64,000 nt of DNA. Origin: Alphaproteobacteria bacterium (lineage in GTDB: Bacteria; Pseudomonadota; Alphaproteobacteria; Rs-D84). The notes beneath the pieces were generated by a model. It searched no databases. It was given only the letters and a program-made list of their open reading frames with translations, and was not told the origin of the DNA. Location: positions 34,834-98,833 of the forward strand of contig WRHR01000002.1 of NCBI GenBank assembly GCA_009783145.1, in the 5' to 3' direction. How positions within the stretch are numbered: position 1 is the stretch's first letter; every line of letters begins with the position of its first letter. The translations under genes were made by a program, and so were the position numbers. Shown here piece after piece: positions 1 through 64,000 of this stretch.

Positions 1-90
1 CGCGCAGCTGTAATCCGAACGTTGAAGCCAGTTCGCCCGCGGTAGTCTTCGCCCCGCGCGGCCCGAATAAAAATTTCAATAGTTTCATCA
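1..90 (-). CDS. N-terminal fragment of a gene running off the left edge (MMKLLKFLFGPRGAKTTAGELAS...)
   Basis: ATG at 88-90 on minus strand, open to window edge; not in ORF track because partial. Confidence 0.2.
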
Positions 91-111
91 TAAAGGGAAT
101 TCTAAAACAAA

Positions 112-235
112 AATTAGCAATTAGCAATTAGCAATTAGCAATTAGCAGTTTGACGCAACAATAAGCATTGTCCATTATAATGGACAATGTTTCTAAATTC
201 TCCGAACCATTAATTGCTAATTGATAATTGCTAAT
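112..235. repeat. Heptamer-array hairpin element, family A: (gcaatta)x4 - spacer with TGTCCATTATAATGGACA - (taattgc)x3
   Basis: Tandem 7-mers 112-143 and inverted copies 209-235 flank perfect 18-bp palindrome 169-186. Confidence 0.85.
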
Positions 236-1015
236 TTATGGGCATTGGGACAGCAAATCCTGCACCATACGGACGTCGTCCGTTATCGAGACCGTAACTT
301 CGCGCTTCAGCCCGTCCTGAAAGGTATAAATGAACTGTGCGTCGGAAAAATCATCAAACGGCGCCAGCAGAGCGTCGAACCATTCGCGACGGTGGCACAG
401 GCAGACGTCCCGCACATCGGATACCGCATTCGCCGTCATAGTGCGCCGGTATTTCGCCTGAAGCTCGGCATCTCCGGTCACCAAGCAGCGATCGTTGAAT
501 CCGTAGAAGTTCGCGTCATCCACCATGAACTTGTATATGAGGCCGCGGGATGCCCCGGCATTTCGCAGTCTGTTCACCATTCCGCTTGTGCAGCAGGCGC
601 GCGACGCCCTCATCAGCGTTCTGTATCTTTTCACCAGCGGGCGCATATATTCCGCGTCCATATCTATTTCTTCCCCGGAATCTATCGCTCTTTGCAACGC
701 GGCCGTCCTTTCTTCCCCGATCGAGCGCGAGGGCAATTGCAACCCTTCCCTGACAAGCGGCTTGCGCGTCCAGATCCGGCACTCGGCATTCGTGAAAAAA
801 GGGCATCCCCTCTTTGAATACGGCGAAGAATAATTCAGCACGTTAAACGGTTTTCCGGCTTCGAATAAAAAGTCAAGCTCGTCAAATAAAACGGGGTCTC
901 CCTGAAAAACGATATCATCGGATATAAAGAAATCCGCGCTGCCGTCATCGGACGCAAACGCGCCGAACGAGCAAAGCGCAAACAGCAACGCGCAAATAGC
1001 AAATCTTGCTTTCAT
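236..1015 (-). CDS. Hypothetical secreted protein (cleavable signal peptide MKARFAICALLFALCSFGAFA)
   Basis: 259-aa ORF, N-terminal signal peptide; no recognisable domain. Confidence 0.5.
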   Translation of the reverse strand: MKARFAICALLFALCSFGAFASDDGSADFFISDDIVFQGDPVLFDELDFLFEAGKPFNVLNYSSPYSKRGCPFFTNAECRIWTRKPLVREGLQLPSRSIGEERTAALQRAIDSGEEIDMDAEYMRPLVKRYRTLMRASRACCTSGMVNRLRNAGASRGLIYKFMVDDANFYGFNDRCLVTGDAELQAKYRRTMTANAVSDVRDVCLCHRREWFDALLAPFDDFSDAQFIYTFQDGLKREVTVSITDDVRMVQDLLSQCP

Positions 1016-1035
1016 AATAAAGAATTATATCATAA

Positions 1036-1128
1036 ATAATGACTAATGACCAATGACTAATTACAAATGACCAATCCGCACCAAATTAGTCATTAATCAT
1101 TGGTCATTGGTCATTAAAAAAACCGCCT
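1036..1128. repeat. Heptamer-array hairpin element, family B: (aatgacN)x5 / inverted (attNgtc)x4
   Basis: taatgactaatgaccaatgactaat ... attagtcattaatcattggtcattggtcatt. Confidence 0.8.
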
Positions 1129-1147
1129 TTCGGCGGTTTTTTTTAGA
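1118..1147 (-). terminator. Intrinsic terminator (aaaccgcc-tttc-ggcggttt + T/A runs), bidirectional
   Basis: GC hairpin followed by U-tract on minus strand immediately after the stop of 1143-1817. Confidence 0.6.
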
Positions 1148-1817
1148 ATCCCTTGGGAGTTTCCATTTTGGTATTGGATATGCGCTTGTCCAATGCCGCG
1201 ACTATATCCGGCGTAATGTCCAAGCCTTTTATAGCGCTGGGCGCAACGCGGGCAAACCGGCCGTCGATTACCAATGACAGGTTCTTCTTCGCGATTATCG
1301 CATCCACTATCGGATCCAAATGATCCGACTGGATTTTGTTCAGGGCCTTTTGGAATGAAGTCTCTATCGCCTGGGCGCGAGTCGTCAGGTCCTGCTGCAA
1401 TTTGGAGACTTTCTGCTGGTATTCGACCACGCGTTTCTGCAGGGCTTCGCGCGAAAGCACGTCCTGGGACTTCTCGATCTCGACCTTTTCTTTTTCCAGC
1501 TCTTTCTGGCGGCGGGTCAGTTCGTCGCGCAGCTTGGTCTCGTACGATTCGCGCTGCTTGCGCAGGTCGATCAAGACTTTTGCCTCGGTCTGGATCGCAT
1601 CCATGCGGACGACCGCCATGCGCAGGTCCGCGCCGGTTACCGCCTCATTCGACACATGCGAAATCGCGCTATCTACCGACATCGGGCCTGAAAAATGCCG
1701 TACGGCCCAGAACCCCAAGATTGCGACAACCACAACCGCGGCGGCGATTATTCCGACTTTGGAATATTTTTTCAGATTGGCGGGAACCGCCACTTTTTTG
1801 GACATATTTACCTTCAT
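1143..1817 (-). CDS. OmpH/Skp-like periplasmic chaperone with N-terminal membrane anchor
   Basis: 224 aa, TM anchor then long K/E/Q-rich coiled coil typical of the OmpH family; call from composition only. Confidence 0.4.
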   Translation of the reverse strand: MKVNMSKKVAVPANLKKYSKVGIIAAAVVVVAILGFWAVRHFSGPMSVDSAISHVSNEAVTGADLRMAVVRMDAIQTEAKVLIDLRKQRESYETKLRDELTRRQKELEKEKVEIEKSQDVLSREALQKRVVEYQQKVSKLQQDLTTRAQAIETSFQKALNKIQSDHLDPIVDAIIAKKNLSLVIDGRFARVAPSAIKGLDITPDIVAALDKRISNTKMETPKGF

Positions 1818-1894
1818 AGCTTCTTCCTTTTTGTTATTAGGCGAGGAGAGTATAGCGAATTAATTACGGATTTCAATGAGAATTTTTGCGAAAT

Positions 1895-2596
1895 TTACCT
1901 TGCTGGAGACAGCCTGATTTCCACGCGCCGGTTCATACGGCGACCCGTATCGTCCTGGGCCGCGATCGGGCGCGCGGCGCCACGCCCGGTTATGAACATC
2001 CGCGACGTGTTGACCTCGTGCTTTGCCAGGAAAATCGCCACCCTTTGGGCCATGTCTGTCGACAGCGCAACCGCCGCGTCCTTGTCCCGCATAGCGTCCG
2101 TATATCCCGCGATTTCCATAAACGTGGCATCGTATTTTTTCAGAACCTTCGCGATGGTCTTCAACATATCCGCCCCGTCTGCGGAGATTTCCGGAGCATC
2201 CGAATACATAAACGAATCGCGCACAAGCAGCAAGACTACATCTGTCCCGACGCGCTGCACTTGGATTCCAGGCTTCAGCAAGGAATCATAAAGCTCTTGT
2301 TCCAACGCCACCATGTATTTGAATACCGCCGGGTCTATATCCGTACGGGCCGATTCCGCACCATAATTGCTGATTACTGATTGCTCATTGCCAATTAACT
2401 TGCCCCCATTGCCCAAGTAAACCGGGCGCTTTGCAATTTTCATAGTATCCGTCATTTCTCCCATGGTCGCCCCGCGAAGAATCGCGGGCCACTGGTCATG
2501 CGGCGGAGTTTTATATGCGACGCAGCCGCATATAAGAGTAAGAGAGTAGAAGAGTAGAAGAGTAGAAAAGAATGATAATAACCGATGTTTTTTCAT
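1895..2596 (-). CDS. OmpA-family peptidoglycan-binding (lipo)protein
   Basis: C-terminal OmpA_C/MotB-like domain (...TDAMRDKDAAVALSTDMAQRVAIFLAKHEV...NRRVEIRL); signal peptide encoded by the repeat at 2525-2640. Confidence 0.7.
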   Translation of the reverse strand: MKKHRLLSFFSTLLLFYSLTLICGCVAYKTPPHDQWPAILRGATMGEMTDTMKIAKRPVYLGNGGKLIGNEQSVISNYGAESARTDIDPAVFKYMVALEQELYDSLLKPGIQVQRVGTDVVLLLVRDSFMYSDAPEISADGADMLKTIAKVLKKYDATFMEIAGYTDAMRDKDAAVALSTDMAQRVAIFLAKHEVNTSRMFITGRGAARPIAAQDDTGRRMNRRVEIRLSPAR

Positions 2597-2640
2597 ATCT
2601 GATTCTCTCCTACTCTCTTACTCTTTTACTCTCATTTAAC
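2525..2640. repeat. Heptamer/octamer-array hairpin element, family C: (agagtaga)x4 / inverted (tactctc)
   Basis: gagtaagagagtagaagagtagaagagtagaaaag ... ctctcctactctcttactcttttactctc; left arm codes LLSFFSTLLLFYSLTL of the 1895-2596 product. Confidence 0.8.
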
Positions 2641-3456
2641 CCAAACCGCCACTTCGTTTTTATCCGCTTTGCGGCAGTAAGTCGCGGCGGATTCAAAGTA
2701 CCCGTTAACGCTGACGCGATCCGCCCAATCCAGCTTTACCGTCGCCAGCCAGCCGCAAGTCTTGAAATCCAGCCCATTCAGCACCAGCGCGAATTCGCGC
2801 ACTCCCGGATGGGCGAATACCGAGAAATCCGCACCCGCCAGCGGGCTTTTTTCTGTTTTCATCACACCAGATTTTACAAGATAGTCGGTGGAGATTCCCC
2901 CAAAATCACGCCGCGCGGCATACAGCAGTTTCGTATTGCTGGCAATCGCTTTCAAGTCTTCGACCGCAACCATGCGAATCTGGCGAGTGCGCACGACATT
3001 ATACATTGATATCGCGCCCGCAGTCATAACACCTGCGATTGCAAGAACGCCCAGCATCTCTATTAGCGAACGACCTGATTGCGACAGGTTGGAGGTTGGA
3101 GGTTGGAGGTTGGAGGTTATTGATTTTGTAGAACTTGAAAGCATCTTTTTTATCTCCTCACAGTCATTGTTGATATTGTTAAACCATTCTTCTGTCAGGT
3201 AATCATTATCTTTTAGCAATTCCAGCCAATACAAAGTTTCGGAACATTCTTTTAATGCTATGTATTGCTTATTTGCAAAATCTTTTCTGCTGCTGGCATA
3301 AGCAGCTTCTGCCAAATTAGCACCGATACTTGTCCCCGATCGTAAAATTTGTTTAGAAAGAATATATTCTTTTTTTTCATCACACAAAAATTTATATAAC
3401 TTTACAACTCGACTGGCAAACTTTTTACTCTTTGTAAAAATCATACTTTCTTTCAT
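2632..3456 (-). CDS. Chimeric ORF: N-terminal four-helix-bundle protein of the 23S-rRNA-IVS protein family (TIGR02436-like) + (TSNLQPP)x3 repeat linker + type IV pilin-like C-terminal half (GRSLIEMLGVLAIAGVMTAGAISMY prepilin motif)
   Basis: Residues 1-110 match the four-helix-bundle pattern (SIGANLAEA...FIALKECSETLYWLELL); AT-rich block 3125-3456; class-III signal motif internal to ORF. Confidence 0.5.
   Translation of the reverse strand: MKESMIFTKSKKFASRVVKLYKFLCDEKKEYILSKQILRSGTSIGANLAEAAYASSRKDFANKQYIALKECSETLYWLELLKDNDYLTEEWFNNINNDCEEIKKMLSSSTKSITSNLQPPTSNLSQSGRSLIEMLGVLAIAGVMTAGAISMYNVVRTRQIRMVAVEDLKAIASNTKLLYAARRDFGGISTDYLVKSGVMKTEKSPLAGADFSVFAHPGVREFALVLNGLDFKTCGWLATVKLDWADRVSVNGYFESAATYCRKADKNEVAVWVK
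3087..3118. repeat. (ggttgga)x4 tandem heptamer repeat, in-frame inside CDS 2632-3456
   Basis: ggttggaggttggaggttggaggttggagg encodes TSNLQPPTSNLQPP. Confidence 0.8.
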
Positions 3457-3460
3457 TTTT

Positions 3461-3492
3461 ACCTCCTACTTCCTACCTCTTACCTCCTACTT
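3461..3492. repeat. Family D (ggaagta/ggaggta) single arm between chimeric-gene start and dnaX stop
   Basis: acctcctacttcctacctcttacctcctactt. Confidence 0.6.
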
Positions 3493-5037
3493 AACCGATA
3501 CAACCTCTGCCCCCGCAAATAGATTCAAAGCGTTTGCAACGGCCGGGTCGGATTCTATTTCCGCTTTTTTTATTTCGCCCGGAGTTTGAAGCGGCTCAGG
3601 CCTTGAAGCCTGCTCTATTTTTTCCAGAGTCCAAGTTTTGCCGGTTTTTTCCAACAAGAACTTATTCAGCTTTATCTGGAAATCGCGATCGTCCCGTCGG
3701 TCAAAGAATTTTATATGCCCATCCGAAAACTCGATAACTTCTATATTGTTGTTCCAATGAGTCATCAGCAGCAATTCTTTTGCATCGGAAAGCGCACAAG
3801 CCAAATCCGCAGGAGAATTTAAAGCCGGAGGCGCGGAATGCGAGGACGGCTCCGGCTGCGCGGCTTTTACGCTTTTCGTTTTGCTTTTTTCGCCTTCGCT
3901 GTGCTGCAACAAAACGGAAACCGGCGGTATGTCCGCGATATGCATCAAGCGCACGAGCAGCATATCGAAGCACTGCTTTTGATTTCCCGCTGCCTGCATT
4001 TCCGGCTGCGCGGCCACCATAACCTGCCATATCCTCGACAAGGTATTTATCCCCGCGGTCTCGACGATTTTTTTGATCTGCTCTTTTTGGTCCGCAGTGT
4101 ACGGCGAGCTTGAAGCGCCGCCGGCGCGCAAGGCCGGATGCATTCTTGTCGCCCAATGAGTCCATTCCATCATGTCAGTCAGCAGCATAGTCAAATCCGC
4201 GCCGTTCGCGTACAGCGCGTCGGCTTTGGCGATCGCCGCCGCCACATCCCCGGATAGCAGAGTCTGCATAAAATCGACAACCACACCGCGGTCCGCGCGT
4301 TTCAGCATTTCCAAGACCGCCGCTTCATCAACCTTGCCCCCCGTCTGCGCGATTGCCTGGTCCAACAGAGATACTCCGTCGCGAGCGCTGCCGTCCGCGG
4401 CGCGGGCAATCAGATCATTCGCGCCTTCGGTCAGCTCTATCTTTTCTTGGTCCGCCATCCAAGCAAAATGCTTCTTTAAAATATCGACCGGTATGCGCAC
4501 CAGATCAAACCGCTGGCAGCGCGATAAAATAGTCACCGGGACTTTGCGGATTTCAGTTGTCGCAAGTATGAAAATAACATGCGATGGCGGTTCTTCCAGA
4601 GTCTTCAACAAAGCATTAAACGCGCTGGTCGACAGCATATGGACTTCGTCGATGATATATACTTTATAGCGGCCGTTCGTAGGGCGATACCCGGCGGCGT
4701 CCAGAATATCGCGCATATTATCCACGCCGGTGTGCGACGCGGCATCGATTTCCAAGACATCGATATGCTGGCCGGCGGCGATCGCGCGGCAGTTTTCGCA
4801 AGTCCCGCAAGGCGTCGCGGTGGCCTTGTCCGCGCTTTGGCAGTTCAAGGCTTTCGCCAGAATGCGCGCGGTGCTGGTTTTCCCGGTGCCGCGTATTCCG
4901 GTGAAGATATATGCGTGAGCAATACGGTCGGTATTGATTGCGGTGGTAAGAGTCTTGACCAAGACTTCCTGGCCGATAAGCGATGCGAAATCCTGCGAAC
5001 GGTATTTCCGCGCAAGAACGGTGTAATTTGTATCCAT
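3487..5037 (-). CDS. dnaX: DNA polymerase III subunit tau/gamma
   Basis: N-terminal clamp-loader AAA+ motifs (GTGKTSTARILAKALNC, Cys4 zinc module CGTCENC, DEVHML). Confidence 0.9.
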   Translation of the reverse strand: MDTNYTVLARKYRSQDFASLIGQEVLVKTLTTAINTDRIAHAYIFTGIRGTGKTSTARILAKALNCQSADKATATPCGTCENCRAIAAGQHIDVLEIDAASHTGVDNMRDILDAAGYRPTNGRYKVYIIDEVHMLSTSAFNALLKTLEEPPSHVIFILATTEIRKVPVTILSRCQRFDLVRIPVDILKKHFAWMADQEKIELTEGANDLIARAADGSARDGVSLLDQAIAQTGGKVDEAAVLEMLKRADRGVVVDFMQTLLSGDVAAAIAKADALYANGADLTMLLTDMMEWTHWATRMHPALRAGGASSSPYTADQKEQIKKIVETAGINTLSRIWQVMVAAQPEMQAAGNQKQCFDMLLVRLMHIADIPPVSVLLQHSEGEKSKTKSVKAAQPEPSSHSAPPALNSPADLACALSDAKELLLMTHWNNNIEVIEFSDGHIKFFDRRDDRDFQIKLNKFLLEKTGKTWTLEKIEQASRPEPLQTPGEIKKAEIESDPAVANALNLFAGAEVVSVK

Positions 5038-5094
5038 GATATTTTATTCCTTGTCGGCTAAGAATAGCAAAAATAAACCGCGTTTCAAGGAATA

Positions 5095-5265
5095 TGTTAG
5101 TCCCCCTTGTTAAAGGGGGAATTTTTGTTAATGAGCACGAAGTGCGAATTTACAAAAATAGGGGGATTATCGTTTTATACGAACATTACAAGATAATCCC
5201 CCTAAATCGCTAAACTCGCCTACGGCTCCTTAAGCGATTTTCCCCCTCTAACGAGGGGGATGACG
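5095..5265. repeat. Cluster of three G5/C5-stem hairpins upstream of dnaX
   Basis: cccccttgttaaaggggg; agggggattatc-N22-gataatccccct; ccccctctaacgaggggg. Confidence 0.6.
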
Positions 5266-5314
5266 AATAACATAACATTTGTAAATACCGACAAAATATG
5301 GTACAATTTACATT

Positions 5315-5566
5315 ATGAAACTGTTCAAACGCATCTTGGGCGTATCTTTGGTTACTGTAGGAGTCCTAGCGGGCAAGTCGGCCCTAGGTGCATCTTGCAA
5401 CTCGGCTATAGGGAACGGGACAGAAATTAATGGCGATTGTCGTTACGAAAGTTGCGTTAATGCAACCGATATTTTATCCAATGGAAAATGTTATTGCAAG
5501 AAAAGCAATTGTGATCCATCTGCCCCCATCAGTTTGTTCAGGCTTCGGGCCGGTTCAAACTGCTAA
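5315..5566 (+). CDS. Small secreted Cys-rich peptide (signal peptide + 8 Cys), AT-rich
   Basis: 83-aa ORF; low-GC block 5300-6330. Confidence 0.3.
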   Translation: MKLFKRILGVSLVTVGVLAGKSALGASCNSAIGNGTEINGDCRYESCVNATDILSNGKCYCKKSNCDPSAPISLFRLRAGSNC

Positions 5567-6322
5567 TCCTGCCTTGCTGGCTTGCTTTATATATTTCTTG
5601 AGTCTTCTGACCAAACCTTTTCTTTTCGCCATTTTATAAGCGAAACCGCATGGTCCATTATCCATCCAAGTATTATTATATCTTTCTTCTTCCCTGTCTT
5701 TATTAAACTGTAGTAACAGCTTATCCGCGCAAGCCGGGGACATTTTTTCATCTATTATGTGCTCCGCACACTTTTTCATCTGTGCATAAATCCGTTCGGT
5801 TTGCATTTGCAAGTTTTTCAGCGTCTGCTTATCATATTTTTGGGGCTTTACAATCCATTCATCGCGAAGCACGGAATACGAGGCCGCGTTTTTTGCGATA
5901 TCCGGCACCTGACCGTCTTTACCAAAAGTTCCGTCATTATTTTTGATATAAAAATTATGAAAAATAGCAATTTCCAATTTCCGCCCGCAAATTTTCGGCT
6001 TGAAAAAGCGAATGAAATAGTCTTGCAGATACCAAACGAATTCGTTGGCGATTTCAGGGTTGCAGACTTTAAGTATTCCCGATATATCCACAAAGATATG
6101 GACGTCTATATCGCTGGACCAGGTGTAAAAATAATTCGCCGCGGAACCGATAAGAACTATGTCCATAACATCCTTGTCATGATCAAGCTTTACATGAAAC
6201 GATTCTTCAAAAAAACCCAAAAACTCCCAGGCCCACTTCAATATGCATTGCCTAGCGGGCTGTCGCAACTTTTGCGAAGGCAGCCAAATTGTTTTTAATA
6301 ATTGTCGCTTTTGGGCAAACAT
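5555..6322 (-). CDS. Nucleotidyltransferase-fold protein (Pol-beta superfamily; GS-x10-DID motif)
   Basis: IVLIGSAANYFYTWSSDIDVHIFVD = hG[GS]...DxD signature; start taken at MFAQKRQLL (6322), 7 bp after the upstream stop; AT-rich. Confidence 0.5.
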   Translation of the reverse strand: MFAQKRQLLKTIWLPSQKLRQPARQCILKWAWEFLGFFEESFHVKLDHDKDVMDIVLIGSAANYFYTWSSDIDVHIFVDISGILKVCNPEIANEFVWYLQDYFIRFFKPKICGRKLEIAIFHNFYIKNNDGTFGKDGQVPDIAKNAASYSVLRDEWIVKPQKYDKQTLKNLQMQTERIYAQMKKCAEHIIDEKMSPACADKLLLQFNKDREEERYNNTWMDNGPCGFAYKMAKRKGLVRRLKKYIKQASKAGLAV

Positions 6323-6329
6323 ATTCTGA

Positions 6330-9212
6330 TTACGGACATGACCCACCGGGTGTTTCCATTTCCAACTGAAAACATTTCGGCACACCATTCAGCTTGCCAG
6401 CCCGAGTTATATAGCTACATCTAAGTCCAGCCGCGACGCATCCTTGCGGACCTTCCAGGTATCCCGTGCAGCTTTCATCCATAAATACCCAAACATAGTC
6501 TTCTGAACTATACGTTGAATGGTGCTCGCCATCACCATCTGCATAAGTGAAGCCATATCCTATAAAACCACAGGCAGGATTTATTGCCGCCCCTATTGTA
6601 AAAAGCCCTGAATCGCATCCGAAGCCTTTTGCCGGACATTGCGAATTACGTTCAACACAAGCCGAATTCTGGCTGGAACCTTGTGGTACTCCGCATATAC
6701 TGCCCAGCCATGTCGTTTCGATTGAACAGCAATGGTTATTGTCTGAATTTGCAGAACAAGTGCAATTCTCAATAAGTTGGCCAATTTCGCATGGCGGATA
6801 AACGCAGGAATTGCCGTTCGACTCTTGCCCTGTCGGACAGCAATACTGATTAATACCGGAAGTGCTTACGTCGCCGGGGCAAGCGCAAGACCCATCCATA
6901 GGGAAGTTTGCCGTCGAGCACTTGGGCTTACAGCCGTCGTCCCATGCTTGCCCGGACGGACAGCAATGTCCATGACTGGCGTTGCTGCAAGAGCACTCGT
7001 CCGTAGCGGGTCCCGGGATCGGGCACGGAGGCTTGCCCGTAACGCAATTCATCCCGTTCCAAATCTGTCCGACACCGCAATCCGGCTGACAACGGTTGAG
7101 GTTAATGTTCCAAACTTCGCCCGGCTCGCAGACGCCGTACGGCAATTCGCAGCGTCCCGAGATTACCAGATACCCGGCTTCGCAGACGCAGCGCTCATTC
7201 ACATAGAATCTCTGCAGACCCGTGTTTGGATCCGTTTGATATATTTGCCCAGGCCTTGGAATCGGCGCACCGACCTGCAACGACACCCAAGATGAATAAT
7301 CCGGACACAGCATCGACTGATAGAAGATATCCGATATGCTTTCTATGCATGTGTTCGGCTCGTCTATCGGACAAGCAACTTGATCGTCCGAGAACACCGC
7401 ATAGCCGCAAGTCAGCGCAACGTTCCGACACGCTCCTTTCAGCACCGCGTACACATTGTTGATATTCGCGTTATTAGACCAAGAATTAATCTGCATAACC
7501 TGCTGCGAATAGCACGCCGAAATTTCCGCCATACAACTGGAAGCGTAATCCGATATGATCCTTTCCTGAGCGGCGCGGATGCTGACCATCGCCCGCTGGA
7601 TATAATTCACCAATATATTATTCTTGTTGTTATACTTGCCGCGGTCGTCGTAAGTAAATGCGCGGCACTTGTCCAAGACCGGGCGGCAAAGGCCGCTGTT
7701 CGCATTGTCCCCCATTCCTATCTTCGAAAGCAGATACCGCACGATGCACTTGCCGTTATTGTTTTGAGCGTCGCAGGCGGAATAGCCGGACATGCTCCAC
7801 GCGCTGTTGATAAAGTTCGCATCTATCAGCGAATTATCATAATTAACCATCATCTTTCTTATCATAGAAATATTCTGGCCCAGTATGACTTCGCCATTTT
7901 CGTCTATGAATCTTTTTGTCGGATCCAAGCATTTCGCCATGTCGGCGCCGCAAACCATGTCGTCCTTCATGCATTGCTCCAAGGCCCCGACGCAGCCCTT
8001 GGCGTCGTACGCATTGTGGTCCTGCAGCACGGCCAGACGCGCCTTTTGCAGCATCTGCGTTGCGCTGCGCACGTTGGATTTAAGGGTATCGTTCATCTTT
8101 TCCAATCCCTTTTCGTACGCGATGCAGTCCTTGTCTATCTCCACGTCATAGCGGCCCGTAACCTGCCCGGTGTTCGCGCCCTTGGCCTTGCATGCGTTTA
8201 TCACGGGCGCGCAGCGCTTTTGCGCCATTTTGAACAAGTCCGTCCCGCGAAGGTTCGCAAACGAGGTATTGTTGTTCAGGCTGAACATTTCCGTAAAGTC
8301 CGTATCCAAATCGAAGTCCAAATCCAAATCCAGTCCGAAGTTGTTGTTGCCTTCCGCCACAAAAGATTCTGGGGTGCGTATCAGCTTTTCGATATCCGAC
8401 AGCATTCTGCGCGATTGGGTTGTGTCGCGGGCGTTCTGCAGTTCCAGCTCCGCTTCGGTGGCGGACATAATCGCGCGGATTTCCGGAGCCGTCAGCCCGA
8501 CATAGCGGATGCGCTGCGCCACGTCGTTCAACTGGCTGTTCGCTTCCTTTACGGCGCTTTCCACTCGCGCGTAAGACGACAAGCGCCCCGAACAGGCGCA
8601 TCGCTTTTGATTCGCGTCGATTACCGCGCAGAACTGATCCATGCAATCCGTGTACTGCACCATGCACGAATCGGTCGCAGCGCTGGTTTCTTCCCAGTTA
8701 AGCGCAGGCGCAGCAGGCGCAGAGGTCGCCGCGCGCGCCGTCAGATTACGGTTTTCGGCGCTTATATTCGAACCGGTTTGAAGGTCCGTGCCGACAATTT
8801 TCGCCCGTCCTCCGACTTCCGCCGTAGTCGGGCGCAAGGTAACCCCCGCGCGCCGCATAGGCGCGGACGCGTTCAGGCTTGCGGCATCGGTGCGCGCGGC
8901 GCGCCCTACTTGACGCGCGGCTTCGGTTATCGGGCTGGCGCGTCCGGATGCGGCCGGGGCCGCGTTCGCAACTTGACGAGATACGACTGCGCCGCGAGGA
9001 GACGGTGTCGCAGCTTGGACGCCAACTGCCGCCGGCTGATTCGCCGTTACGCGCGATACAACAGCGCCTTGGGTTTCAGTCTGATTTTGCGCGGACGAAG
9101 CGGCTGTAACGCCAACCTGCTGGCCTGGAATCGCGCGCGACGGGGCAACGTCAGCGGCCAGCGCCATGCCAGCGCAAAGAGCAAAGAACAAAGAGCAAAG
9201 AGCAAGTCTTTT
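6330..9212 (-). CDS. Large secreted Cys-rich protein B (signal peptide, A/T/G/R-rich disordered region, conserved Cys core, C-terminal Cys-dense repeats)
   Basis: about 960 aa from MKRLALCSLFFALCAGMALA; paralogous to 9215-11356 (YTDCMDQFCAV...RCACSGRL vs YYTCMDEICTA...RCACAGRV). Confidence 0.6.
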   Translation of the reverse strand, partial: KRLALCSLFFALCAGMALAADVAPSRAIPGQQVGVTAASSAQNQTETQGAVVSRVTANQPAAVGVQAATPSPRGAVVSRQVANAAPAASGRASPITEAARQVGRAARTDAASLNASAPMRRAGVTLRPTTAEVGGRAKIVGTDLQTGSNISAENRNLTARAATSAPAAPALNWEETSAATDSCMVQYTDCMDQFCAVIDANQKRCACSGRLSSYARVESAVKEANSQLNDVAQRIRYVGLTAPEIRAIMSATEAELELQNARDTTQSRRMLSDIEKLIRTPESFVAEGNNNFGLDLDLDFDLDTDFTEMFSLNNNTSFANLRGTDLFKMAQKRCAPVINACKAKGANTGQVTGRYDVEIDKDCIAYEKGLEKMNDTLKSNVRSATQMLQKARLAVLQDHNAYDAKGCVGALEQCMKDDMVCGADMAKCLDPTKRFIDENGEVILGQNISMIRKMMVNYDNSLIDANFINSAWSMSGYSACDAQNNNGKCIVRYLLSKIGMGDNANSGLCRPVLDKCRAFTYDDRGKYNNKNNILVNYIQRAMVSIRAAQERIISDYASSCMAEISACYSQQVMQINSWSNNANINNVYAVLKGACRNVALTCGYAVFSDDQVACPIDEPNTCIESISDIFYQSMLCPDYSSWVSLQVGAPIPRPGQIYQTDPNTGLQRFYVNERCVCEAGYLVISGRCELPYGVCEPGEVWNINLNRCQPDCGVGQIWNGMNCVTGKPPCPIPGPATDECSCSNASHGHCCPSGQAWDDGCKPKCSTANFPMDGSCACPGDVSTSGINQYCCPTGQESNGNSCVYPPCEIGQLIENCTCSANSDNNHCCSIETTWLGSICGVPQGSSQNSACVERNSQCPAKGFGCDSGLFTIGAAINPACGFIGYGFTYADGDGEHHSTYSSEDYVWVFMDESCTGYLEGPQGCVAAGLRCSYITRAGKLNGVPKCFQLEMETPGGSCP

Positions 9213-9214
9213 CA

Positions 9215-11356
9215 TTACCATTCGTGCGGCACGCATTGCCCGCCTTGGGTTTTGTACCCGTTGAAGCATCTGCATCCGATTTTCACGCATCCGTTCGTAC
9301 CGCCCGAGGTGGAAGTAATGCCATCGGAAGAAATGCCTTCGCAGACCGCGCTATAATCCGAATACGGAGGACACATCACGACGCCGGGGCCCCAGCCCGT
9401 GCCGAAGTCGCGGATAGAGCCTTCGCCATGCACGCCCGGCGTTTCCCGCAGGCAGCTTTCGCGCAACGATGCCGAGCTTTGTCCGCCAACCGCCGTTATG
9501 ACGTTCAGGATTTCCGTCAGCCGGACCACATTGCGGCAGTTATTGATGCTCCAATCCTGCGAGTTATTGCAACTGCCGGTGCTGTCCGGAACATCGATAA
9601 TTCTGCCCGCGCCTTGGCCGCATACCATGGTGTCATAGCAGCTTGGGACCTCCGAGCTCTGCGAGCAATAATTCCTTACGCGCGCCACGGTCCAATTCGG
9701 GTTAGACCGGTTCTGCTGGTCAAAGCAGTCATATATTTCATTGACGCAGTTCTTATAGTTCTCCTTGGCAGTCGCCAATTCGTTCGCCGTGTTCGTCGTT
9801 TCTTCCTGCGCGAACTCCAGACGCTTTTGCTGCAAGTATTGCGTCGCGGCGATCTTCTGATACGCCATGTTCGTCGCTTGCTTTTTCAGCTCTTCCCCAT
9901 ACAGGTCGCAATCCGCGTTCGCGTCCAGCGCATACTTTTGCAGGATGGAACGGCGCGCGTCCGCAACCGGGCGGCGCAAGTTCGCGTACGGGTCGCCGCT
10001 GGACGTCGTATAGCCATAGCACGCCGCGCTGGTGTTGCCGGTATAAGAATTTCCGGGGTTAACGAAGTTCAAATCGGACCCGTCGTTGCTGACGGTGATA
10101 GTGCTGTTAAGATTATACGGCCCGGTGGTGCCGCCGTACGATCCGCACGCTTCATAGATTCCGTTAAAGCAGGAATCCAGAACTCGGTTGCAGACGTTGT
10201 TGTGCCCGTACTGGAACAGCTGGTATCCCCAAAGCCTCGCCAGAAAGTCCGCCGACGTCTCGGTATTGAACAGGTTTATATCCGCCATCTGGCCCACTAT
10301 ATCGCTGACGTTCATGAACGAGTTGAACAAGTTGCCATCGTTGCTGCCCGTGATAACATTGATTTGGTTTATGGTGCTGGCATAGGTCTGCAGGTTCGCC
10401 AAGATATCGGAATCCGCGCCGTTCAGAACGCTCATAAACTCATTGAAGCTGTTCAGCCCCAGCGCGCCGTTGGTGCAGTACGAAGGCGGAGTCGTCGCAT
10501 TGCATGTCTCGCTGTATCCGGCGGTCTGTCCCATCATATGGTTGTTGCACCAGTCGGTCATGTTCTGCCCTGTGGTTTTCGCATCGCGCCAGGATACGCA
10601 GTTCAGGGTCTTTTCCGCATCGGTAAGTTGGAACGCCTCGTTCATGCTCTTGCCCCTGGTCATAATCAGCATAGACAGCTGGCCCGAAACTTTCAGCAAG
10701 TCTTCTTTCGCCTGCTGCAGTTGAGCCTCGACATTGGAAAAGGTCTTTACGCGTCCGGCGCAGGCGCAGCGGCGCTGGCCCGGATTGCGCGCGGTGCAGA
10801 TTTCGTCCATGCAGGTGTAATAAGATTCCAAACAGTTGGCGTAAGCGTCCGCGGAAATCAAGCCCGTGGTCGGATCTATTATGTTGGAATAAGTTCCCGT
10901 ATACAGCCTGTTCTGCAACAAGGTGTTCGAAGCGCTGACTCCGGCGCTGGCGCGGATCGGCACATCTCTCAGCGATATGCGCGCCTGGCTCGCGCCCGCC
11001 GGCATTGTTGCGGTACGCGCGGTGACACTGCGCGCCGGACTGCCGGGACGCGTCACTACATTTCTGGGGGTCGCGGCTGAAGCGGCATTCCCGCGCTGCG
11101 CCACGCCGCGCGAGGTCTGGCCGGTTGCTGCCGTGCCTCGGCTGGTCCCGGTTGTCGCGCCGGCTTTCGCCGCCGCCGATGTCGTTTGGGCACGTCCGGT
11201 GCGATTGTTCGCGGCGCCCGAGCGCCCGGACTGCGCGGCCGCAGTGGTCTGCGCAGGCACTGTCTGGTCGTACCCGGCAATCGGATCACCCAACGCTGGC
11301 AACGCAAAAGCGGCGCAAAGCGCAAACGCAAAGTATACAAAAAACCGGCTTTTCAT
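9215..11356 (-). CDS. Large secreted Cys-rich protein A (paralog of B)
   Basis: 713 aa, signal peptide MKSRFFVYFAFALCAAFALPALG; 4-bp overlap with downstream paralog suggests an operon. Confidence 0.6.
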   Translation of the reverse strand: MKSRFFVYFAFALCAAFALPALGDPIAGYDQTVPAQTTAAAQSGRSGAANNRTGRAQTTSAAAKAGATTGTSRGTAATGQTSRGVAQRGNAASAATPRNVVTRPGSPARSVTARTATMPAGASQARISLRDVPIRASAGVSASNTLLQNRLYTGTYSNIIDPTTGLISADAYANCLESYYTCMDEICTARNPGQRRCACAGRVKTFSNVEAQLQQAKEDLLKVSGQLSMLIMTRGKSMNEAFQLTDAEKTLNCVSWRDAKTTGQNMTDWCNNHMMGQTAGYSETCNATTPPSYCTNGALGLNSFNEFMSVLNGADSDILANLQTYASTINQINVITGSNDGNLFNSFMNVSDIVGQMADINLFNTETSADFLARLWGYQLFQYGHNNVCNRVLDSCFNGIYEACGSYGGTTGPYNLNSTITVSNDGSDLNFVNPGNSYTGNTSAACYGYTTSSGDPYANLRRPVADARRSILQKYALDANADCDLYGEELKKQATNMAYQKIAATQYLQQKRLEFAQEETTNTANELATAKENYKNCVNEIYDCFDQQNRSNPNWTVARVRNYCSQSSEVPSCYDTMVCGQGAGRIIDVPDSTGSCNNSQDWSINNCRNVVRLTEILNVITAVGGQSSASLRESCLRETPGVHGEGSIRDFGTGWGPGVVMCPPYSDYSAVCEGISSDGITSTSGGTNGCVKIGCRCFNGYKTQGGQCVPHEW

Positions 11357-11421
11357 AAAAAACCCCTTCCCTATATTCGTTTTATTATATCATAAAAACT
11401 AACTGAGTGAAAGCGTTATCA

Positions 11422-11508
11422 ATGACTAATGACCAATGACTAATGTTTAATGACCAATATAAGCGCCCATTAGTCATTCGTCATTTATCATTGGTCATTA
11501 GTCATTAA
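11422..11508. repeat. Heptamer-array hairpin element, family B (second copy)
   Basis: caatgactaatgaccaatgactaatg ... cattagtcattcgtcatttatcattggtcattagtcatt. Confidence 0.8.
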
Positions 11509-11536
11509 AAAATCGCCGCGAATACGGCGATTTTAT
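11509..11536 (-). terminator. Intrinsic terminator (aatcgccg-cgaata-cggcgatt + U-tract on minus)
   Basis: Hairpin plus T-run directly after the stop of 11537-11965. Confidence 0.55.
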
Positions 11537-11965
11537 TTACTCTTCGTCATTCGTTCCGACGACCTCTTCAATTTCTATCTTGCTTGCTTTCCATTCGGAT
11601 TTTTTAGCCTCGCATTTCTCGCCTCTATCGCCTTCTTTGGCGTCGCAATTCCATTCTTTTTTCATGCCGTCTTTTTTATCTTTCCATTTGGCTTTTTCCC
11701 CGGCTTTTTTATCCTTCCATTCTTTCTTCTTGCCTTCTTTTTTAGCTTTCATTTCGGCTTTCTTGGCATCTTTCGTACCTTTGCATTCCGTCTTTATGCT
11801 TTCGCGTTCTTGGGTCGCCTCTTCCGTGCCGGTGTACGATTTATCGGTAATCTCTACTGTCGCCGGCTCCTTTTTCTTGCCCAGGAAATCAAACATGCCG
11901 GCACTTGCCGCCGATATACCGATAACCAAAGCCAACCCCGAAATCATAACTTTTCTCATAAGCAA
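11537..11965 (-). CDS. Small secreted Lys/Glu-rich repeat protein (EWKDKKAGEKAKWKDKKDGMKKEW)
   Basis: 142 aa, signal peptide, internal K/E repeats with spaced Trp and Cys. Confidence 0.4.
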   Translation of the reverse strand: MLMRKVMISGLALVIGISAASAGMFDFLGKKKEPATVEITDKSYTGTEEATQERESIKTECKGTKDAKKAEMKAKKEGKKKEWKDKKAGEKAKWKDKKDGMKKEWNCDAKEGDRGEKCEAKKSEWKASKIEIEEVVGTNDEE

Positions 11966-12024
11966 TCTCCTTTCTGCTGTTGCTGAAGCACTCTAGCATT
12001 AATCGCTAAAAATGAAAAGCTGTT

Positions 12025-12237
12025 TTATCTGCCAAAGCCGAGTTCTTTTAACTCTTTCTTATATTTTTGAAAGTTCGGGCATTTTGACTGGTCGCAGCCG
12101 GCGCTCCAGAACCCGCAAGTTTCGCAGGGATTCCGGGGGCGCTGTAAATGGGCTGAGCCCGGCGGGGGGCCAAATTCCGACATTCTCGTTTCTTTTGTTA
12201 GAAGCATCAAAGACTGTAATAAAAAATTTCGCGACAT
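12025..12237 (-). CDS. Possible small Cys-rich zinc-binding protein (CETCGFWSAGCDQSKCPNF)
   Basis: 70-aa ORF, CxxC...C...C spacing; weak. Confidence 0.2.
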   Translation of the reverse strand: MSRNFLLQSLMLLTKETRMSEFGPPPGSAHLQRPRNPCETCGFWSAGCDQSKCPNFQKYKKELKELGFGR

Positions 12238-12440
12238 GCATCAGGAAAGGATTCAACCGCCCATTTTGCCGATATTATGAACATTTTCATACAACTATAA
12301 AGAGATGGACGCAAAATAAACAACCAATATTAGTTAGGAATAATTGCGTACAATTGTAAGTTGTATCTTTCCAACAATTCGCGCGCAGGATTTGTTTTAG
12401 CCCTCAAAACATGGTACAATAGCATCAAAAGGAGGGGGCT

Positions 12441-12716
12441 ATGAGCTACTTAACAATAATCCGCAATATAAGAAACACATTATTCAAAGTATTTTTGATA
12501 AACATTTTGTTTGTTATCGTATTTTGGGTATTCGCGATGCTGGATCTGATGCAGTACTTTATATGGGCGCTGCCCGGCTGGACATTGGAAATGACCAATG
12601 ATTATATCATATGGCTGATCGGGCTTATAGAAGTTGTAAACCTTGTTCTGTTCCTGGCGCCGACCTTGGCGCTGAGCTGGGAAATCGGCCGCGTAAAGCC
12701 GAAGAAAAAGAAATAA
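12441..12716 (+). CDS. Small membrane protein (2-3 TM)
   Basis: 91 aa hydrophobic; aggagggggct SD 6 nt upstream of ATG. Confidence 0.35.
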   Translation: MSYLTIIRNIRNTLFKVFLINILFVIVFWVFAMLDLMQYFIWALPGWTLEMTNDYIIWLIGLIEVVNLVLFLAPTLALSWEIGRVKPKKKK

Positions 12717-12747
12717 AAATTCCGCCGGATGGCGGGATTTTTATTCT

Positions 12748-13158
12748 TTATTTTTTTCTTTCGCCATATTGTTCCATCAACTGTTTGTCTATAGTCCTCC
12801 TTGCCGCGCTTCGCAATGCAAGCCATAATTTATACTTGTCGCAGTCGCATTCTCTCGGATCGCAATTCCTGCAATTTTTATGAGAACCGCAGCCGATTTT
12901 ATCCTCAATATCCACATTGGAAATACGCTGAACGGCGCGGCACACAGTATCGGCAATTTTACTACCCTTCTTTCCGCCCGCTTCTTGGCCAAGATAAGCT
13001 TCATCAAGACGCTTTGCGTCATCGAAATAACCGGCAGGCATTGTTTCTGCCCATTCTGCATTTGTTAACTTATCCCCGTCGTTATTAAACATAGCATTTC
13101 TCTTTTTTCCCCGCCAAAAACTCTCTTCCGTTAAACCTGGGCTGATTGTACAATACAT
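12748..13158 (-). CDS. Hypothetical protein with C-terminal Cys cluster (CGSHKNCRNCDPRECDCDKY)
   Basis: 136-aa ORF. Confidence 0.3.
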   Translation of the reverse strand: MYCTISPGLTEESFWRGKKRNAMFNNDGDKLTNAEWAETMPAGYFDDAKRLDEAYLGQEAGGKKGSKIADTVCRAVQRISNVDIEDKIGCGSHKNCRNCDPRECDCDKYKLWLALRSAARRTIDKQLMEQYGERKK

Positions 13159-13180
13159 AAGAAGCTTGTCAAGTTTTATA

Positions 13181-13207
13181 AAAAAATCCCGCTATGAAAG
13201 CGGGATA
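13181..13207 (-). terminator. Native rrn operon intrinsic terminator (aucccgcuuucauagcgggau + U7 on minus strand)
   Basis: Classic stem plus U-tract; lies just beyond a degenerate copy (13225-13258) of the 23S-5S spacer hairpin. Confidence 0.6.
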
Positions 13208-13258
13208 ATATTGTCGGTTTTTATGCTTGTCCGCCGAAGCCTTGGCGAAAGCGGATTA

Positions 13259-13284
13259 ACAGAAATTGGTTCTGGCGACGACCT
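13259..13284. repeat. 26-bp direct repeat = duplicated 3' end of the 5S rRNA gene (right junction of the inserted cassette)
   Basis: acagaaattggttctggcgacgacct identical to 15868-15893. Confidence 0.9.
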
Positions 13285-13286
13285 GG

Positions 13287-13889
13287 TTATGCACTCATAA
13301 TACTATCCACCAATTTATGGATTCCAGCAAGCTTAGACGCCTCATACTCCTTGCCATCCGCATTGCTAAGCCCCCAGCTCCTGGCCGTATCTTGTGCCAA
13401 TTCATACCTTTTCATCATGTCCTCGAAGTTAAACTTTGCTCCATCACTATGGTCATACCCAGGCATTATTTCTTCTAGCTTCTTTTGGCACTGATGTCTT
13501 GTCGTTGGGATATCAGAAGGCGGAACATAATGTGATAACGCCCATGCTTCTATACACGGCGTATTCAATGCTATTTGTACTTTTGGCCTATTGGCAACCG
13601 AATTGCTTTCCTTTGCCTTTTGATATGCCAGTCTTACTCTTTCCGCTTTATCATCGTGATCAAACACGCACCAATATTCTACGCTTTTCTCTATTCGCTT
13701 ATCTTTGACAAAAGATACCATTCCCTCAACAATCTTCAATGGATCCGTATGCTTGTGGGGTTGAATTTGAAGCATACATCTTGGATTTAATTTACTAATC
13801 GCATCCAAATACCTTGGTTCGGAATTCACTCCCTCACAAATCACATATACTGTTTTGGTAATCAAAGGTCTACTTGGCGGGCATCTCAT
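13287..13889 (-). CDS. RloB-like protein (AbiLii-like component)
   Basis: N-terminal VYVICEGVNSEPRYL matches the RloB (vICEGxtEpnYf) signature; 20-bp overlap with the upstream ATPase gene. Confidence 0.6.
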   Translation of the reverse strand: MRCPPSRPLITKTVYVICEGVNSEPRYLDAISKLNPRCMLQIQPHKHTDPLKIVEGMVSFVKDKRIEKSVEYWCVFDHDDKAERVRLAYQKAKESNSVANRPKVQIALNTPCIEAWALSHYVPPSDIPTTRHQCQKKLEEIMPGYDHSDGAKFNFEDMMKRYELAQDTARSWGLSNADGKEYEASKLAGIHKLVDSIMSA

Positions 13890-15192
13890 CCGTATTCTCC
13901 GCAGATTTTACACCATCCAAAAAGAGATGCGCCCCTAAAAAGGGAATTGCACCATATACGCCATTCAGATACCCTCTTTCCACATCTTTGTCTTTGCGGG
14001 GGGCAAAATCTGCCAACGAATATAATTTCGAGGAATGGTCAAAATCTTTTTTTACAAACCAAATTTCATCATCACGCCATATATCCTGAATATCCATTAG
14101 CAGCGTGTTATGCAAAGATACCAATATTTGTGAACCATTTTTATTATCTGCCAATAATTGCTGCAATAAGCGCTTTACAATGAACGGATGCAGAGAGCTA
14201 TCAAACTCATCAATTATCAATAAAGCGCCTTTTTGATAATTTTTAAAGTTATATAACGCCAAAGCAAGATGTATTAGCCTATTCGTCCCGGTAGATAGTT
14301 CTGACAACTCAAAATACTCGTTCTCGACTTTGATTTTCAACTTCTCTCCTTTCGCCTTTCCAGATGCAACATCAAATGTAAAAACATAGTAGTCTTCACC
14401 ATCCATATATGATAGAGCATCGCCGAATTTTACAGGTGTCGTATATTTGGACGGCTTACTCTTTAACAATTCATTTGTTAAATCATCTGAAATTTTTACA
14501 AATTCCGCGCACTGAATACCAACATCGGATTCTTGCAATAACCTATTTAAAAATTCGGGAAAACTACTCTGTGTGTTATAAACATTATAGAATGACGACA
14601 TCTTGACCTTGGTCTTATCGTTGAAAAGCAATATGGCCCCAAAAAATTCATATAAATTTTCTATATGATCTCTATACGACCAATCAATGCTATTGAGGCC
14701 GTCAGTATCTAATTTGCGAATATAAGACATTCGATCCGCAACGGTTTTATTTTCTCTCGACCAATTTCCACCACATTCGACCTTGCCTTTTGAGCGACGA
14801 AATATCAATTCAGTTTGCGAGTCGTCTTTTATCAGTTCAAATTTCTCACTAACAAATTCCGCAGGTCTGATCTTCATTTCATACAAATACTTTTTGTTGC
14901 TCCATATAAAGCTGATTTTAAAAACCGATTCGTTATTTTCGGAAAATCTGAATTGGCTTGCCTTTACATTCAACGAAGAAATATCATCCATTTCTATCAA
15001 CAAACTTAACCAGCTCAATGAATTCATAAAATTTGATTTTCCGCTCGCATTTGCACCATAAATTACTGCTCCTGATAAGTATTCATCTGAGACAATATGG
15101 TCCAAGTGTTGTCTGCTGCCGGTTTTTTCAAAACTAATCTCTTGTTCGGAATCAAACGAGCCAAAATTTGACACGGAATATTTCACAAGCAT
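13870..15192 (-). CDS. AAA_21-type ATPase (AbiLi-like / RloA-like component)
   Basis: Walker A GANASGKSNFMNSL, Walker B LLIIDEFDSSLHP typical of AAA_21. Confidence 0.7.
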   Translation of the reverse strand: MLVKYSVSNFGSFDSEQEISFEKTGSRQHLDHIVSDEYLSGAVIYGANASGKSNFMNSLSWLSLLIEMDDISSLNVKASQFRFSENNESVFKISFIWSNKKYLYEMKIRPAEFVSEKFELIKDDSQTELIFRRSKGKVECGGNWSRENKTVADRMSYIRKLDTDGLNSIDWSYRDHIENLYEFFGAILLFNDKTKVKMSSFYNVYNTQSSFPEFLNRLLQESDVGIQCAEFVKISDDLTNELLKSKPSKYTTPVKFGDALSYMDGEDYYVFTFDVASGKAKGEKLKIKVENEYFELSELSTGTNRLIHLALALYNFKNYQKGALLIIDEFDSSLHPFIVKRLLQQLLADNKNGSQILVSLHNTLLMDIQDIWRDDEIWFVKKDFDHSSKLYSLADFAPRKDKDVERGYLNGVYGAIPFLGAHLFLDGVKSAENTDEMPAK

Positions 15193-15487
15193 GATTAACC
15201 CCTTTTATAAAAACTTCGTAAGTTTATCTTAATCGTTACACCAATGTCCGAAAAAATCAAGCAGAAAATACGATAAAGTCGCAAAAAAACAAACACTCTT
15301 GCTATTCTCGATTTTTTCGCATTCTTTATTTGACTTTTCCGTAATAGTGTTGTATAATAAAAAAGAATCACCCGAAATGGATGATTCTTCCAAAACCGGA
15401 ATCAACAAATGGCAACTCAATTTCGGCTTAAAGCACCCTGATTATGCCATAAGATGATTCTTAAAACAACAGGTATTTTGACCACAT

Positions 15488-15826
15488 GTGCAAAATACCG
15501 CATACCAAAAACAAAGGATTTATCTAATGGTATATGTAATTAATGCAACCGGCAATTATCCAAAAGATTGCCCGCCTCAATACGATTCTTGGATCGATTA
15601 CTGGATAAAAAAACGCGGCCTGATACCCGAGTGGTGTAGACACTGCAAAACGAACACGAAAGAATTAGATGGCGGCCATGTACGAATTGTAGAACAGGGC
15701 CCGGACGGAAAATGGTATTATAAAGGCGAAACCTTGTATATCGTCCCGATTTGTCGCGGATGCAATAATCCTAACAACCAAGAAATTTTCTCAGTATCAG
15801 AAACAGACTTGGTTCCTGTACCATAA
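15488..15826 (+). CDS. Small HNH-like (bba-Me) zinc-finger nuclease candidate
   Basis: CRHC ... LDGGHV ... N ... IVPICRGCN spacing resembles CxxC-H-N-CxxC HNH cores. Confidence 0.4.
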   Translation: MQNTAYQKQRIYLMVYVINATGNYPKDCPPQYDSWIDYWIKKRGLIPEWCRHCKTNTKELDGGHVRIVEQGPDGKWYYKGETLYIVPICRGCNNPNNQEIFSVSETDLVPVP

Positions 15827-15829
15827 AAA

Positions 15830-15853
15830 ACGCCCCAAAAGGGGCGTTTAATT
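15830..15853. terminator. Bidirectional intrinsic terminator (aaacgcccc-aaaa-ggggcgttt), now terminating 5S/rrn on minus
   Basis: Perfect hairpin with A-run one side and T-run the other. Confidence 0.65.
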
Positions 15854-15876
15854 CGGTTTTTATGTTTTACAGAAAT

Positions 15877-15995
15877 TGGTTCTGGCGACGACCTACTCTT
15901 CCGTGGCTTAAGCCAAAGTACCATTGGCGATGCAGGGTTTCCCTGTCTGGTTCGGGATGGAACAGAGGGTGGCTCCCGCTCAATAATCACCAGAA
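15877..15995 (-). rRNA. rrf: 5S ribosomal RNA
   Basis: ...CCAUCCCGAACCAGACAGGGAAACCCUGCAUCGCCAAUGGUACU...GGAAGAGUAGGUCGUCGCCAG; flanked by 16-nt inverted processing arms 15870-15885 / 15989-16004. Confidence 0.85.
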
Positions 15996-16155
15996 CCAAT
16001 TTCTGCGCTTGTCCGCCGTAGCTTTAGCGAAGGCGGAAACATCGTAATTCAAAATATCAAAGAATCCATTCTTTCAACATACTCTTCAAGCATTCTGTTT
16101 GATTTCACGGCGCGCGAGGCGTCATGAAATCAAACAAAGATAAAAAGTCGATCAT

Positions 16156-19027
<2,872 letters not shown>

Positions 19028-19062
19028 TTTATCCAATGCTTGAAGAGTAGGTCGTAACGCGA

Positions 19063-19170
19063 GACGCGAGACACGAAACGCGAAAAAACCAACTGCTTCA
19101 AATTTGGTAAAATAACTTGAATGAGCTATAATCGCACGCGTCACGCATCTCGCGTTTCGCGTCTCGATTT
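19063..19170. repeat. Heptamer-array hairpin in the tRNA-23S spacer: (cgcgaga)x2(cacgaaa)(cgcgaaa) / inverted (tctcgcg)(tttcgcg)(tctcg)
   Basis: cgcgagacgcgagacacgaaacgcgaaaa ... cgtcacgcatctcgcgtttcgcgtctcg. Confidence 0.7.
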
Positions 19171-19603
19171 TCAGCAGTTGTAAGTTGATTCTTGTTCTTT
19201 GAATTGAATTTCATCGCGACGCAACCCGGGCCCTGAAAAAATCATAGATTTTTTTGGGTGGGAATTCGCGACGATACTTCTATTTTCAGAAAGATATTTT
19301 GAGATTATTACGATGTCTATTTAGTAGCTAGAAGCTACTAAACAAACACAAAAACCGATTCACAATATAAAGCAGATTCACATATGCGAACATATGGAAT
19401 CATTGGTAAATTCCGGGTTCGCACCGAGATGCGAACACGGGCTTGTCCGAAGACAAACAATTTACCAATGATTCCAACCTCATCAAAAAATAATACCAAA
19501 CTTGAACAGTCCCCCTTCGCGCTTTGCGCTTCGGGCGACACTCCTTCGCCTTCGCTGCTCGGCTTGGGTGGCTTGCCACCCGAAGCCTCGCAGAGGCGAA
19601 GGG

Positions 19604-19680
19604 TGGTGGGTCAGGAAGAACTCGAATCTTCGACCTCCGCTGTATCAGAGCGGCATTCTAACCAACTGAACTACTGACCC
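19604..19680 (-). tRNA. tRNA-Ile (anticodon GAU), CCA encoded
   Basis: Cloverleaf; anticodon loop CUGAUAC. Confidence 0.85.
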
Positions 19681-19685
19681 AAACT

Positions 19686-19761
19686 TGGTGGAGCCAATCG
19701 GACTCGAACCGACGACATCCACGTTGCAAACGTGGCGCTCTACCAGCTGAGCTATGACCCC
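19686..19761 (-). tRNA. tRNA-Ala (anticodon UGC), CCA encoded
   Basis: GGGGUCAUAGCUCAGCUGGUAGAGCGCCACGUUUGCAACGUGGAUGUCGUCGGUUCGAGUCCGAUUGGCUCCACCA. Confidence 0.9.
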
Positions 19762-19889
19762 GAAACAAACTCTGGGGACAACAATGGTTAAAAATTTGCT
19801 TTGCTGATACCAAAGTTTCTTCATCTTGTAAAGGGATGTTCAGACAGTCGTTTGGATTAATGACACTTCGTGAGAAGTGTTTTATCTAT

Positions 19890-21585
<1,696 letters not shown>

Positions 21586-21939
21586 TTAGAAAACTTGTTT
21601 GTTTGTCCGTGCACTAAACTAAACTGACATTGAATGTTAGTTCGTTTTACTATTTCGCAAGACAAGTATTTTAACGAGGCCACAAAATTTTGTAACCTAC
21701 TACCTGTCTAGGATATGCACTATGACAATTGTCAAAGTTTGGATTTTCCCAAATTCAACTGTCTGCACATCCCTTCTTTTTATGATTTGTATTTTGCAAC
21801 GCAAAACACCCATCATAAATCTTGATGAGCTGCTTTATTCACAATGTTGCGATTTTTCCTGGGACAACGAATCGTGTTGTTTCCATAAAACCGCAGAATT
21901 TCAGGGGTTGAAGCTTTTGTTCCAACTTGAAAGCCCGCA

Positions 21940-21969
21940 TAATATAAAGTGTTTTTATGAAAATGTCAA
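21940..21969 (-). promoter_or_regulatory. Candidate rrn P1 sigma-70 promoter (TTGACA - 16/17 nt - TATATT) with AT-rich UP region
   Basis: Minus-strand reading ccccTTGACAttttcataaaaacactTTATATTATgcggg, about 360 nt upstream of 16S. Confidence 0.5.
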
Positions 21970-22127
21970 GGGGAAAATTAAAAATATTTTCTGCGGCACC
22001 CTGCGGGAAACTAACGAAAAATGCATTTTTCTGTCTATACATGCCCGTTTTGTAAATCATCTTATACAAAACTGCGTTTTTTACCCGCAAATTCGCTATT
22101 AAAAAAATTTTGCATAGCAAAACTTGA

Positions 22128-22152
22128 TTATAAAAAATCCCGCAAAAGCGGG
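22128..22152. terminator. Intrinsic terminator (aaaatcccgc-aaaa-gcgggatttt)
   Basis: Perfect hairpin with flanking A/T runs after the stop of 22158-23060. Confidence 0.65.
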
Positions 22153-22157
22153 ATTTT

Positions 22158-23060
22158 TCAAAACCTATACATCAATCCCAGTTTTATCATCGGGAATAAT
22201 TTTAATTTCGCCAGTTCGTCATCGGCCATGCGCAACGCTGCTTTTTTATTGGTGTTAAGCTCGGTTTCTACCGGCGTGCCTTTGATAACCGGATCCCAAT
22301 TATCTCCATCGTCATGGCTGACCCATAAATTATCCAGCGGTATATTCAGCCCCAGTCTCGCAGTCCGGCTGGTAAACACTGCGCCCGCGTCCATATATAT
22401 CTTCACGCCCCACAACAGCCCCAGATCGAAACCGGTTCCCAGATACGGCCCGGAATATTTCCAAGTCATATCCGCGCCGACCTTCAGCTCGGTGCCGCTG
22501 TATCCGTAAAGGGTGTCGTTCAGCTCGAACGTTATCATATCGTCATCTGTGCGCGTCCCCTTGATGCCCGCGCCGGCGCCGATTTTTCCGGTCATATATC
22601 CCCCCGATATGCGCACACCCCCAAGGAACCAAGTATCCCCGAACGGATAGAAATCAACAATCGCGCCGATATGATTTGCTTTCAGATCGATATTGCCTTT
22701 TAGGGATATGTTGTCGTCGATTTCAAAGCCGTCATTGCCGACCGCCGAATCAATCGCCGAATTTATCGTGGATTTGATCGGAGAAGTCGTGGCGAAATCC
22801 AGGCGCAGCCCCAAACGCTTCCACCAGAACGAATCGAAATTTTTATTCGCGTATCCGACAAATCCGTTCAAGCCGGATGTAAAGGACACGCCGAGTCCCA
22901 ACTGCATTCCTTGCGGGAACTCGGTCTTGGGATTCGATGCCACGACCGGCGCCTTGACTTCCGATAAATCGGCTTTTATTTCTTCAAGCGCGCTCTCGTT
23001 CGCGAACGTGGGCAGGACAAACATCGTTGCAAAAATAACCGGCAAAATCTTTTTCATCAT
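22158..23060 (-). CDS. Outer-membrane beta-barrel protein (porin-like), C-terminal ...LMYRF
   Basis: Signal peptide, alternating amphipathic strands, terminal aromatic Phe; paralog of 23539-24819. Confidence 0.6.
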   Translation of the reverse strand: MMKKILPVIFATMFVLPTFANESALEEIKADLSEVKAPVVASNPKTEFPQGMQLGLGVSFTSGLNGFVGYANKNFDSFWWKRLGLRLDFATTSPIKSTINSAIDSAVGNDGFEIDDNISLKGNIDLKANHIGAIVDFYPFGDTWFLGGVRISGGYMTGKIGAGAGIKGTRTDDDMITFELNDTLYGYSGTELKVGADMTWKYSGPYLGTGFDLGLLWGVKIYMDAGAVFTSRTARLGLNIPLDNLWVSHDDGDNWDPVIKGTPVETELNTNKKAALRMADDELAKLKLFPMIKLGLMYRF

Positions 23061-23086
23061 ATGGGGAACTCCTTTTGTACAAAATA

Positions 23087-23347
23087 GGTCCAGAATTGGT
23101 TAAATTCCAGGTCAAGGCGGCAGGGAAATTAAAACAAGAACAAGGACTTTCGCGAAACAAGTATATTATACTTGTGAGCGGAAAGCCGCAGTTATTGGTT
23201 TAATTTGACGCCGTCCCGAAGGATGTGGCTAAAATCCCCCATCGCTTTGTCAAACCGGCTCGTCGTATTATATACGCCTTCGCCGATTTTCCGCGCGCTG
23301 TGCGATTTTATCTCGCACCTTGACCTGGAATTTAACCAATCCTGGAC
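23087..23347. mobile_element. MITE-like element: 261 bp bounded by 31-bp terminal inverted repeats, no ORF
   Basis: ggtccagaattggttaaattccaggtcaagg ... ccttgacctggaatttaaccaatcctggacc (30/31 match). Confidence 0.6.
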
Positions 23348-23430
23348 CTAACTATAACAATCAAAAGGAATGTTTTCAAGCGTATATTACATTAACCGTA
23401 TAACCATATAACCATTAATCACGAATCACT

Positions 23431-23520
23431 TGTCGTTCTAGTATACTAGAACGGCAAGTATAAAATAAAATGTCCATTATAACGGACAACGTTCATTATC
23501 GCGTACGACTTATGATTAGG
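23431..23520. repeat. Composite palindromic element: TTCTAGTATACTAGAA + TGTCCATTATAACGGACA + cgacttatgatta (copy 1)
   Basis: Homologous to 52131-52225. Confidence 0.7.
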
Positions 23521-23538
23521 GTCAGGACTCAATGAAAT

Positions 23539-24819
23539 TCAAAATCTATACATTACCCCCAGGCGCACTATCGGATAGAATTGAAAATCTTTCAGAATGT
23601 TATTGGCATCGCGCACTATATTATGGCGGCCGCGATGGTACTCGTCTATTATGCCCTGCACATCGGAATCCAGCGCGCTGTGCGCGTTCGCAACCGCATC
23701 CTGCACTATATTATTGATAGCGTCGCAATTGCCGCCGCATGCGGCGATACCCGCGCTGTACCAAATTGGCGGAGCGCCGCCTCCTATTACCCATGACGTT
23801 ATGTCGTTCAAAATGACGGTCGGATCTATATTGCCGGCAATCAAGATATTCTGGAACAGGCTGACGTCAGTCCCGTTGAAGTTTCCCCCCGGCGCGGTCA
23901 GGATTTCATCCAGGATGCTGCCGAGAAGCCCCGCGGTCGTCCCCGGTATATCGTTCTTATCAATATTAGTCCAACCGCATTCGAAGCCGTTGCCGATAAC
24001 GTAACAGGCTTGGATTTTATCATAGGGAAGAACTATATCGCTGTCATGCAGCTTGGGCGGATTGGTAAATATCACGCCCGCATCGACAAAGAACTTAAAG
24101 CCGCGAAACACGCCGATGTCCCAGCCAAGCCCTCCGTAAGGCCCGTTGTATTTCCAATTCAATTTTCCGCGGACTTGCGCGCCGCCTTGCAAACGGGTCC
24201 TGATTTCGCCGGCGGCGCCAACATCGATTATGAATCCGCCGGGCGGAGTATCATTCGGCACATTCGCCCGCAGATCGATGTCCAATCTGCCGATATAATA
24301 ACCGCCGGATAGGCGAAATCCGCCCACAACGGCGGTATCTCCAAAAGGATAAAAATCAATCAGCCCGCCGAACCGGTTATCATTTACGGAAAAGACGCCG
24401 TTAACTCCGTCCAGATTCACGTCTGCGCCATGAATTGCTATCGGGTCAAAGGCATCTTCCCATTTATAGTTATATTTCAGCCCCAGAACATTAAGATTGA
24501 AGTCTATGCTGGTCTCGTCATAAACGCGCGCCGAAATCATCTTATTCGTGCCGGTGGCCAAATCGGCGCGGAATCCGAATCGCTTTCCCCAAAAGCCCGG
24601 CGCGTCCTTATTCGCATATCCGACGAACCAGTTCACCGAAGAAAGAGGCCAAAGCGCCAAGGGAGCGCCGATTCCGAACTGCCATCCCGCATACGGTGAC
24701 TTTTGCGGAGCGGATTTGCCGTCTTTCAGAACTTCATCTATAGGCTTCAGATCGGGCGCTTCTGCAAAAGCAGGTATAGCAAATGCAACCGCAAAAATAA
24801 TCGGCAATATTTTTCTCAC
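23539..24819 (-). CDS. Outer-membrane beta-barrel protein paralog, C-terminal ...VMYRF
   Basis: 426 aa; signal peptide MRKILPIIFAVAFAIPAFA; shares N- and C-terminal blocks with 22158-23060. Confidence 0.6.
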   Translation of the reverse strand: MRKILPIIFAVAFAIPAFAEAPDLKPIDEVLKDGKSAPQKSPYAGWQFGIGAPLALWPLSSVNWFVGYANKDAPGFWGKRFGFRADLATGTNKMISARVYDETSIDFNLNVLGLKYNYKWEDAFDPIAIHGADVNLDGVNGVFSVNDNRFGGLIDFYPFGDTAVVGGFRLSGGYYIGRLDIDLRANVPNDTPPGGFIIDVGAAGEIRTRLQGGAQVRGKLNWKYNGPYGGLGWDIGVFRGFKFFVDAGVIFTNPPKLHDSDIVLPYDKIQACYVIGNGFECGWTNIDKNDIPGTTAGLLGSILDEILTAPGGNFNGTDVSLFQNILIAGNIDPTVILNDITSWVIGGGAPPIWYSAGIAACGGNCDAINNIVQDAVANAHSALDSDVQGIIDEYHRGRHNIVRDANNILKDFQFYPIVRLGVMYRF

Positions 24820-24846
24820 AAGCCGTTTATATAATTATATAGGGAT

Positions 24847-25611
24847 TTACTCAATAAGTTTAATTTCTTTTGCATTCAATTCGCGAACTTTGCCGGGCGC
24901 CAGATCACCCAGCCGGGTCGGTCCGTAAGATTCGCGATGAAGTTTTTTCACCAAAAATCCAAGATAGTCCATAACTATTCTAATCTCATTCTTTTTGCCT
25001 TCTTGCAATGTCAGGCGAACGGTTAAGGGATATCGCGACAGCAACTCTATCTCCATCGGCGCATATTGCACCCCGTCGATTTTTATCCCATTTCGCGCAT
25101 TATCAAAAATAAAATCATCGGAATTTAAGGGCGATAGAAAACCGCGCAAAGCCTTTGCCCGCGCAGGTGACTTTATTTCCGCAAAACTCTTGGGATGCAG
25201 CCCGGCGACATAAACTCGTTTTATTCCGCTGGAGGGCAAAGTCAGCCGCCGCGCCAGTTCGCCATCGTTCGTCAGCAGCAGCAAGCCCGTAGTTTTATAA
25301 TCCAATCTTCCAACATATTTGAAATTATGCAGCTTTGCCGGCAAGTAATCATAAATCGTCGCGCGCGCTTGCGGATCGCTGCGGGTCGTCATAGTATTTA
25401 TCGGTTTATTAAAAGCAAAAATTCGAGCCTGCGATTCGCCGGCTAATGATTTGCCATCAACTAAAATTTTCTCGTCGCCATTTATAAAAAATACTGGCGT
25501 AAGAATTTTCTCGCCATTCACGAAAACCTTGCCGTCGACGATAAGCTTTTCCGCCTCGCGGCGCGACGCGATTCCAGAGTCTGCGATAAATTTGGCGATT
25601 CTTGTTTTCAT
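24847..25611 (-). CDS. rluB: Ribosomal pseudouridine synthase, RsuA/RluB family (S4 domain + catalytic GRLDYKTTGLLLLTNDG)
   Basis: S4-like N-terminus, conserved catalytic Asp motif. Confidence 0.8.
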   Translation of the reverse strand: MKTRIAKFIADSGIASRREAEKLIVDGKVFVNGEKILTPVFFINGDEKILVDGKSLAGESQARIFAFNKPINTMTTRSDPQARATIYDYLPAKLHNFKYVGRLDYKTTGLLLLTNDGELARRLTLPSSGIKRVYVAGLHPKSFAEIKSPARAKALRGFLSPLNSDDFIFDNARNGIKIDGVQYAPMEIELLSRYPLTVRLTLQEGKKNEIRIVMDYLGFLVKKLHRESYGPTRLGDLAPGKVRELNAKEIKLIE

Positions 25612-25613
25612 TA

Positions 25614-25738
25614 ATTAGCGATTAGCAATTATCAATTAGCGATTAAAAATGCAACAATATGAAATGTCCAATATACTGGACAATGTTATTACCAGTTCCC
25701 CAATTGCTAATCGCTAATTGCTAATCGCTAATTCCTTT
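25614..25738. repeat. Heptamer-array hairpin element, family A (second copy) with central TGTCCAATATACTGGACA
   Basis: ttagcgattagcaattatcaattagcgatt ... ttgctaatcgctaattgctaatcgctaatt; shared gcaacaata flank. Confidence 0.85.
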
Positions 25739-27984
25739 ACTGTTTTCGTCTTCGGGTCGTATACCTTTGGGGTGCCGCGATATCCCATCGTAGAATGATG
25801 GCTGGGGATTAGAAATTCCGGCAGAGGCGTGCTTTCGCCCATACTCCTGAACGCCTGCAGCCGCGGGTCGGAATACGCCGGAGTATAATCCGCTTCGATC
25901 GGCCTGTGGTACCAGCCTTGGAATATTACCAGCTCCTTTTTCGCGTCCAGCTTCAGAATATCCATAGTGCTGTAAAGCGGCTTTCTTTCCGTCGTCGTAG
26001 TGTCTTTTCCGTCCGCGCCCTTGGTCTTTTTCTCCTCCACTTTTTCGCCCATCATATCCGAAAATCTTTTGGCGGTATCGGGGTCATTCTGGCGGAAAAC
26101 GATTTTCGCCGCAGTCGTGGAAATTATGGTTGCCGCCGCGTCCGCGCCGTACTTTTCCTGAATCTGGTGAATATCCTGGCCGATGATAAGATAAGACACT
26201 TTCTGTCCTCGGCCGATATCGGGCCCTTGGATAATCGCCTGCATCTTTTGCATTTTGGGCATTTCGTCCAAGACGAACAAGGCGGGGAACGGCCCGACTT
26301 TTTGACCCTTATGCTCGTCGCCGGGCGCGTTCGCAATCAGAAACTTAGACATAAGCTCGATAAATATTGCCGTTATCGGGTTCAAGGCGTCGGCATCGAC
26401 CTGATTGATGGACAGGTATACCGTAACCGGCTTTATTTTTCCATCGCGCGGGTCGATCATACCGCGCAGATCCGCGAAATGAAAATCACTGTGGCTGGTG
26501 CGATTTCGCACGGCGGCGTTTCGGAAAATCCCCAGCCCCGCCAGAACCGTGGACAGGATGGAGCCGCGCTCCTTGTCCGGGGTATTCGCAATCTGCGTAA
26601 GCTCCAAAACCGCGCGATGGCTGTATCCGTACTGCAGCGCTTCGTTCACCGCGTTCAGGAACAAGTCCTTCATGGGATCGGCCATCATCACCATCTGGTC
26701 GCCTTGCTTGCGGCGGTTTTCTATTTCCTCGGCGATCAGCACCTGATTTTTGTTCAGCCAGTCCAGAATCATGGACAAAGACGCCTCTTTCCCGATCCAA
26801 TCGTCCGGAATCTTCGCCCAAGTCCCGATATGGACATAGTTCATGGCATTCAACTGCCCGTTGGCCAAGGCATGCAGCGCGGCATCCGCATTCGGGTCAT
26901 TCATAAGGGTATAATACTCGCCCAGCAATGCGGCGTCTTCGGAATCGAATTGTCCAGATTGCAGGCGCGCGTAAAAATACTCGTCCGCCTTGACCTTGTC
27001 TATCTTGGAAACCATAAAGTTGATAAGACCCGAAAGCGCCGCGCGGCCGGAAATCGTCCAATGGGGGTCGGCGGTAGAGCTTGTCTTGTCCGCAATAAGC
27101 GTGGAGCATATGGAGTCTATGTAAAGGTCGCGCTCTTCGGCCAGAAACGGCACATGCGAAGGCGATAAAGGGTTCCAGGACGGATAATAAATGCCCGCCG
27201 CCGGATCGTCCTGGCCCGCCCAGTTCATGATAAACACCGGGCCTACTTTCTCCGCGCGATACGCGGACGACTGCTGCTTTAATTCCGGCTTCGGGTCGTT
27301 GATAATCATCGAAACGCCGGTGCAATCAAAGATAGTGGGCAAAACGACGCCTTGGGTTTTACCGGTCCCTGGAGGAGCCAAACATAGGGCGGAAAAAGTC
27401 TCCTTCATCATCAGCGGCTTTTTCTTCCAATAGCCCAGAACCATCATAAAACCGTCAAGCAGGCCCATTTTTTTGACATCTTCGTCATTGGCCTTGCGCG
27501 AGGACTCTTCTTTCAGGGTGTCTTTGCCATGTGGGTTGAACTCTTTAAGCAGGGTATCGTCCGCCAGGATGAAAAACACGGCCAGCGGAAGCAGCGGGGC
27601 AAGCGTCGCAATATCGGTCTGGGTGACGGCTCTCATAAGCCAATCCGGGACTTCGGCCAGCACGGACAAGCCGCCGCTGCGCAGCAGGTTTCCGAAATAT
27701 ACGCTGATCCACTTGGCGGCGGCCGGCGACCAGCCATAGCGCCATATATGCTCGATCGGAAACGCCAGAATAAACGCCAGCGCGCAGGACAGCCAGATAA
27801 TAAGCTTGTACCGCATATTCCAGAACAAGCGCGCCAAGGGCGTCCTTTCGTGGTCCTTGTACACGGACGAGTCGAATATCTTCAGCCCCTTGCCTTTGCC
27901 CGAAAACGATAAAAAGTTGAACTTTTCTGCCATTAGGTTTATTATACCAAAAAAATAGGTAATTGATAATGCAAAACTTGCCAA
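25714..27984 (-). CDS. virD4: Type IV secretion coupling protein VirD4/TraG family
   Basis: Two N-terminal TM segments, Walker A LAPPGTGKTQGVVLPT, Walker B FVLDEMP, 756 aa. Confidence 0.8.
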   Translation of the reverse strand: MASFALSITYFFGIINLMAEKFNFLSFSGKGKGLKIFDSSVYKDHERTPLARLFWNMRYKLIIWLSCALAFILAFPIEHIWRYGWSPAAAKWISVYFGNLLRSGGLSVLAEVPDWLMRAVTQTDIATLAPLLPLAVFFILADDTLLKEFNPHGKDTLKEESSRKANDEDVKKMGLLDGFMMVLGYWKKKPLMMKETFSALCLAPPGTGKTQGVVLPTIFDCTGVSMIINDPKPELKQQSSAYRAEKVGPVFIMNWAGQDDPAAGIYYPSWNPLSPSHVPFLAEERDLYIDSICSTLIADKTSSTADPHWTISGRAALSGLINFMVSKIDKVKADEYFYARLQSGQFDSEDAALLGEYYTLMNDPNADAALHALANGQLNAMNYVHIGTWAKIPDDWIGKEASLSMILDWLNKNQVLIAEEIENRRKQGDQMVMMADPMKDLFLNAVNEALQYGYSHRAVLELTQIANTPDKERGSILSTVLAGLGIFRNAAVRNRTSHSDFHFADLRGMIDPRDGKIKPVTVYLSINQVDADALNPITAIFIELMSKFLIANAPGDEHKGQKVGPFPALFVLDEMPKMQKMQAIIQGPDIGRGQKVSYLIIGQDIHQIQEKYGADAAATIISTTAAKIVFRQNDPDTAKRFSDMMGEKVEEKKTKGADGKDTTTTERKPLYSTMDILKLDAKKELVIFQGWYHRPIEADYTPAYSDPRLQAFRSMGESTPLPEFLIPSHHSTMGYRGTPKVYDPKTKTVKELAISN

Positions 27985-28742
27985 GGATTTTTATTAACGA
28001 GCCTTTGGAATCCGGAAAGCAAATCCCGATTTCCAAAGACCAGCTGCACTACCTGCAGAAAGTAATGCGGACGGAAAAATGTCTGGTTTTCAATGCCGGA
28101 AAAGAATTCAATGCGCAGGTCGCCGGCTCGCAGCTTTCGGTTCTGGATTTGACCGAGCATCCTGACCCGTCCAATAATTTGATCTTTGCATTTGCACCGA
28201 TAAAGCAGTCAAGAATGGAAGAAATGCTGAATGCGGCAACTCAAATGGGCGTGGCGAGGTTACAGCCGGTTATCACAGAGCGCACCACCGAGAGATTTCC
28301 AAAATGGGAAAGAATTAGAAAAATCATAATCGAAGCATCGGAACAATCGGGTCGCAATTCCGTCCCCGAACTCCTGCCGCCGATTAAATTTTCGGAATTC
28401 GTAGGGGCGAATGAAAATTCGCCCGGCAATTTAATTTTCGCAGACGAGCGGTTCGCGCATGAGGTGTTCCCCTCCTGTGGAGGGGTGGATGCGAGCGAAG
28501 TGAGCAGACGGGGTGGTTCTTGTAATATGCGAGAATTAAACGAACCACCCCGCCCTGCGGGCACCCCTCCACAGGAGGGGAACCGCGACCCCACCACCGT
28601 GCTCATTGGCCCCGAAGGAGGATTCTCCCCGGCGGAATTCTCGGCATTGGACGCATCCGATGCAATAGGAATCAGCCTTGGAAAAACAATCCTGCGCGCT
28701 GAAACCGCTGCAATCGCCGCATTGGCGAAAATTATTGATTAA
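27963..28742 (+). CDS. rsmE: 16S rRNA m3U1498 methyltransferase RsmE carrying an in-frame palindromic-element insertion
   Basis: N-terminal PUA-like and C-terminal SPOUT (LIGPEGGFSPAE) blocks; the only housekeeping gene on the plus strand. Confidence 0.75.
   Translation: MIMQNLPRIFINEPLESGKQIPISKDQLHYLQKVMRTEKCLVFNAGKEFNAQVAGSQLSVLDLTEHPDPSNNLIFAFAPIKQSRMEEMLNAATQMGVARLQPVITERTTERFPKWERIRKIIIEASEQSGRNSVPELLPPIKFSEFVGANENSPGNLIFADERFAHEVFPSCGGVDASEVSRRGGSCNMRELNEPPRPAGTPPQEGNRDPTTVLIGPEGGFSPAEFSALDASDAIGISLGKTILRAETAAIAALAKIID
28466..28583. mobile_element. RPE-like palindromic element (GTTCCCCTCCTGTGGAGGGGTGG ... CACCCCTCCACAGGAGGGGAAC) in-frame within rsmE
   Basis: 118-bp nested inverted repeat; copies at 31143-31252 and 35708-35834. 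Confidence 0.85.
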
Positions 28743-28773
28743 TGATTACAAAATAAACGCGGCTATGCCGCGT

Positions 28774-30384
28774 TTATTTTGTCGTTCTTTTTATCCACCA
28801 CATCTGGCCGATTCCGAACAGGTTGGAAACCGTCCAATACAGCACCAGTCCCGCCGGCATCCATGCAAACATCGCGGTAAATATTACAGGCATCCACTTC
28901 ATCATTTTCTGAGTCTGCGCCATCGGGTCGTTGCCCGTAACCTTGTTTGCAGCGGATTGCAGATGCATCTGCCACCACATTGACGCTCCCATTACTATCG
29001 GCAGGATAAAGTAAGGATCCATCACCGCCAAATCCGAAATCCACAAGAACTGCGAATGACGCAGCGGCGCCGCAATCAGCAGCGCTTTATAAAGCGCGAA
29101 GAAAATCGGAATCTGCAAAAGCATGGGCAAACATCCAGACATCGGACTGGTCTTGCTGTCTTTATACAGCTTCATCATCTCCTGTTGCATGCGTACCTTG
29201 TCGTCTGCATACAGCTTTTGAATGCGCTGCATTTCCGGCTGCATTTTCTGCATCGCGGCCATGCCGACAAAAGACTTGCGCGTCAGCGGCCACATCAGGA
29301 TTCTGATAATTATCGTCAGAAGAATAATCGCAACGCCATAGTTCGCCACCAGCGAATACAACGCATTCAGCGCCCAAAGGAACGGACGCGACAGGAACCA
29401 GAACCAGCCGTAATCAAGCGTCTGATCAATGCCGCGGATAGAGGTGGCCGCGGCTTTCAGCACTTCGGGCGTTTTGGGCCCTGCAAAAATTCTTGTTGTG
29501 AAAGTAGTTATCCCGCCGGCCGGCACAGAAACAGCCGACGCGCTTGCTTCGGCCTGCAAGCGCCCGTCTCCCAGCGGTTTTATTTTTATCGTTTGGTCCA
29601 CAGAACCCAGGCTGGCTATGACCTGCCAGTATTGGTCTTCGAATCCGACAAACCCTGCGGGCGTTGTCCAAGCATAAGATTTCTTACCGACGGATTTCCA
29701 GGATTCGCGTTCAATACTGCTGTTTGCAAAAGCAACCCCGCCGGTTGAAACTCCGGCCGTGTCGGCGCCTGCATCGCGCACGATCCGCGCATAAGGAACA
29801 AACGACACATCGCGCTTGGAATTGTTTCTGATAGTGTCGGTGATTGTAATTATGTAATTTTCTTTATCAGAAATTTCTATGGCGCGCGAAAATTCTATCC
29901 CATCGGAGTTTTTCCAAACAATATTCTCGAATCCGGTTCCTACGTTTTTTTGATTCCAGTGCGTAGCGACGTTCGGCGCGGTAGTTCCATTCGCAATCAA
30001 CCCGACTTCTATGAATTCATTTTTCCCGGACAAAATGCCAACGGCTTCTTCGCTATTTTTTGCGGCTTTGTAATTATGCAGGCGAATATCGCTGATGCGA
30101 AGCCCTTGGGCGTTAAAGCCCATTTTCCAACCCATGGTCTCGTGACCGAGCGGAACGACAACAGCATTTGAAACATCTTCGACCTGCGCCGCCGCGACAT
30201 CCGTATTTTGCTCTGCGGGCGCAGGGCTCTGCTTCGGAGACAGCCAAGCGCTGAAAATCCACCAAGCCAGCAGGAATATGACTATCCACCATAAAACTCC
30301 GGTGAATTTCGATTTCTTCGAATTCGCGTCTTTCGCCGCCAGCCAAGAGGAAAACCCTGAATTATTCTCTAAATATTTTACCAT
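28774..30384 (-). CDS. yidC: Membrane protein insertase YidC
   Basis: Large periplasmic domain then 5 conserved TM helices (…FGWGIILLTIIIRIL…); start taken at MVKYLENN. Confidence 0.85.
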   Translation of the reverse strand: MVKYLENNSGFSSWLAAKDANSKKSKFTGVLWWIVIFLLAWWIFSAWLSPKQSPAPAEQNTDVAAAQVEDVSNAVVVPLGHETMGWKMGFNAQGLRISDIRLHNYKAAKNSEEAVGILSGKNEFIEVGLIANGTTAPNVATHWNQKNVGTGFENIVWKNSDGIEFSRAIEISDKENYIITITDTIRNNSKRDVSFVPYARIVRDAGADTAGVSTGGVAFANSSIERESWKSVGKKSYAWTTPAGFVGFEDQYWQVIASLGSVDQTIKIKPLGDGRLQAEASASAVSVPAGGITTFTTRIFAGPKTPEVLKAAATSIRGIDQTLDYGWFWFLSRPFLWALNALYSLVANYGVAIILLTIIIRILMWPLTRKSFVGMAAMQKMQPEMQRIQKLYADDKVRMQQEMMKLYKDSKTSPMSGCLPMLLQIPIFFALYKALLIAAPLRHSQFLWISDLAVMDPYFILPIVMGASMWWQMHLQSAANKVTGNDPMAQTQKMMKWMPVIFTAMFAWMPAGLVLYWTVSNLFGIGQMWWIKRTTK

Positions 30385-30403
30385 TAAAAAACCTTCGGTT
30401 TTT

Positions 30404-30525
30404 AAGTAGGAAGTAGGAGGTAGGAAGTAGGAAATAAAAAGCAACAATAAACGATGTCCATTATAATGGACAACGATTACCTTACTCTATCACTTCCTAC
30501 TTCCTACCTCCTACTTCCTACTTCT
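30404..30525. repeat. Heptamer-array hairpin element, family D: (ggaagta)xn - TGTCCATTATAATGGACA - (tacttcc)xn
   Basis: taagtaggaagtaggaggtaggaagtaggaaat...cttcctacttcctacctcctacttcctacttc; palindrome at 30455-30472. Confidence 0.85.
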
Positions 30526-31062
30526 TGTTATTAACCATCCCAACAGATACGCCGCAACGCCGATGCTGATGCAAATGTCCGCCACATTGAACGCCGGCCA
30601 GTGAAATCCCCTCACGTGAAAATCTAAAAAGTCGATCACCGCGCCAAAGCGGATGCGGTCTATCAGATTCCCCAAGGCCCCGCCGATTATCAGCGACAAT
30701 GCTATGCGCTCGTACTTTTCTTTTGCGCGAGCGAACAGGTGATAAGCCAGAAAGCCTATTATCGCGCCCGTCAGCGCGATTATAACAAACGGCGCCGAGC
30801 TCCCCAGCGCACGGAATAATGAAAAGCTGGTTCCCGGATTCCAGACGAACACGAACTTGAACCAGGATGTCATAGGCAGACTCAGCAAGTCTGCGCCATG
30901 CACGACCATGCCTCCATTGCAAAATGGCGAGTGCAAGTCGCATGCGGCGCCGAACCAATGAAATCCGACCGGAGACATTGTCATAATCCAGCCCTTGGTC
31001 AATTGGTCGAGAACGACCACCAAAAGAATAAAGAATAAAGAATAAAGAATAGATTTCTTCAT
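30511..31062 (-). CDS. lspA: Lipoprotein signal peptidase II
   Basis: 183 aa, 4 TM, conserved Asp blocks; N-terminal MKKSILYSLFFIL coded by an (aagaata) array. Confidence 0.8.
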   Translation of the reverse strand: MKKSILYSLFFILLVVVLDQLTKGWIMTMSPVGFHWFGAACDLHSPFCNGGMVVHGADLLSLPMTSWFKFVFVWNPGTSFSLFRALGSSAPFVIIALTGAIIGFLAYHLFARAKEKYERIALSLIIGGALGNLIDRIRFGAVIDFLDFHVRGFHWPAFNVADICISIGVAAYLLGWLITRSRK

Positions 31063-31142
31063 ATATCAACCTTTTGATTGGGGCATTATAACGGAAAACT
31101 TCTGCAATACAAATGAAATATGGCAGAAGAAGCGGGGTCGCA

Positions 31143-31252
31143 GTTCCCCTCCTGTGGAGGGGTGGCCGCAGGCCGGGGTGGTTCTTGTAATCTGCGAAAA
31201 TTAAACGAACCACCCCGTCGGCTACGCCGACACCCCTCCACAGGAGGGGAAC
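31143..31252. mobile_element. RPE-like palindromic element, intergenic copy
   Basis: cagttcccctcctgtggaggggtgg...ggggtggttcttgtaatctgcgaaaattaaacgaaccacccc...cacccctccacaggaggggaac. Confidence 0.85.
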
Positions 31253-31267
31253 ACCACGGCGCAAATT

Positions 31268-33001
31268 TTAATGATTATGCTTTTCAATTGCGTCGGCCAA
31301 GGCTTTATAATTACTATCCCGCAAGGCGGTCAAAAGGCCGTCTATCTTATTCTTCTGAATCCCCAGCGCGATCAAGACTTCCTGGCCCAGCACAAAGCTG
31401 GATTCTATCGTTTCCGGCAATGCGACCAATGCGCCCTCGGCCCGCAATTCTTCCGATTCCTGCATATTGCGCACGCGCGCAAAGATTTTTACCCGCGGCG
31501 ATGCTAACCTGGCCGCGCGTATAGTCCGCTTCGCTATCGCGGCATTATTCAGCGCCACCACTACCGCGCGCGTGCGCCGTGGCGCAAGGCCCAGTCTTTT
31601 CAGAACAGCCTCGCTGGTCGTATCGCCGTAAAATACGTTAAAGCCCGCCTCGCGCGCAAAAGCCACCGCATCGACATTCGCGTCGATTGCAAGGTACGGA
31701 ATTTTTTGCGCCTCCAGCATCTGCGCGATAGTATGCCCCACGCGTCCGAACCCGCAGATAATTACTTCCGCCTTGATTTCCAGCAGCTTTTCGTTATTTA
31801 TCTTTTCGGCCTGAGCGGGATTGAATAATTTCCCGCGCGAATTCAGCAAGTCATAAACCGCCAGCAATATCGGCGTCACCATCATCGACACGACTATGAT
31901 TGCGGTCAAGACTTCGCCATGTCCGAACGGTATGGCTTGGATATCATTGGTTTTCATAGTCTGCAGAATCAGCAGCCCGAATTCGCCGCCTTGGGCCAGA
32001 ATCAATGCGATAAGGAACGATTCGCGGCTGGAAACATTTCTTACGCGCGCAACTATGTAGATCGCAAAGAACTTGATTACGACCAATGCGATAACGCCCA
32101 GCGCGATAACCCACCAGTTCTGGGCCAGCAGCGGCAAGTCCAGCCCCATGCCCAAAGCGATGAAAAAGAATGACAAGAACAATATCTGATAAGGTTGCAT
32201 GTCCGCCTGAACCTGATGGCGGTATACGGTCTCGGACAGCAGCATTCCGGCAAGGAACGCGCCCATCGCAGGGGGCAGCCCAAAATACCCGAACACCACC
32301 GCCCACAAAACTATGTTCAGCAATATGGCCAAAAGGAAGGCTTCTTTGGATTTGAGTTTTACAACGGCCCTCATCAAAGGATTCAACAGGAACCGGCCGA
32401 CGATGACGACGCCCAGAACAAGACCGGTCGACATAACCAGAATATCGATGACTTCGGCGCCAAGGTTAAACGAACGGCCGGCCAAAATAGGCAGCATCGC
32501 CAGCAAAGGAATAGACAGCAAGTCTTGAAACAGCAATATGGAAAAGGTCTGGCGGCCCATGTTCGACTGCAGCTCGTTTCGATCGGCCAGAACTTGCAAG
32601 TCGCCGGAAGTGCTGGACATAGCCAGCATCAAGGACACCATAACCGTCCCCATTATCGTCCAACTGGTCAGCCCGAAAAGAATAGGGAATATCATCACGG
32701 CAACCATCAGAACCTGCGCGGCGCCGAACCCGAAAATGCTATGGCGCAGTCCCCAAAGGCGCCGCATGTTTATTTCCAACCCTATGACGAACCACAAGAA
32801 TATGATTCCGATCTGCCCCAGGAAAGTCCATATTTCCGAAATCTCCCACAGCTTCAACGCATAAGGCCCGGCAATAACGCCCGCGGCCAGAAACGCCAGC
32901 AAGGTCCCGACGCGGAAAAGGCGCAGCAAGAACACCAGCGCGAACGCAACGCCCAGGAATATGAAAATAGAAGTGCTCATTTTTTCTCTCCGTCCCCGCA
33001 A
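31268..33001 (-). CDS. kefB: CPA2 K+/H+ antiporter with C-terminal TrkA-N (KefB/KefC type)
   Basis: About 12 TM Na_H exchanger domain + Rossmann GFGRVGHTIAQML. Confidence 0.8.
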   Translation of the reverse strand: MRGRREKMSTSIFIFLGVAFALVFLLRLFRVGTLLAFLAAGVIAGPYALKLWEISEIWTFLGQIGIIFLWFVIGLEINMRRLWGLRHSIFGFGAAQVLMVAVMIFPILFGLTSWTIMGTVMVSLMLAMSSTSGDLQVLADRNELQSNMGRQTFSILLFQDLLSIPLLAMLPILAGRSFNLGAEVIDILVMSTGLVLGVVIVGRFLLNPLMRAVVKLKSKEAFLLAILLNIVLWAVVFGYFGLPPAMGAFLAGMLLSETVYRHQVQADMQPYQILFLSFFFIALGMGLDLPLLAQNWWVIALGVIALVVIKFFAIYIVARVRNVSSRESFLIALILAQGGEFGLLILQTMKTNDIQAIPFGHGEVLTAIIVVSMMVTPILLAVYDLLNSRGKLFNPAQAEKINNEKLLEIKAEVIICGFGRVGHTIAQMLEAQKIPYLAIDANVDAVAFAREAGFNVFYGDTTSEAVLKRLGLAPRRTRAVVVALNNAAIAKRTIRAARLASPRVKIFARVRNMQESEELRAEGALVALPETIESSFVLGQEVLIALGIQKNKIDGLLTALRDSNYKALADAIEKHNH

Positions 33002-33004
33002 AAC

Positions 33005-33838
33005 TTATAGCACATTAGCGCGCGCTAGTTCAACAAACTTTTCCATAGGCAATTCTTCCGCGCGCTCTTGCCCGGTTAATCCGAATTGCGACCAATCGAC
33101 GCCGGGCATAATGCTGCGTATCATTTTCCTCCGCTGGCCGAAAAGCTTCGCGGTCAGCTTTTCAACGGATGACAGCTGAATTGTTTTTTTATCTTTCGGG
33201 ATTATCTGCACAACCGCGCTTTGGACTTTCGGCGCGGGGAAAAAAGCGGTATTCGGAATATTGAATAAAATCTTCGCGTCCGCAACCAAAGCGGTAAGAA
33301 CGCTCAGCCGGCCGTATTGCTTATCGCCGACGCGCGCGACGATTCTATCCGCCACTTCGCGCTGGAACATTAAGGTCATAGAGTGGAGAGTGGAGAGTGA
33401 AGAGTGTAGTTGGTGCAGCCACTGAATTAAAAGTTCAGTTCCGATATTATACGGAAGGTTGGAACAAATTGCTAAATCATCTGCACTCTTCACTCTCCAC
33501 TCTTCACTCTTGAAATATTTCAATGCGTCGCCATAAATAACTTCCAGGCGGCCGTCTGCGGCGTTCGAAATTTTTTTCAAAATCAGCCCGGTCGCACGGT
33601 CTTTTTCAATCGCGATAACTCGCGCGGCGCCGCACTCCAGCAAAGCGCGCGTCAGGCCGCCCGGCCCTGGGCCGACTTCGACAACCGTAGCGCCCTGTAT
33701 GCCCGGCACGCTGCGCGCTATTTTCCGCGTGAGGTTCAGATCGAACAGGAAATTCTGGCCCAGCTGCTTTTTGGGTTCCAGGCCCGCATCGCGCATCATT
33801 TCTGCAACTGGGGGAAGATTTAATAATTTTTCATTCAT
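33005..33838 (-). CDS. rsmA: 16S rRNA (A1518/A1519) dimethyltransferase
   Basis: SAM motifs VVEVGPGPGGLT, NLPYNI; contains a 28-bp inverted repeat pair in-frame. Confidence 0.85.
   Translation of the reverse strand: MNEKLLNLPPVAEMMRDAGLEPKKQLGQNFLFDLNLTRKIARSVPGIQGATVVEVGPGPGGLTRALLECGAARVIAIEKDRATGLILKKISNAADGRLEVIYGDALKYFKSEEWRVKSADDLAICSNLPYNIGTELLIQWLHQLHSSLSTLHSMTLMFQREVADRIVARVGDKQYGRLSVLTALVADAKILFNIPNTAFFPAPKVQSAVVQIIPKDKKTIQLSSVEKLTAKLFGQRRKMIRSIMPGVDWSQFGLTGQERAEELPMEKFVELARANVL
33379..33512. repeat. Inverted heptamer arrays (gagtgaa/gagtgga ... cactctt/cactctc) inside the rsmA coding sequence
   Basis: atagagtggagagtggagagtgaagagtgtag and ctgcactcttcactctccactcttcactcttg, 71 bp apart, bracketing the NLPYNI codons. 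Confidence 0.85.
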
Positions 33839-34464
33839 ATCTGCTTTCTGCCGCCGAACGCAATGCTCAGCGTTCCGTCGTCGATGTAATCCAGGTCGCC
33901 GCCCAAAGGCACGCCGGATGCCAGTTCTGTAAATTGTAGGGGCGAAATATTTTTCGCCCCAGGGGCGAATGATAATTCGCCCCTACAAACCTGTGCGACA
34001 TAATGCTGGGTTGTTTTTCCTTCCACCGTATTGGGCAGGGCAAAAATGATTTCGACTATTTTTTCATCATCGATACGCGCGGGCAGACTTGCGATATTCA
34101 AATCTTCGGGAGTGGTTCCCGCGGCGCCGGACAGCAAGCCGCCGATGATATGATAGCGCCCCTTGAACACGCCGGATTTTTCCAAAGTCCAAACATCGCC
34201 CAAATCGCGGACCAGACATAACTGGCCGTTAGCGCGCGCGGGATCGCGGCAGAATTCGCAATTATCACAATCGGTCAAACACCCGCATACGGGACAAGGA
34301 CGTACAGATTCGGCAGTATCATTCAGCGCTGCGGCCAGGGCAGCGGCCCTGCCTGTTTTGTCCTGCAACAGGGCCAAGACTATGCGCTGCGCCGCCCGCC
34401 CTCCGACCCTGGGCAGCTTTGCGAATTGTTTAATAAGCTTTTCGATTTTCTGATTCATCGACAA
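33835..34464 (-). CDS. recR: Recombination protein RecR
   Basis: HhH, C4 zinc finger CPVCGCLTDCDNCEFC, Toprim; carries a 53-bp in-frame double hairpin. Confidence 0.85.
   Translation of the reverse strand: MSMNQKIEKLIKQFAKLPRVGGRAAQRIVLALLQDKTGRAAALAAALNDTAESVRPCPVCGCLTDCDNCEFCRDPARANGQLCLVRDLGDVWTLEKSGVFKGRYHIIGGLLSGAAGTTPEDLNIASLPARIDDEKIVEIIFALPNTVEGKTTQHYVAQVCRGELSFAPGAKNISPLQFTELASGVPLGGDLDYIDDGTLSIAFGGRKQI
33935..33987. repeat. Tandem double hairpin (ggggcgaa-N-ttcgcccc)x2 framed by tgtagg...cctaca, in-frame inside recR
   Basis: tgtaggggcgaaatatttttcgccccaggggcgaatgataattcgcccctaca encodes CRGELSFAPGAKNISPL on minus. Confidence 0.8.
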
Positions 34465-34507
34465 AATATTAGCCTAAACTAACAACATAAATAAAGCACA
34501 AAAAACT

Positions 34508-34538
34508 TTGACAAATCAGTTTTAATCTATGTTATAAT
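34508..34538 (+). promoter_or_regulatory. Candidate sigma-70 promoter TTGACA-N19-(TGt)TATAAT with strong SD aaggaaagga
   Basis: tttgacaaatcagttttaatctatgttataatat 25 nt upstream of the ATG at 34565. Confidence 0.45.
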
Positions 34539-34564
34539 ATCCATAACCAAGGAAAGGATATAAA

Positions 34565-35692
34565 ATGGCGGACACTCAAAAATACCCGAAGTCATTCGAA
34601 GAAGTCTTGAAGATGGCGATGGACAAGAAACCGGAAAAAGGAAGATTTGGCGATTGGGGGGGCTGGCGCATCATGGCAAACGCCGGCAAGGCGGAATTTA
34701 TCGGAACCCCTTGGAGCGAGGGCTTTCCGAAAACACTGGATGATGCCAAACATCTGAGAGTTTGGCACGACAATGAAGAATTTTTCGAAATGTTTATCAA
34801 TGCTGACGCGGATAACTCCGCCGAAGCGAGGGATTTTCTGCAGCGCGCGAATCTTATCGGCGCCGTGCTGGATAATAACTTCAAAAGTCCGGAAAATATG
34901 ATTGTCTTTCTGAAAAACGTGAAATCCCTGACCGACGAGCAGCTGAAATACAATGTGCTGAAACAAGTATCCGACCACAACGATAAAAAAATAAATTATG
35001 ATAAAAATTTGATGCTTGCACAAAGCCCGTTTGTAACGACGAACGACCTGCAGCATGTTTTATGGGTGATTTACGAATATAACGACAGAAAAGACGACCT
35101 GGCGCAGTGGTCGGCGGAACAAAGGGAAATCGCGGCCAAAGTCGCGAATGATTTGCTTGCGCTTGCCGACAAGGAACTGCGCGCGGAACTTGCCAAAGAC
35201 ATTCCGGATACGCAGGTTTTCAAAGACCTTGAAAGAAATTCGGATGCGGCTATCAAGTATTTGCCGGCAGCGCAGGATTACAAAGAAAAACAAAATCTGG
35301 AGAAAGAAATCGCGAAAAAGTTCGATGTGAACCAATTGCTGGGCGACACCGAATATATCGCCAAGTACGACCAAAGCGTCTTGTTGAAAAACGAAGAGCT
35401 GAAAGCGGAAATAGAAAAACTGAATCGCGAAAAAGAGGAAAACGCCGCACAGCAACAGCGCGATTCCAAATATAGAACGGAACTGGAGCAAATGAACGCG
35501 CGATTGCAGGGAGAGATTACCGGGCTAGAAAACCAGCTGTCGGAAGCAAAGAACACTTCCCAAAACACGCAATCGAAATTAGCTAAGCTTCAAGAAGCCG
35601 TGGAAAATACTTCTGCAAAAACATCTTTGAAAACCGGCAGAATCGCAAATTTGCAAAAGATTGTAAAAGAGCAAACCGAACAAAAAAAATAA
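34565..35692 (+). CDS. Hypothetical soluble protein with a long C-terminal coiled coil (K/E/Q-rich)
   Basis: 375 aa, no signal peptide, no recognisable domain; one of the few plus-strand genes. Confidence 0.5.
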   Translation: MADTQKYPKSFEEVLKMAMDKKPEKGRFGDWGGWRIMANAGKAEFIGTPWSEGFPKTLDDAKHLRVWHDNEEFFEMFINADADNSAEARDFLQRANLIGAVLDNNFKSPENMIVFLKNVKSLTDEQLKYNVLKQVSDHNDKKINYDKNLMLAQSPFVTTNDLQHVLWVIYEYNDRKDDLAQWSAEQREIAAKVANDLLALADKELRAELAKDIPDTQVFKDLERNSDAAIKYLPAAQDYKEKQNLEKEIAKKFDVNQLLGDTEYIAKYDQSVLLKNEELKAEIEKLNREKEENAAQQQRDSKYRTELEQMNARLQGEITGLENQLSEAKNTSQNTQSKLAKLQEAVENTSAKTSLKTGRIANLQKIVKEQTEQKK

Positions 35693-35707
35693 TAAAAGCG
35701 GGGTGGT

Positions 35708-35834
35708 GTTCCCCTCCTGTGGAGGGGTCGGCGAAGCCGGGGGTGGTTCGGGTAATGTTCGTATGTTGTGTATAATTTCGTGCATTACATAAACCACCAC
35801 GGCCCTTTGGGCCACCCCTCCACAGGAGGGGAAC
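35708..35834. mobile_element. RPE-like palindromic element, intergenic copy 3
   Basis: gttcccctcctgtggaggggtcgg...ggggtggttcgg...accaccacgg...cacccctccacaggaggggaac. Confidence 0.85.
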
Positions 35835-35863
35835 ACCACCACACGAATTTCAGAATATTTTAA

Positions 35864-36976
35864 TCAATGAAACACAAAGCAATCTATCTGCTGCGTTTTG
35901 GCCGCCTGGCATGCGCTCTGCGCCGCGCTTTCCGACAGGCCGTTCGCACGCACGCGGAACATTCCGCTGGGGGAAGGCTCAACCACCGCTGACAGTCCTG
36001 TAATATTACGAACGCGCGTCACTTGCGATTCTGCGGCCGCCCGTGATCCGAAAGCACCAAATTGAACGCCAGTCCCGCCCGCGTTTTGCACGGGAACAAT
36101 TGCCGCGGGCTTGCTTAACGGCTTCGTTACGGCCACGGGCGGCGGCGCATAATTATTCTGCACCGCAACCGGCGCCGCGCCAGTTCCTAGTATTGTAAAT
36201 CCTTTATCCAGCATCCTTGTCGAAACCGCGGCGCGAATATCCTTGGTTTGCGCGCCCAGAACAACGCTCATCACGCGCCGACCGTCGCGTTTGGCTGTTG
36301 CCACCAGCGAATATTTGGACTTGTTCGTATATCCTGTCTTCATACCGTCGCATCCCGGATACGACGCCAGCAGCCGGTTCCCGTTGGTATAAGTCTGCCC
36401 GTTATAAGTCCAGCTTTGAATCCCGAAATATTTCCAATATTGCGGGAAATGCTTGTAAACCGCCATAGACAGCAATGCGATATCGCGCGCGCTTGACAGG
36501 TGGTCGTCGTCCGGCAATCCGGACGAGTTCTCGAAATTAGTCTTGGAAAGCCCGATTTCCGTCGCGACCTGTGTCATCAATGACGCGAAGTTTCCCTCCT
36601 TTCCACCCTTCAGGTTTTCCGCCAAAACCCGCGCGACATCATTCGCGCTGTGCACCGCGACGGCTTTTATCGCGTCTTCAACCCTTATCTTCGACCCCGC
36701 GGCCAGGCCCAGTTTTACAGGCAAAGCATTCGCCGCGCTTTGCGAAACGATTAAGTGGTCGTCCAGATTAAGACGCTTGTGCTCCAACGCGTCGAATGTC
36801 AGATACAGCGTCATGATTTTCGTAAGAGATGCCGGATAATTCAGGTCGTTCGCGTTCTCGGAATAAAGCACTTTGCCCGTATCCAAGTCCGCGACAAGCA
36901 CGGCGTTATAGTCGGCTGCAAACGCCGATACCGAAAGAATAAAGAATAAAGAATAAAGAATAAAGAATCTCTTCAT
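35864..36976 (-). CDS. dacA: D-alanyl-D-alanine carboxypeptidase (PBP5/6 class) with C-terminal SPOR domain
   Basis: SxxK (ASLTK), SxN (SAND), KTG motifs; C-terminal VQFGAF...SPOR-like; signal peptide MKRFFILYSLFFIL from a repeat arm. Confidence 0.8.
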   Translation of the reverse strand: MKRFFILYSLFFILSVSAFAADYNAVLVADLDTGKVLYSENANDLNYPASLTKIMTLYLTFDALEHKRLNLDDHLIVSQSAANALPVKLGLAAGSKIRVEDAIKAVAVHSANDVARVLAENLKGGKEGNFASLMTQVATEIGLSKTNFENSSGLPDDDHLSSARDIALLSMAVYKHFPQYWKYFGIQSWTYNGQTYTNGNRLLASYPGCDGMKTGYTNKSKYSLVATAKRDGRRVMSVVLGAQTKDIRAAVSTRMLDKGFTILGTGAAPVAVQNNYAPPPVAVTKPLSKPAAIVPVQNAGGTGVQFGAFGSRAAAESQVTRVRNITGLSAVVEPSPSGMFRVRANGLSESAAQSACQAAKTQQIDCFVFH

Positions 36977-37082
36977 AGCATGAAAGAGTACAAAATTTTC
37001 ATATAAAAGGTCAATTAATAAAAGTACCGCGCAACCTAGATTACGCGGCCCTAATTTATTCTTTATTCTCTATTCTTTATTC
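36937..37082. repeat. Heptamer-array hairpin element, family E: (aagaata)x3 - spacer - (tattctt)x3; left arm codes the dacA signal peptide, right arm abuts the pyk stop
   Basis: gaaagaataaagaataaagaataaagaat ... ttattctttattctctattctttattcttta. Confidence 0.8.
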
Positions 37083-37083
37083 T

Positions 37084-38472
37084 TTAATCCAAATCTCTCA
37101 ACGAAATTTTATCCCCTTCGACTATTACCAGCTTTCCGCGCGTGACGCCAAAGCGACGCGCCGCCTCGGACGCGTCCTTTTGTCCGAACATCTGCTCGTT
37201 AAAAATCGGATAGACCCCGCGCGAAAGGCACAACTGATTCGCATCTATCGCATCGTTGCAGACCGCGATTATCGGCATATCGGGTTTCCGACAGGAAACA
37301 GCCGTCGCAATTTCAGTCCCCGCGTCAAACACCACGATCGCCGCGGCTTTGTTCAAATGAGCCATCGACGCGACGCTGCGCGACCAGTCGTTTTCGGGCA
37401 AGTTCTCGATTCGCGTCCAATCCTGTCCGTTCTCATAAACGTCCCCGTCGGCGTTGGTCACGATTTTCGACATAGTATCGATCACGTTTATGGGATTGTC
37501 GCCAATGGTCGTTTCTTCGCTGGTCATAACGCAGTCCGCGCGCAAATAAGACGCCAGCGCGACGTCGGAAATTTCCGCGCGCAAGGGGAACTCGCTGTGA
37601 ACCATGCTGCCCAGCATCTGCGTTGCGACGATGATCGGCTTGTTCATCTTGCGGCACATGCGGATGCTTTCGCGCTGCAGCGCGGGAAGCTTTTCAAAAG
37701 GTATTTCCACGGCCAAATCCCCGCGCGCGAACATAATAGCGTCGGAAATCTGAATGATTTCTTCCAGCCGTTCCAACGCCTGGGGCCGTTCTATTTTCGA
37801 AATGATTTTAATAGGCTGACTGGAACGAGCCGTGATAAAATCGCGGGCCTCGGCCACGTCTTCGGGCCGCTGCACGAAAGAAATCGCAACCCAATCGGGG
37901 TTCTTGGTCAGCGCGTATTCCAAATCCGTACGGTCTTTTGGCGTCAGCACCGAAGTTTCTATATCGGTATCGGGAATATTGAACCCGCGGCGCGACCAGA
38001 TTTCGTCGCCGCGCTTTACTTTTGTCGTCACGGAGCAGAGCCTGGATTCAACCGTGCAATTGTTATTCAGAACTTCCAGCTCTATCTTTCCATCATTCAA
38101 TAAAACGCGGTCGCCGACTTTCAAGGACTTCAAGACATCGTTATCCGGCAGGCAGACGCGGGTTTCATCGCCGCGAGCAGGATTATTGTCCAGAACGAAT
38201 TCCTGACCGACTTTCAAAGGATAGTGGTTTTCGGTTTTAAAGTCGCCTATGCGGTGCTTTGGCCCCTGCAAGTCCGCGATGATCGCAATCGGACGGCCCA
38301 GTTCTTCGGATATCTGTCGTATCAAGTCAATCTTTTGCCCCTGGACATCGCCGGTGTCATGCGAAAAATTCAGGCGGCAGGCATTCACGCCCGCATCAAC
38401 CATCGACTTCAAAGTCTTGTAATCCTGGCTGTTCGGTCCGATGGACGCGATTATTTTAGTGAGTTTGGTCAT
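37084..38472 (-). CDS. pyk: Pyruvate kinase
   Basis: MTKLTKIIASIGP..., conserved K+/Mg sites, 462 aa. Confidence 0.85.
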   Translation of the reverse strand: MTKLTKIIASIGPNSQDYKTLKSMVDAGVNACRLNFSHDTGDVQGQKIDLIRQISEELGRPIAIIADLQGPKHRIGDFKTENHYPLKVGQEFVLDNNPARGDETRVCLPDNDVLKSLKVGDRVLLNDGKIELEVLNNNCTVESRLCSVTTKVKRGDEIWSRRGFNIPDTDIETSVLTPKDRTDLEYALTKNPDWVAISFVQRPEDVAEARDFITARSSQPIKIISKIERPQALERLEEIIQISDAIMFARGDLAVEIPFEKLPALQRESIRMCRKMNKPIIVATQMLGSMVHSEFPLRAEISDVALASYLRADCVMTSEETTIGDNPINVIDTMSKIVTNADGDVYENGQDWTRIENLPENDWSRSVASMAHLNKAAAIVVFDAGTEIATAVSCRKPDMPIIAVCNDAIDANQLCLSRGVYPIFNEQMFGQKDASEAARRFGVTRGKLVIVEGDKISLRDLD

Positions 38473-38553
38473 AAGAAATTACTCCGTAAATTCTAATTGA
38501 TTTTTCATTTTTCAATGATACCATACCTGCGCAAATAAACAAGAGGGATTTTT

Positions 38554-38802
38554 ATGGCAAAAGAAAACCACGGCTCCATAGACAATAAACAATTGCTGAC
38601 CATCATAGAGCGCGTTGAAAAACTGCAGGAAGAAACCAAGGCAATCGCGGCCGATATCAAAGAGATATACGCCGAGGCTAAATCGGCCGGATACGACCCG
38701 AAATACATCCGCCAGATGATACGCCTGCGCAAACTGGATCCGGATGAAATCGACGAAGCGGACGAGCTGACCAAGATGTACCGCAACGCTCTCGGTTTAT
38801 AA
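38554..38802 (+). CDS. GapR-like DUF2312 (UPF0335) small DNA-binding protein
   Basis: 82 aa; LLTIIERVEKLQEE...IKEIYAEAKSAGYD matches the alphaproteobacterial DUF2312 pattern. Confidence 0.65.
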   Translation: MAKENHGSIDNKQLLTIIERVEKLQEETKAIAADIKEIYAEAKSAGYDPKYIRQMIRLRKLDPDEIDEADELTKMYRNALGL

Positions 38803-38839
38803 ATCGCTTTCGCGATTTATAAACCGAGAGCAGAGTAGC

Positions 38840-38935
38840 GCGCGCTTCGCGCGCAGAGTAGAAGAGTAGGAGATTATTAGATACTCTCTAACTCTTTTAC
38901 TCTGCGCGCGAAGCGAGCGTTACTCTCTTACTCTT
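38840..38935. repeat. Heptamer/octamer-array hairpin element, family C (copy 2) with GC hairpins gcgcgcgcttcgcgcgc
   Basis: cagagtagaagagtaggag ... tactctctaactcttttactctgcgcgcgaagcgagcgttactctcttactctt. Confidence 0.8.
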
Positions 38936-39235
38936 ATGAAAAGATTCTCTCGCACTATTGAAAACTTTACCTGCGCGCATTGCGGCGCGAGCGTGAAAGG
39001 TGACGGCTATACCAACCATTGCCCACGCTGCCTTTGGTCGCGGGATGTGGATATAACTCCTGGCGACCGCGCATCCAGATGCGGCGGAATGATGCGTCCC
39101 ATCGGAGTCGAAACCACAAGCGACGGATTCATAATAATTCACAAATGCGAGAAATGCGGCAAGATTGCCCGCTGCCGCGCCAGCGAAAATGACGACACGG
39201 GCGCAATAATCAAGATTTCAGTGCAGCCGCTATGA
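38936..39235 (+). CDS. RNHCP-domain zinc-ribbon protein
   Basis: CAHCG ... TNHCPRC ... CEKCG spacing. Confidence 0.5.
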   Translation: MKRFSRTIENFTCAHCGASVKGDGYTNHCPRCLWSRDVDITPGDRASRCGGMMRPIGVETTSDGFIIIHKCEKCGKIARCRASENDDTGAIIKISVQPL

Positions 39236-40793
39236 ATGCGGTAAAAAGCGGATGTCCAGTATAGGGACTGCTTTGAAACTCCGGATGGAACTGGCCCGCG
39301 ATATAGAACGGATGATCCGGAATTTCGATTATTTCGGGCAGGCGGCCGTCCGGAGACTTTCCACTGATTACCATCCCGTGCGCGCTAAGAATATTTTCGT
39401 ACTTTATATTTAATTCGTAACGATGCCGGTGGCGTTCCGAAATTTTGGGCGCGCCGTAAATCTTTTCCGCCAGCGTTCCCGGTTTTATAAAGCAAGGATA
39501 CGCGCCCAGGCGCAACGTTCCGCCCAAATCGATCTTGTCGTGACCCGGCATTATGTCTATTACCGGCTCGCACTTGTCCGAGAACTCCGTACTGTGCGCA
39601 TTTTTTATTCCGGCGACATTGCGCATGAATTCTATAACCGCGACCTGCATCCCCAGACAAATTCCAAGATAAGGGATTTTGTTTTCGCGCGCGTATTCTG
39701 CGGCGGCTATCTTCCCGTCTATCCCGCGCGCGCCGAATCCGCCGGGGACCAGAATTGCGGACACGCCCGCCAAGTCTTTCGGATCGAATTTCTCCGCATC
39801 GACTTTTTTGATTTTCACGCGGACGTTGTTTTGAATTCCGGCATGGAATAACGCTTCATTCAACGATTTGTACGCATCGGGAACGTCAAAATACTTTCCG
39901 ACCATCGCGATTTCAACCTCTTGCAAATCGCCGGACAAGTACTTTTCGATACGATGAAAGCGCGACAGATCGCCGGCTTTGTTCTCCAGGCCGAAATGCT
40001 CCGCCGCGCGCGCGAACATATCCTGGGCCTCGTACGCCAGCGGAATCTTGTAAATATTATCAACGTTGACCCCCGAAATCACACTGCGCTCCGGCAGATT
40101 GCAGAACAGACCGATTTTTTCACGCTCGCTTTGCTCCAGCATGCGCGGGCTCCGCACGATCAGCATATCCGCCTGGATTCCGCTTTCCAGCAGCAGGCGC
40201 GTCGATTGCTGCGTTGGCTTCGTTTTCAATTCTCCGCTCTGTTCCAGATAAGGCGCCAAGGTCAAATGTACGAACATCACATTGCGCCGCCCGATATCGT
40301 TCGCGAACTGGCGGATTGATTCAAGAAGCACATTGGCTTCCATATCGCCTACGGTTCCGCCAAGCTCGCAAATTATGAAATCGGCATTGTCCGCAGGGGC
40401 GGCGATGTATTCCTTTATCTTATCCGTAATATGCGGAATTGTCTGAACCGTCGCGCCCAAGTAATCGCCGCGCCTTTCCGCATTCAGGACTTCCCAATAA
40501 ACTCGGCCCCCAGATACGGAATCGTTCCGCGACAACTTTATATCCAGAAATCTTTCATAATACCCCAGGTCCAAATCAGTCTCGAACCCGTCGTCGGTAA
40601 CGTAAACTTCCCCATGCTGCAGAGGCGACATAGTGCCGGGATCGACATTCAGATAACCGTCGAACTTGCGCGAATGAACGGCATATCCGCGCGATTGCAG
40701 CAGCGCGCCCAAGCTTACGGCCGCGACGCCCTTGCCCAATGACGATACTACGCCGCCGGTTATGAAAATATATTTGGGGGATTTTTGTTCCAT
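39210..40793 (-). CDS. pyrG: CTP synthase
   Basis: N-terminal synthetase P-loop GGVVSSLGKG, C-terminal GATase (GICLGMQ). Confidence 0.9.
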   Translation of the reverse strand: MEQKSPKYIFITGGVVSSLGKGVAAVSLGALLQSRGYAVHSRKFDGYLNVDPGTMSPLQHGEVYVTDDGFETDLDLGYYERFLDIKLSRNDSVSGGRVYWEVLNAERRGDYLGATVQTIPHITDKIKEYIAAPADNADFIICELGGTVGDMEANVLLESIRQFANDIGRRNVMFVHLTLAPYLEQSGELKTKPTQQSTRLLLESGIQADMLIVRSPRMLEQSEREKIGLFCNLPERSVISGVNVDNIYKIPLAYEAQDMFARAAEHFGLENKAGDLSRFHRIEKYLSGDLQEVEIAMVGKYFDVPDAYKSLNEALFHAGIQNNVRVKIKKVDAEKFDPKDLAGVSAILVPGGFGARGIDGKIAAAEYARENKIPYLGICLGMQVAVIEFMRNVAGIKNAHSTEFSDKCEPVIDIMPGHDKIDLGGTLRLGAYPCFIKPGTLAEKIYGAPKISERHRHRYELNIKYENILSAHGMVISGKSPDGRLPEIIEIPDHPFYIAGQFHPEFQSSPYTGHPLFTAFIAAALKS

Positions 40794-40846
40794 AAGAAAA
40801 CTCCTTATGGACTTCTATAATAGCATTTATTAGGATTTGATTCAAG

Positions 40847-42766
40847 ATGAATTCGGCATTTGCTCTTTTCTCGTTCTGCGCGGGTATCGCGATTTATTTC
40901 ACATTGCCGTTGGAGCCGTCGGTCGCCTATCCTTTGCTAATAGCGGCTTTATGCGCGGCGAACTTTTTCGTCTGGCGGAAAAACCGCGCCGCGATCGTTT
41001 TCGCGCTTCTGTTCGGGTTCTTCTATTCAGCCCTCTATACCCGGCTGATAGACATTCCGCGGATAACATATCCAAAGCGCGATATAGAAATCTCCGGCAT
41101 CGTGAAAGGCATAGATTACACGCCGGATAGAATCCGGATATTCATAAAGACATCGCTTATCGGCGCGGGAGCATACGGCCGGCCCGAAGACGCGACAACC
41201 ACGCCTATGCTCGTGCGTTTATCCATGGCGGCAGATAGCCAGCTGCCGGGCATAGGCGATGAAATCACGGCAACCGCAACCTTGTTCCCGCCAAGGGCTG
41301 CGGACAGTATTGGGGGATTCGACAGCGCCGAATGGGCTTACTTCGCTGGAATTTCCGCGACCGGCGTAATAAAAGAAATGTCCGTAACGAATCCGAAGCC
41401 GAAATCGGATATCGCGACTTTGCGCGATTATATGCATCATCAGTTCCGCTCGCCGCTGTTCGATTCGCTTGTGCTGGGATACAAGCGCACTATGACCGCG
41501 GAAGAAAACAACGCTTGGAAAGCAGCCGGCGTCGCGCATGTATTCGCCATCAGCGGATTTCATATGACTCTGGTCGGAGGATGGCTGTTCGCGATATTCT
41601 ATTTTCTGTTCCGCGCCATGCCGGCAGTGACGCGGAGGTCTTCCGCAAGGTATCCGGCAATGATCTGCGCTTGGTTCGGACTGCTGTTTTATCTGTTCCT
41701 GTCGGGCGCCAATGTCGCGACGCAAAGGGCGTTCCTGATGACCAGTTTCGTATTCGCGGCATTCATGTTCGGGCGCAGCGTCTTCTCGATGCGCAACGCA
41801 TGCATAGTCTTTGTCGCATTGCTGCTTGCATGCCCGCATTATTTGCTGCAGGCGGGATTCCAGCTTTCATTCAGCGCGATCTTCGGACTGATATGGTATT
41901 TCAGCGGCGCAAAGTATGCAAAGCTTTCGCGCTGGCAGAAAGTAAAGCGCGGCATAAAGGCCATGGTTATGACGACGATGGTCGCGACGCTCTTCACCGG
42001 GCCGTTCATCGCGTATCATTTCAATATGGTTCAGATTTACAGCCTGATCGGCAATCTGCTTTGCCTGCCGATTTTCTCTTTTCTGATTATGCCGCTGGTA
42101 TTGCTTGGACGCGTGGAATGGGCGGGGACGGTTTACGGCTTCGCGCTGGATATCGCGCGATGGATTGAAACTCTGCCGGCCGCGCTGTTGCAAATCCCAA
42201 GGGTTTCGGGACCAGCCTTGACCTTGATGGTCGTCGGACTGCTGTGCCTGATAATGGTTAAGAATAAAAGAATGCAAATTATTGCGACGGCATCCTGTTT
42301 TCTGTTATCCGCGATTTGGATTACGGCAAGCCCCAGGCCGGTATTCTACGCAAGCGCGGACCACGAGCTCATAGGACTGGTCAAAGACGGAAAATTGCAT
42401 TTCAACAGAAATAAAGCCAGCGGAAATAACTTCGCGTTCGATTCGTGGAAGCTGTCAAACTTCGAGCAGGCAGGCACAATAAACCTGCGCATAAAGTGCG
42501 AAAAAGGACTATGCGAAATCAATACCGAAAAATGGAATCTGGCGTATACTCAAAAGTTCATTCCGCTGTTGAACAATATGGAAAAGTTATGCGCGGAAAA
42601 TGACTTCATAGTTTCGTATTTGAAAATAGAAGCGCCGAACTGCAGGGCCGAAATCCTGCGCGGGGGATTCGTGATTTACAAAAGCGGCAAGGTGGAATAC
42701 GTAACCGCTAACCGTTACTGGCATATTCGGCCGAAACAAAATACAGACCGGACGGCGGAGCAGTAG
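40847..42766 (+). CDS. comEC: ComEC/Rec2-family DNA internalisation channel protein (no obvious metallo-beta-lactamase domain)
   Basis: DUF4131 + competence domain (AGVAHVFAISGFHMTLVGGW), about 10 TM, 639 aa. Confidence 0.65.
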   Translation: MNSAFALFSFCAGIAIYFTLPLEPSVAYPLLIAALCAANFFVWRKNRAAIVFALLFGFFYSALYTRLIDIPRITYPKRDIEISGIVKGIDYTPDRIRIFIKTSLIGAGAYGRPEDATTTPMLVRLSMAADSQLPGIGDEITATATLFPPRAADSIGGFDSAEWAYFAGISATGVIKEMSVTNPKPKSDIATLRDYMHHQFRSPLFDSLVLGYKRTMTAEENNAWKAAGVAHVFAISGFHMTLVGGWLFAIFYFLFRAMPAVTRRSSARYPAMICAWFGLLFYLFLSGANVATQRAFLMTSFVFAAFMFGRSVFSMRNACIVFVALLLACPHYLLQAGFQLSFSAIFGLIWYFSGAKYAKLSRWQKVKRGIKAMVMTTMVATLFTGPFIAYHFNMVQIYSLIGNLLCLPIFSFLIMPLVLLGRVEWAGTVYGFALDIARWIETLPAALLQIPRVSGPALTLMVVGLLCLIMVKNKRMQIIATASCFLLSAIWITASPRPVFYASADHELIGLVKDGKLHFNRNKASGNNFAFDSWKLSNFEQAGTINLRIKCEKGLCEINTEKWNLAYTQKFIPLLNNMEKLCAENDFIVSYLKIEAPNCRAEILRGGFVIYKSGKVEYVTANRYWHIRPKQNTDRTAEQ

Positions 42767-43457
42767 GCCCCGCGGCGCTGCGATTTTTCGCCGCAAAGAT
42801 TTCATCTATGTCGTACGGTTTTCCCAGCCCGATTTCAACCAAGGTCCCGACCATATTGCGGACTTGGTGATGCAGGAATGACCGCGCGGAAAAATCAATC
42901 GTTATCAGTTCCCCGTTACTTGTTATTCGTATTTCATCAAGAGTTTTTACGGGCGATTTAGCCTGGCATTCCGAAGCGCGAAAACTCGTGAAGTCATGAT
43001 TGCCATGCAGTTTCTCAGCCGCAGCGCGCATAGCGTCGATATCCAGCGATCGCGGAATCCACCAGACCTTATTTTTATCCAATACGGCCGGCGCGCGCCT
43101 ATTCAAAATCACATAGCGATAATTTCGCCGCAGGCAAGAAAATCGAGCATGAAAATCATCGGGAACAATTTCGCAATTCAGAACGCAAACCGGCGCATCG
43201 TTCAGATAAAAATTAAGCGCGCGCATAACCGTTTCCGCATCATGATCTGAATCAGATAAATCAAAATGGCAAGCCATGCCAAGAGCATGCACGCCGGCGT
43301 CCGTGCGGCCAGCTGCAAAGACTTCCACGTATTGCTGGCAGAACTTGAACACAGCATCCTGCAGCAAAGACTGCACGGATGGCCCCTGAGCATTTTCCTG
43401 CCAGCCGATCAAATCCGTCCCGTCGTATTCAAGAGTGAGTTTATAGCGAGTCATTTT
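42708..43457 (-). CDS. truA: tRNA pseudouridine(38-40) synthase
   Basis: GRTDAGVHALGM catalytic motif; start taken at MTRYKLTLEYDG. Confidence 0.8.
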   Translation of the reverse strand, partial: KMTRYKLTLEYDGTDLIGWQENAQGPSVQSLLQDAVFKFCQQYVEVFAAGRTDAGVHALGMACHFDLSDSDHDAETVMRALNFYLNDAPVCVLNCEIVPDDFHARFSCLRRNYRYVILNRRAPAVLDKNKVWWIPRSLDIDAMRAAAEKLHGNHDFTSFRASECQAKSPVKTLDEIRITSNGELITIDFSARSFLHHQVRNMVGTLVEIGLGKPYDIDEIFAAKNRSAAGPTAPPSGLYFVSAEYASNG

Positions 43458-44251
43458 CCAAATTCTATCTTCCCGCGCTGGCCGTTTACAAAATCTTTCC
43501 ACGCCATAGGCTTCTTTCCGGCGGGCTGCACGCGCAGGATTTCTAATTTTCCATCCACTATCTTTGTTTCCAAAATCTTTACATCAATCCCGTTGATAAC
43601 CGTGCGGGCGCCAATGCTGCGAACTTGATTATGAATTTCGCGCGGGCTTTGCGACCAATCAATCAGTTCGTCATCTCCCGTCCATTTGCGCGTGAATGTC
43701 GGCGTTCCAACTTGCGGCCGTGGGGGATACTTCTCCGGCGAACGCAGATATTCCAAAATCATCGGCGTGGCGATTTCGCCAACGCGCGCCTCGACATCGG
43801 CCAAGGCATCGTTTTCGCCAATAGCAAATGCCTGCCGCATCAGCACATCGCCCGCGTCGACTTCCTTTGCTACTTGCATCAGGCAGACCGCGCTGTCCGC
43901 GTCGCCGTTGTAAATGGCAGTAGTCATAGGCGACGGCCCGCGATACTTTGGCAAATCACTGGGATGAATATTAAGCGTCGGCGCGGCATTCAACACGTCG
44001 TCTTTCAATATAACGCCATAAGATGCAACAAGGATATAATCGGCACCGTTTCCTTGAAATTCCTTAATGCTGGTATGCACTGGAATTCCATGCGATTCGG
44101 CCCATTCGTGAACCGCGGATTTCTTCAGCTCTTTTTTGCGGCCCGCCGGTTTTGGCGCGCGAGTAAATACGGCAACGATATCATGCTCCGCCGCCACGCG
44201 GTCAAATACCGGTATTACCCAAGAAGATGTGCCCATTAAAATCAGCTTCAT
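43451..44251 (-). CDS. fmt: Methionyl-tRNA formyltransferase (short form, 266 aa)
   Basis: Formyl_trans_N (HPSDLPKYRGPSP) + shortened C-domain; fmt-def adjacency. Confidence 0.8.
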   Translation of the reverse strand: MKLILMGTSSWVIPVFDRVAAEHDIVAVFTRAPKPAGRKKELKKSAVHEWAESHGIPVHTSIKEFQGNGADYILVASYGVILKDDVLNAAPTLNIHPSDLPKYRGPSPMTTAIYNGDADSAVCLMQVAKEVDAGDVLMRQAFAIGENDALADVEARVGEIATPMILEYLRSPEKYPPRPQVGTPTFTRKWTGDDELIDWSQSPREIHNQVRSIGARTVINGIDVKILETKIVDGKLEILRVQPAGKKPMAWKDFVNGQRGKIEFGK

Positions 44252-44766
44252 TTTCTCTTCCTAACTTTCCTCATCATCATCTCGCGCTTTACGGGCGACA
44301 AATGGTCTATAAACAAGATTCCGTCCAGGTGGTCTATTTCATGCTGGAAAATCCGCCCGGAAAACCCGGTCAACTCTCGCGTCTGGCGCGCCCCAAGCTC
44401 GTCCGTCCATTCGGCGATTACTGATTCGGGACGCTCCACATCCGCATATATCGGCAAATCGTCCGGCCCCAGAATGGACAAGCAGCCTTCTTCCTTTATG
44501 CAAATCTTTTCGGACTTCGATATAATCCGCGGGTTTATCATTTTATGCAGTATGCCGGGGTCTTTGCGATTTTTCACTTCCCTCATCACGATAAAGCGCA
44601 AAAGGACTCCGACCTGGGGCGCGGCCAGGCCGACGCCGTTCTGCTCGTCCATCATTTCGGCCATTTGGGCTAATTGGTCGCGAACTTGGGGAGTAATATT
44701 CCCCACCGGCGCGCACTTTTCACGCAGCACAAGGTCCCCGCAAAGTTTCATTTGTAATTTGCTCAT
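44248..44766 (-). CDS. def: Peptide deformylase
   Basis: GVGLAAPQ, EGCLS, HEIDHLDG motifs. Confidence 0.9.
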   Translation of the reverse strand: MSKLQMKLCGDLVLREKCAPVGNITPQVRDQLAQMAEMMDEQNGVGLAAPQVGVLLRFIVMREVKNRKDPGILHKMINPRIISKSEKICIKEEGCLSILGPDDLPIYADVERPESVIAEWTDELGARQTRELTGFSGRIFQHEIDHLDGILFIDHLSPVKREMMMRKVRKRK

Positions 44767-44798
44767 AGCTGGTTATAATCATAACAAAGGAAATTGAA

Positions 44799-45671
44799 AT
44801 GGCAATCATTTTCGCACTTTTGGGCGTAATTATAATTCTACTGGTGATTTTGCTGGTCCGGCGCCAAACCGTGGACTTATCCAGTCTGCGCGAGGATAAC
44901 GTCCGTATGCGGGAAAAACTGGCCGAGCGCTTGGGCGCCTTGGCACAGAACGCTGCGGACCTGAAGAACATCAGCGGCGATATCGCGAATTTCAAGAATA
45001 TCCTTATGGGCTCGAAACAAGCGCGCGGAAGTTTTGGCGAACGCCAATTGGAAGATCTGGTCGCCGATATAATGCCTCCGGAAACTTATGCTTTCCAGAC
45101 AACTATGGAAAACGGAGTTCGCCCGGATTGCATAATCCGCCTTCCCTATCCGCCAGGAGATATGATTATAGACAGCAAGTTCCCGCTGGAGGGATACGCG
45201 AAATACACCGAAACGCCAGACGACGGGACAAGGAAGATTTTTGAGCTTTCCGTGCGCACTCATATAGATTCGATCGCATCGAAATATATTATTCCGGGCA
45301 AGACGGCTGAAAGCGCAATGATGTTCATCGCGTCGGAATCGATTTTCGAAACCCTGCATCGCGAGTTTCCGGGTATCATAGATTACGCCGCGCGCAAGAA
45401 AGTCTTTATAGTGTCGCCAGCGACATTGTGGGCGACATTGAATACAATCCGCGCAGTGCTGTCTGACATAAAAATCAAGCGCGTTGCGGGACAGATAAAA
45501 AAAGAATTGGATATGCTGCTGACGGACTTGGGGCGCCTGAACGAGCGCGCAGGAAAACTTGACTCTCACTTCCGCGCAACAGCGACGGATTTGGAAGACT
45601 TGCAAACCTCAATCCGCAAAATCACCCCGCGCGCGGAAAAGCTGAGAGAATTAGAATTCGGCGACGAGTAA
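44799..45671 (+). CDS. rmuC: DNA recombination protein RmuC (short)
   Basis: N-terminal TM + coiled coil + RmuC nuclease-like domain. Confidence 0.65.
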   Translation: MAIIFALLGVIIILLVILLVRRQTVDLSSLREDNVRMREKLAERLGALAQNAADLKNISGDIANFKNILMGSKQARGSFGERQLEDLVADIMPPETYAFQTTMENGVRPDCIIRLPYPPGDMIIDSKFPLEGYAKYTETPDDGTRKIFELSVRTHIDSIASKYIIPGKTAESAMMFIASESIFETLHREFPGIIDYAARKKVFIVSPATLWATLNTIRAVLSDIKIKRVAGQIKKELDMLLTDLGRLNERAGKLDSHFRATATDLEDLQTSIRKITPRAEKLRELEFGDE

Positions 45672-45673
45672 TC

Positions 45674-46312
45674 TTATCCCGAAACGCGCTGACCGGTTTT
45701 CGGATTTATCCAGATTTGCTCTTTCGCCAATGACATCATCGGCATGTCGGATTTATTATCCGAATAAGCCCGGACTACATTCGGCATTATTTTTTTACGC
45801 CGCGCCCATCCGTCCAAAGCAACGACCTTGTTCTCGCCCCAGTTGAACGACTTAAACGACTTGTACTTCCAAGGCTGCGCGCGATCCATCTCCGAACAGA
45901 TAACACCGTCAAAGCCCAAGTCCTCCACCAGCGGCTTTATCAAATAACTTGGCGACGCGGAAAGGCACAGCGCTATATTTCCGGCAGCTTTTTCTGCGGC
46001 CACCGTTTTTTTCGCCCACGCGAAACGTTTCTTTTTAAATCCTCGGATAAATTCCGGCGCAAGCCGCGCCACCATATCCGCCGATAAGCACCGGCGCATT
46101 ACCCGGCGCCACAAAAATGAAAGCGACGTTATGCGCCCCGGCACGCGCGGCCGGTCGAACAGCTTCAATATTCCGCCAAGCAGAATAAGCGGCAGAAAAA
46201 ACCAAGGACGCGGCGAATGCATAAAGCAATATAATACAAATCCGGTATTCGCATCACCAGCCGACAGCGTCCCGTCAAAATCAAAAACAACAATGTTTTG
46301 TTTTTTTATCAT
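45674..46312 (-). CDS. HAD-superfamily hydrolase (HAD-IB-like)
   Basis: Motif I VVFDFDGTL. Confidence 0.55.
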   Translation of the reverse strand: MIKKQNIVVFDFDGTLSAGDANTGFVLYCFMHSPRPWFFLPLILLGGILKLFDRPRVPGRITSLSFLWRRVMRRCLSADMVARLAPEFIRGFKKKRFAWAKKTVAAEKAAGNIALCLSASPSYLIKPLVEDLGFDGVICSEMDRAQPWKYKSFKSFNWGENKVVALDGWARRKKIMPNVVRAYSDNKSDMPMMSLAKEQIWINPKTGQRVSG

Positions 46313-46317
46313 TCCAC

Positions 46318-46438
46318 TACCCCGCCCACTTCGTGGGCACCCCTTCGCCAGCGAATGGGAATTTAGACCGAGCCATGCCGAAGCAAATTCCCCTTCGCTG
46401 GCGAAGGGGTGGCGGCGAAGCCGCCGGGGTAGTGGTTT
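46318..46438. repeat. Nested palindromic element (ccactaccccg...ccccttcgccagcgaa...ttcgctggcgaagggg...cggggtagtgg)
   Basis: Two concentric inverted repeats between the acrB stop and the HAD start. Confidence 0.7.
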
Positions 46439-49400
46439 TTATTTATTACGATTACGCACGCGTTCCATCAGAGTGAATATAGCCGGTGTGACCATGAAAG
46501 TCCAGAACAATGATGCCAGGATTCCGCCGCAAATAACCGCGGCCATGCTGCTTTTCATCCCGTCCACGGACCAAAGCTGCGGCACCATTCCGGCCGCAAC
46601 CGCAATCGTGGCCATCAGAATCATACGTTTTTTGTCGTTAAACTCCGCCCACAGCGCGCTTGTCCGCGATTCCCCCTGGTTTATCCTGGCAATCGTCGGC
46701 TCCAACAGCAGAATATTGTTGTTCACGACCAAGCCCACCAGCATGACTATGGCCAGCATCGCGGCCACATTGATGGTGGCCCCCGACAGGAACATCAATA
46801 TGAACACTCCGGAAAAGCTGGTGAGTATTCCCGTCGCAATCGTAAACGGATGCACCCAGGTATTCATCATCGCCGCCAGCAGCATAAAAGTCAAAATCGT
46901 CGCCAGCAGAAACGCCTGCCCGATTTCCCCGGTCGTCTCGGACTGGATTTCGCTCATCCCGCCGAACTGCGCGTAATAACCGGGCGCCCAGTCGATGGTT
47001 TTCAGCGCCGATTCTATCCTGCTCTGCACGGGACCTATGGTGCTTTTACCCAGATTGATATTTATTTCAGTAATGCGGTTTTTATCCAGGCGGCGGATAT
47101 CCGGCGTTGCTTGCGCGAATTTTATCTCGCCCAATTCCGACATCGGCACCAGGCCCTTTTGCGACGCGACGAACACGCTGTCGAACATCTCGCGATTTTT
47201 GAACGGCTTCGCGAATTCCAAGACTATCGGGTATTCCTTGCCCGCTTCCTTGTATTTGTAAGAGTCATTTCCAAACAATGCGGTTCGCAAGGCGGTGCCG
47301 GCGTACGCATTTTTTATTCCCCAGAAACTCATCGCGTCGGCGTCCGGAACAAACGTGATTTCCATGCCGGGGGCTTGCTGCGCGCGAACCGCGCTTTGGA
47401 TTTCCGGAATTCGGTTCAGCAGCTCTATGACCTGATCCGCGTATGCTTCGCGCTTTGTATCGTCTTCACCATTTATGTCCAAAATCATGTCGGACGAGTA
47501 ATCGCCGCCCATAGCTTCGCCCGCGCGAATCTGAATTTCCGCGTCCGGAATCTGAGACAATGCGGGCAGCATAACTTGGGCCAAGCGCTTGTCCGAAAGT
47601 TTTCTTTTCCCATACGGCACCAGCTCTACCTTTACGGTTACATTCTGAACGCCGCGCTCCCCGATTTTTACCGAAGTGGATTTTACTTCCGTAAATTCGC
47701 GCAGCTTTTCCTCGATCTGCAGCGCGATCTTTTCGGCCTTCGCATAAGAGCTTCCCGCCGGCGCCCGCGCCGTGACCGTGATTTGACTTGCGTCTATATC
47801 AGGCCTGAACTCGTTCCCGACCCAACGCATCGGAATCAAGCTGAGCACCAAAACAGCCGCGGCAATACCGACCGCTTGCCATGGTTTTTTCAACTGCCAA
47901 TCATAAATCGGTTTGAACCAAGAAAGAGAATTGTCATTTTTCTTTTCTTTATTCTTTATTCTTTTTTCTTTATTCTTTCTTAAAATCTTCGCGATCATCA
48001 TCGGCGTCAGGGTAAAGCTGAACATCAAAGACAATATCGTCAAAAACACGACGGTCAATCCAAACTGAGCCATAAACTGACCCGCAATCCCGCCCATGAA
48101 CGCGATTGGCAGAAACACGACTATATTCGTGCCCGTCGCCGCCAGGATCGGAACCACGACTTTTTTGGTGCCGTCGACCGCCGCTTGTTCCGGCGTTTTC
48201 CCGACATCTAATTCTTTCAGCGCCGCCTCTATCAGAACTATCGCGTTGGAGATCAAAGTCCCCAAAGCCGACGAGCACGCCAGCAAAGTCATCGCGTTAA
48301 TCGTAAATCCCGCCGCGTCCATAAACAGGAATCCCGCAACCAAAGATGCCGGTATCACAATGCCGGCTATTACCGTGGACCGCCAGTTGCGCGTAAAAAA
48401 TAAAAGCGTCAAAACAGTAAGGGCCAACCCCAAAACTATCCCAAGAATCGTGTTGTTTGTTTCCTTTGAAACAGCAACAGAAGAATCGGATATTATTTCC
48501 ATCCGCGCATCCGGATAGCGCGTCTGCATGTCTTTTTCCAGTGCGGGCAATTGCTTATGCAATTGGTTGGCAATCTTTATGGCATTTCCGTCAGTGGCTT
48601 TTACCACGGATAAAATCACGACCGGCTTGCCGTCATAACGCGCGCCGGTCTCGATATCGCGCGCGGCATCTTTGACATCCGCGATGTCGCGCAAGGCAAA
48701 GTTCTGGCCTTCGGCCGTAGTGATATGCAGGCCCTTGATATCGTCGACAGATTGGAATTCTCCAATAAAGCGTATGTTGTTGGAGTCCTGCCCCGCCTCT
48801 ATCTTTCCGCCCGGCACGTTCAGGTTATGGGCGGCCAGCGCCCCCACTATATCCATAACGGCAACGCCGCGCGCGGCCATCAGCTCTGGATTCATAAATA
48901 TGCGAACAGCGCGGCTTTCCCCGCCGAACAGAGAAACGGAGGCAACGCCCTTCACAGCCGTAATTTTATTCGCAAGCGCGTCGTTGACATAGAATTCCAA
49001 GTCGCGCGGGTTGGTCCCGGTCAGAACTATATCCACAACCGATTGCTGCAGAGGGTTCAGCTTTTCCACAACCGGCTGTTTTAATCCTTCGGGGAATTCG
49101 TTCGAAATCGCGTCCAGCTTTGCCTTCACTTCGGCCGCCTTGTCATTGACATTCACGCCGATGTTGAATTCCGCCATGACGAAGCCGCCGTTTTCAAAGG
49201 CTTGGGATTGTATGCGCTTTATTCCCGCAACTTCGGACATGGCATCTTCCGCTTTTTGAACGACCTGGGTTTCTATTTCCGCAGGAGACGCGCCGGGATA
49301 GACAAGCGTCGCCGTAACCATGGGCAGGTCTATGGGGGGTATGCGCTCCACATTCATTTTCGGGAACGCGACAATCCCCAGCACCACCCACAAAAGTACG

Positions 49401-49444
49401 AACATAATCGTAGTAACCGGCCGCTGCACGAAAAATTTTATCAT
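46439..49444 (-). CDS. acrB: RND multidrug efflux permease (AcrB/HAE1 family)
   Basis: 1001 aa, 12 TM, two large periplasmic loops; contains an in-frame (aagaata) repeat at 47943-47983. Confidence 0.85.
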   Translation of the reverse strand: MIKFFVQRPVTTIMFVLLWVVLGIVAFPKMNVERIPPIDLPMVTATLVYPGASPAEIETQVVQKAEDAMSEVAGIKRIQSQAFENGGFVMAEFNIGVNVNDKAAEVKAKLDAISNEFPEGLKQPVVEKLNPLQQSVVDIVLTGTNPRDLEFYVNDALANKITAVKGVASVSLFGGESRAVRIFMNPELMAARGVAVMDIVGALAAHNLNVPGGKIEAGQDSNNIRFIGEFQSVDDIKGLHITTAEGQNFALRDIADVKDAARDIETGARYDGKPVVILSVVKATDGNAIKIANQLHKQLPALEKDMQTRYPDARMEIISDSSVAVSKETNNTILGIVLGLALTVLTLLFFTRNWRSTVIAGIVIPASLVAGFLFMDAAGFTINAMTLLACSSALGTLISNAIVLIEAALKELDVGKTPEQAAVDGTKKVVVPILAATGTNIVVFLPIAFMGGIAGQFMAQFGLTVVFLTILSLMFSFTLTPMMIAKILRKNKEKRIKNKEKKNDNSLSWFKPIYDWQLKKPWQAVGIAAAVLVLSLIPMRWVGNEFRPDIDASQITVTARAPAGSSYAKAEKIALQIEEKLREFTEVKSTSVKIGERGVQNVTVKVELVPYGKRKLSDKRLAQVMLPALSQIPDAEIQIRAGEAMGGDYSSDMILDINGEDDTKREAYADQVIELLNRIPEIQSAVRAQQAPGMEITFVPDADAMSFWGIKNAYAGTALRTALFGNDSYKYKEAGKEYPIVLEFAKPFKNREMFDSVFVASQKGLVPMSELGEIKFAQATPDIRRLDKNRITEININLGKSTIGPVQSRIESALKTIDWAPGYYAQFGGMSEIQSETTGEIGQAFLLATILTFMLLAAMMNTWVHPFTIATGILTSFSGVFILMFLSGATINVAAMLAIVMLVGLVVNNNILLLEPTIARINQGESRTSALWAEFNDKKRMILMATIAVAAGMVPQLWSVDGMKSSMAAVICGGILASLFWTFMVTPAIFTLMERVRNRNK

Positions 49445-49466
49445 TTTAAAAACCTTTGGTTTTATT

Positions 49467-49590
49467 AGGTAGGAGGTAGGAAGTTGGAGGTAGGAGGTAA
49501 GAGAGTAAAAGTTTTTTCTTTTAATTTATAGAATAAATTCTTAATCACCAACTTCCTACCTCCTACTTCCTACTTTCTACTTTTGTCCCT
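49467..49590. repeat. Heptamer-array hairpin element, family D with central ttggtgattaagaatttat core (inverted relative to the 53330-53462 copy)
   Basis: taggtaggaggtaggaagttggaggtaggaggtaagagagtaaaag ... accaacttcctacctcctacttcctactttctac. Confidence 0.8.
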
Positions 49591-50123
49591 TCTTCCACCC
49601 TGGAAAGAATAATCACATCGCCGTCATTCAATCCGCGCTGGATTATGGCGTTTTCTGAATCTGCGCCCAGCACTTTCACTTCGCGGCGCACCGCGATTCC
49701 GTTTTCCAGGGCCATCACGGCACTGTTATTCACCGCGTAAATCGGAACCATAATACCAGTATATCTCGCTTCGGCGAATTGCTCGCCATCTTCGGCCCCC
49801 TGCGTTTTTATCATATACATTCCGGTATCCAGGTCCAGTCTGGAAGCGACGGAAACTATGCGCCCCGCGCCGACGCGCTGACCCACGCCGAACTTTCCAA
49901 TGCGGGCTCCGGACACGAACGAGCGGTTATTATGGATGAACAAGGGCTCGCGCAATACGCCCATTTCTTCCTGCGCGGTAATGGTTTGAACGGGCACGTG
50001 CGAGGCGCGCGCGGCGTTGAATACTTCGCGTTTGCTTTCCGAATAAATCGAATGGACGCGGAATCCGATCCAGCCCGCCATTATAACGCCTAATAAAATA
50101 TATATTGTCTTTTTCATAACCAC
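49563..50123 (-). CDS. Short RND periplasmic adaptor (membrane fusion protein) lacking the alpha-hairpin region
   Basis: 186 aa, N-terminal TM + beta-barrel/MP-like C-terminal half; position between tolC and acrB. Confidence 0.5.
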   Translation of the reverse strand: MVMKKTIYILLGVIMAGWIGFRVHSIYSESKREVFNAARASHVPVQTITAQEEMGVLREPLFIHNNRSFVSGARIGKFGVGQRVGAGRIVSVASRLDLDTGMYMIKTQGAEDGEQFAEARYTGIMVPIYAVNNSAVMALENGIAVRREVKVLGADSENAIIQRGLNDGDVIILSRVEEGTKVESRK

Positions 50124-50133
50124 CCCGTTTTAT

Positions 50134-51462
50134 TTATGATTTTTCGCCATTAAGTTTCTTAATTTGTTCCGCGGACATCAGCAAATTATATTTCGCGTTC
50201 AAGACCGCCATATCCATCTGAGACAATGCAGCCGATACGTCGGACAGCTCCACCGCGCTGGTTTGCCCGGCCGCAAACCTGTCGCGGGAATATCCGTACG
50301 CTTTCTCGGCCAAATTGCGCGCGTTTTCAAGACCCGCTAAGTTCCCCCGCAGGTGGTCGTACCTTTTCACCGCGGTATTATACTCCTCGGACTTGAGCTT
50401 TTTGGACTTGTCCAAGTCCTGGCGCGCCGCTTCGGCATCCATTGCGGCGACCGTGGCATTGGCGCGGTTCAGGCCTCCGTCGAAAATCGGCACGGTCAAG
50501 CTGAGGCCCCAATAAGCGTTTTGCGCCTTGCTTCCATTCCACAGCTGATAGTCGTCTTTCATAGCGACGTAGTTATAAGACGCCATCGCCGCCAAGGTGG
50601 GCAAATATCCGGCGCGCTTCGACGAAGCATTCCTCTCATGCATCCTCACCTGCTGGGACAGCAAGTCCCATTCCGGATTGTTTTCCATCTTGCCCGCTTC
50701 CAGCATGCCAAAGGAGGACGGGAAATCGTCGAGCAGGACCAACTGCTCGTCCGCGTCGATGCCAGCCATGATTTTCAGCATCCTTTGCGCAGTGTCGCGG
50801 TTAAACTGAGCATCGGACAGGTTTATTTCCTTGGCGGCGATGTCGGCTTCTATCTTCACAAGGTTGGCGCGGGACGCGCGGCCGGCGCTGGTCAGCTTTT
50901 TCCTCGCGGCATATGCGTCATTCAAAGATTTTTCGGAAATCGTAACCGCACCGTCCGCCATTTTTGCCGTCCAATACAATTGGGCCGCCGCATAGCGCAC
51001 TTCGCGGCGGGTCAGCTCCTTGCCGGATTCGGACATCTTTATCGCGCTACGCAGGCCATCGACCGCATATCCTATTTTCCCAAAGGTATAAATCGGCTGA
51101 GTGATTGTCACGCCGGCTATCAGAAAATTATCGGGAATGGAAATATTTTGATTTCCGTTGTTAATCTGAGCAAGCAGCCCGCCGAATTCCGGCGGCAGAT
51201 CCACGCCTTCGGAGCTGAAGGGTTTGCGAACGTTAATAAGGTTCATATATGTTGCGGTGCCCTCTACATGAAACCAGCGGTTGGCATTCGCGGCACTAAG
51301 CCCGGCTTGGGCCTTTCTTAAATTCGCGTCGGCTTTTTTCGCGTCGTGCGATTCGGCTTCTATCATCTTGACGGCGTCCTCGAAAGAAAGATCGCGCGCA
51401 TACGCGCCGGGCAACACAAACGCACTCGCCAATACGGCGTAAAGTAATTTATTCACCTGCAT
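50134..51462 (-). CDS. tolC: TolC-family outer-membrane efflux channel
   Basis: Signal peptide, duplicated OEP repeats, 442 aa. Confidence 0.8.
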   Translation of the reverse strand: MQVNKLLYAVLASAFVLPGAYARDLSFEDAVKMIEAESHDAKKADANLRKAQAGLSAANANRWFHVEGTATYMNLINVRKPFSSEGVDLPPEFGGLLAQINNGNQNISIPDNFLIAGVTITQPIYTFGKIGYAVDGLRSAIKMSESGKELTRREVRYAAAQLYWTAKMADGAVTISEKSLNDAYAARKKLTSAGRASRANLVKIEADIAAKEINLSDAQFNRDTAQRMLKIMAGIDADEQLVLLDDFPSSFGMLEAGKMENNPEWDLLSQQVRMHERNASSKRAGYLPTLAAMASYNYVAMKDDYQLWNGSKAQNAYWGLSLTVPIFDGGLNRANATVAAMDAEAARQDLDKSKKLKSEEYNTAVKRYDHLRGNLAGLENARNLAEKAYGYSRDRFAAGQTSAVELSDVSAALSQMDMAVLNAKYNLLMSAEQIKKLNGEKS

Positions 51463-51518
51463 TTCTCCTTGTTTTCACATTTTGCAACGCCATCGGCGTA
51501 TCCTCACGATGCGCACAT

Positions 51519-51547
51519 CAAAAATTTTCTAATAACGAAAATTTTTG
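51519..51547. promoter_or_regulatory. Inverted repeat CAAAAATTTTC-N7-GAAAATTTTTG between marR and tolC, candidate MarR operator
   Basis: Perfect 11-bp arms in the promoter region of the efflux operon. Confidence 0.4.
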
Positions 51548-51571
51548 TGTGCTTTTACGCTCGGATTCATT

Positions 51572-52006
51572 TTATTGTTCCATTTTGTTCAGAAGTTTAT
51601 TTATGGTTTCCAAAGCATCGGTAAGCTTTTCCTCGTCCTGGCGACTGATTCCGGAAAAGAATTCTTCGACCCGCGTCCGCAGCAGGTCCATCGCGCGATC
51701 GGCCAATTTGGCACCCTTGGCGCTTACGGAATACCAAGTGTTGCGCCGGTCGGATTCGTCGATTTCGCGGCTGATCAGCCCGTCCTTTTCAAGATTTCTG
51801 AAAAGCGCGCATAAATTCGACGCTGGCGTCATTTCGCGCCGCGCGATATCTTTCAGCTTCGCGCGCCCCGACAGGCGCAGGCGAACAATCATCTGAAGTT
51901 GTGCGCGCGAATATCCAAAGAAGTCCGCGCCGGCTTTCAACCTGTCCGACATCCTGTCTATGGCCCGCATATTGCTTTCGATAAGTTCTACAAATCTTTT
52001 CTTCAT
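51572..52006 (-). CDS. marR: MarR-family transcriptional regulator
   Basis: Winged HTH (LSGRAKLKDIARREMTPASNLCALFRNLEKDGLISREIDESDRRN). Confidence 0.8.
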   Translation of the reverse strand: MKKRFVELIESNMRAIDRMSDRLKAGADFFGYSRAQLQMIVRLRLSGRAKLKDIARREMTPASNLCALFRNLEKDGLISREIDESDRRNTWYSVSAKGAKLADRAMDLLRTRVEEFFSGISRQDEEKLTDALETINKLLNKMEQ

Positions 52007-52130
52007 GATTTATTGTCCTCTATAATTATTATAGATAATAATAATTATTACAGACAATAAAATAATTTGCAAGGAAAATTTTCATAAGCCGCGAATCGTA
52101 AGCCGTTAACGGATGGCTTGGCGATAATAT

Positions 52131-52225
52131 TTGCTATTCTAGTATACTAGAATAGCAAACATAAAACCAAATGTCCATTATAATGAACATTGTCCATTGT
52201 TGCATTCGACTTACGATTAACGATT
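52131..52225. repeat. Composite palindromic element copy 2: TTCTAGTATACTAGAA + TGTCCATTATAATGAACA + cgacttacgattaacgatt
   Basis: Homologous to 23431-23520. Confidence 0.7.
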
Positions 52226-52231
52226 CATGGC

Positions 52232-53311
52232 TTACGATTGCTTCAGGATTTCTTCAGCGATGTTAGCAACGGCATTGTTTTCAATCTTCGCCTTTGCCGC
52301 CATCTTTTTCAGGCGCGCCCCATTGCTAAACAATTCCTCCAGCGTTGCGGATAGCCACCTTGAAGTAAATTTGCTCTGCGGGATTGCAATGCCGCCGCCT
52401 TGCGAAGCAAAAACTTCCGCATTCGCCGCCTGGTCGGGGTTTATCCCCAACGGGACCAGAATCGCCGGACGGCCAACGGTCTGCAATTCCGCGACCGTGC
52501 TTGCGCCGCTGCGCCCTATCACCAAGTCCGCCGCCGCCACTTCCGATGCCATATCATGAATGAACGACAGCACGTTCGCCTTCACGCTGTTGCCGGCATA
52601 GAACCTTTGCAAGCGCGCGACGTTTTCCGGCCGGGTCTGATGCACTATGAACAGCTTCTTTACGATGGATGACGGAAGAAGGATGATGGACGACGGAACC
52701 ACGTCGTCCAAAATCTGCGCCCCTAACGAACCACCGGTGACAAGAAGACGGATGATGGATGATGGATGATGGATGATGGATGACATAAATTCTTTACGAA
52801 CAGGTAATCCTGTATAAACAACTTTCAACTTTCCATCATCCGTCATCCGTCTTCCATCATCCATTCCCTCCACCTTTGGAAAACTTGTCATCAAAGTATT
52901 TACCCAGCGCAGGGCGAATTTATTCGCGCGACCAATTGCCGCGTTCTGCTCGTGCAATAATGTCGGGATTTTCCAAACGCGCGCCGCCAAAATTGCAGGA
53001 ACGGACGCATAGCCGCCGAATGCCACAACTCTGTCCGGTCGGAAAACCATAAAGCGCAGCGTCAGAGCAACCGCCGAAAAGCCGATCTTCATCAATGCGA
53101 AGACTTGCTGCAACTTTCCCTTGGCGCCGACGCCGGACGCCCAAACCCAAGCGATTCCCGCGCGCGGAGGCTTATTCTTTTTCACCATATCCATAACGCG
53201 CGAATCGGTCGAGATTATCACGCGATTATGGCGCCGCACCAATTCTTCGGCAACGACCAGCGCTGGAAAAACATGCCCGCCGGTTCCCCCGGTCGCAATC
53301 CATATCTTCAT
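52232..53311 (-). CDS. murG: UDP-GlcNAc:undecaprenyl-PP-MurNAc-pentapeptide GlcNAc transferase
   Basis: GGTGGHVFPAL N-terminus, C-domain LLVTGGSLGA; linker holds an inverted (ggatgat) array element. Confidence 0.85.
   Translation of the reverse strand: MKIWIATGGTGGHVFPALVVAEELVRRHNRVIISTDSRVMDMVKKNKPPRAGIAWVWASGVGAKGKLQQVFALMKIGFSAVALTLRFMVFRPDRVVAFGGYASVPAILAARVWKIPTLLHEQNAAIGRANKFALRWVNTLMTSFPKVEGMDDGRRMTDDGKLKVVYTGLPVRKEFMSSIIHHPSSIIRLLVTGGSLGAQILDDVVPSSIILLPSSIVKKLFIVHQTRPENVARLQRFYAGNSVKANVLSFIHDMASEVAAADLVIGRSGASTVAELQTVGRPAILVPLGINPDQAANAEVFASQGGGIAIPQSKFTSRWLSATLEELFSNGARLKKMAAKAKIENNAVANIAEEILKQS
52748..52867. repeat. Inverted heptamer arrays (ggatgat)x5 ... (atcatcc)x4 inside the murG inter-domain linker, in-frame
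   Basis: gacggatgatggatgatggatgatggatgatggatgacat ... ccatcatccgtcatccgtcttccatcatccattcc; codes MSSIIHHPSSII and GMDDGRRMTDDG around the conserved GLPVR block. Confidence 0.85.
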
Positions 53312-53329
53312 AAAAAAACCTCCGGTTTC

Positions 53330-53462
53330 TATAAAGTAGGAGGTAGGAAGTAGGAAGTTGGTGATTAAGAATTTATATCTCGAAATAAAAGCTCTTACTC
53401 TCTTATTTCCTACCTCCTACCTCCTACCTCCTACTTCCTACTTCCTACTTTCTACTTCCACT
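53330..53462. repeat. Heptamer-array hairpin element, family D between ftsW and murG (right arm overlaps the ftsW 3' end)
   Basis: agtaggaggtaggaagtaggaagttggtgattaagaatttat ... ttcctacctcctacctcctacctcctacttcctacttcctactttctacttcc. Confidence 0.8.
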
Positions 53463-54597
53463 TGTCCTCTCGCACCAATGCCAATATCATACCAAACATC
53501 AGGCAGAATGCAACAAAAGACGAGCCGCCGTAAGATATGAACGGCAAAGTCATTCCCTTTGGCGGAAACAGCCCCAGCGCCGACATCACGTTTATGCAAA
53601 CTTGAGTGCCGAACAAGGCGAACAATCCGCCGCATGCATAAAAAACAAACTTGTCCTTGGCTCGCGTCGCGTCTGTAGCCAGGCGTTTCATCACGTATAA
53701 AAATCCCAGCAAAAGGACGCAGGCTATTATGGCGCCGGAATCTTCCGCTATCGCGGAAAAAACAAAGTCCGTATGCGCGTCGGGCAGCGATTGCTTTATA
53801 AAGCTGTCTTCGCCGCGGCCGAATAATCCGCCGTGCTTTACCGCCTCTACCGATTTTTTAATCTGATAGTTATCGCCGCCGCCGGCAAGACCCAAGAACC
53901 CCAGCACCCTCATTCGTACGTGCGACATGGTGAAGAATGCGAACACTCCACCCGACGCACCGACGCCCGCAAAAATCGGAAGAAAATACATCGGCAAGCC
54001 CGCCAGAAAAATCATAGAAGCGAACACGATTAAATAAAGAACGAACGAGCCGAAATCCGGATGAGTCAATATAATCAAAATCGCGGGCAGAAATAATGCC
54101 AGATATGCCGGCCAGCCGTCCCATTTCCATGCTCGCTTTGCAAAGAATATATCGCCCGGCGCCAGCTTTTCAATGCGCGTCAAGAACCATGCGGTTAAAA
54201 TTATGAAGCCCGGTTTCAACAAGTCGCTGGGCATAACGGACGCAAAGCCCAGATTGACCCAGCGCGCGGATCCTTTGACCGCTGCGGGCATGACCAAGGT
54301 CGCAATCAGCAGCAGCCCGCATATGACCACGTTCACGAACGCGACGGCGAAAACTTGCCTTTTGCTTAAGAATGACGACACAAGCAGCGTTATCAGCCCC
54401 AGTATGTAAAAGGGTATCGCTTTCAGCAGAAAGAAATGCCACGGCTGGGGCGGATTCATACGCTCGGCCGCCACAGAGCCGGCGGACACCATCGCCCACA
54501 TGCCGACGAATATAAGCGCGATAACGCACCAGAACAGACGGCGGTCTATTTCAAAATACCAGCTTGTTAATTTGCTCTCTTCGCTTCGGCGCAGCAT
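53452..54597 (-). CDS. ftsW: Cell division/peptidoglycan polymerase FtsW (SEDS family)
   Basis: 10 TM SEDS topology, 381 aa, dcw-cluster context. Confidence 0.85.
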   Translation of the reverse strand: MLRRSEESKLTSWYFEIDRRLFWCVIALIFVGMWAMVSAGSVAAERMNPPQPWHFFLLKAIPFYILGLITLLVSSFLSKRQVFAVAFVNVVICGLLLIATLVMPAAVKGSARWVNLGFASVMPSDLLKPGFIILTAWFLTRIEKLAPGDIFFAKRAWKWDGWPAYLALFLPAILIILTHPDFGSFVLYLIVFASMIFLAGLPMYFLPIFAGVGASGGVFAFFTMSHVRMRVLGFLGLAGGGDNYQIKKSVEAVKHGGLFGRGEDSFIKQSLPDAHTDFVFSAIAEDSGAIIACVLLLGFLYVMKRLATDATRAKDKFVFYACGGLFALFGTQVCINVMSALGLFPPKGMTLPFISYGGSSFVAFCLMFGMILALVREDKWK

Positions 54598-54598
54598 T

Positions 54599-55666
54599 TT
54601 ACAACCTCAACAATAACAACGCGATTCCTGAAAACAGAATCGACATTATGAAAAACCTTTCCACGATTTTTGATTCGGGCAGGCCCAGTTCTTCGAAATG
54701 ATGATGCAGCGGCGCGCGCTTGAAGACTCTCTTGCCGACTCCGTTTTTCTTGGTCAGCTTATACACGAAAGTCTGAATAAAGCTGGACAGCAATATGGCG
54801 ACCAGCATCAGGGACGCAACGCCGATTACTATCTCGGCCTTAAGCAGCATCGATACGGTTCCGACAAATCCGCCAAGAGCAAGGCTGCCCGTATCGCCCA
54901 TAAAGATACTTGCGGGCGCGGAATTGAACCACAGGAATCCGACCAGCGCGCCCAGCGCCGCTCCGATTATCGGAAACAGGCTTGCCGCTTCGGGCAACAT
55001 AACCGCGTTCGGGATAAAGCCAAGGCGCGTCACTCCGAACAAGGCGATCAACGCCACGACCAAAATCGGAATATAAATTTTCGACAGCATGCCGTCCAGC
55101 CCGTCCGTAATATTCGCGGCATTGGCCGTGCCAGCGATTACGAAATACGCCAGGACGAAATATAAAATCCCCAGCGGCAAAAGATACCCGCCCGGAAACC
55201 AAAGCGAATATTCCGGCAGATAGAAAGGCATCGTCTGATTGATGAAATAAGCCAGCCCCAAAACGCCCAGCCCTTCCAGCCCCAGGCGCATTTTGGGCGA
55301 CAGGCCGTTGTCGGCTTTCTTGCTCTGAGAGCGGACTTTTTTAAAGTCGTCGGCAAATCCTATGGCGCCGAACCATAACAAGGCCGCGATTGAGATCCAA
55401 GGCGCATCCTGGCCCCAGTCCATAAACAAAACGCCGCCAACAACAATTGCCAAGACCATCAGCAGCCCGCCCATAGTCGGCGTTCCCGACTTGATCAAAT
55501 GCGACTGCGGCAAGTTTTCGTTAATGGGCTGTCCTTTTTTCTGCCAGCGGCGCATGGCGTTTATGTAGCCCCGCCCGAAAATAACCATAATCAGAAAAGC
55601 TGCAGCAAACCCGCAAGCGAAAAGCGCCCCGCCGCCAAGTTCAATGTTCAAGAGTTGTGGTAACAT
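54599..55666 (-). CDS. mraY: Phospho-N-acetylmuramoyl-pentapeptide transferase
   Basis: 355 aa, 10 TM, conserved DD/DGLDG and HHH motifs. Confidence 0.9.
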   Translation of the reverse strand: MLPQLLNIELGGGALFACGFAAAFLIMVIFGRGYINAMRRWQKKGQPINENLPQSHLIKSGTPTMGGLLMVLAIVVGGVLFMDWGQDAPWISIAALLWFGAIGFADDFKKVRSQSKKADNGLSPKMRLGLEGLGVLGLAYFINQTMPFYLPEYSLWFPGGYLLPLGILYFVLAYFVIAGTANAANITDGLDGMLSKIYIPILVVALIALFGVTRLGFIPNAVMLPEAASLFPIIGAALGALVGFLWFNSAPASIFMGDTGSLALGGFVGTVSMLLKAEIVIGVASLMLVAILLSSFIQTFVYKLTKKNGVGKRVFKRAPLHHHFEELGLPESKIVERFFIMSILFSGIALLLLRL

Positions 55667-55674
55667 AGTTTGTT

Positions 55675-55750
55675 CCTTTTTTTATTTACGATTTAAGATT
55701 TGCGATTTTACTCCCGACAAATCGTAAATCGCAAATCGTAAATTATTTTT
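55675..55750. repeat. Heptamer-array hairpin element, family F: (tttacga) / (atcgtaa) arms around GGGAG-like core
   Basis: ttatttacgatttaagatttgcgattttactcccgacaaatcgtaaatcgcaaatcgtaaatt. Confidence 0.8.
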
Positions 55751-55754
55751 TCCA

Positions 55755-56486
55755 TTATATCCCCAAAATCGTCCAAAGCAATCTCCGCGCGTCGATATAC
55801 GATTTATACAGCAATTCGCCGACCCTCTTCCACCGCGCCACCAGATATTTTTTCTTTTCGGCATAATTGATGCTGCTGGCCACGCCCTTGCGTTCCCAAG
55901 CGATGTTAGGGAATACCGACCGGCCGCGGACGCGGTACTTCCAATATTTTATGTACTCGTGGTCATGCGGGACGAACATAGGCAGCATTTTGGCGACATA
56001 TCTTTTCGCCGCATCGCGCTTTATCAGATAAGCCCCGGATTTGTTCTGATGAAACGCGTTCCTTACCAGATGATATTTTCCGCCAAGCAACTTGCGCATA
56101 CGGATTTTTCCGCCTCCATGTGTGCCGTATAGCTTCACGATATCCCAATCGTCCTTTGATATTATGTCGTCCAAGACCTGCTTGAAATCCACAGCGAACT
56201 CCATATCGTCTTCCAGTATCAGGCCGATGTCGGCGCCCGTTTCGACGAATTTCTCCAATGCCTCGTAATGCGAGATATAGCACCCGATTTCATTGTTCAT
56301 CACGATTCTGCCGTGGACGAAAGTATGAAGGCCGCGATTGACCTCCCTGCTTGTAAATGTCCGTATCTTGCCGTCGGTGCCCGAAACGCGGACAAAATCC
56401 AAGCCGACAGCTTTCAGGTTTTTTTCGGTTTGTTCCATGCGCTCGGGTGCGCGGTCCAAATTTATTACGAGCGTTTTCATTTTCAT
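55755..56486 (-). CDS. Glycosyltransferase family 25 (LPS core beta-glycosyltransferase-like)
   Basis: MKMKTLVINLDRAPERMEQTEKNL... typical GT25 N-terminus. Confidence 0.65.
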   Translation of the reverse strand: MKMKTLVINLDRAPERMEQTEKNLKAVGLDFVRVSGTDGKIRTFTSREVNRGLHTFVHGRIVMNNEIGCYISHYEALEKFVETGADIGLILEDDMEFAVDFKQVLDDIISKDDWDIVKLYGTHGGGKIRMRKLLGGKYHLVRNAFHQNKSGAYLIKRDAAKRYVAKMLPMFVPHDHEYIKYWKYRVRGRSVFPNIAWERKGVASSINYAEKKKYLVARWKRVGELLYKSYIDARRLLWTILGI

Positions 56487-57793
56487 TTCTTCTTTCCCTC
56501 CGCAAAGATTTTTCGCCAGTCGGAAACTTGCTTTTTCGTATTATCCCAAATCTTTTTCAGGTCGCCGCTGACTTGCTTGCCGAACGACTCGTCTATCTTT
56601 CCGCCCATGTCTTCCGCAATCTTGGTCGCTTTATCCGCCAGATATGCGACCAGGCAGCCGACTATCAGGACCGGCATAAAGCCTTCGGATTGCACTGTCG
56701 GAACCTTGTCTCCCAAATCAGTTGTAACCACTCCGCCCAGCAATGCCGCGCCTATGGCCGCAACGACCGCGAGTATAATGAAGTAAATCACCGCCTGGAT
56801 GAACCTTTTTATCTGGTCGGGCAGCGAGGTATATTTGAAAATTCCCGCAAAGGCCGTAAATATGGTGGCCGGGATGCCTTCCAAGTTTGTGGCCTTCTTG
56901 CCGCCGAAGCATTCCGTAATAGCGGTAAACGGAAGCAGCATTATCGCCATGAACAAGTCCACTATCACGCCCAGCGCCAGCAAGGCGAACTTCCAGATAT
57001 TTATCGTGAAAATCACGACAAAGACAGCGCCCGCGACGAAAGTCAGCGCGCTGTGGCCGATCCCAAACCACATCCACTTGAAGCCCGCCGCGACGCAGGT
57101 ATAAAAGAATCCCGATAGACGCGTCGGCAGGCATAATAAATCCGCCGTGTAACGCGATGATACTATCCCGCCGCTATTACCCACAAACTGGCGGATCGCA
57201 TCGCAAGTATCGGGCAGCTTTGTCCCCGCCGCGCCCGCGACGGAATCCAGTATCAGGTTCGACATATACGCGCCGGCGCTTATTATTGGCCCGAAGATCG
57301 TCATAAAAATCTGGCCCGGATTGTTGGACAGCACCCACAGCCAGACGGAAATCAACAGCGCTTTCTTTGCGACCTCTACGCCCAACTTTTTAACATCACC
57401 CTGGCCTTTTATGAGATTATAAGCCTCGAACATTATCCAGAACGCGAACAGGGCCACCAGCAGGGTTTGCACGAACTCGAACAGAGAACGCTGCAGAGCG
57501 TCGCTGATGCGGGACAGGGCGCCGATAAAGGCCTTTCCCACGCGCGCTTCTATAGGAACGTAATCTTTTACCAGCGCTTTCTGAAAATTGCCCTGGAACG
57601 AATCTATGTCCAGCGACAGATTGCTCATAAGAAGTTTCTGTTTTTGTTCGTCGAGCCAAGAGCCGGTATTCCCACCAGCGACGATTTCGCCGGCTATGGC
57701 TTCATTATTAATCACAGGAGACAGAACATCATCGGCAAAGGCATTGCCGATGCAAAGAATAAAGAATAAAGAATAAAGAATAAATTTTTTCAT
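56483..57793 (-). CDS. VirB6/TrbL-like type IV secretion inner-membrane protein, paralog D
   Basis: Signal peptide MKKFILYSLFFILCIGNAFA (repeat-encoded), multi-TM core, hydrophilic C-tail; start taken at MKKFIL. Confidence 0.55.
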   Translation of the reverse strand: MKKFILYSLFFILCIGNAFADDVLSPVINNEAIAGEIVAGGNTGSWLDEQKQKLLMSNLSLDIDSFQGNFQKALVKDYVPIEARVGKAFIGALSRISDALQRSLFEFVQTLLVALFAFWIMFEAYNLIKGQGDVKKLGVEVAKKALLISVWLWVLSNNPGQIFMTIFGPIISAGAYMSNLILDSVAGAAGTKLPDTCDAIRQFVGNSGGIVSSRYTADLLCLPTRLSGFFYTCVAAGFKWMWFGIGHSALTFVAGAVFVVIFTINIWKFALLALGVIVDLFMAIMLLPFTAITECFGGKKATNLEGIPATIFTAFAGIFKYTSLPDQIKRFIQAVIYFIILAVVAAIGAALLGGVVTTDLGDKVPTVQSEGFMPVLIVGCLVAYLADKATKIAEDMGGKIDESFGKQVSGDLKKIWDNTKKQVSDWRKIFAEGKKK

Positions 57794-57797
57794 TCTA

Positions 57798-59261
57798 TCA
57801 ACTCTTCTTCCCAAACGCGCCCGTGACTTTTTTCGTTATGCCGGACGGGATATCCCACAGCTTTTTCCCGAACTCCTTGAACGTGCTGCCGATATTTAAT
57901 ATGCCGTCCTTGCCGCCTTGCGTGTCTCCTACCAGAATCTTGTCGATCTTATCCTGCACAACATAGAAATAGACCAGGAATATCCCCAGCATCAGCATAA
58001 AGAACTGCCAGCCGTCCTTCATAAAGTCGAACGCGCCCGGATGCTGGGCCTCCACGATGGCCTTTTCGCGGCTAAAGCATTCTTTAAATAAATTCTTGTC
58101 CATTACGCCGTCGACCAGCGATATGCTTTCGCATTCGGCAAATACTTGCGCCACAACGACGTTTCGCGAGTTCTCGGCCGTCTGCATTCCGGCAAGACCA
58201 GGCGGGAAAATCGCGGAGTATCCGTCCAGAGGTCCCGGGAAATATTCGTCCGCGGCATAGGTCACCACCGCATAGATTATCAGGACTTTCAAGGTAATCG
58301 CGACCACCCGCACAGCGCAATTCACCAGCATTTCGACGGATTTCCCCACTGCGCCCTTTAATATATTCCAAACGTTCTCATATGCATAACTGGCGATAAT
58401 AACGGGCAAGAAGATTATTATAAATACAAGGCGGAAAACTACATTTAAGATATCGAAGAACAGGCTGAACCCGATGATTAAGAACATGATGACCAAACCC
58501 AGGCCCGCCATCCAAGTGAACAATCCCCCGCCCATCCCCATCCAGGAAAAATTCATCAGCGAAAAGCCCCCTGACGCGCCGGCAAGTATCACCGTGCTGG
58601 CATTACCAATAACGCACATAAACGGTTTTAACGCCGGCCCTATGACGTTGCTTTCTCCGGCGCTGGACAGAGCCGGACAGCTTGCCGCGCTGACCGCACC
58701 GGTCGCGGCCATAGCCAGTTCCGAGCCCACATACATAACAGGCCTGATAGTAATATCGGATACCGCCTTTAAAATCCCGGTCCCGCCAAGCGACAGCGCG
58801 CCCAGGAAAGCGCCCACCGCCAGCACGCGCGCGCCCTGCTTCCATACCCCGTCGAACCACTTTTGAAAGTCAAGTTTTCTTTCGTCCTCTTTCATTTCAA
58901 TGTTTTGTTTGTTCGCTTCCCGCAGAGTCTTCACCGTATGCATAAACAGGAAAATCACGAACCCCAGCGCCAACAGTATCCATAGGTTGCCGACCAGCGC
59001 TTCCCAGAAATCTTTCGTCGCCGTCCCTATTATATTGAACAACTGCTGGACGTACGGGCATAAAAAGCATCCGCGGCTTGCGGATATGTCGCAAACGCCA
59101 TTTGCATCGCAAGCCCCAGTGGCGTGCAGAAAGCTGTCCAGGCTGACATAACTGATAGAATCGCCGTTAATGCTGGACGACAAGTACCAGATGCCGACGC
59201 CCAGCGCGATTATCCACATAATCGCCTCTACCGCCATCAAGATGAGTTTCGACTTCAACAT
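57798..59261 (-). CDS. VirB6/TrbL-like protein, paralog C
   Basis: 487 aa; N-terminal TM, periplasmic CFLCPYVQQLF Cys pair, polytopic core. Confidence 0.55.
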   Translation of the reverse strand: MLKSKLILMAVEAIMWIIALGVGIWYLSSSINGDSISYVSLDSFLHATGACDANGVCDISASRGCFLCPYVQQLFNIIGTATKDFWEALVGNLWILLALGFVIFLFMHTVKTLREANKQNIEMKEDERKLDFQKWFDGVWKQGARVLAVGAFLGALSLGGTGILKAVSDITIRPVMYVGSELAMAATGAVSAASCPALSSAGESNVIGPALKPFMCVIGNASTVILAGASGGFSLMNFSWMGMGGGLFTWMAGLGLVIMFLIIGFSLFFDILNVVFRLVFIIIFLPVIIASYAYENVWNILKGAVGKSVEMLVNCAVRVVAITLKVLIIYAVVTYAADEYFPGPLDGYSAIFPPGLAGMQTAENSRNVVVAQVFAECESISLVDGVMDKNLFKECFSREKAIVEAQHPGAFDFMKDGWQFFMLMLGIFLVYFYVVQDKIDKILVGDTQGGKDGILNIGSTFKEFGKKLWDIPSGITKKVTGAFGKKS

Positions 59262-59340
59262 GATTTACGATTTACGATTTACGATTTACGATTTAGGGAG
59301 TCAAATCGTAATTCGCAAATCGTAAATTATTTTTTCTCCT
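59262..59340. repeat. Family F heptamer-array hairpin filling the gap between virB6 paralogs C and B
   Basis: atgatttacgatttacgatttacgatttagggagtcaaatcgtaattcgcaaatcgtaaatt. Confidence 0.85.
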
Positions 59341-60586
59341 CTGTTCCCGATTTTGCTTCTTTCTTGTCTCCGTCTTCGGCTTTTTTCTCCGGCTCTTTTC
59401 CCGTTGCCGCGTTCCACAGGATTGTTCCCGTTTTCTTCGCGAAATCAAAAGTATTCTGTCCGATTTTTAATGCGTCTTCGCCCAGCTTGTCGCCAATGGG
59501 GTGCCTTTCTTCTATATTGAACGTTTTATGTATCTCTTTCGCCACATCCCCGATATGGTCGGCCAGGTATTGCACGACATAGATCAGGACTATGACCCCG
59601 CCCAGCGTTACCATCGCCAGATTGTCGCCCTCCAGATCGCCCGCGAAAACGCTGCCATCCATTATGCCTTTGGCGAGAGCGGCGCTGTCCGCTCCGGGGC
59701 TGGAAAAGAACTTCGCGACAATCGTCATTATCACGACATAGGTTATCACGACCGTTGCCAAGGACACTATGGAGTTTATCACATTTCGGAAGTATCCTTT
59801 TTCGCCGACTATGGCGGTCCCGATGCTTTTCACCCACTTGGCGGACTCGCCGAATTGGGCGTTTTGTATTACGAAAAAGACCAGCATTATCGGAAAGAAG
59901 AACGCGAAGAATGTAAGGTCTATGATCACGTCCACAAAGTAAAAGCAGAATTTTATGAACAGCCTGAAAAACGACCAGACAATAAAAAGCCCCATAAAGA
60001 ACAGCATTATATGCTTTATAAGATTGCTGACCGGCCAAAGGGCTTTCCAAGTGAGCGAATGGTCCACAATCACCATTCCCATCTTCATCATCGCCTGGAA
60101 CTGAGTAATGCTGGTCTTCATCAAAAGGACTATGCGGTCGCGGAGCTCGGGCCGGTAAAACCCGTTGTCCGGCATCTGTTCGGTTCTGTATACTACTTTT
60201 TCCGAGACCTTTCCTTCTTCGGTATTCAGCATGGAATGAGTATATACCAGGGTCATATCGGCAACGGGCTCGAAAGTTATAGTAGTGATAAACCGCGGCA
60301 CCATAACGCCCAGCCCAAGGATGGCGATAACGACAAGCGAGTTTATCATAACCGGTTTGAAATATTTCTGATACGTCGGGTCAATATCGTCGGATTTCAG
60401 ATTCTGCAGGACCGCATACAAGACGTAAAAGGCGACAAACACGGACAGCAATACGGCCGCCAGCAACGCCATCTTGTCATAAATCGCGGCAGCCGCGGCG
60501 CTGATTACCTGGAACAGGCGGTCGAATATTGGGCAGCTCCAGCACTGCACGGTTTTACCAACAAAAGTGTCTATTAATGTGTTCAT
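59327..60586 (-). CDS. VirB6/TrbL-like protein, paralog B
   Basis: 419 aa; CWSCPIFDRLF motif, polytopic, KE-rich C-tail. Confidence 0.55.
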   Translation of the reverse strand: MNTLIDTFVGKTVQCWSCPIFDRLFQVISAAAAAIYDKMALLAAVLLSVFVAFYVLYAVLQNLKSDDIDPTYQKYFKPVMINSLVVIAILGLGVMVPRFITTITFEPVADMTLVYTHSMLNTEEGKVSEKVVYRTEQMPDNGFYRPELRDRIVLLMKTSITQFQAMMKMGMVIVDHSLTWKALWPVSNLIKHIMLFFMGLFIVWSFFRLFIKFCFYFVDVIIDLTFFAFFFPIMLVFFVIQNAQFGESAKWVKSIGTAIVGEKGYFRNVINSIVSLATVVITYVVIMTIVAKFFSSPGADSAALAKGIMDGSVFAGDLEGDNLAMVTLGGVIVLIYVVQYLADHIGDVAKEIHKTFNIEERHPIGDKLGEDALKIGQNTFDFAKKTGTILWNAATGKEPEKKAEDGDKKEAKSGTEEKK

Positions 60587-60665
60587 TTACGATTTACGAT
60601 TTACGATTTACGATTTACGATTTAAGGAGTCAAATCGCAAATCGTAATTCGTAAATATTAAATTA
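60587..60665. repeat. Family F heptamer-array hairpin filling the gap between paralogs B and A
   Basis: (tttacga)x5-tttaaggagtcaa-(atcgcaa)(atcgtaa)... Confidence 0.85.
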
Positions 60666-61946
60666 TTTTCCTTTTACCCACCCCAGCGCTTTCCCCGCCT
60701 TCTTGCCCCATTCGTTCACGTTCTTGTATGCTGTTTTGGTGTCCGCTTTCGCGTTATCGTACAGCTTGGTCATACTCTTATCCTTATCGGCGCCCGTATA
60801 TTTCATCAGTTGCTCTTTCGTCTCGTCAAAGATTTTGAACATCAAAAAGAACGTAAGCAGCGCGGACAGCCAGACGATGGAATGCCCTCCGAATCCCATC
60901 GCCCCGTCCCCGTTCCCCGAGAATGCGGGACCGTTAAAGTTAAACAAGGCGCGCACCGCCGCGATATTGATCGCCAATATAAACACGCATGCAATCATAG
61001 TTATAACCAGCTTCTTCAAGCTGTCTATTATACCCCCGAATGCGGGCCACGGATCAATCCATTTATCCGAGTCTTTCGCAACAAACATCAGGACTTTGAA
61101 CGGGTACAGCATCAAGGCCATTCCGAACTCGAAGATGCCCTGGATTATCAACAATGCCATAAAGAAGTTGCTGGACACAAAAGCAAATACCAGGAAAATC
61201 CCCGTAATCAGATTCAATAAATCCCGCCCGCCGTTCGGGACAAGATTGGCCATTCCAGTCAAGCCGGATGTTATGAATGTCAGCCCGCGCTTTATTATCT
61301 GATTATTGACATGGGTTATATCGGCGACGGGTTGGACCAGGAATTGGCAACTTTCTTTTGAGATATACTCTTTTTTTATGATGTTTTCCGGGCATTCAAT
61401 CTGCCGCGCGCCGGCGAACTCATTATTTTTATTTATGATTTCGGAAATGCTGTGCGTATAAAGCGCGCCAAAGCGCAGGAAAGGATCGACCACGACTTGC
61501 GTGACATATTGGGGCTTTACCTGCAAAAGCAATCCGGCGGCGATGATTCCGCGCAAGGCGGGCTTTACCAGGTCCTCGGAAATTTTCAGCGCGGACGCTT
61601 TGCCTTCCCACATCTGTCCGCCTTTCATTCCGAAAAAGGACAGCCAGCTTGGCGGCAGATACATCTTGACCAGATACATTCCGATAAAAAAGCCCAGCCA
61701 TCCCCAAACGAACAAGTAAATAATCCCGTCGCCCTTGCCGACAAAGAACTCGTACCCCGCCATAGCGATGGACATGAACGAGTCCAAAACTATGGGAACA
61801 AACGGGGACAAGTCCAGGCCGTCCACCAGCCCCCAAGCGGCATGCGCCCCAAGGGGCGCAGAGCATAGAGCAAAGAGCAAAGAGCATAGATAAAAGAGTT
61901 TTCTCGAGAATTTCATCCAATCCTGATTATAGCATAAAAAGCCCAA
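60663..61946 (-). CDS. VirB6/TrbL-like protein, paralog A (true start probably MKFSRK about 61913)
   Basis: Signal peptide LFYLCSLLFALCSAPLGAHA, CQFLVQPVADI motif, polytopic. Confidence 0.55.
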   Translation of the reverse strand: MGFLCYNQDWMKFSRKLFYLCSLLFALCSAPLGAHAAWGLVDGLDLSPFVPIVLDSFMSIAMAGYEFFVGKGDGIIYLFVWGWLGFFIGMYLVKMYLPPSWLSFFGMKGGQMWEGKASALKISEDLVKPALRGIIAAGLLLQVKPQYVTQVVVDPFLRFGALYTHSISEIINKNNEFAGARQIECPENIIKKEYISKESCQFLVQPVADITHVNNQIIKRGLTFITSGLTGMANLVPNGGRDLLNLITGIFLVFAFVSSNFFMALLIIQGIFEFGMALMLYPFKVLMFVAKDSDKWIDPWPAFGGIIDSLKKLVITMIACVFILAINIAAVRALFNFNGPAFSGNGDGAMGFGGHSIVWLSALLTFFLMFKIFDETKEQLMKYTGADKDKSMTKLYDNAKADTKTAYKNVNEWGKKAGKALGWVKGK

Positions 61947-61973
61947 TCAAATTATGATATAATTGATAAAAAC

Positions 61974-63368
61974 ATGACCCGCTGGCGCAAATTTTGGATA
62001 ATTTTTCTTTCTTTCCTCCCCTTCGGCGCGGGGGCGGTTGCTCCGTTGGTAATCGGGCTGATTGCCGGCGGGATTTCAATCGCAGGTTTTTCAATTTACC
62101 GGTCTATGTCGCCCGTTAATATGCAGGACGCGCTCTCGTTCTTTTCCAGTTGCTGGTCATGCGGCATATTCAACGACATAATGCTGGCCATGTCCGATAT
62201 TTTGCCGAAAATCTATTCCGCAATCGGCGAGTTCTGCGTGCCTATGGCATTCGCGCTTACGGCCGTTTACTTCGGCTGGGAAATCTTAAAGGGCTATATC
62301 GGCGTGGGAAAGCAGCCCGATGCATGGAGCATTTCGGGCCAATTCGGCACGCACTTGGTAAAACTGGCACTCGTCGTCGCGCTTTTTCTGTTCCCTTTGC
62401 CGCGCTTCATAACGAACGTCGCGATAGAGCCCATATTCAACGTCGGCCTATCCCTTGGGCATGCGGTTGACGGCAAGTTCGCCAAGGGTACCGCCAGCGA
62501 GCATTCGTTCGAGTCCTGCCTGGTCGCGACCGCAGTGATGGACCCGTCCAGCGCAGAGCTCGCAGCAAAAGGGGGCCTGTCCCCCGAAGCCTTGGCGAAG
62601 GGGGGCGCTTTTTCACCAAAGCTGCGCCATAACATGACATGCCAACTGGGCCAGGTCCATCAGATGACGGGGCTGGGCCTGACCGCAGGCTGGACCATTA
62701 TGAACATGGCGTTCAACGGCGAATATATGCACAAGCTGATCATCCCGATATTCCCGAACGTGGCGATGTTCTTGGCGGGAATGCTGGTTACGGTATTGTT
62801 TTTCTTTGCGCTGATTCCCGTGCCGCTTTACTTTCTGCTGACTTTCATAAGACTGTCGATGAACCTGGTGATGCTTCCGCTGATGCTGTTGGGGTGGCTT
62901 TTCGAAGGATGGCAAATATTTCCCCAAGGCAACAAGCCCAAAATTATCATCGACCAGGTGGTTCAGGATTCTCTGGGCATCGCGATGGTCGGGATATTTA
63001 CGGCCTTTTCGGTATTGTTCCTGAATGCGGCGTTCGGCAAATGGGGGGGCGCGAGCGTATTGCAGACCGCATTGGAGACAAACGATTCGCATTATCTTAT
63101 AGACGGCCTGATGATGAATAACGGAAGCCTGATCACGATACTGATGCTGGGAATATTCCTGGCTATGTTTATGAACTCCATACCGGCGCTGACCCAAGCA
63201 TTGTTCGGCGAGGTCAAAATCCCGGAAGATTACTATAAGAAAGCCCGCGACGACCTGAAAAAAATCAGCGGAAATGTGACTGACTGGTGGAAAAAAGTCA
63301 GCAAGGCAAATAAAGGTGAAAGTGCAGGTGCAAGTGAAAGTGGAAATGCAAACAAAACAACTAACTAA
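61974..63368 (+). CDS. VirB6/TrbL-like protein, paralog E (opposite strand to A-D)
   Basis: 464 aa; CWSCGIFNDIM motif; C-tail GESAGASESG coded by a hairpin arm. Confidence 0.55.
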   Translation: MTRWRKFWIIFLSFLPFGAGAVAPLVIGLIAGGISIAGFSIYRSMSPVNMQDALSFFSSCWSCGIFNDIMLAMSDILPKIYSAIGEFCVPMAFALTAVYFGWEILKGYIGVGKQPDAWSISGQFGTHLVKLALVVALFLFPLPRFITNVAIEPIFNVGLSLGHAVDGKFAKGTASEHSFESCLVATAVMDPSSAELAAKGGLSPEALAKGGAFSPKLRHNMTCQLGQVHQMTGLGLTAGWTIMNMAFNGEYMHKLIIPIFPNVAMFLAGMLVTVLFFFALIPVPLYFLLTFIRLSMNLVMLPLMLLGWLFEGWQIFPQGNKPKIIIDQVVQDSLGIAMVGIFTAFSVLFLNAAFGKWGGASVLQTALETNDSHYLIDGLMMNNGSLITILMLGIFLAMFMNSIPALTQALFGEVKIPEDYYKKARDDLKKISGNVTDWWKKVSKANKGESAGASESGNANKTTN

Positions 63369-63395
63369 CCCTTTCACCTGCACTTGCACCTGCAC
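63314..63395. repeat. Hairpin (gtgcaggtgcaagtg / cacttgcacctgcac) spanning the stop codon of virB6 paralog E
   Basis: 15-bp perfect stem, one arm coding, the other just 3' of the stop. Confidence 0.55.
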
Positions 63396-63574
63396 GATTC
63401 GCCAGAAAGTCAAGTTTTTTATTTTTTCGGGCGGGATTTTTTTTGGCTTCCGAATCTGATATAATTTTCTTTGATGAATTGTGAACCGCTGAATTCTCCG
63501 ACTTTATTCTGGCCCAAAAGCCGATGCCGCGATTCGGACGTCTATCAAGCGGCAAGGCGCGTTATTTCGGATAA

Positions 63575-64000
63575 ACATGGCGAAATGCCAAGGGTGGCAT
63601 CCAATGACCTCGATATGGCGGAGTTCTTCAAGGCCGGCCCGGACACGATTCTTTACTATCCAGTGTTTGCGAATTCGGTCGGCTGGTGGGGAGAGCTGCT
63701 GGGCGGCGGGGCGCGCGTATGCGACCAGTTGAAGATATCGCCGGAATGCAGGCTGATGGCGATAACGGGCACCCAAGAGTCCCCCTTCGCCAAGGCTACG
63801 GCGGACAGGCCAGCGCCCAAAAATCAGAACCTCCTGTTCGCGGCCGAGATTTTTCCAACCCCCGGATTTTTCAAGAAACTCGCATCGGTCGGGGCAACCA
63901 TATCCGATATGCTGGCGACAGAATCCGGCACTGCTTTGGCTCTTTTCTCCAGCAAAAATCAAAGCAAATTCCAAAATTTCATAGAATCCACGGGCAACTT
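63575..64000 (+). CDS. 5' portion of an unknown protein running off the right edge (MPRVASNDLDMAEFFKAGPDTILYYPVF...)
   Basis: GC3-rich open frame to window end; preferred over the antisense minus ORF 63504-63974. Confidence 0.35.

Follow-up and report, generated by a model that had tools for sequence, protein, structure and literature searches.

Tandem-heptamer hairpins in the window

The stretch of DNA analyzed here (the window, 64 kb) comes from the short-read metagenome assembly of an uncultured alphaproteobacterial MAG and contains 16S and 23S rRNA genes along with protein-coding genes including dnaX, lspA, rsmA, pyk, acrB, mraY, ftsW, and murG. TRF lists ~45 arrays of period 7 or 8 in the window, and a strict scan found 32 arrays of period 7, compared to 0.3 in each dinucleotide shuffle and 0-3 arrays for each of the other periods from 4 to 12. 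Most arrays have a reverse-complement partner 20-130 nt away, and ~19 hairpins with stems of 25-35 bp are formed, in addition to solo arrays. Hairpin folding energies range from -23 to -80 kcal/mol (z = -5.5 to -15.5), with equal stability reached in 0 of 200 shuffles. At least 12 heptamer units coexist in the window, and G4 formation is impossible for most of them. The hairpins located between genes and at gene junctions, to which no strand is assigned, are as follows.

112..236: arms AATTAGC x5.1 / TAATTGC x3.7, loop type 1 (GCAACAATA..ATTGTCCATTATAATGGACAAT); between the stop of a 259-aa gene (236) and the start of the next gene (87)
1037..1116: arms TAATGAC x5.6 / ATTAGTC x4.6; a terminator-like GC stem and T-run come next (~1119-1143)
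2534..2633: 8-nt units AAGAGTAG / CTCTCTTA; one arm encodes an OmpA-lipoprotein signal peptide, the other is 5' UTR, and the start codon (2596) is within the loop
11421..11507: arms AATGACT x5.4 / CATTAGT x5.7; family of 1037-1116
25613..25732: arms AATTAGC/GATTAGC, loop type 1; between VirD4 stop and RluB start
30404..30524: perfect 30-bp stem, arms AAGTAGG / ACTTCCT, z -15.5; loop type 1, homologous to A-family loops; first unit is the LspA stop AAG-TAG
36934..37086: arms AAAGAAT x5 / TTTATTC x4.6; the 5' UTR and start codon are inside the loop, flanked by an arm that is the DacC signal peptide (MKRFFILYSLFFIL) and one that adjoins the pyk stop
38840..38935: GC clamp and AGAGTAGA arms; divergent pyk / RNHCP intergenic region
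49467..49582: arms AGGTAGG / ACTTCCT, loop type 2; between MFP gene stop and AcrB start; paralogous to 53334-53463, but with its loop in inverse orientation
53334..53463: GGAAGTA-type arms of up to 8.3 units, loop type 2, z -7.0; between ftsW stop and murG start, followed by AAACCGGAGGTTTTTTT-ATG; first unit is the native FtsW end TGG-AAG-TAG
55684..55743: arms ATTTACG / AAATCGT, short loop (GGGAGT core); mraY-GT25 junction
59262..59335: arms GATTTAC x4.9 / complement, z -8.5; occupies the gap separating two co-directional genes
60585..60656: arms ATTTACG x5.7 / CAAATCG
63316..63395: 6/12-nt periodic arms (GTGAAA/GTGCAA), laid out as the heptamer hairpins are but with a different period; end of a 464-aa gene

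The heptamer hairpins in the window are real. Contigs from three different samples match the window with zero gaps (ERZ27257320 over 21 kb, ERZ27257305 over 15.5 kb, and SRR6220664 over 1.8 kb), the arrays are identical and free of indels across these independent assemblies, and related genomes also carry heptamer arrays. This disposes of the caution, raised in the initial annotation, that the arrays might be confined to the window or arise in assembly. The inverted tandem-heptamer hairpins proposed there do exist, all of its loci were recovered at or near the same positions, and its judgment that they are not CRISPR stands. Some particulars required revision. The hairpin at 38840-38935 exists but is intergenic, the 16S V1 insertion with which it had been equated lying instead at ~21340-21512; the arrays at 31021, 47943, and 57755 are present but are solo arrays within CDS and form no hairpin; the family AGAGCAA/GCAAAGA (969, 9174, and 61860) had been overlooked; and the hairpin ending at 63395 has arms of period 6/12 nt, not 7.

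The mismatch spectrum of the stems is strand-symmetric. G-U mismatches are not in excess over A-C (40 vs 50, and also 16 vs 20), and RNA-level selection on the stems is thus not demonstrated. The G-rich arm is the 5' arm in 48 stems vs 4, and in 11 vs 0 of the window stems.

Arrays within protein-coding and rRNA genes

All eight features within protein-coding genes are on the minus strand.

969..1003: solo array, GAGCAAA (sense TTGCTCT-type); encodes ..ALLFALCS.., the signal-peptide core of a 259-aa protein
9174..9205: solo array, GCAAAGA x4.6; encodes ..LALCSLFFALCA.., the signal peptide of a 986-aa protein
31023..31051: solo array, AAAGAAT x4.1; encodes the LspA N-terminus MKKSILYSLFFIL
33380..33511: hairpin in rsmA, z -9.3
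47945..47978: solo array, TTCTTTA x4.9; within acrB, aa ~489-500, KNKEKRIKNKEKK loop
52750..52864: hairpin in murG, z -8.1
57754..57784: solo array, AAAGAAT x4.4; encodes MKKFILYSLFFIL (signal peptide)
61860..61898: solo array, AGAGCAA x5.6; encodes ..LCSLLFALCS..

In murG, the arms encode MDDGRRMTDDGK and SSIIHHPSSII within two variable linkers, and the loop encodes the invariant LKVVYTGLPVRKEF (YTGLPVR motif). Compared with the relative L004, the upstream linker has 7 aa (21 nt) more, and at the downstream arm the native sequence has been replaced with its length unchanged. RsmA shows the same pattern, with arms coding for KSEEWRVKS and HQLHSSLSTLHS, within variable segments, on either side of the conserved region containing the NLPY catalytic motif. 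Since the sequence between these arms is invariant native coding sequence, the arms did not arrive as a single insertion. The arrays keep the reading frames of essential genes; the relation 3x7 = 21, to which this was originally attributed, is part of the story, but the units of the sense-strand GGATGAT arm of murG have also diverged, avoiding an in-frame TGA. At 61860..61898, strain L002 has one unit less and a rearrangement breakpoint is located there as well; the sole difference in array copy number between strains was 3 vs 4 units, in one strain pair.

Three further features are associated with the rRNA genes.

18366..18505, minus strand: 23S insertion at the helix 25 apex, model position ~583; hairpin z -7.0
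19057..19166, no strand assigned: hairpin, arms ACGCGAG / CGCGTCT, z -5.5; in the spacer directly upstream of the 23S 5' end (19031)
21340..21512, minus strand: 16S insertion of 168 nt in helix 6 (V1), model position ~80; z -9.6

The 23S insertion contains a heptamer hairpin (ATAAGTT, 18394-18418 / TTATAAC, 18444-18472) at the classical site of rRNA intervening sequences (IVSs). The 16S insertion has AGAGTAAG-type arms (array 21367-21401) with nested hairpins, and a CGCGCGCTTCGCGCGCAGAGTA module is common to it and the intergenic hairpin 38840-38935. Both insertions are probably IVSs, for which excision by RNase III would be expected.

A PF05635 gene between heptamer arms

One element of the window carries a gene in its loop.

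3086..3490, minus strand: ORF-bearing element, PF05635/TIGR02436 four-helix-bundle gene (~3120-3456) in loop

The dnaX stop (3487) lies on one side of this element and a prepilin-like gene on the other. Its sense 5' arm (3460-3490) is of the GGAGGTA type, with GGAGGT located 5 nt ahead of the ATG, and its 3' arm is (AACCTCC)x4.7 at 3086-3118; the arrays annotated initially at 3461-3492 and 3087 are present, but as the two arms (3087-3118 and 3461-3492) of a single gene-enclosing element. The product is a helical bundle of 113 aa in the family PF05635/TIGR02436, the "23S rRNA IVS protein". PF05635 resembles Avd, a reverse-transcriptase partner and DGR accessory protein, and one homologue (L092) has a PF22296 bAvd match on record. 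The structure 2RLD has five chains, and the PF05635 protein of Xanthomonas campestris pv. campestris (Xcc) is a homopentamer (PMC4990558).

The comparison set consisted of 80 loci from 80 species and at least 10 phyla, including a complete chromosome. These loci are the best matches to the window's protein, so that generality holds for that subfamily and not for PF05635 as a whole. The density of period-7 arrays is 4.63/kb up to 150 nt from the gene and 0.13/kb in the flanks, a ~35-fold enrichment, with periods other than 7 at no more than 0.04/kb. An array was detected at 65 of the 80 loci, and none was detectable at the other 15. Where arrays are present on both sides they are inverted in 30 of 36 cases, and 48 of 51 flanking units are distinct, in line with the earlier view that the architecture recurs with many units. 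Cassette geometry at 57 loci shows a median stem of 33 bp and a loop of ~404 nt. In Xcc, a heptamer array is found at the start codon of XCC0516, which encodes a PF05635 protein. The cassette is also present on viral contigs, and alphaproteobacterial and Firmicutes proteins share 65-77% identity, both of which imply its horizontal spread. Heptamer arrays are thus tied to PF05635/TIGR02436 genes across many phyla, and this is the co-occurring protein family that the initial annotation had envisaged. This link to a small gene, and the PF05635 gene in the loop of 3086-3490, are what is new here.

Turnover of arms and paralogy of loops

Arms turn over while loops stay conserved. The same two substitutions distinguish every unit of A-family from D-family loci, complementary changes are found in the other arm, and the loop is homologous between the two. 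At the FtsW-MurG junction, the hairpin of the window and that of the relative L005 have loop and 3' flank in common, with arms of GGAAGTA vs TAGTCAT, and the MurG linker across relatives contains GGATGAT, AAGGCAG, TCGTCAG, or nothing. Heptamer units are shared in 42% of comparisons within a genome vs 9.7% between genomes. Different heptamers at orthologous sites, arms around native motifs, and the 48 distinct units argue for a common generating or homogenizing process. This upholds in part the original claim of a common mechanism in place of simple copying, but copying occurs too: same-family loci are paralogous across arms and loop, with similarity ending at the outer arm ends.

The MraY-FtsW and FtsW-MurG junctions are polymorphic for presence or absence of a hairpin placed exactly between stop and start codons, and an ancestral-looking ATGA overlap lies beside the FtsW-MurG hairpin. 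At the junction corresponding to 60585..60656, L005 carries a PF05635 gene between TAGTCAT arms, and the window copy is ORF-less. The orthologous genes of the close relatives L004, L007, and L008 have no arrays at all. A comparison of five related alphaproteobacterial loci gave array densities of 0.5-0.83/kb for loci with the gene and 0.05-0.14/kb for those lacking it. No target-site duplications were found at the junctions examined, and no transposase or reverse transcriptase is encoded within the window.

Relation to known systems

The initial annotation knew of no described repeat class with these properties, but part of the architecture of these hairpins was already known from cyanobacteria, Xanthomonas, and rRNA IVSs (PMC2670836; PMC4692102; Mrazek 2007, as summarized in PMC4679880; PMC4990558). 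Cyanobacterial STRRs (short tandemly repeated repetitive sequences) are heptanucleotide repeats that can form hairpins between operon genes such as hupS-hupL (PMC2670836), and in many bacteria heptamers outnumber every other kind of long simple repeat (LSSR) (Mrazek 2007, as summarized in PMC4679880). Both share with the window tandem 7-bp units, several families per genome, and a mostly intergenic location; in contrast, the window's host is an alphaproteobacterial MAG, inverted pairs dominate, and elements are also found in 16S and 23S rRNA and in essential CDS. We found no statement linking STRRs to PF05635 genes. Xanthomonas GGGAATC arrays have mostly ~4 units, form 70-75 convergent pairs per genome with possible stem-loops, and represent one dominant G-rich unit per genome that was read as G-quadruplex-forming, with no connection drawn to IVSs or PF05635 (Rehm et al. 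2015, PMC4692102). One of these arrays overlaps the start of XCC0516, but the many coexisting units of the window are mostly unable to form G4.

In Coxiella and Leptospira, rRNA IVSs are located in 23S helix 25 or 45 with an S23p/PF05635 ORF in the loop; RNase III excises the Coxiella IVS (428 nt, 28-bp stem), as experiments have shown, and GACAGAT x2-3, variable among strains, lies upstream of its S23p ORF (PMC4990558). The window elements share the helix 25 site, the inverted-repeat stem, and a PF05635-family ORF in a loop. They differ in that the rRNA copies are ORF-less, the arms are wholly tandem heptamers, and the ORF-bearing copy and ~17 others lie outside rRNA, between or within protein genes.

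Foldback (FB) transposons of Drosophila have inverted termini of short tandem repeats, and the RNA stems of Correia and REP elements are processed by RNases. REPINs are likewise dispersed small palindromic elements (PMC3116915). The window elements resemble these and MITEs in form, but no cognate transposase, RAYT, or target duplication was found, the arms can flank native sequence, and their sequence changes around a persisting loop. Rickettsia palindromic elements are whole-unit in-frame insertions that encode an extra peptide. They too are palindromes tolerated in essential protein and RNA genes of an alphaproteobacterium, whereas the window arms occupy separate variable segments around an ancient conserved coding sequence.

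Origin of the elements

We lean toward the view that these elements are heritable stem-loops of the heptanucleotide STRR / rRNA IVS type, whose arms are written at the DNA level and whose transcribed stems are RNase III substrates. Each consists of two inverted arrays of ~4-5 copies of a 7-nt unit, forming a ~25-35 bp stem around a loop, and the window hairpins would be mostly ORF-less kin of the widespread cassette with a PF05635/TIGR02436 gene between like arms; the match of cassette geometry to the Coxiella IVS is counted for this identity, as are the positions of the rRNA insertions and the PF05635 gene in the loop of 3086-3490. A unit, often seeded by the sequence already in place (e.g., a stop codon), may expand by replication slippage in 7-nt steps, and intrastrand template switching or gene conversion may copy one arm into the other and spread arrays between loci. 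These processes would cause both arms of an element to change in concert, and would give each genome a few heptamer families of its own and relatives different heptamers at orthologous sites. Transcribed arms would form long, near-perfect dsRNA, and hairpins between co-directional genes may cut, stabilize, or insulate segments of polycistronic mRNA; RNase III processing is argued from precedent. Within proteins, arrays would persist only where tolerated, in linkers, surface loops, and signal-peptide cores. We infer slippage, template switching, processing, and any benefit; the G-rich polarity of the 5' arm and the constant period of 7 are not accounted for by slippage and template switching.

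The paralogous copies and the presence or absence of the FtsW-MurG hairpin fit a mobile element equally well. Non-autonomous elements of the MITE or foldback type, mobilized in trans by a transposase or another factor from elsewhere, with terminal inverted repeats that happen to be tandem heptamers and the PF05635 cassette as the autonomous or parental form, are an unlikely alternative. Similarity stopping at the outer arm ends, the exact fit of the hairpin between stop and start codons at both polymorphic junctions, inverted loop orientation between copies, horizontal spread of the cassette, and the ORF-less window hairpin where L005 carries the ORF are all consistent with mobility. This reading is weakened by the lack of target-site duplications and of a transposase or reverse transcriptase, by MurG and RsmA arms that flank native sequence, by different arms on homologous loops, and by a sole cassette gene encoding a small helical bundle for which no catalysis is known.

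More doubtful is a causal role for the PF05635 protein itself, as an Avd-like homopentameric toroid with a 7-nt nucleic-acid register that promotes slippage or strand-switching in cis and then genome-wide, or that needs the arms as a binding or packaging site. The period-7 enrichment beside the gene whatever the unit sequence, the sharing of units by distant arrays of one genome, the higher array density where the gene is present, the pentameric state set beside ~4-5 units per arm, and the likeness to Avd are all suggestive of such a role. This evidence is purely correlative, however, the density comparison covers n=5, and the enrichment is equally expected if the hairpin is needed for gene expression or excision. 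In addition, the Coxiella protein is apparently not made and its heptamers persist nonetheless, no biochemical activity of the protein is known, and the 15 loci without detectable arrays are also at odds with causation.

Decidedly improbable is a role for the arrays as cis-regulatory sites, either for a translational or transcriptional regulator (cf. TAACTGA repeats), as MacGregor 2015 proposed for heptamers upstream of start codons, or as SD-sequestering riboregulators or terminators selected per locus. Many arms do lie at start codons or SD regions (e.g., GGAGGT precedes the IVP ATG by 5 nt), loops contain the start codons of DacC and OmpA, and 5' arms are purine-rich and SD-like. Unit sequences vary by locus and genome, though, leaving no common binding site; arrays also occur in rRNA, within CDS, and at 3' ends; the mismatches in the stems reveal no tolerance of G-U; and orthologues in L004, L007, and L008 lack arrays entirely. 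Finally, collapsed or chimeric repeats, as a short-read metagenome assembly might produce, are refuted for practical purposes by the base-for-base agreement of three assemblies, the intact frames of essential genes, and the same architecture in 80 other genomes, among them a complete chromosome.

Heptamer arrays and hairpins in the window

Tandem Repeats Finder reported about 45 arrays in the window with a period of 7 or 8, and a strict scan recovered 32 at period 7 and zero to three at each of the other periods from 4 to 12, with dinucleotide shuffles yielding a mean of 0.3 period-7 arrays. At least 12 heptamer unit families are represented, and most arrays have a reverse-complement partner 20-130 nt away. 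About 19 hairpins are formed, most of them at gene junctions, each pairing at 24-51 positions, 92-100% of them Watson-Crick; the eight hairpins tested gave folding z-scores between -5.5 and -15.5, a stability that 200 shuffles never reached. These figures bear out the proposal of the initial annotation that hairpins armed with inverted heptamers are present. The density of the elements, about one per 2.6 kb, and their diversity are unusual for an alphaproteobacterium.

Some individual assignments in that annotation required revision. The arrays at 3087 and 3461, described as separate loci, are real but constitute the two arms of one element, and the E-family arrays, described as hairpins, are likewise real but include three solo members. 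The insertion in 16S V1 had been placed at 38840-38935 and in fact lies at about 21340-21512, a confusion that probably arose from the CGCGCGCTTCGCGCGCAGAGTA module common to the two places. The window itself comes from a metagenome-assembled alphaproteobacterium (ENA ERZ27257320, also present as an NCBI MAG). Contigs from two other samples align with it along 15.5 kb and 1.8 kb without a single indel, which rules out an assembly artefact, the circumstance named at the outset as fatal to the proposal. Between the window and L002, a strain from another sample, unit number differs in one array (TGCTCTT, 3 versus 4), and the remaining arrays are identical over 15.5 kb.

CRISPR arrays consist of 23-50-nt repeats that alternate with unique spacers of about equal length, and cas genes usually accompany them. 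The units described here are 7 nt long and contiguous, without spacers, and cas genes are absent from the window, so that CRISPR is ruled out, as had been concluded from the sequence. Rfam covariance models run on the window at gathering score matched rRNA and tRNA only, leaving the elements unmatched. A hairpin of like layout at 63316-63395 has an arm periodicity of 6/12 nt (GTGAAA/GTGCAA) instead of 7, and a 33/66-nt tandem repeat at 11649-11799 (about four copies, 68-75% matches), within a 142-aa ORF at 11537-11965, has no relation to the heptamers.

The statement that no described repeat class has this property does not stand, as cyanobacterial STRRs, the GGGAATC arrays of Xanthomonas and the heptamers of the Coxiella IVS are precedents. 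According to Mrazek 2007, as summarized in PMC4679880, heptamers outnumber other long simple repeats in many bacteria. The STRRs of cyanobacteria have a 7-bp repeat and give rise to hairpins between genes, such as hupS-hupL, with suggested roles in transcript stability or translational coupling (PMC2670836), and Xanthomonas carries about 186 GGGAATC arrays, including 70-75 convergent pairs (PMC4692102). The window elements resemble these heptanucleotide STRR/LSSR repeats in having tandem 7-nt units beyond chance expectation, at least 12 dispersed families, and hairpins mostly at gene junctions.

Placement in genes and rRNA

Nearly all genes in the window lie on the minus strand, and hairpins fill co-directional gaps such as ftsW/murG, mraY/GT25, lspA/yidC, acrA-like/acrB, virD4/rluB and others, and the first unit is often formed by the upstream gene's stop codon. 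Two hairpins straddle gene starts (an OmpA-like lipoprotein and DacC) with the signal peptide encoded by one arm and the start codon inside the loop, and at least six more signal peptides owe their hydrophobic cores to solo arrays. The core ILYSLFFIL occurs three times (LspA, DacC and a 443-aa protein), as does an LLFALCS-type core (three hypothetical exported proteins). As these cores are array-encoded, heptamer repeats are a source of secretion signals. In the window, seven or more signal peptides or N-terminal helices have a heptamer-encoded hydrophobic core:

Arrays encoding hydrophobic cores
969-1003
2534-2567
9174-9205
31023-31051
36934-36968
57754-57784
61860-61898

Compared with 61860-61898, the corresponding region of L002 (600-760) has one TGCTCTT unit fewer, and upstream of the array L002 carries unrelated sequence with a perfect TTGACA-17-TATAAT promoter; this array thus coincides with a rearrangement breakpoint. 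The region 55755-63368, syntenic in the relatives L004 and L005 and in L091, contains five conserved hypothetical genes of 417-487 aa, several with signal peptides, for which searches of Pfam and NCBIfam gave zero matches. These genes occupy the usual place of mur ligases upstream of mraY, and murD was not found between mraY and ftsW.

Two further hairpins lie in rRNA genes. The 23S insertion, of about 140-200 nt, is at the apex of helix 25 (model position ~583, the classical IVS site), and the 16S insertion, of 168 nt, is in helix 6 (model position ~80). Both fold as long terminal-complementary stems (z-scores of -7.0 and -9.6) and neither contains an ORF. The 23S gene (16139-19031) also lacks model positions ~273-315, and the 16S gene has a second small expansion near model position 188 (21 nt versus 3). 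Beside the 5S gene, 12000-15900 is a low-GC island (0.37-0.43 versus ~0.50) encoding an RloB-like protein paired with an AAA_21 (AbiEii/OLD-like) ATPase, and is probably a defence or mobile island.

Intervening sequences (IVSs) in rRNA have been known for 35 years; they occupy 23S helix 25 or 45 and also 16S, and their excision by RNase III gives fragmented rRNA. The rRNA hairpins resemble IVSs in their insertion sites and long terminal stem, and the S23p/PF05635 ORF that is optional in IVSs occurs in the element at 3086-3490, outside rRNA. In Coxiella the IVS, with a stem of 28 bp, is cut out by RNase III and contains the S23p ORF, ahead of which stand two to three strain-variable copies of GACAGAT (PMC4990558). 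We file the window elements as a variant of two known kinds, the STRR-type heptamer hairpin and the IVS. Elements of this sort may break up rRNA, alter signal peptides as well as protein linkers, and lead 16S-based taxonomy astray.

Arms within MurG and RsmA

Two hairpins lie inside the essential enzymes MurG and RsmA. The MurG arms code for MDDGRRMTDDGK and SSIIHHPSSII, two length-variable linkers that bracket LKVVYTGLPVRKEF, the core of which, YTGLPVR, is invariant in 20 homologues; in RsmA, arms stand on both sides of the NLPY catalytic motif. Because the arms bracket invariant motifs, the loop in each case is native sequence of ancient origin, on each flank of which an arm was separately written. 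Relative to the array-free L004, the window MurG has exactly 7 aa (21 nt) more in its upstream linker, while the downstream arm has replaced native sequence and keeps the L004 length. None of the relatives compared has a perfect inverted partner for the MurG array as the window does, and other heptamers occupy the upstream site:

Heptamer at the upstream MurG site in relatives
L006: GGAAGAC
L007, L008: AAGGCAG
L005: TCGTCAG

In the sense-strand GGATGAT arm of the window MurG, variant units avoid an in-frame TGA, and the stop-free ATCATCC arm is perfect, indicating that selection came after arm formation.

Copying, concerted change and a proposed mechanism

Loci of the same family align through arms and loop, the likeness ending at the outer arm ends, and in one same-family pair the loop is inverted. 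The A-family loci (AATTAGC) share a homologous loop with one D-family locus (AAGTAGG); when their arms are aligned unit for unit, the same two substitutions recur in every unit, and the facing arm shows the matching complementary changes. At FtsW-MurG, the hairpins of the window and L005 have the loop core and 3' flank (AAACCGGAGGTTTTT-ATG) in common but arms of GGAAGTA and TAGTCAT, respectively, and in L007, L008 and L004 the FtsW-MurG junction is tight or overlapping, with no hairpin. Different heptamers at orthologous sites, arms astride native motifs in MurG and RsmA and the variety of units beside homologous genes uphold the earlier suggestion of a common generating process.

Among stem mismatches no sense-strand excess of G-U, expected if RNA stems were selected, was found: imperfect positions were G-U versus A-C in 16 versus 20 cases in the window and 40 versus 50 in 57 other stems. 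The complementarity thus seems to stem from copying at the DNA level and not from RNA selection tolerant of wobble pairs. The arms are also polar, with G abundant and C scarce in the 5' arm and the opposite in the 3' arm, in 48 versus 4 PF05635-associated cassettes (p = 1e-10) and 11 versus 0 window hairpins; as the structure is palindromic, this rule is valid on both strands. An arm unit derived from flanking native sequence is clear at the FtsW end (GAAGTAG), and for LspA, L005 and L036 (a further PF05635 locus), in which a stop codon begins the first unit, a flank-derived unit is plausible; as a general rule flank origin fails at L092, another such locus. The loop shared by the A-family hairpins and the D-family locus was also considered as a sigma-70 promoter and set aside: one copy has TTGACG and TATAAT 20 nt apart and the other two lack the -35 element.

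The best-supported mechanism, towards which we lean with some reserve, combines slippage, template switching or conversion, selection and RNase III-type stems. Arrays would be built by 7-nt slippage, and the partner arm would be written and homogenised by intrastrand template switching or gene conversion, through which arrays could also spread between loci. Selection would limit the elements to tolerant sites, and their transcripts may, by analogy with Coxiella, fold into RNase III-type dsRNA stems. A foldback or MITE-like mobile element would share the terminal inverted repeats and multiple dispersed copies seen here, but we consider it rather unlikely, as no target-site duplications were found when filled and empty sites were compared at the FtsW-MurG and MraY-FtsW junctions, and as arms flanking invariant native motifs in MurG and RsmA are not one contiguous insertion. 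No transposase genes were found in the 64-kb window. The generating mechanism is open to test through unusually clean natural experiments, namely junctions with and without an element, one loop with different arms, and arms astride invariant catalytic motifs.

The PF05635 gene and its association with heptamer arms

One window element holds a gene in its loop:

3086-3490, minus strand: heptamer-armed element with a PF05635/TIGR02436 four-helix-bundle gene

The ORF matches PF05635 at 4.7e-31 and TIGR02436 at 4.9e-34, and its assignment to this very large family is unambiguous. To our knowledge, none of heptamer repeats, rRNA IVSs and PF05635 has an accepted origin or function. In diversity-generating retroelements the Avd-like gene adjoins a reverse transcriptase, together with a template/variable repeat pair; this system was rejected here, as the window contains no reverse transcriptase and the gene stands between dnaX and a prepilin-like gene. 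XCC0516 of Xanthomonas is the PF05635 protein that has been crystallised. A PDB sequence search with the window protein returned 2RLD as closest and sole match, and no match linking it to Avd; the resemblance of PF05635 to Avd derives from the description in PMC10053308 and a precomputed PF22296 match. The family has been described as uncharacterised (bioRxiv 2024.02.27.582315) and as lodged between cas genes (PMC3936711), and a supplementary table lists a GGGAATC array overlapping the XCC0516 start codon (PMC4692102).

In L005 a PF05635 gene lies between TAGTCAT arms exactly at the site of an ORF-less CGTAAAT hairpin in the window, and in L092 and L036 one lies between mraY and ftsW. Homologues sharing 65-77% identity are found in Firmicutes, Bacteroidota and other phyla, and many of them have 7-aa periodic tails such as NSTLHSPNSTL. 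The closest (76% aa identity) are two copies around miaB, mutS and mutL in a spore-forming Firmicute (L089, 8055-10369), and the heptamer-armed cassette is also present on IMG/VR viral contigs (L093-L099), which together suggest horizontal transfer.

We compared 80 loci with relatives of the window protein, one genome per species, from at least 10 phyla; as these are the best matches to that protein, the association holds for its subfamily. Period-7 array density was 4.63/kb within 150 nt of the gene versus 0.13/kb in the flanks, with other periods at or below 0.04/kb. At least one array was found in 65 of the 80 loci and at least two in 40, and upstream/downstream complementarity was well above shuffles in 56. 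Where arrays were clear on both sides (36 loci), they were inverted in 30 and direct in one. Units were highly diverse (48 distinct among 51), the median stem was 33 bp (IQR 27-37) and the median loop about 404 nt; distant arrays shared the arm unit in 42% of cases within a genome versus 9.7% between genomes. The co-occurring protein family that the initial annotation proposed to look for is therefore PF05635/TIGR02436, with period-7 arrays concentrated beside its gene. In the cyanobacterial copy from Nostochopsis (L080, 6001-6324) the flanking TAACTGA/CTGATAA-type heptamers are direct rather than inverted, and TAACTGA is the unit that MacGregor (2015) studied in Beggiatoaceae, Cyanobacteria and Bacteroidetes.

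Taken together with the 80-species comparison, the window suggests that heptamer repeats, IVSs and PF05635 are facets of one phenomenon, inverted-heptamer-armed hairpins with or without a loop gene. The literature searched nowhere treats the three together; it contained no generalised link between the family and inverted heptamer arms (Elhai 2008 on Nostoc small dispersed repeats aside), and for IVS proteins and heptamers the Coxiella observation alone. A bolder and improbable reading is that the Avd-like, pentameric PF05635 protein and the heptamer-periodic arms form one previously unrecognised selfish system, in which the protein creates, maintains or needs 7-nt stems of arbitrary sequence, the cassette crosses phyla, and STRR repeats and IVSs are ORF-less by-products. 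If true, this would give a mechanistic origin to the bacterial heptamer excess and a function to a large orphan family. That the PF05635 pentamer itself drives the system is doubtful to a slightly greater degree, and it is very improbable that the elements are locus-specific regulatory sites.

The elements can also mislead gene calling, as in a read-through fusion of the PF05635 protein and a pilin. On the minus strand (2632-3456), the PF05635 ORF meets no stop codon in the (AACCTCC)n arm and runs on into a prepilin-like protein (..QSG|RSLIEMLGVLAIAGV..) with no obvious start codon of its own; either this is a genuine fusion, possibly split by prepilin peptidase, or the 5' end of the pilin gene was overwritten by the cassette.

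Follow-up and report, generated by a model that had tools for sequence, protein, structure and literature searches.

Results

The window, a stretch of 64,000 nucleotides of an alphaproteobacterial contig, contains five copies of an 18-bp palindrome, E1 to E5. All five lie between minus-strand ORFs, as an earlier note on this DNA had seen; the left neighbor of E1 is truncated at the window edge. Only E1 (169–186) and E4 (30455–30472) match the 18-mer TGTCCATTATAATGGACA exactly. E2 (TGTCCATTATAACGGACA, 23471–23488) and E5 (TGTCCATTATAATGAACA, 52172–52189, not 52173–52190 as reported earlier) deviate at one position and E3 (TGTCCAATATACTGGACA, 25665–25682) at two. Palindromes and arm repeats carry no strand assignment; all mismatches are G.U-compatible on the minus strand, i.e., the strand of the flanking genes (G.U in E2 and E3, U.G in E5). 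A search allowing up to three mismatches gave these five sites, all in fact with two or fewer, where 0.03 were expected, and none of 100 dinucleotide shuffles gave five. The recurrence described in the earlier note is hence real, but the observation of one repeated 18-mer was confirmed only in part, with two of five copies exact. A TATAAT readable on both strands, ascribed there to all copies, is found in the three with an intact ATTATAAT centre (169, 30455 and 52172). The window 18-mer belongs to a family with the consensus TGTC[CT]AnTATAnT[AG]GACA; across 82 instances, positions 5/14, 6/13 and 7/12 covary strongly because the site variants are symmetric. Neither the palindrome nor the element had a match in Rfam or the searchable literature.

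Each copy caps a hairpin of 130–150 nt, in agreement with its placement at the centre of hairpin elements in the earlier note (folding, −41 to −80 kcal/mol, z −3.8 to −15.5). Four of the five elements have arms made of 7-nt tandem repeats in inverted orientation. The left arm of E1, (AATTAGC)x5 at 112–147 (100% matches in TRF), pairs in the fold with an inverted TAATTGC array at 211–236 that overlaps the stop codon of the ORF at 236–1015. E3 has an AATTAGC/AATTAGCG array at 25613–25645, directly next to the rsuA-like start codon (25611), and an inverted AATCGCT/AATTGCT array at 25702–25733, whose first unit carries on from the native GAA TTA GCG codons of the traG-like gene. In E4, repeat call and fold gave an (AAGTAGG)n array at 30404–30433, and the inverted (ACTTCCT)n array at 30492–30524 provides the final codons and stop of lspA. 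As RNA, the minus (sense) strand folds better in four of five elements and in 13 of 18 heptamer hairpins, by 2–15 kcal/mol, with E4 reaching −80.5 kcal/mol.

The common flank claimed for three copies was found as GCAACAATA on the plus strand, TATTGTTGC on the minus strand, at E1 (155–163), E3 (25651–25659) and E4 (30441–30449). A fourth, shorter match, GCAACAAT, lies inverted on the minus strand on the far side of E5 (52196–52203); about two GCAACAAT are expected by chance in the whole window. E2 and E5 alone have a second palindrome, palA (GTTCTAGTATACTAGAAC / ATTCTAGTATACTAGAAT), centred 36 bp from the 18-mer. It reads GTTCTAGTATACTAGAAC in E2 (23435–23452) and forms the core (52136–52153) of a perfect 28-bp palindrome, TTGCTATTCTAGTATACTAGAATAGCAA, in E5 (52131–52158). 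The two-palindrome composite of E2 recurs in another species (L008).

At least two window copies entered this lineage by recent insertion, which the earlier note had overlooked. E3 is a minus-strand insertion of about 102 nt (25612–25713) between traG/virD4-like and rsuA-like genes that overlap (GTGA) in L098, L099 and L100. E4, of about 126 nt (30385–30510, minus strand), separates lspA (stop 30511) from yidC (start 30384), which overlap (TAATG) in L098, L099/L100 and L101. These lineage-specific insertions of about 100–125 nt thus fill junctions at which four relatives have gene overlap, and copies therefore travel as small insertion modules, REP- or MITE-like. L098, L099/L100, L101 and L102 have no copy of this palindrome in their largely syntenic DNA, 58 kb in total with the near-identical L099 and L100 taken as one. 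At the E4 junction, L103 has a heptamer hairpin that lacks the core, and L102 has other arrays. Modules are shuffled: a given core recurs with different arms, and a given pair of arms with different loops. No fixed-sequence terminal inverted repeat or target-site duplication could be defined at the insertions.

In related termite-gut Alphaproteobacteria, the palindrome family clusters around one gene, encoding an orphan XRE/HigA-like HTH protein of about 100 aa (PF21716-like). At six of six loci picked by protein identity alone, the HTH gene was flanked by 3–13 palindromes; 37 sites lay within 1.5 kb of the gene versus one in the remaining 60.6 kb. Control loci selected by YidC homology had one site in 64 kb. 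In most relatives the sites are almost restricted to this cassette and not dispersed. A cassette holds up to 13 sites, some upstream of the gene and some downstream; where a copy directly follows the HTH stop codon, its complementary flanks are extended.

The L068 HTH protein has homologues in 27 clusters (62–100% identity), and all source-named clusters are annotated either as Alphaproteobacteria MAG or as 'DNA-binding phage protein'. The HTH protein scores 35.8 against PF21716 ('dnstrm_HI1420', gathering score 27), of which these proteins are divergent members. Best fold matches of an AF2 model (pLDDT 65) were HipB, controller C-proteins and XRE repressors, all weak with E around 1. No toxin partner was called in any gene table examined. 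Two HTH paralogues are present in ENA assembly ERZ27257320, which also holds the window contig. The window itself has no HTH gene, and no HTH paralogue was seen with TGTCCATTATAATGGACA, the exact window variant, in its flanks; among about 60 loci fetched by the exact 18-mer, only L068 has an HTH gene, and this one has a different flanking variant.

The site variant follows the recognition helix, each protein variant having its own symmetric site. P0121 and P0122 (SRSGFYRILS) go with TGTCTATTATAATAGACA, P0125 and P0133 (SRSSFYNILS) with TGTCCAATATATTGGACA, P0128 (SRPGFYNILS) with TGTCTAATATATTAGACA, P0126 (SKSGFYKMLS) with TGTCCACTATAGTGGACA and P0142 (SKSGFYNMLS) with TGTCCTTTATAAAGGACA. In the protein alignment, the variable block coincides exactly with the predicted HTH. 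Since the sites concentrate at the HTH gene and are variant-matched to it, the earlier reading as operator of a dimeric regulator is largely supported; a partner of the exact 18-mer was not found, and a 'global' role is putative. Sites also occur in the coding sequences of XseA, Def and MiaB. These copies are not insertions, and their synonymous positions are conserved. An uninterrupted run of 26 identical bases covers the site in XseA, where mean column identity over the aligned stretch is 82% and the flanks have visibly diverged. The coding-sequence sites are conserved beyond protein need, which fits a selected DNA site.

Upstream of the HTH gene, seven of seven loci have the layout cTTGTC[CT]-palindrome-4/5 nt-TATAAT-SD-ATG. 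In these promoter regions a perfect TATAAT lies 4–5 nt downstream of the promoter-proximal palindrome, and the left half-site cTTGTCC is at the −35 position. The idea, suggested by the earlier note, that the central TATAAT is the −10 is not supported: the regulator promoters use a separate one outside the palindrome, and a consensus promoter scan, which covered three window copies, reported a promoter at none of them. E1, E3 and E4 have a −10-like TATTGT on the strand of the downstream genes (in E1 starting at the sixth base past the palindrome), at an offset equal to that of TATAAT in the HTH promoters. This putative promoter scores 8/12 and is absent from the scan output. E2 and E5 are oriented oppositely and have no TATTGT on the sense strand; the genes there, a 300-aa gene (E2) and marR (E5), have their own, better promoter-like sites downstream of and outside the elements.

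Occupied intergenic regions (n = 33) were convergent, divergent and co-directional in a ratio of 11:6:16, compared with 42:39:146 in the background, i.e., roughly two-fold enriched between convergent genes. The 82 instances have A-rich 5′ and T-rich 3′ flanks, with textbook aaaaaagt-palindrome-acttttttt examples between convergent genes, and stem-extending covariation at flank position −2/+2. Palindromes often stand in tandem clusters, and many copies adjoin separate canonical GC-rich terminators. A terminator scan covered three of the window copies and listed all of them on the minus (sense) strand; every one has a T-rich tail. In five of five clearly co-directional cases, the imperfection reads as G.U on the sense strand and not as C.A; with ambiguous cases added the count is 7 versus 3, which is not significant. 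Transcription and replication are co-oriented in the window. The earlier dismissal of a terminator or hairpin role was unjustified, given the very stable hairpins, four of five better as sense RNA, the A-tract/T-tract flanks of several relatives, typical of bidirectional terminators, and the 11 of 33 occupied regions that are convergent. As a whole, the earlier interpretation is partly supported.

Discussion

We give an even chance to the most likely explanation, namely that the palindrome family is the operator of clade-restricted, about 100-aa XRE/HigA-like HTH proteins and that the window sites are orphan copies carried on inserted hairpin modules. The proteins are divergent PF21716 members of termite-gut Alphaproteobacteria and have no toxin partner in the gene tables examined. 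From the association of gene and sites we infer that they bind the palindromes. At its own gene a dimer would bind with the left half-site cTTGTCC occupying the −35 and TATAAT 4–5 nt downstream, leading to autoregulation. The five window sites would be orphan operator copies on short modules (core about 40–60 nt) at the apex of intergenic hairpins made of inverted heptamer arrays. Since TATTGT in the GCAACAATA flank of E1, E3 and E4 sits at the regulator-promoter offset, these modules may supply weak, repressible transcription of the gene past the hairpin, which is an unknown gene at E1, rsuA-like at E3 and yidC at E4, while read-through RNA would fold into a long hairpin. Against an operator stands the presence of sites in all intergenic classes, including 11 convergent regions needing no promoter or operator. 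The −2/+2 covariation, the sense-strand G.U bias and the sense folding advantage point to some hairpin-level selection as well.

TATCC-N8-GGATA, the HipB operator, and TGTCC-N8-GGACA share one geometry. Like HipB and HigA/HI1420-type XRE systems, the system described here pairs a small XRE-like HTH protein with an 18-bp palindromic site of pentamer half-sites 8 bp apart, reading TATCC/GGATA in some relatives. The best, though weak, fold matches are HipB, controller C-proteins and XRE repressors, the protein hits PF21716, and several sites overlap the HTH protein's own promoter, as XRE antitoxin and repressor operators do. Unlike for XRE/HigA antitoxins, no toxin partner was called in the examined gene tables. 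Unlike XRE/HipB operators, sites number up to 13 per cassette on both sides of the gene, several paralogues each have a private site dialect, and orphan sites are scattered in unrelated intergenic regions and coding sequences. Putative mobile promoters (Matus-Garcia et al. 2012, PMC3488235) are likewise homologous promoter-like segments upstream of non-homologous genes in one genome; in the window, such segments would be copies of the regulator's own promoter-operator, but they are embedded in hairpins and their promoter activity is putative.

Possible, though we consider it improbable, is a selfish REP/MITE-like hairpin repeat, in which the palindrome would matter only for being a self-complementary ssDNA or RNA stem and would spread as a small non-autonomous element. 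In that case the HTH gene would be no more than 'repeat-associated', as RAYT is for REPs, or a copy hotspot, and dispersed copies would have no regulatory role. Presence/absence polymorphism with E3 and E4 at junctions that overlap in relatives, the core-less hairpin and other arrays at the E4 junction, and the shuffling of cores, arms and loops all argue for such an element, as do the occupation of all intergenic classes with convergent enrichment, the BIME-like tandem clusters, and compensatory symmetric variants whose stem is lengthened by variable complementary flank bases. However, a 100-aa HTH protein cannot catalyse transposition, no transposase was seen beside the repeats, and neither target-site duplication nor fixed terminal inverted repeat was definable. 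The pairing of one variant per protein and the fixed promoter-operator geometry are predictions for a cognate binding site, sites in most relatives are nearly confined to the HTH cassette, and the XseA, Def and MiaB copies, with their conserved synonymous positions, are not insertions.

Features shared with REP/REPIN sequences and their RAYT transposase (PMC3116915, PMC3733652) are short extragenic palindromes in many copies and tandem clusters, distinct sequence variants each tied to a variant of one flanking gene, and a certain bias towards the 3′ sides of genes. In contrast to RAYT, a Y1 HUH transposase, the associated gene here encodes a 100-aa HTH protein; the elements have an AT-rich centre and no GTAG or CGTC head, and copies in most relatives are kept to the HTH cassette.

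Still less probable is a signal in the sense transcript, with the 18-mer as apical stem-loop (7–10 bp, UAUA loop) of a 3′-end or intercistronic hairpin that acts as weak intrinsic terminator, 3′-exonuclease block or RNase III processing site. The T-rich tails of the three scanned minus-strand copies, the A-rich/T-rich flanks with their textbook convergent examples, G.U instead of C.A in the three imperfect window copies and the five clear co-directional cases, the better minus-strand folding and the extended flanks after the HTH stop codon are consistent with it. Yet E3 and E4 were inserted upstream of rsuA and yidC into operons translationally coupled in relatives, where a terminator would be harmful, only 3/7 stem pairs are G-C, and many copies stand beside separate GC-rich terminators. 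Six occupied regions are divergent, the G.U excess is not significant with ambiguous cases included, and transcription and replication are co-oriented in the window. A pure RNA role also leaves unexplained the sequence conservation beyond pairing and the tracking of the HTH protein.

A promoter within the palindrome, its central TATAAT serving as bidirectional −10 with starts 7–10 nt downstream on either strand, is very unlikely: three copies do have the perfect both-strand TATAAT, and XRE, ArsR and toxin-antitoxin genes of unrelated bacteria have real-looking promoters that the identical 18-mer overlaps (e.g., TTGACA-17-TATAAT in L044), but no window copy has a −35 or TGn at the right spacing or a scan hit, variants preserve symmetry over the −10 consensus (TGTCCTTTATAAAGGACA gives TATAAA), the regulator promoters and the marR and 300-aa genes have their promoter-like sites elsewhere, and sites also lie between convergent genes.

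Correia elements of Neisseria (CREE/NEMIS) are hairpin MITEs of about 100–150 nt that may bring promoter-like hexamers and protein-binding sites and give long-hairpin transcripts. The elements described here are likewise hairpin-forming, about 100–150 nt long and inserted between genes, also within operons; they too may carry promoter-like hexamers and protein-binding sites, and their transcripts fold into long hairpins. Unlike in Correia elements, the arms are inverted tandem-heptamer arrays differing from copy to copy, the conserved part is the apex and not the ends, and the elements showed neither a TA duplication nor a fixed terminal inverted repeat. Very small conserved modules with intergenic heptamer tandem repeats are also known as Nostoc SDRs and Xanthomonas heptamer repeats, although in another phylum and with other sequences; to our knowledge, no associated DNA-binding protein has been described for SDRs. 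Paired inverted heptamer arrays were reported for the Xanthomonas GGGAATC repeats (PMC4692102), and Nostoc SDR5 inserts precisely into another palindrome (PMC4390886).

A recurrent palindrome at the tips of hairpins

Five copies of the 18-bp palindrome TGTCCATTATAATGGACA, near matches included, are present in the 64-kb window, where 0.03 would be expected. Exact copies are found only at 169 and 30455, and the copies at 23471, 25665 and 52172–52189 deviate from the 18-mer at one, two and one positions, respectively. The earlier note had claimed five copies; their number was reproduced, with the fifth lying one base to the left of the position reported. Also in line with that note, all five copies are located in short spacers between minus-strand ORFs, and the flank GCAACAATA precedes three of them. 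A fourth such flank, GCAACAAT, adjoins the 52172 copy in inverted orientation.

Each copy forms the tip of a hairpin of 130–150 nt, for which folding energies between −41 and −80 kcal/mol were calculated (z-score −3.8 to −15.5). We refer to these hairpin elements as E1 (169), E2 (23471), E3 (25665), E4 (30455) and E5 (52172). The arms of four of the five hairpins consist of tandemly repeated heptamers, e.g., AATTAGC or AAGTAGG, arranged as inverted arrays, and many further heptamer-array hairpins with other loops are present in the window. At E2 and E5, a second palindrome, (G/A)TTCTAGTATACTAGAA(C/T), is centred 36 bp away from the 18-mer, and this two-palindrome composite is kept in another species (comparison locus L008). 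Strict helical phasing of the paired palindromes was rejected, as their centre-to-centre distances were 22, 27, 32, 33, 36 and 40 bp. The window stems from a metagenome-assembled alphaproteobacterium; a cyanobacterial origin, hinted at by Nostoc-like heptamer repeats, was dismissed on the basis of a G+C content of about 50%, just three HIP1 sites and relatives that are Alphaproteobacteria MAGs.

The palindrome family in termite-gut Alphaproteobacteria

Exact-match scans of genomes and metagenomes with the 18-mer yielded two kinds of match. The first consisted of single matches in unrelated phyla, which coincide in part with promoters of XRE, ArsR or toxin–antitoxin genes; we judged these to be convergent operator/−10 overlaps and not members of the same family. 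The second was a coherent set from MAGs of termite-gut Alphaproteobacteria or 'Rickettsiales' and from termite-gut metagenomes, in which heptamer arms and a second palindrome were frequent. In this set, the consensus TGTC[CT]AnTATAnT[AG]GACA was found in 82 instances after deduplication. Variants were overwhelmingly symmetric, e.g., AATATATT, CTATAG, TTTATAAA or TGTCTA...TAGACA, and Watson–Crick pairing of positions 5/14, 6/13 and 7/12 exceeded the shuffled expectation by 7–10 standard deviations. Some covariation extended into the flanks. The sequence preceding the palindrome is rich in A, with T at −1, C or G at −2 and an A-rich stretch beyond, and the sequence following it is rich in T.

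Occupied intergenic regions, whose flanking genes were checked with Pfam, comprised 11 convergent, 6 divergent and 16 co-directional cases, compared with a background of 42:39:146. As all intergenic classes are occupied, neither a promoter nor a terminator alone can account for the element. Family palindromes were found just 3' of grpE in three genomes (L027 5394–5482, L019 7288–7628 and L109 7203–7314). Another widespread palindromic repeat of the gtcattgcgag...cgaagcaatccag type adjoins family palindromes in relatives, at L021 5190–5262, L088 1390–1440 and L103 1950–2110.

An orphan HTH protein is associated with the palindromes

Locus L068 contains an orphan gene for a protein of 99–109 residues, with eight copies of TGTCTATTATAATAGACA around it. 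The protein matches PF21716 (dnstrm_HI1420, an antidote HTH) with a Pfam score of 35.8 versus a gathering score of 27, and scores of 23–35 were obtained with NCBIfam TIGR02684, below its cut-off of 53.7. Homologues formed 27 clusters with 62–100% identity; where a source was named, the annotation was in all cases Alphaproteobacteria MAG or 'DNA-binding phage protein'. No killer toxin neighbour (HI1419/Gp49-like) was found among the called genes of L104–L111 and L068.

Loci picked by protein identity alone were each flanked by palindromes of one variant, i.e., TGTCCAATATATTGGACA for homologues P0125 (L104) and P0133 (L107/L108, up to 13 copies), TGTCCACTATAGTGGACA for P0126 (L105), TGTCTAATATATTAGACA for P0128 (L106), TGTCCTTTATAAAGGACA for P0142 (L109/L110) and TGTCTATTATAATAGACA for P0122 (L111/L112). 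Within 1.5 kb of the HTH gene we counted 37 sites, compared with one in 60.6 kb outside and one in 64 kb of control loci selected by YidC. The variable block of the HTH protein alignment is the HTH itself. In two protein pairs an identical predicted recognition helix went along with a common site, and three other helices went along with three other sites, in a small sample of five helices and five sites. Moreover, at 7/7 HTH gene loci the promoter-proximal palindrome ends 4–5 nt upstream of a perfect TATAAT, followed by a Shine–Dalgarno sequence and ATG, with the left half-site cTTGTC[CT] in the −35 position.

An AlphaFold2 model of the HTH protein reached a modest pLDDT of 65. Its best structural neighbours were HipB, controller C-proteins and XRE repressors, with weak scores, and no significant match was obtained when PDB sequences were searched with the HTH profile. 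HipB operators (TATCC-N8-GGATA) have the same half-site geometry as the family palindrome. When compared with the boxes of NrdR, TrpR, TyrR, CRP/CooA, LexA and Fur/Irr, the palindrome mismatched all of them in spacing or context.

Two HTH paralogues with other site variants, at L110 and L111, come from the assembly of the window contig itself. An HTH paralogue flanked by TGTCCATTATAATGGACA was not found in the window or in the approximately 60 loci fetched with the 18-mer. By association, the window palindromes are best read as orphan copies of the putative operator of this HTH family.

Some of these loci have additional features. Directly 3' of the HTH gene in L108, 11 palindromes at 6316–7081 are spaced by about 65–119 bp; this array consists of duplicated multi-unit blocks and resembles a centromere or titration array. 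A CRISPR-like arrangement was rejected, as the 'spacers', too, are tandemly duplicated units. The grpE-side palindromes of L109 lie three genes from its HTH cassette. In L104, the surroundings of the HTH paralogue resemble a prophage, having T7-type capsid, terminase, portal and DnaB genes, and a family palindrome occupies the divergent region just 5' of a T7-like terminase gene both here (14497) and in L036 (1479–1496). This setting hints at a phage-repressor origin. Viral contigs were searched with the 18-mer and with the HTH profile, without a useful result.

Relatives lack E3 and E4 at the orthologous junctions

Using YidC homologues, we collected four syntenic loci from relatives with 65–84% protein identity. 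The gene order in common is recR-ksgA-kefC-lspA-yidC-rsmE-traG-rsuA. In the relatives, lspA and yidC overlap (TAATG), as do traG and rsuA (GTGA); in the window the former junction is filled precisely by E4, of about 126 nt, and the latter by E3, of about 102 nt. E3 and E4 are missing from the orthologous positions of L098, L099/L100 and L101, which amounts to a presence/absence polymorphism. In the E3 arm, the first heptamer carries on the native traG codons GAA TTA GCG, i.e., it shares microhomology with the target, and the arrays furnish new C-terminal residues and stop codons. No family palindrome was found in the four relatives and L102 (58 kb, largely syntenic, near-identical L099/L100 counted once). 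The lspA–yidC junctions of L103 and L102 carry heptamer hairpins devoid of the family core, and the core therefore behaves like a module of its own in the hairpin apex.

The polymorphism of E3 and E4 is a MITE-like feature. However, MITEs have fixed terminal inverted repeats, whereas the arms are here heptamer arrays that differ from copy to copy (AATTAGC, AAGTAGG and others). No target-site duplication was visible at the E3 and E4 junctions.

Palindromes inside coding sequences

A few copies lie in coding sequence, always in the frame xTG-TCC-AxT-ATA-xTG-GAC, translating to S-[IN]-I-[ML]-D-N. Two are found in xseA of two species (L056 1812–1892 and L034), one in def (L035 778–795) and one in miaB (L049 4338–4355). 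In-frame insertion as for the Rickettsia RPEs was considered and rejected: the XseA, Def and MiaB copies align to their orthologues without a gap and are therefore not insertions. The xseA palindromes are conserved between the two species in a context of diverged surrounding DNA and flanking codons, and the first of them is spanned by 26 consecutive identical bases.

RNA, promoter and terminator readings

Base changes in the palindromes are compatible with G·U pairing on the sense strand in 3/3 imperfect window copies and in 5/5 unambiguous cases (7 versus 3 when ambiguous cases are included). The sense RNA folds better in four of the five elements, and copies just after HTH stop codons have extended complementary flanks. 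Constraints at the level of the hairpin thus seem to act too, and from these three observations an additional RNA role, e.g., as 3' hairpin or processing site, is plausible. In an Rfam 15 search (gathering threshold and E ≤ 1), only rRNA and tRNA passed, and the hairpins gave sub-threshold matches to miRNA-precursor models.

The earlier note had offered, as one of two readings, a promoter within the palindrome, with the central TATAAT as −10 element. This reading was not supported: a consensus scan reported no promoter at the palindromes between 22 and 32 kb, and inspection of the flanks by hand found neither a −35-like hexamer 16–18 nt upstream nor a TGn motif. On the sense strand, the conserved flank of E1, E3 and E4 reads TATTGT, at the same offset as the TATAAT of the regulator promoter. 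The putative hexamer pair of these elements scores 8/12 and was not called by the promoter scan. Given this offset, the E1, E3 and E4 modules may confer weak, repressible transcription. E2 and E5 have the opposite orientation, and the genes downstream of them have better promoter-like sites beyond the element.

As to termination, a terminator scan listed, on the minus strand, all three copies that its region comprised, each with only three G–C pairs and an interrupted T run. Copies in some relatives have perfect A/T tracts; E3 and E4 lie within former operons. A DNA-uptake sequence can be dismissed, as half-sites alone are not enriched (TGTCC 73 and GGACA 69 observed versus about 62 expected).

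Comparison with known systems

We propose that orphan operator copies would be carried on small modules inserted at hairpin tips, and that the modules of E1, E3 and E4 might supply weak, repressible transcription to the downstream gene. Such transcription would make sense for insertions that break former operons upstream of rsuA and yidC.

The arrangement recalls REP/REPIN-RAYT systems. These employ a Y1 HUH transposase and have a GTAG or CGTC tetranucleotide 5' of the palindrome, whereas here the associated gene encodes an HTH protein of about 100 residues and the tetranucleotide is lacking; no RAYT was noticed in a non-exhaustive look at the loci examined. A tentative and rather unlikely proposal is a REP-RAYT-like partnership with the orphan antitoxin-like HTH family in place of a transposase. 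Several paralogues in the clade, two of them in the assembly of the window, would each recognise their own 18-bp palindrome 'dialect' and keep arrays of up to 13 sites around their own gene, and orphan sites would be seeded over the chromosome at heptamer-hairpin tips, in operons and in coding sequences such as XseA, Def and MiaB, with the XseA site, the only coding site compared between species, held by selection. If true, this partnership would amount to a genome-wide system for DNA marking, regulation or chromosome organisation that has not been described before, specific to termite-gut Alphaproteobacteria and maybe derived from a prophage repressor.

XRE operators, REP/MITE-like repeats, heptamer repeats and mobile promoters are each known singly. 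Their combination, in which orphan HTH proteins of antitoxin-like type have palindrome dialects of their own, site arrays around the gene and dispersed orphan sites at the tips of heptamer hairpins, appears undescribed, and a literature search for the repeat sequences gave no matches. Should the orphan-operator reading be correct, it would provide a testable case of a regulator's operator escaping its home locus, copied to new places even between the translationally coupled essential genes lspA and yidC, where it could rewire transcription. It would link toxin–antitoxin-type repressors, REP/MITE-like dispersed palindromes and heptamer tandem repeats, three subjects commonly viewed apart. With five helix variants paired with five site variants, the dialects are a natural series in which to follow the specificity of an XRE-type helix-turn-helix. 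The elements also account for odd gene-end annotations in these MAGs, i.e., array-encoded C-termini such as ...ELAISN*, and mark a lineage-specific burst of intergenic expansion.

Further repeats in the window

The rRNA operon (15880–21586, minus strand) has the spacer order 16S-Ala-Ile-23S, the reverse of the usual Ile-Ala. Its 16S match spans 1697 nt versus 1533 nt of the model and contains an octamer array, AGAGTAAG, at 21367–21401, and a heptamer-array hairpin (ATAAGTT/TTATAAC) lies inside the 23S span at 18394–18472. The rRNA genes thus seem to have received repeat hairpins in the manner of intervening sequences. The ksgA gene (33005–33838, minus strand) contains an inverted pair of heptamer arrays, AGAGTGG and TCTTCAC, which run in frame at 33380–33511. 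They encode KSEEWRVKS and HQLHSSLSTLHS, which flank the conserved NLPYNIG motif, without net insertion compared with orthologues; for this hairpin, the plus strand gives the better fold.

Two hairpins with AAGTAGG arms (49467–49582 and 53334–53463, in opposite orientations) have a different loop in common, ggtgattaagaatttat...cttactctc. A small AAAAACC-NNN-GGTTTTT hairpin precedes the AAGTAGG elements, and the one 5' of yidC (30386–30403) holds the likely Shine–Dalgarno sequence. At 23090–23335, 3' of E2, a long inverted repeat, ggtccaggattggttaaattccaggtcaagg ... ccttgacctggaatttaaccaattctggacc, follows a TTGAAA-17-TATAGT promoter-like site and encloses about 200 nt of the 5' region of a gene for a 300-residue secreted protein; a structured leader and a further inserted element are both conceivable. 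Finally, two tandem copies of a 19-mer, ATAATTATTACAGACAATA, at 52022–52060 separate a TTGCAA/TAATAA promoter-like pair from the start codon of marR and are probably the MarR operator of the marR-OEP-MFP-RND efflux operon.

Follow-up and report, generated by a model that had tools for sequence, protein, structure and literature searches.

A 23S-IVS-type hairpin element at a dnaX/pilin junction, with a four-helix-bundle reading frame that continues into the pilin gene

The 274-aa frame between dnaX and ompA

The window (the whole stretch of 64,000 nucleotides that was analysed) comes from a gut alphaproteobacterium and carries on its reverse strand an open reading frame of 274 aa with an ATG start (2632..3456, minus strand, in the ORF list of the window). 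The first-pass annotation, made from the letters alone, had described this frame as a chimera of an AT-rich four-helix-bundle (4HB) gene, a heptamer repeat and a pilin of normal G+C content. The frame is indeed continuous, without an internal stop, and a composition scan gives a G+C content of 0.30-0.37 over 3150-3450 (4HB side) against 0.50-0.61 over 2632-3070 (pilin side). On four independent metagenome contigs (two from ENA, ERZ27257305 and ERZ27257320, and two from JGI, 3300002504 and 3300002505) 1100 nt round the ORF are 100% identical; the junction is therefore no assembly artefact. In the direction of reading, the features are the following:

3487..5037, minus strand: dnaX (DNA polymerase III gamma/tau), the upstream gene, with the Pfam domains DNA_pol3_delta2, DNAX_ATPase_lid, DNA_pol3_gamma3 and DUF3646, read on the identical gene in locus L001
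3457..3492, minus strand: 5' stem arm (TRF 3460-3490, period 7), paired in the MFE fold with 3084-3120
3118..3456, minus strand: coding part of the 4HB (S23p or 23S-IVS) protein, codons 1-113 (PF05635, TIGR02436, G+C 0.30-0.37), without a stop of its own
3142..3159, minus strand: candidate internal start, made up of the Shine-Dalgarno (SD) sequence GAGGAG (3159..3154), a 9-nt spacer and the ATG of M105 (3144..3142)
3084..3120, minus strand: 3' stem arm, (ACCTCCA)x4.7 (TRF 3086-3118, perfect, period 7, 100% matches)
3058..3075, minus strand: class III signal-peptide core G128-R-S-L-I-E133 (no change at G, R, S or E across alignments A1 and A2 and 80 loci)
2632..3072, minus strand: mature pilin, 146 aa and stop TGA (AF2 pLDDT 87.9; Foldseek matches TcpA, CofA and PilS)
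2535..2633, minus strand: octamer-array hairpin at the pilin/ompA junction (TRF 2534-2567 and 2605-2633; inverted repeats 79-84% complementary; duplex -40 kcal/mol)

The N-terminal 110 or so residues had been assigned to the 4HB family of 23S IVSs, and profile searches confirmed a full-length domain: residues 3-107 match PF05635 (23S_rRNA_IVP; E = 4.7e-31, 107.6 bits against a cut-off of 33.8, profile positions 2-105 of 106) and residues 7-113 match TIGR02436 (E = 3.4e-33, 114.1 bits against a cut-off of 24, profile positions 2-108 of 109). This part is 65-77% identical to stand-alone proteins of 110-146 aa and keeps the invariant residues of its close subfamily (34 invariant columns in 24 aligned sequences, the window protein included). 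The 120 listed 4HB homologues all have 110-146 aa, whereas the window ORF has 274 aa and no stop before the pilin. The 4HB part has a G+C content of about 0.33 and has not ameliorated towards the 0.50 of the genome. Its fold belongs to the same Pfam superfamily as Avd, the DGR accessory protein, but it is not a member of that family (NF033474, 13.5 bits against a cut-off of 80), and there is no reverse transcriptase among the 30 window ORFs scanned. Also rejected was a reading of the opening codons, MKES, as what is left of a pilin leader MKEQS, by which the element would have inserted inside the leader; relatives such as P0055 begin with MKENIVFVKSK at the same length, so that MKES is native to the 4HB gene. 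Neither a second 4HB nor a pilin paralogue is present elsewhere in the 64-kb window.

The C-terminal part had been read as a prepilin peptidase site with an N-methylated-type helix. By HMM this is weak, since both PF07963 (N_methyl; E = 0.0047, 16.9 bits, cut-off 21.2) and TIGR02532 (14.1 bits, cut-off 16.3) score below their cut-offs; it is the conservation of the site and the fold that secure the reading. The sequence has G(-1), E(+5) and a hydrophobic stretch of about 20 residues (G128-R-S-L-I-E133-MLGVLAIAGVMTAGAI), with the predicted cut between G128 (3075..3073) and R129 (3072..3070). All of 34 homologues and 80 loci keep G, R, S and E, and the motif G-R-S-x-x-E is invariant across 48 protein homologues and 204 genomic relatives. 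The AF2 model (a helix from 3 to 57 and four strands) finds type IVb pilins in all of its top 15 PDB matches by Foldseek. With TcpA (V. cholerae), CofA (ETEC) and PilS (S. Typhi) the window pilin shares the class III motif G(-1)/E(+5), a +1 residue other than Phe, a long N-terminal helix followed by a beta-sheet, and two conserved Cys (C234 and C261, invariant in the alignment); the Foldseek E values are 1e-5 to 1e-3 and TM reaches 0.76, at a sequence identity of only 13-20%. It differs from these pilins in having no adjacent assembly genes, lying instead between dnaX and ompA/skp/lpxD, and a profile search found neither pilus-assembly genes nor a prepilin peptidase among the 30 window ORFs. 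It also differs in its leader, which normally has 6-7 aa in this family and is here preceded by a whole foreign protein up to G128. Known type IVb leaders have about 13-30 aa, long leaders being natural in the class; we know of no precedent for a folded prepilin leader of 128 aa.

Judged by its codons, the pilin part looks free of decay: all 146 are without stop or frameshift, there is no rate acceleration, conserved columns show a single conservative departure and the invariant residues are kept. The gene is maintained in synteny in more than 200 genomes of the clade.

The hairpin, its insertion site and its relatives outside rRNA

The (ggttgga)x4 array of the first-pass annotation exists (TRF counts 4.7 copies), but it does not code TSNLQPPTSNLQPP, as had been stated; it codes TSNLQPPTSNL, then SQSG. 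The partner arm of the array, at 3457-3492, had been overlooked. The array is the 3' arm of an IVS-type hairpin and no free repeat, and gene and repeat form a single element. In the MFE fold (-105.5 kcal/mol for the element, z -4.45) the arms 3457-3492 and 3084-3120 pair and close a loop of about 350 nt that contains the whole 4HB ORF; the arm duplex has an energy of -37.4 kcal/mol (z -5.3), and 0 of 500 shuffles were as good. Folding and duplex energy are what define this pairing, for with one mismatch per heptad the pair is missed by an inverted-repeat search with seed 7. On the mRNA strand the 5' arm reads AAGTAGGAGGTAAGAGGTAGGAAGTAGGAGGTAAAA, a run of purine-rich heptamers that holds the SD sequence of the 4HB gene and, inside its first unit, the dnaX stop codon (TAG, 3487-3489). 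The 3' arm is stop-free in all three frames and sits where the ancestral pilin start codon was.

The ancestral state is preserved uninterrupted in the closest homologous loci, which read dnaX-TAA-GGAGATAAAA-ATG-(R/K)-E-Q-S-G|RSLIE, with 10 nt between dnaX and the ATG; the dnaX C-terminus LFAGAEVVSVK* is conserved across loci, and a pilin leader of 6-7 aa (MxxxSG|RSLIE) is found in 78 of 80 genome loci. This supports the earlier proposal that a foreign AT-rich gene of the 23S-IVS type landed, together with a heptamer repeat, in the leader of a pilin gene. It seems rather likely that the element inserted in the 10-nt dnaX/pilin spacer and that its arm took the place of pilin codons 1-3, the Met among them. 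The native pilin SD, ATG and first three codons are gone, the array stands in place of the ancestral ATG, and the 3' arm joins pilin codon 4 in frame and without a stop, which results in the 274-aa ORF. In a copy-number simulation the frame continues into the pilin only with 4 (or 1 or 7) array copies; all four contigs have 4.

The 5' arm is one of the resident AAGTAGG arms, and its duplexes with 3' arms from three other hairpins are more stable (-42 to -54 kcal/mol) than the duplex with its own partner; the element may therefore be recombinant.

In other bacteria, the first five 4HB elements examined were all bracketed by inverted arrays of about 7 nt, as were most of some 30 further distinct 4HB copies surveyed, with array units that differ between loci. 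One element is present in L010 and L011 and absent from the same site in L009. The elements in the operon junctions miaB/mutS (L009), plsC/rodZ (L013), methylase/restriction enzyme (L014) and cdsA/rseP (L136-L137) belong to the same 4HB subfamily as the window element (65-77% identity) and have the same arm-gene-arm layout; like there, the arms abut the stop and start codons of the neighbours and the ORF reads through the 3' arm. In L136 the order is cdsA-TAA-(GGTTTGA)x4-GGA-ATG ... (ACCTCAA)x4 ... ATGA, the arm differing from the (ACCTCCA)x4 of the window by one base per unit and the 4HB stop overlapping the start of the next gene, which in the homologous locus L137 encodes a Peptidase_M50 (rseP-type). 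The 4HB stop of relatives lies inside the 3' arm or just past it, and their C-terminal tails are arm translations (P0057 ends in ...TSNLKPQTSNLVDNQL; P0057 and P0066 have arm-coded tails homologous to that of the window). Frames of this subfamily normally extend across the 3' arm, a point that the first-pass annotation had overlooked, and end at or on the next ATG, an arrangement that would let ribosomes pass from gene to gene. In the four junctions the 4HB ORFs (110-146 aa) all terminate ahead of the arm, within it or shortly behind it; no 4HB element other than the window copy was seen to run on into the host gene. Our literature searches found no published description of heptamer-armed 4HB elements outside rRNA.

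Routes of translation into the pilin

Since its own start codon has been erased, the pilin is translatable only as a continuation of the element's gene, in which M105 and M1 are the nearest in-frame ATGs. We regard 3084-3492, with fair though not high confidence, as a mobile IVS-type hairpin element whose 4HB frame runs into the pilin, the product being made from the fusion and cleaved by prepilin peptidase; the pilin would probably be made from the 4HB ATG or from M105 and released by that enzyme. Ribosomes that terminate on dnaX, whose stop the 5' arm contains, or that are recruited by the strong SD (-11.6 kcal/mol, the strongest among 24 window gene starts), would start at the 4HB ATG and pass through the 3' arm into the pilin, and a part of them may initiate at M105 instead. 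The hydrophobic pilin helix would then enter the membrane, the N-terminal part staying in the cytoplasm, and a cut after G128 would yield normal mature pilin. Such a gene could tolerate the 4HB fusion because the pilin leader is cleavable. Two independent parallels, in which a translated arm serves as an extended leader, speak for this reading: the pilin of L037 has an arm-coded leader of 22 aa with its ATG in the hairpin loop, and that of L005 an arm-coded leader of 20 aa. Against it, RNase III cutting of the stem, as in rRNA IVSs, would part both ATGs from the pilin and leave the 4HB message without a stop; the chance of an in-frame junction is about 1/3; to our knowledge the 128-aa leader is without precedent, and pilus genes are missing within the window; and the 5' arm pairs better with three other hairpins than with its own partner. 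The insertion may also be too recent for visible decay (four identical contigs, a protein cluster with a single member), which makes the intact pilin ORF weak evidence of function.

The first-pass annotation had considered fusion or inactivation and overlooked a third route, an internal start at M105. Its statement that the pilin has no upstream Met holds between the array and G128; further up, 24 codons before the cleavage site, lies the in-frame M105 with GAGGAG ahead of it. The in-frame start with an SD just upstream of the pilin motif, which had been named as evidence against a chimera, is thus present in a weak form, M105 lying inside the 4HB gene and upstream of the array. A start there would give a leader of 24 aa (MLSSSTKSITSNLQPPTSNLSQSG). 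We consider it rather unlikely that the pilin is translated separately from M105 as an ordinary prepilin, with the M1 fusion as a minor or irrelevant by-product. The SD/anti-SD energy at M105 (-8.6 kcal/mol; the median for 24 window gene starts is -5.8) beats that of three quarters of the real window gene starts, and the leader is within the type IVb range for a pilin whose fold resembles type IVb pilins. Moreover, the arm-coded leaders of L037 and L005 have their ATG 18-24 nt ahead of the arm, and the ATG in the ompA hairpin of the window is likewise 24 nt before the 3' arm. M105, however, is nearly invariant in the 4HB family and was therefore not created for the pilin; the Cys-Glu-Glu codons that form GAGGAG are conserved in the family too, and the start site is thus fortuitous. 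The M105 site would be covered by ribosomes that arrive in frame from M1, the SD of M1 is stronger (-11.6 kcal/mol), and since nothing ends the upstream frame the fusion must be made as well.

Two further routes were tried and rejected. A non-AUG pilin start between the array and G128 has as its only candidate the CTG of codon 124 (+2.9 kcal/mol, no SD), which is preceded by anti-SD-like CCUCC repeats. For a promoter in the AT-rich insert driving the pilin, 5 promoter-like sites were found where 4.0 are expected, none of them suitably placed.

It is about equally improbable that the insertion inactivated the pilin gene; functional pilin would then not be made, and the continuous ORF would be a neutral coincidence left by a recent event. 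The pilin has lost its native SD, its ATG and its first three codons, a 128-aa leader has no known precedent, an in-frame junction has a prior of about 1/3, RNase III would by cleaving the stem leave the pilin coding region on its own, and the protein is missing from NCBI-sourced entries though the MAG is in NCBI. The unameliorated composition of the 4HB part suggests a recent arrival, which renders the absence of decay uninformative. Inactivation has to be reconciled, however, with 146 codons that have neither stop nor frameshift and keep all family-invariant residues, with the synteny of the gene in more than 200 clade genomes, with 25 open linker codons and the in-frame copy number in four of four samples, and with two other lineages that have arrived at parallel extended-leader solutions.

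Quite unlikely is a phase-variation switch, in which 4 copies of the heptamer would give the fusion and pilin-ON, and 3 or 5 copies a stand-alone 4HB protein and pilin-OFF. The unit, at 7 nt, is not divisible by 3, and the copies in the array match to 100%; in the simulation 3 or 6 copies lead to a stand-alone 4HB protein of normal size (128 or 135 aa) and 2 or 5 copies to an ORF of 147 or 154 aa, and Coxiella strains differ in IVS heptamer copy number (PMC4990558). Yet the four identical contigs contain no copy-number variant (these are consensus assemblies, in which minority variants could hide), the protein cluster at 90% identity has a single member, and four copies are short for efficient slippage. 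A pattern scan for other copy numbers, over a metagenome collection that lacks even the known contigs and so carries no weight here, gave 0 hits. Perfect arrays of 4-5 copies are common genome-wide, non-coding hairpins included, so that perfection is not specific to the pilin site.

An assembly or sequencing error that fused two separate genes across the repeat, conceivable in that assemblies can collapse short tandem repeats, is already effectively refuted by a tract of 33 nt that is shorter than the reads and by the identity of the four assemblies, which come from two pipelines and different samples.

Going beyond the fusion reading preferred above, it is possible, though doubtful, that 4HB hairpin elements are operon-resident selfish cassettes that are translationally transparent, with the stop of the preceding gene in the 5' arm, a frame that crosses the 3' arm and a 4HB stop on the ATG that follows, one of which has become the obligatory start of a host gene, with the 274-aa product as a natural polyprotein. 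If this were so, the cut after the 128-aa leader would free a cytoplasmic 4HB protein and a normal pilin.

Parallels in rRNA and in other array hairpins

Among the closest known parallels to the window element are intervening sequences with an S23p ORF in 23S rRNA, such as that of Leptospira. Knowledge of IVSs and their S23p ORFs goes back to the early 1990s, but what they do and how they spread is still unclear (PMC4990558). In Coxiella burnetii the helix-45 23S IVS has an S23p ORF, a stem of terminal inverted repeats and heptamers before the ATG, and is excised by RNase III (Warrier et al., 2016; PMC4990558). Common to both is a gene of the same family (PF05635/TIGR02436) in the loop of a long terminal-inverted-repeat stem, with tandem heptamers directly before the ATG and an AG-rich SD in the stem region. 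The window element differs in that it lies in an mRNA gene junction, dnaX/pilin, rather than in helix 25 or 45 of 23S rRNA (or in 16S rRNA), in that both arms are heptamer arrays, and in that its ORF has a strong SD and no stop and continues into the host gene. The 23S (16139..19031) and 16S (19890..21586) rRNA genes of the window carry array hairpins without an ORF only.

Heptamer arrays of about 4 units, often in inverted pairs, have been described as GGGAATC in Xanthomonas (70-75 inverted pairs per genome), GGGGAYT in Nostoc and STRR in Calothrix (Rehm et al., 2015; PMC4692102). Like the window arms, these arrays are intergenic, have about 4 units and often form convergent pairs; in the available part of that paper they are treated as G-quadruplex formers, without being connected to 4HB genes. 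The window arms differ from the arrays as described there by the diversity of their units, by being translated and by the 4HB gene between them.

Arm-gene-arm 4HB elements thus occupy sites other than rRNA, namely narrow junctions within operons in distant phyla, with presence/absence polymorphism and a layout that lets ribosomes pass through. Their loci are testable handles on RNase III processing of mRNAs, on translational coupling and on the choice of insertion sites. The 4HB-pilin fusion is in addition a natural test of the leader length that prepilin peptidase will accept, and illustrates how a cleavable leader may buffer a gene against insertion.

Hairpins that become coding sequence have other precedents: Rickettsia palindromic elements are in-frame hairpin insertions within genes and are translated. 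The MITEs of enterobacteria and Coxiella are small hairpin repeats that lie within coding regions or border them, and they too are translated (PMC2759123, PMC5896051). As far as the available descriptions go, both kinds are of fixed sequence and 100-170 bp long, whereas the arms in the window genome consist of tandem heptamers from many sequence families, with native sequence or a cargo gene between them. It is conceivable, as part of the tentative view of transparent cassettes, that hairpin arms are routinely recruited as coding sequence; repeat arms that code for signal peptides or loops would be a separate, apparently undescribed source of protein novelty.

The genome is rich in similar hairpins, which the first-pass annotation had also overlooked; they lie, among other places, in rRNA, signal peptides, rsmA and murG. 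At the pilin/ompA junction, which ancestrally was an ATGA overlap (L008, L022, L023 and L060), the 5' arm of the octamer-array hairpin begins on the pilin stop, its loop contains the SD and ATG of the gene for an OmpA-family lipoprotein, and its 3' arm codes the signal-peptide core FFSTLLLFYSLTL. In the tentative view of routine recruitment, purine-rich arms would code the charged n-regions of signal peptides and pyrimidine-rich arms their hydrophobic cores, the same arms also contributing to pilin leaders and to loops on the surface of RsmA and MurG.

The fusion ORF and its two parts

The minus-strand ORF 2632..3456, located between dnaX (upstream) and the gene of an OmpA-family lipoprotein (downstream), encodes 274 amino acids. 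The first-pass annotation had assigned its N-terminal part to the four-helix-bundle (4HB) proteins of 23S rRNA intervening sequences (IVS), and a profile search bore this out: residues 3-113 are a complete 4HB protein of the 23S-IVS/S23p family (PF05635, E 4.7e-31, profile positions 2-105 of 106 covered; TIGR02436, E 3.4e-33) and retain the conserved residues of the subfamily. It departs from the family in not being a small, separate protein that ends at a stop of its own, and from IVSs in not lying in rRNA. The G+C content is 30-37% in the 4HB part vs. 50-61% in the remaining ORF (window mean 49.8%). Between the two lies a perfect period-7 array (3086-3118; coding strand (ACCTCCA)x4 plus ACCTG), translated to TSNLQPPTSNL, a small correction to the peptide TSNLQPPTSNLQPP reported earlier, and followed by SQSG and then RSLIEMLGVLAIAGVMTAGAISMY. 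The junction is real, since the same 1100 nt recur at 100% identity on four contigs, which derive from four metagenome samples and two assembly sources.

The fusion protein (P0169) was not among the matches of the homology searches with either part. It is recorded from JGI, ENA and GEM sources and not from NCBI, where RsmA of the same genome is present; therefore the NCBI annotation may not call the ORF as a single CDS.

The C-terminal part is identified as a pilin by its homologues and predicted fold, despite a methylation-motif HMM score below threshold. With the C-terminal 153 aa as query, 48 homologues were found, nearly all stand-alone, 152 aa long and beginning with M-x-x-[EQ]-S-G-R-S-L-I-E, and a genome scan yielded 204 relatives in MAGs of gut and termite-gut Alphaproteobacteria ('Ca. 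Enterousia', 'Rickettsiales'). Invariant in the alignments are G, R, S, E(+5) and two cysteines. The AF2 model (pLDDT 87.9) combines an N-terminal helix of 55 residues with a sheet of four strands. Type IVb pilins account for all of its top 15 PDB matches, led by TcpA (E 1e-5, TM up to 0.76) and followed by CofA and PilS. The motif and fold are those of a pilin, but an own start with a short leader is missing.

The gene order is everywhere dnaX - pilin - ompA-family lipoprotein - skp(OmpH) - ... - lpxD - fabZ. The closest relatives (73-79% identity) have ...AAA TAA at the end of dnaX, followed by GGAGATAAAA and ATG AGA GAG CAA AGC GGA; the 10-nt spacer between dnaX and pilin is identical in L008, another fetched locus. 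The leader has 6-7 aa in 78 of the 80 genome loci, none of which has a 4HB gene within 3 kb. In the window the dnaX stop and the codon of G128, the residue before the predicted prepilin peptidase cut, are 411 nt apart, and the pilin gene has lost its Shine-Dalgarno sequence (SD), its ATG and its three initial codons. Another insertion at the dnaX/pilin junction, a 216-aa AT-rich ORF without a Pfam match, is found in the termite MAG Lab288P3bin104 (L007 3376-4026, = L018), the pilin of which retains its own start (MMRKKNQESG).

The heptamer-armed element

The heptamer array is one half of a hairpin, the features of which are listed together with other arrays of the window.

Array features of the window
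3457-3492 (TRF 3460-3490): 5' arm, period-7 array directly upstream of the 4HB ATG; mRNA strand AAGTAGGAGGTAAGAGGTAGGAAGTAGGAGGTAAAA
2535-2633: hairpin at the pilin/ompA junction, 5' arm on the pilin stop, ompA SD and ATG in the loop
109-236, 1035-1117, 11420-11508, 25614-25733, 30403-30526: inverted array pairs, examples
36932-37089, 49467-49584, 53334-53463, 55684-55743, 60583-60656: inverted array pairs, further examples
31021, 47941, 57752, 59259: solo arrays, examples
19890..21586, minus strand: 16S rRNA gene, 1697 nt vs. 1533 nt in the model

The 5' arm includes the dnaX stop TAG (3487-3489) and the SD of the 4HB gene. Between its units (GGTAGGA) and those downstream (TCCAACC) the complementarity is broken only by one A·A mismatch per heptad. 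In the minimum free energy fold of 3070-3500 the arrays are paired and enclose the entire 4HB ORF in a loop of ~350 nt (-105.5 kcal/mol, z -4.45, 0 of 100 shuffles as good; isolated arm duplex -37.4 kcal/mol, z -5.3). This anatomy is that of a 23S rRNA IVS. [quoted passage not shown] Three other arm pairs in the window belong, like the 5' arm, to the AAGTAGG family, and their arms pair with the 5' arm better than its own partner does; the element may therefore have arisen by recombination with a hairpin already resident in the genome.

The element in the window is one copy of a widespread one. At E < 1e-10 the 4HB part has ~8000 relatives in the databases; the top ones are 65-77% identical, 110-146 aa long and come from Clostridia among others. 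The copies fetched occupy tight operon gaps (miaB/mutS, mutL/miaB, plsC/rodZ, methylase/restriction enzyme, cdsA/rseP). A second 4HB hairpin element, between mutL and miaB (locus coordinates 555-926), is present in L010 and L011 and absent from the same site in L009, an otherwise identical contig from a different sample. The first five elements examined are flanked by inverted arrays of ~7-nt units, 27-43 nt long and 74-94% complementary, with the G-rich arm upstream and units varying by locus; most of ~30 further distinct copies are bracketed likewise. In many copies the 4HB stop lies inside or just past the 3' arm, and the C-terminal tails of the relatives are arm translations (P0057 ...TSNLKPQTSNLVDNQL, P0066 ...SSTLNPQTSTLKRK, P0089 ...NSTLNSPHSTL).

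The nearest example, L136, reads cdsA-TAA-(GGTTTGA)x4-GGA-ATG...4HB...(ACCTCAA)x4-ACCTTGTGGACAATCAACTATGA, the 4HB stop overlapping the ATG of the next gene; at the homologous locus L137 the corresponding downstream gene is of the Peptidase_M50 (rseP) type, and the gap is 4 nt. With such a layout, ribosomes leaving the upstream gene would be able to run on through 4HB ORF and 3' arm and so reach the downstream start. The one respect in which the window copy departs from this is its arm: (ACCTCCA)n has no stop in any of the three frames and leads straight into pilin codon 4, with the frame kept.

Is the pilin still made?

We lean towards the view that the pilin is still produced through the element. 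The 146 codons of the mature pilin are intact, its identity to outgroups (0.64 and 0.44) is inside the range of nine sister sequences, and at columns at least 90% conserved it has a single conservative change (Y to F; sisters 0-2). The pilin is in frame only with 1, 4 or 7 array copies, and 4 is the number in all four contigs; 3 or 6 would yield a stand-alone 4HB protein of 128 or 135 aa. The predicted SD/anti-SD energy at M1, the 4HB ATG, is -11.6 kcal/mol, the strongest of 24 starts examined. The earlier statement that the pilin motif has no upstream Met needs qualification: an in-frame ATG, M105 (3144..3142), lies 24 codons before G128, with an energy of -8.6 kcal/mol vs. a median of -5.8 for real starts. 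CTG124, the sole non-AUG candidate start, was rejected (+2.9 kcal/mol). Translation would begin at M1, coupled to dnaX termination within the 5' arm, and/or at M105; the pilin helix would enter the membrane with the N-terminus in the cytoplasm, and prepilin peptidase would cleave after G128. Extended, arm-coded leaders occur in two other lineages of the pilin family: in L037 (termite MAG, pilin 41% identical) an ORF-less heptamer hairpin sits at the dnaX/pilin junction and carries SD and ATG in the loop, and translation of its 3' arm yields the leader MKKILSYLTSHASRLTPYAESG|RSLIEM, and the L005 pilin has the leader MKTLTTSPQSPVPTSVSEAG|RSLIEM.

Against production through the element, RNase III cutting of the stem would orphan the pilin, and we know of no precedent for a 128-aa leader. 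The pilus machinery genes suggested earlier as a check are not found in the window, neither peptidase nor assembly genes. The insertion is perhaps too young to show decay, since the 4HB part still has its foreign G+C content and the fusion protein is alone in its cluster. Inactivation of the pilin by the insertion is rather unlikely in our estimate. Two further readings are separate and not exclusive. A start at M105 only is a tentative one, to which we give as little credit as to inactivation. A functional phase switch is improbable.

Array arms in other genes of the window

Neither the protein families nor the architecture of IVSs nor pilins are new. We found no literature description of heptamer-armed 4HB elements in mRNA junctions across phyla, of their ribosome-transparent layout or of a host gene dependent on such an element for its start. 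The fusion is a single case; of greater interest are the class of elements and the way in which their arms have been recruited to code for protein.

TRF reports 75 tandem-array rows in the 64 kb, mostly of period 7. There are ~16 inverted pairs (7-nt, some 8-nt) of ~10 unit families, including AATTAGC, TAATGAC, AAGTAGG, AAAGAAT, ATTTACG, GGATGAT and AGAGTGG, with loops of 3-83 nt and duplexes of -19 to -60 kcal/mol (z -5 to -10), most of them sitting precisely in the gap that separates a stop codon from the next SD/ATG. The pilin/ompA junction is in relatives a plain ATGA overlap; four other lineages have different arrays at the same spot. The conserved palindrome TTGTCCATTATAATGGACA occurs in 4 copies vs. 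0 expected (168-187, 23471-23489, 25664-25683, 30454-30473), three of them in loops of heptamer hairpins with different arm families.

The 16S insert is a ~140-nt hairpin near the 5' end (21354-21491) of the GAGTAAGA octamer family, as in the ompA hairpin. In the helix-25 IVS region of the 23S gene (16139..19031, minus strand), ~560 nt into the gene from the 5' end, is an ATAAGTT-array hairpin (18392-18472), and the 16S-23S spacer (19056-19172) has an ACGCGAG pair that closely precedes the 5' end of the 23S gene. None of these three hairpins contains a 4HB ORF. Adjoining the 5S end of the operon is an OLD/abortive-infection-like module (13287-15192, minus strand) of an RloB-like protein and an AAA_21/AbiEii-type ATPase.

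In rsmA/ksgA (33005..33838, minus strand) both arms of an AGAGTGG-family pair (33378-33513) are in frame and code SEEWRVKSAD and LHSSLSTLHS, two variable loops either side of the catalytic NLPYN segment. RsmA P0184 has the same arm pair; P0208, P0210 and P0177 have DEGRRM.. / SSIILHPSS, the GGATGAT family, at the same two loops. What lies between the arms is native sequence, which means that a single insertion did not bring them in. In murG (52232..53311, minus strand) an in-frame GGATGAT-family pair (52744-52864) lies either side of the conserved TGxPVR segment. Of the peptides it codes, MDDGRRMTDDGK is a ~10-aa insertion when compared with MurG of P. aeruginosa, and MSSIIHHPSSIIR substitutes for a linker of equal length.

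Pyrimidine-rich arrays also code hydrophobic signal-peptide cores (2535-2572, 9171-9206, 957-1003, 61859-61891; L005 4521-4640): FFSTLLLFYSLTL of the OmpA-family protein, coded by the 3' arm of its hairpin (2535-2572), LCSLFFALC of a 986-aa Cys-rich protein and ICALLFALC of a 259-aa protein. In L005 the two arms of a hairpin together code a single signal peptide, MKHEKCDMKQEKCDM-W-HISCLISHFSCFLSLVSCLLLAAC. The large secreted or Cys-rich ORFs 6330-9290 (986 aa), 9215-11356 (713 aa) and 5555-6388 (277 aa), all on the minus strand, have no Pfam match. The window also encodes a VirD4-type coupling protein (25714-27984) and ComEC (40847-42766).
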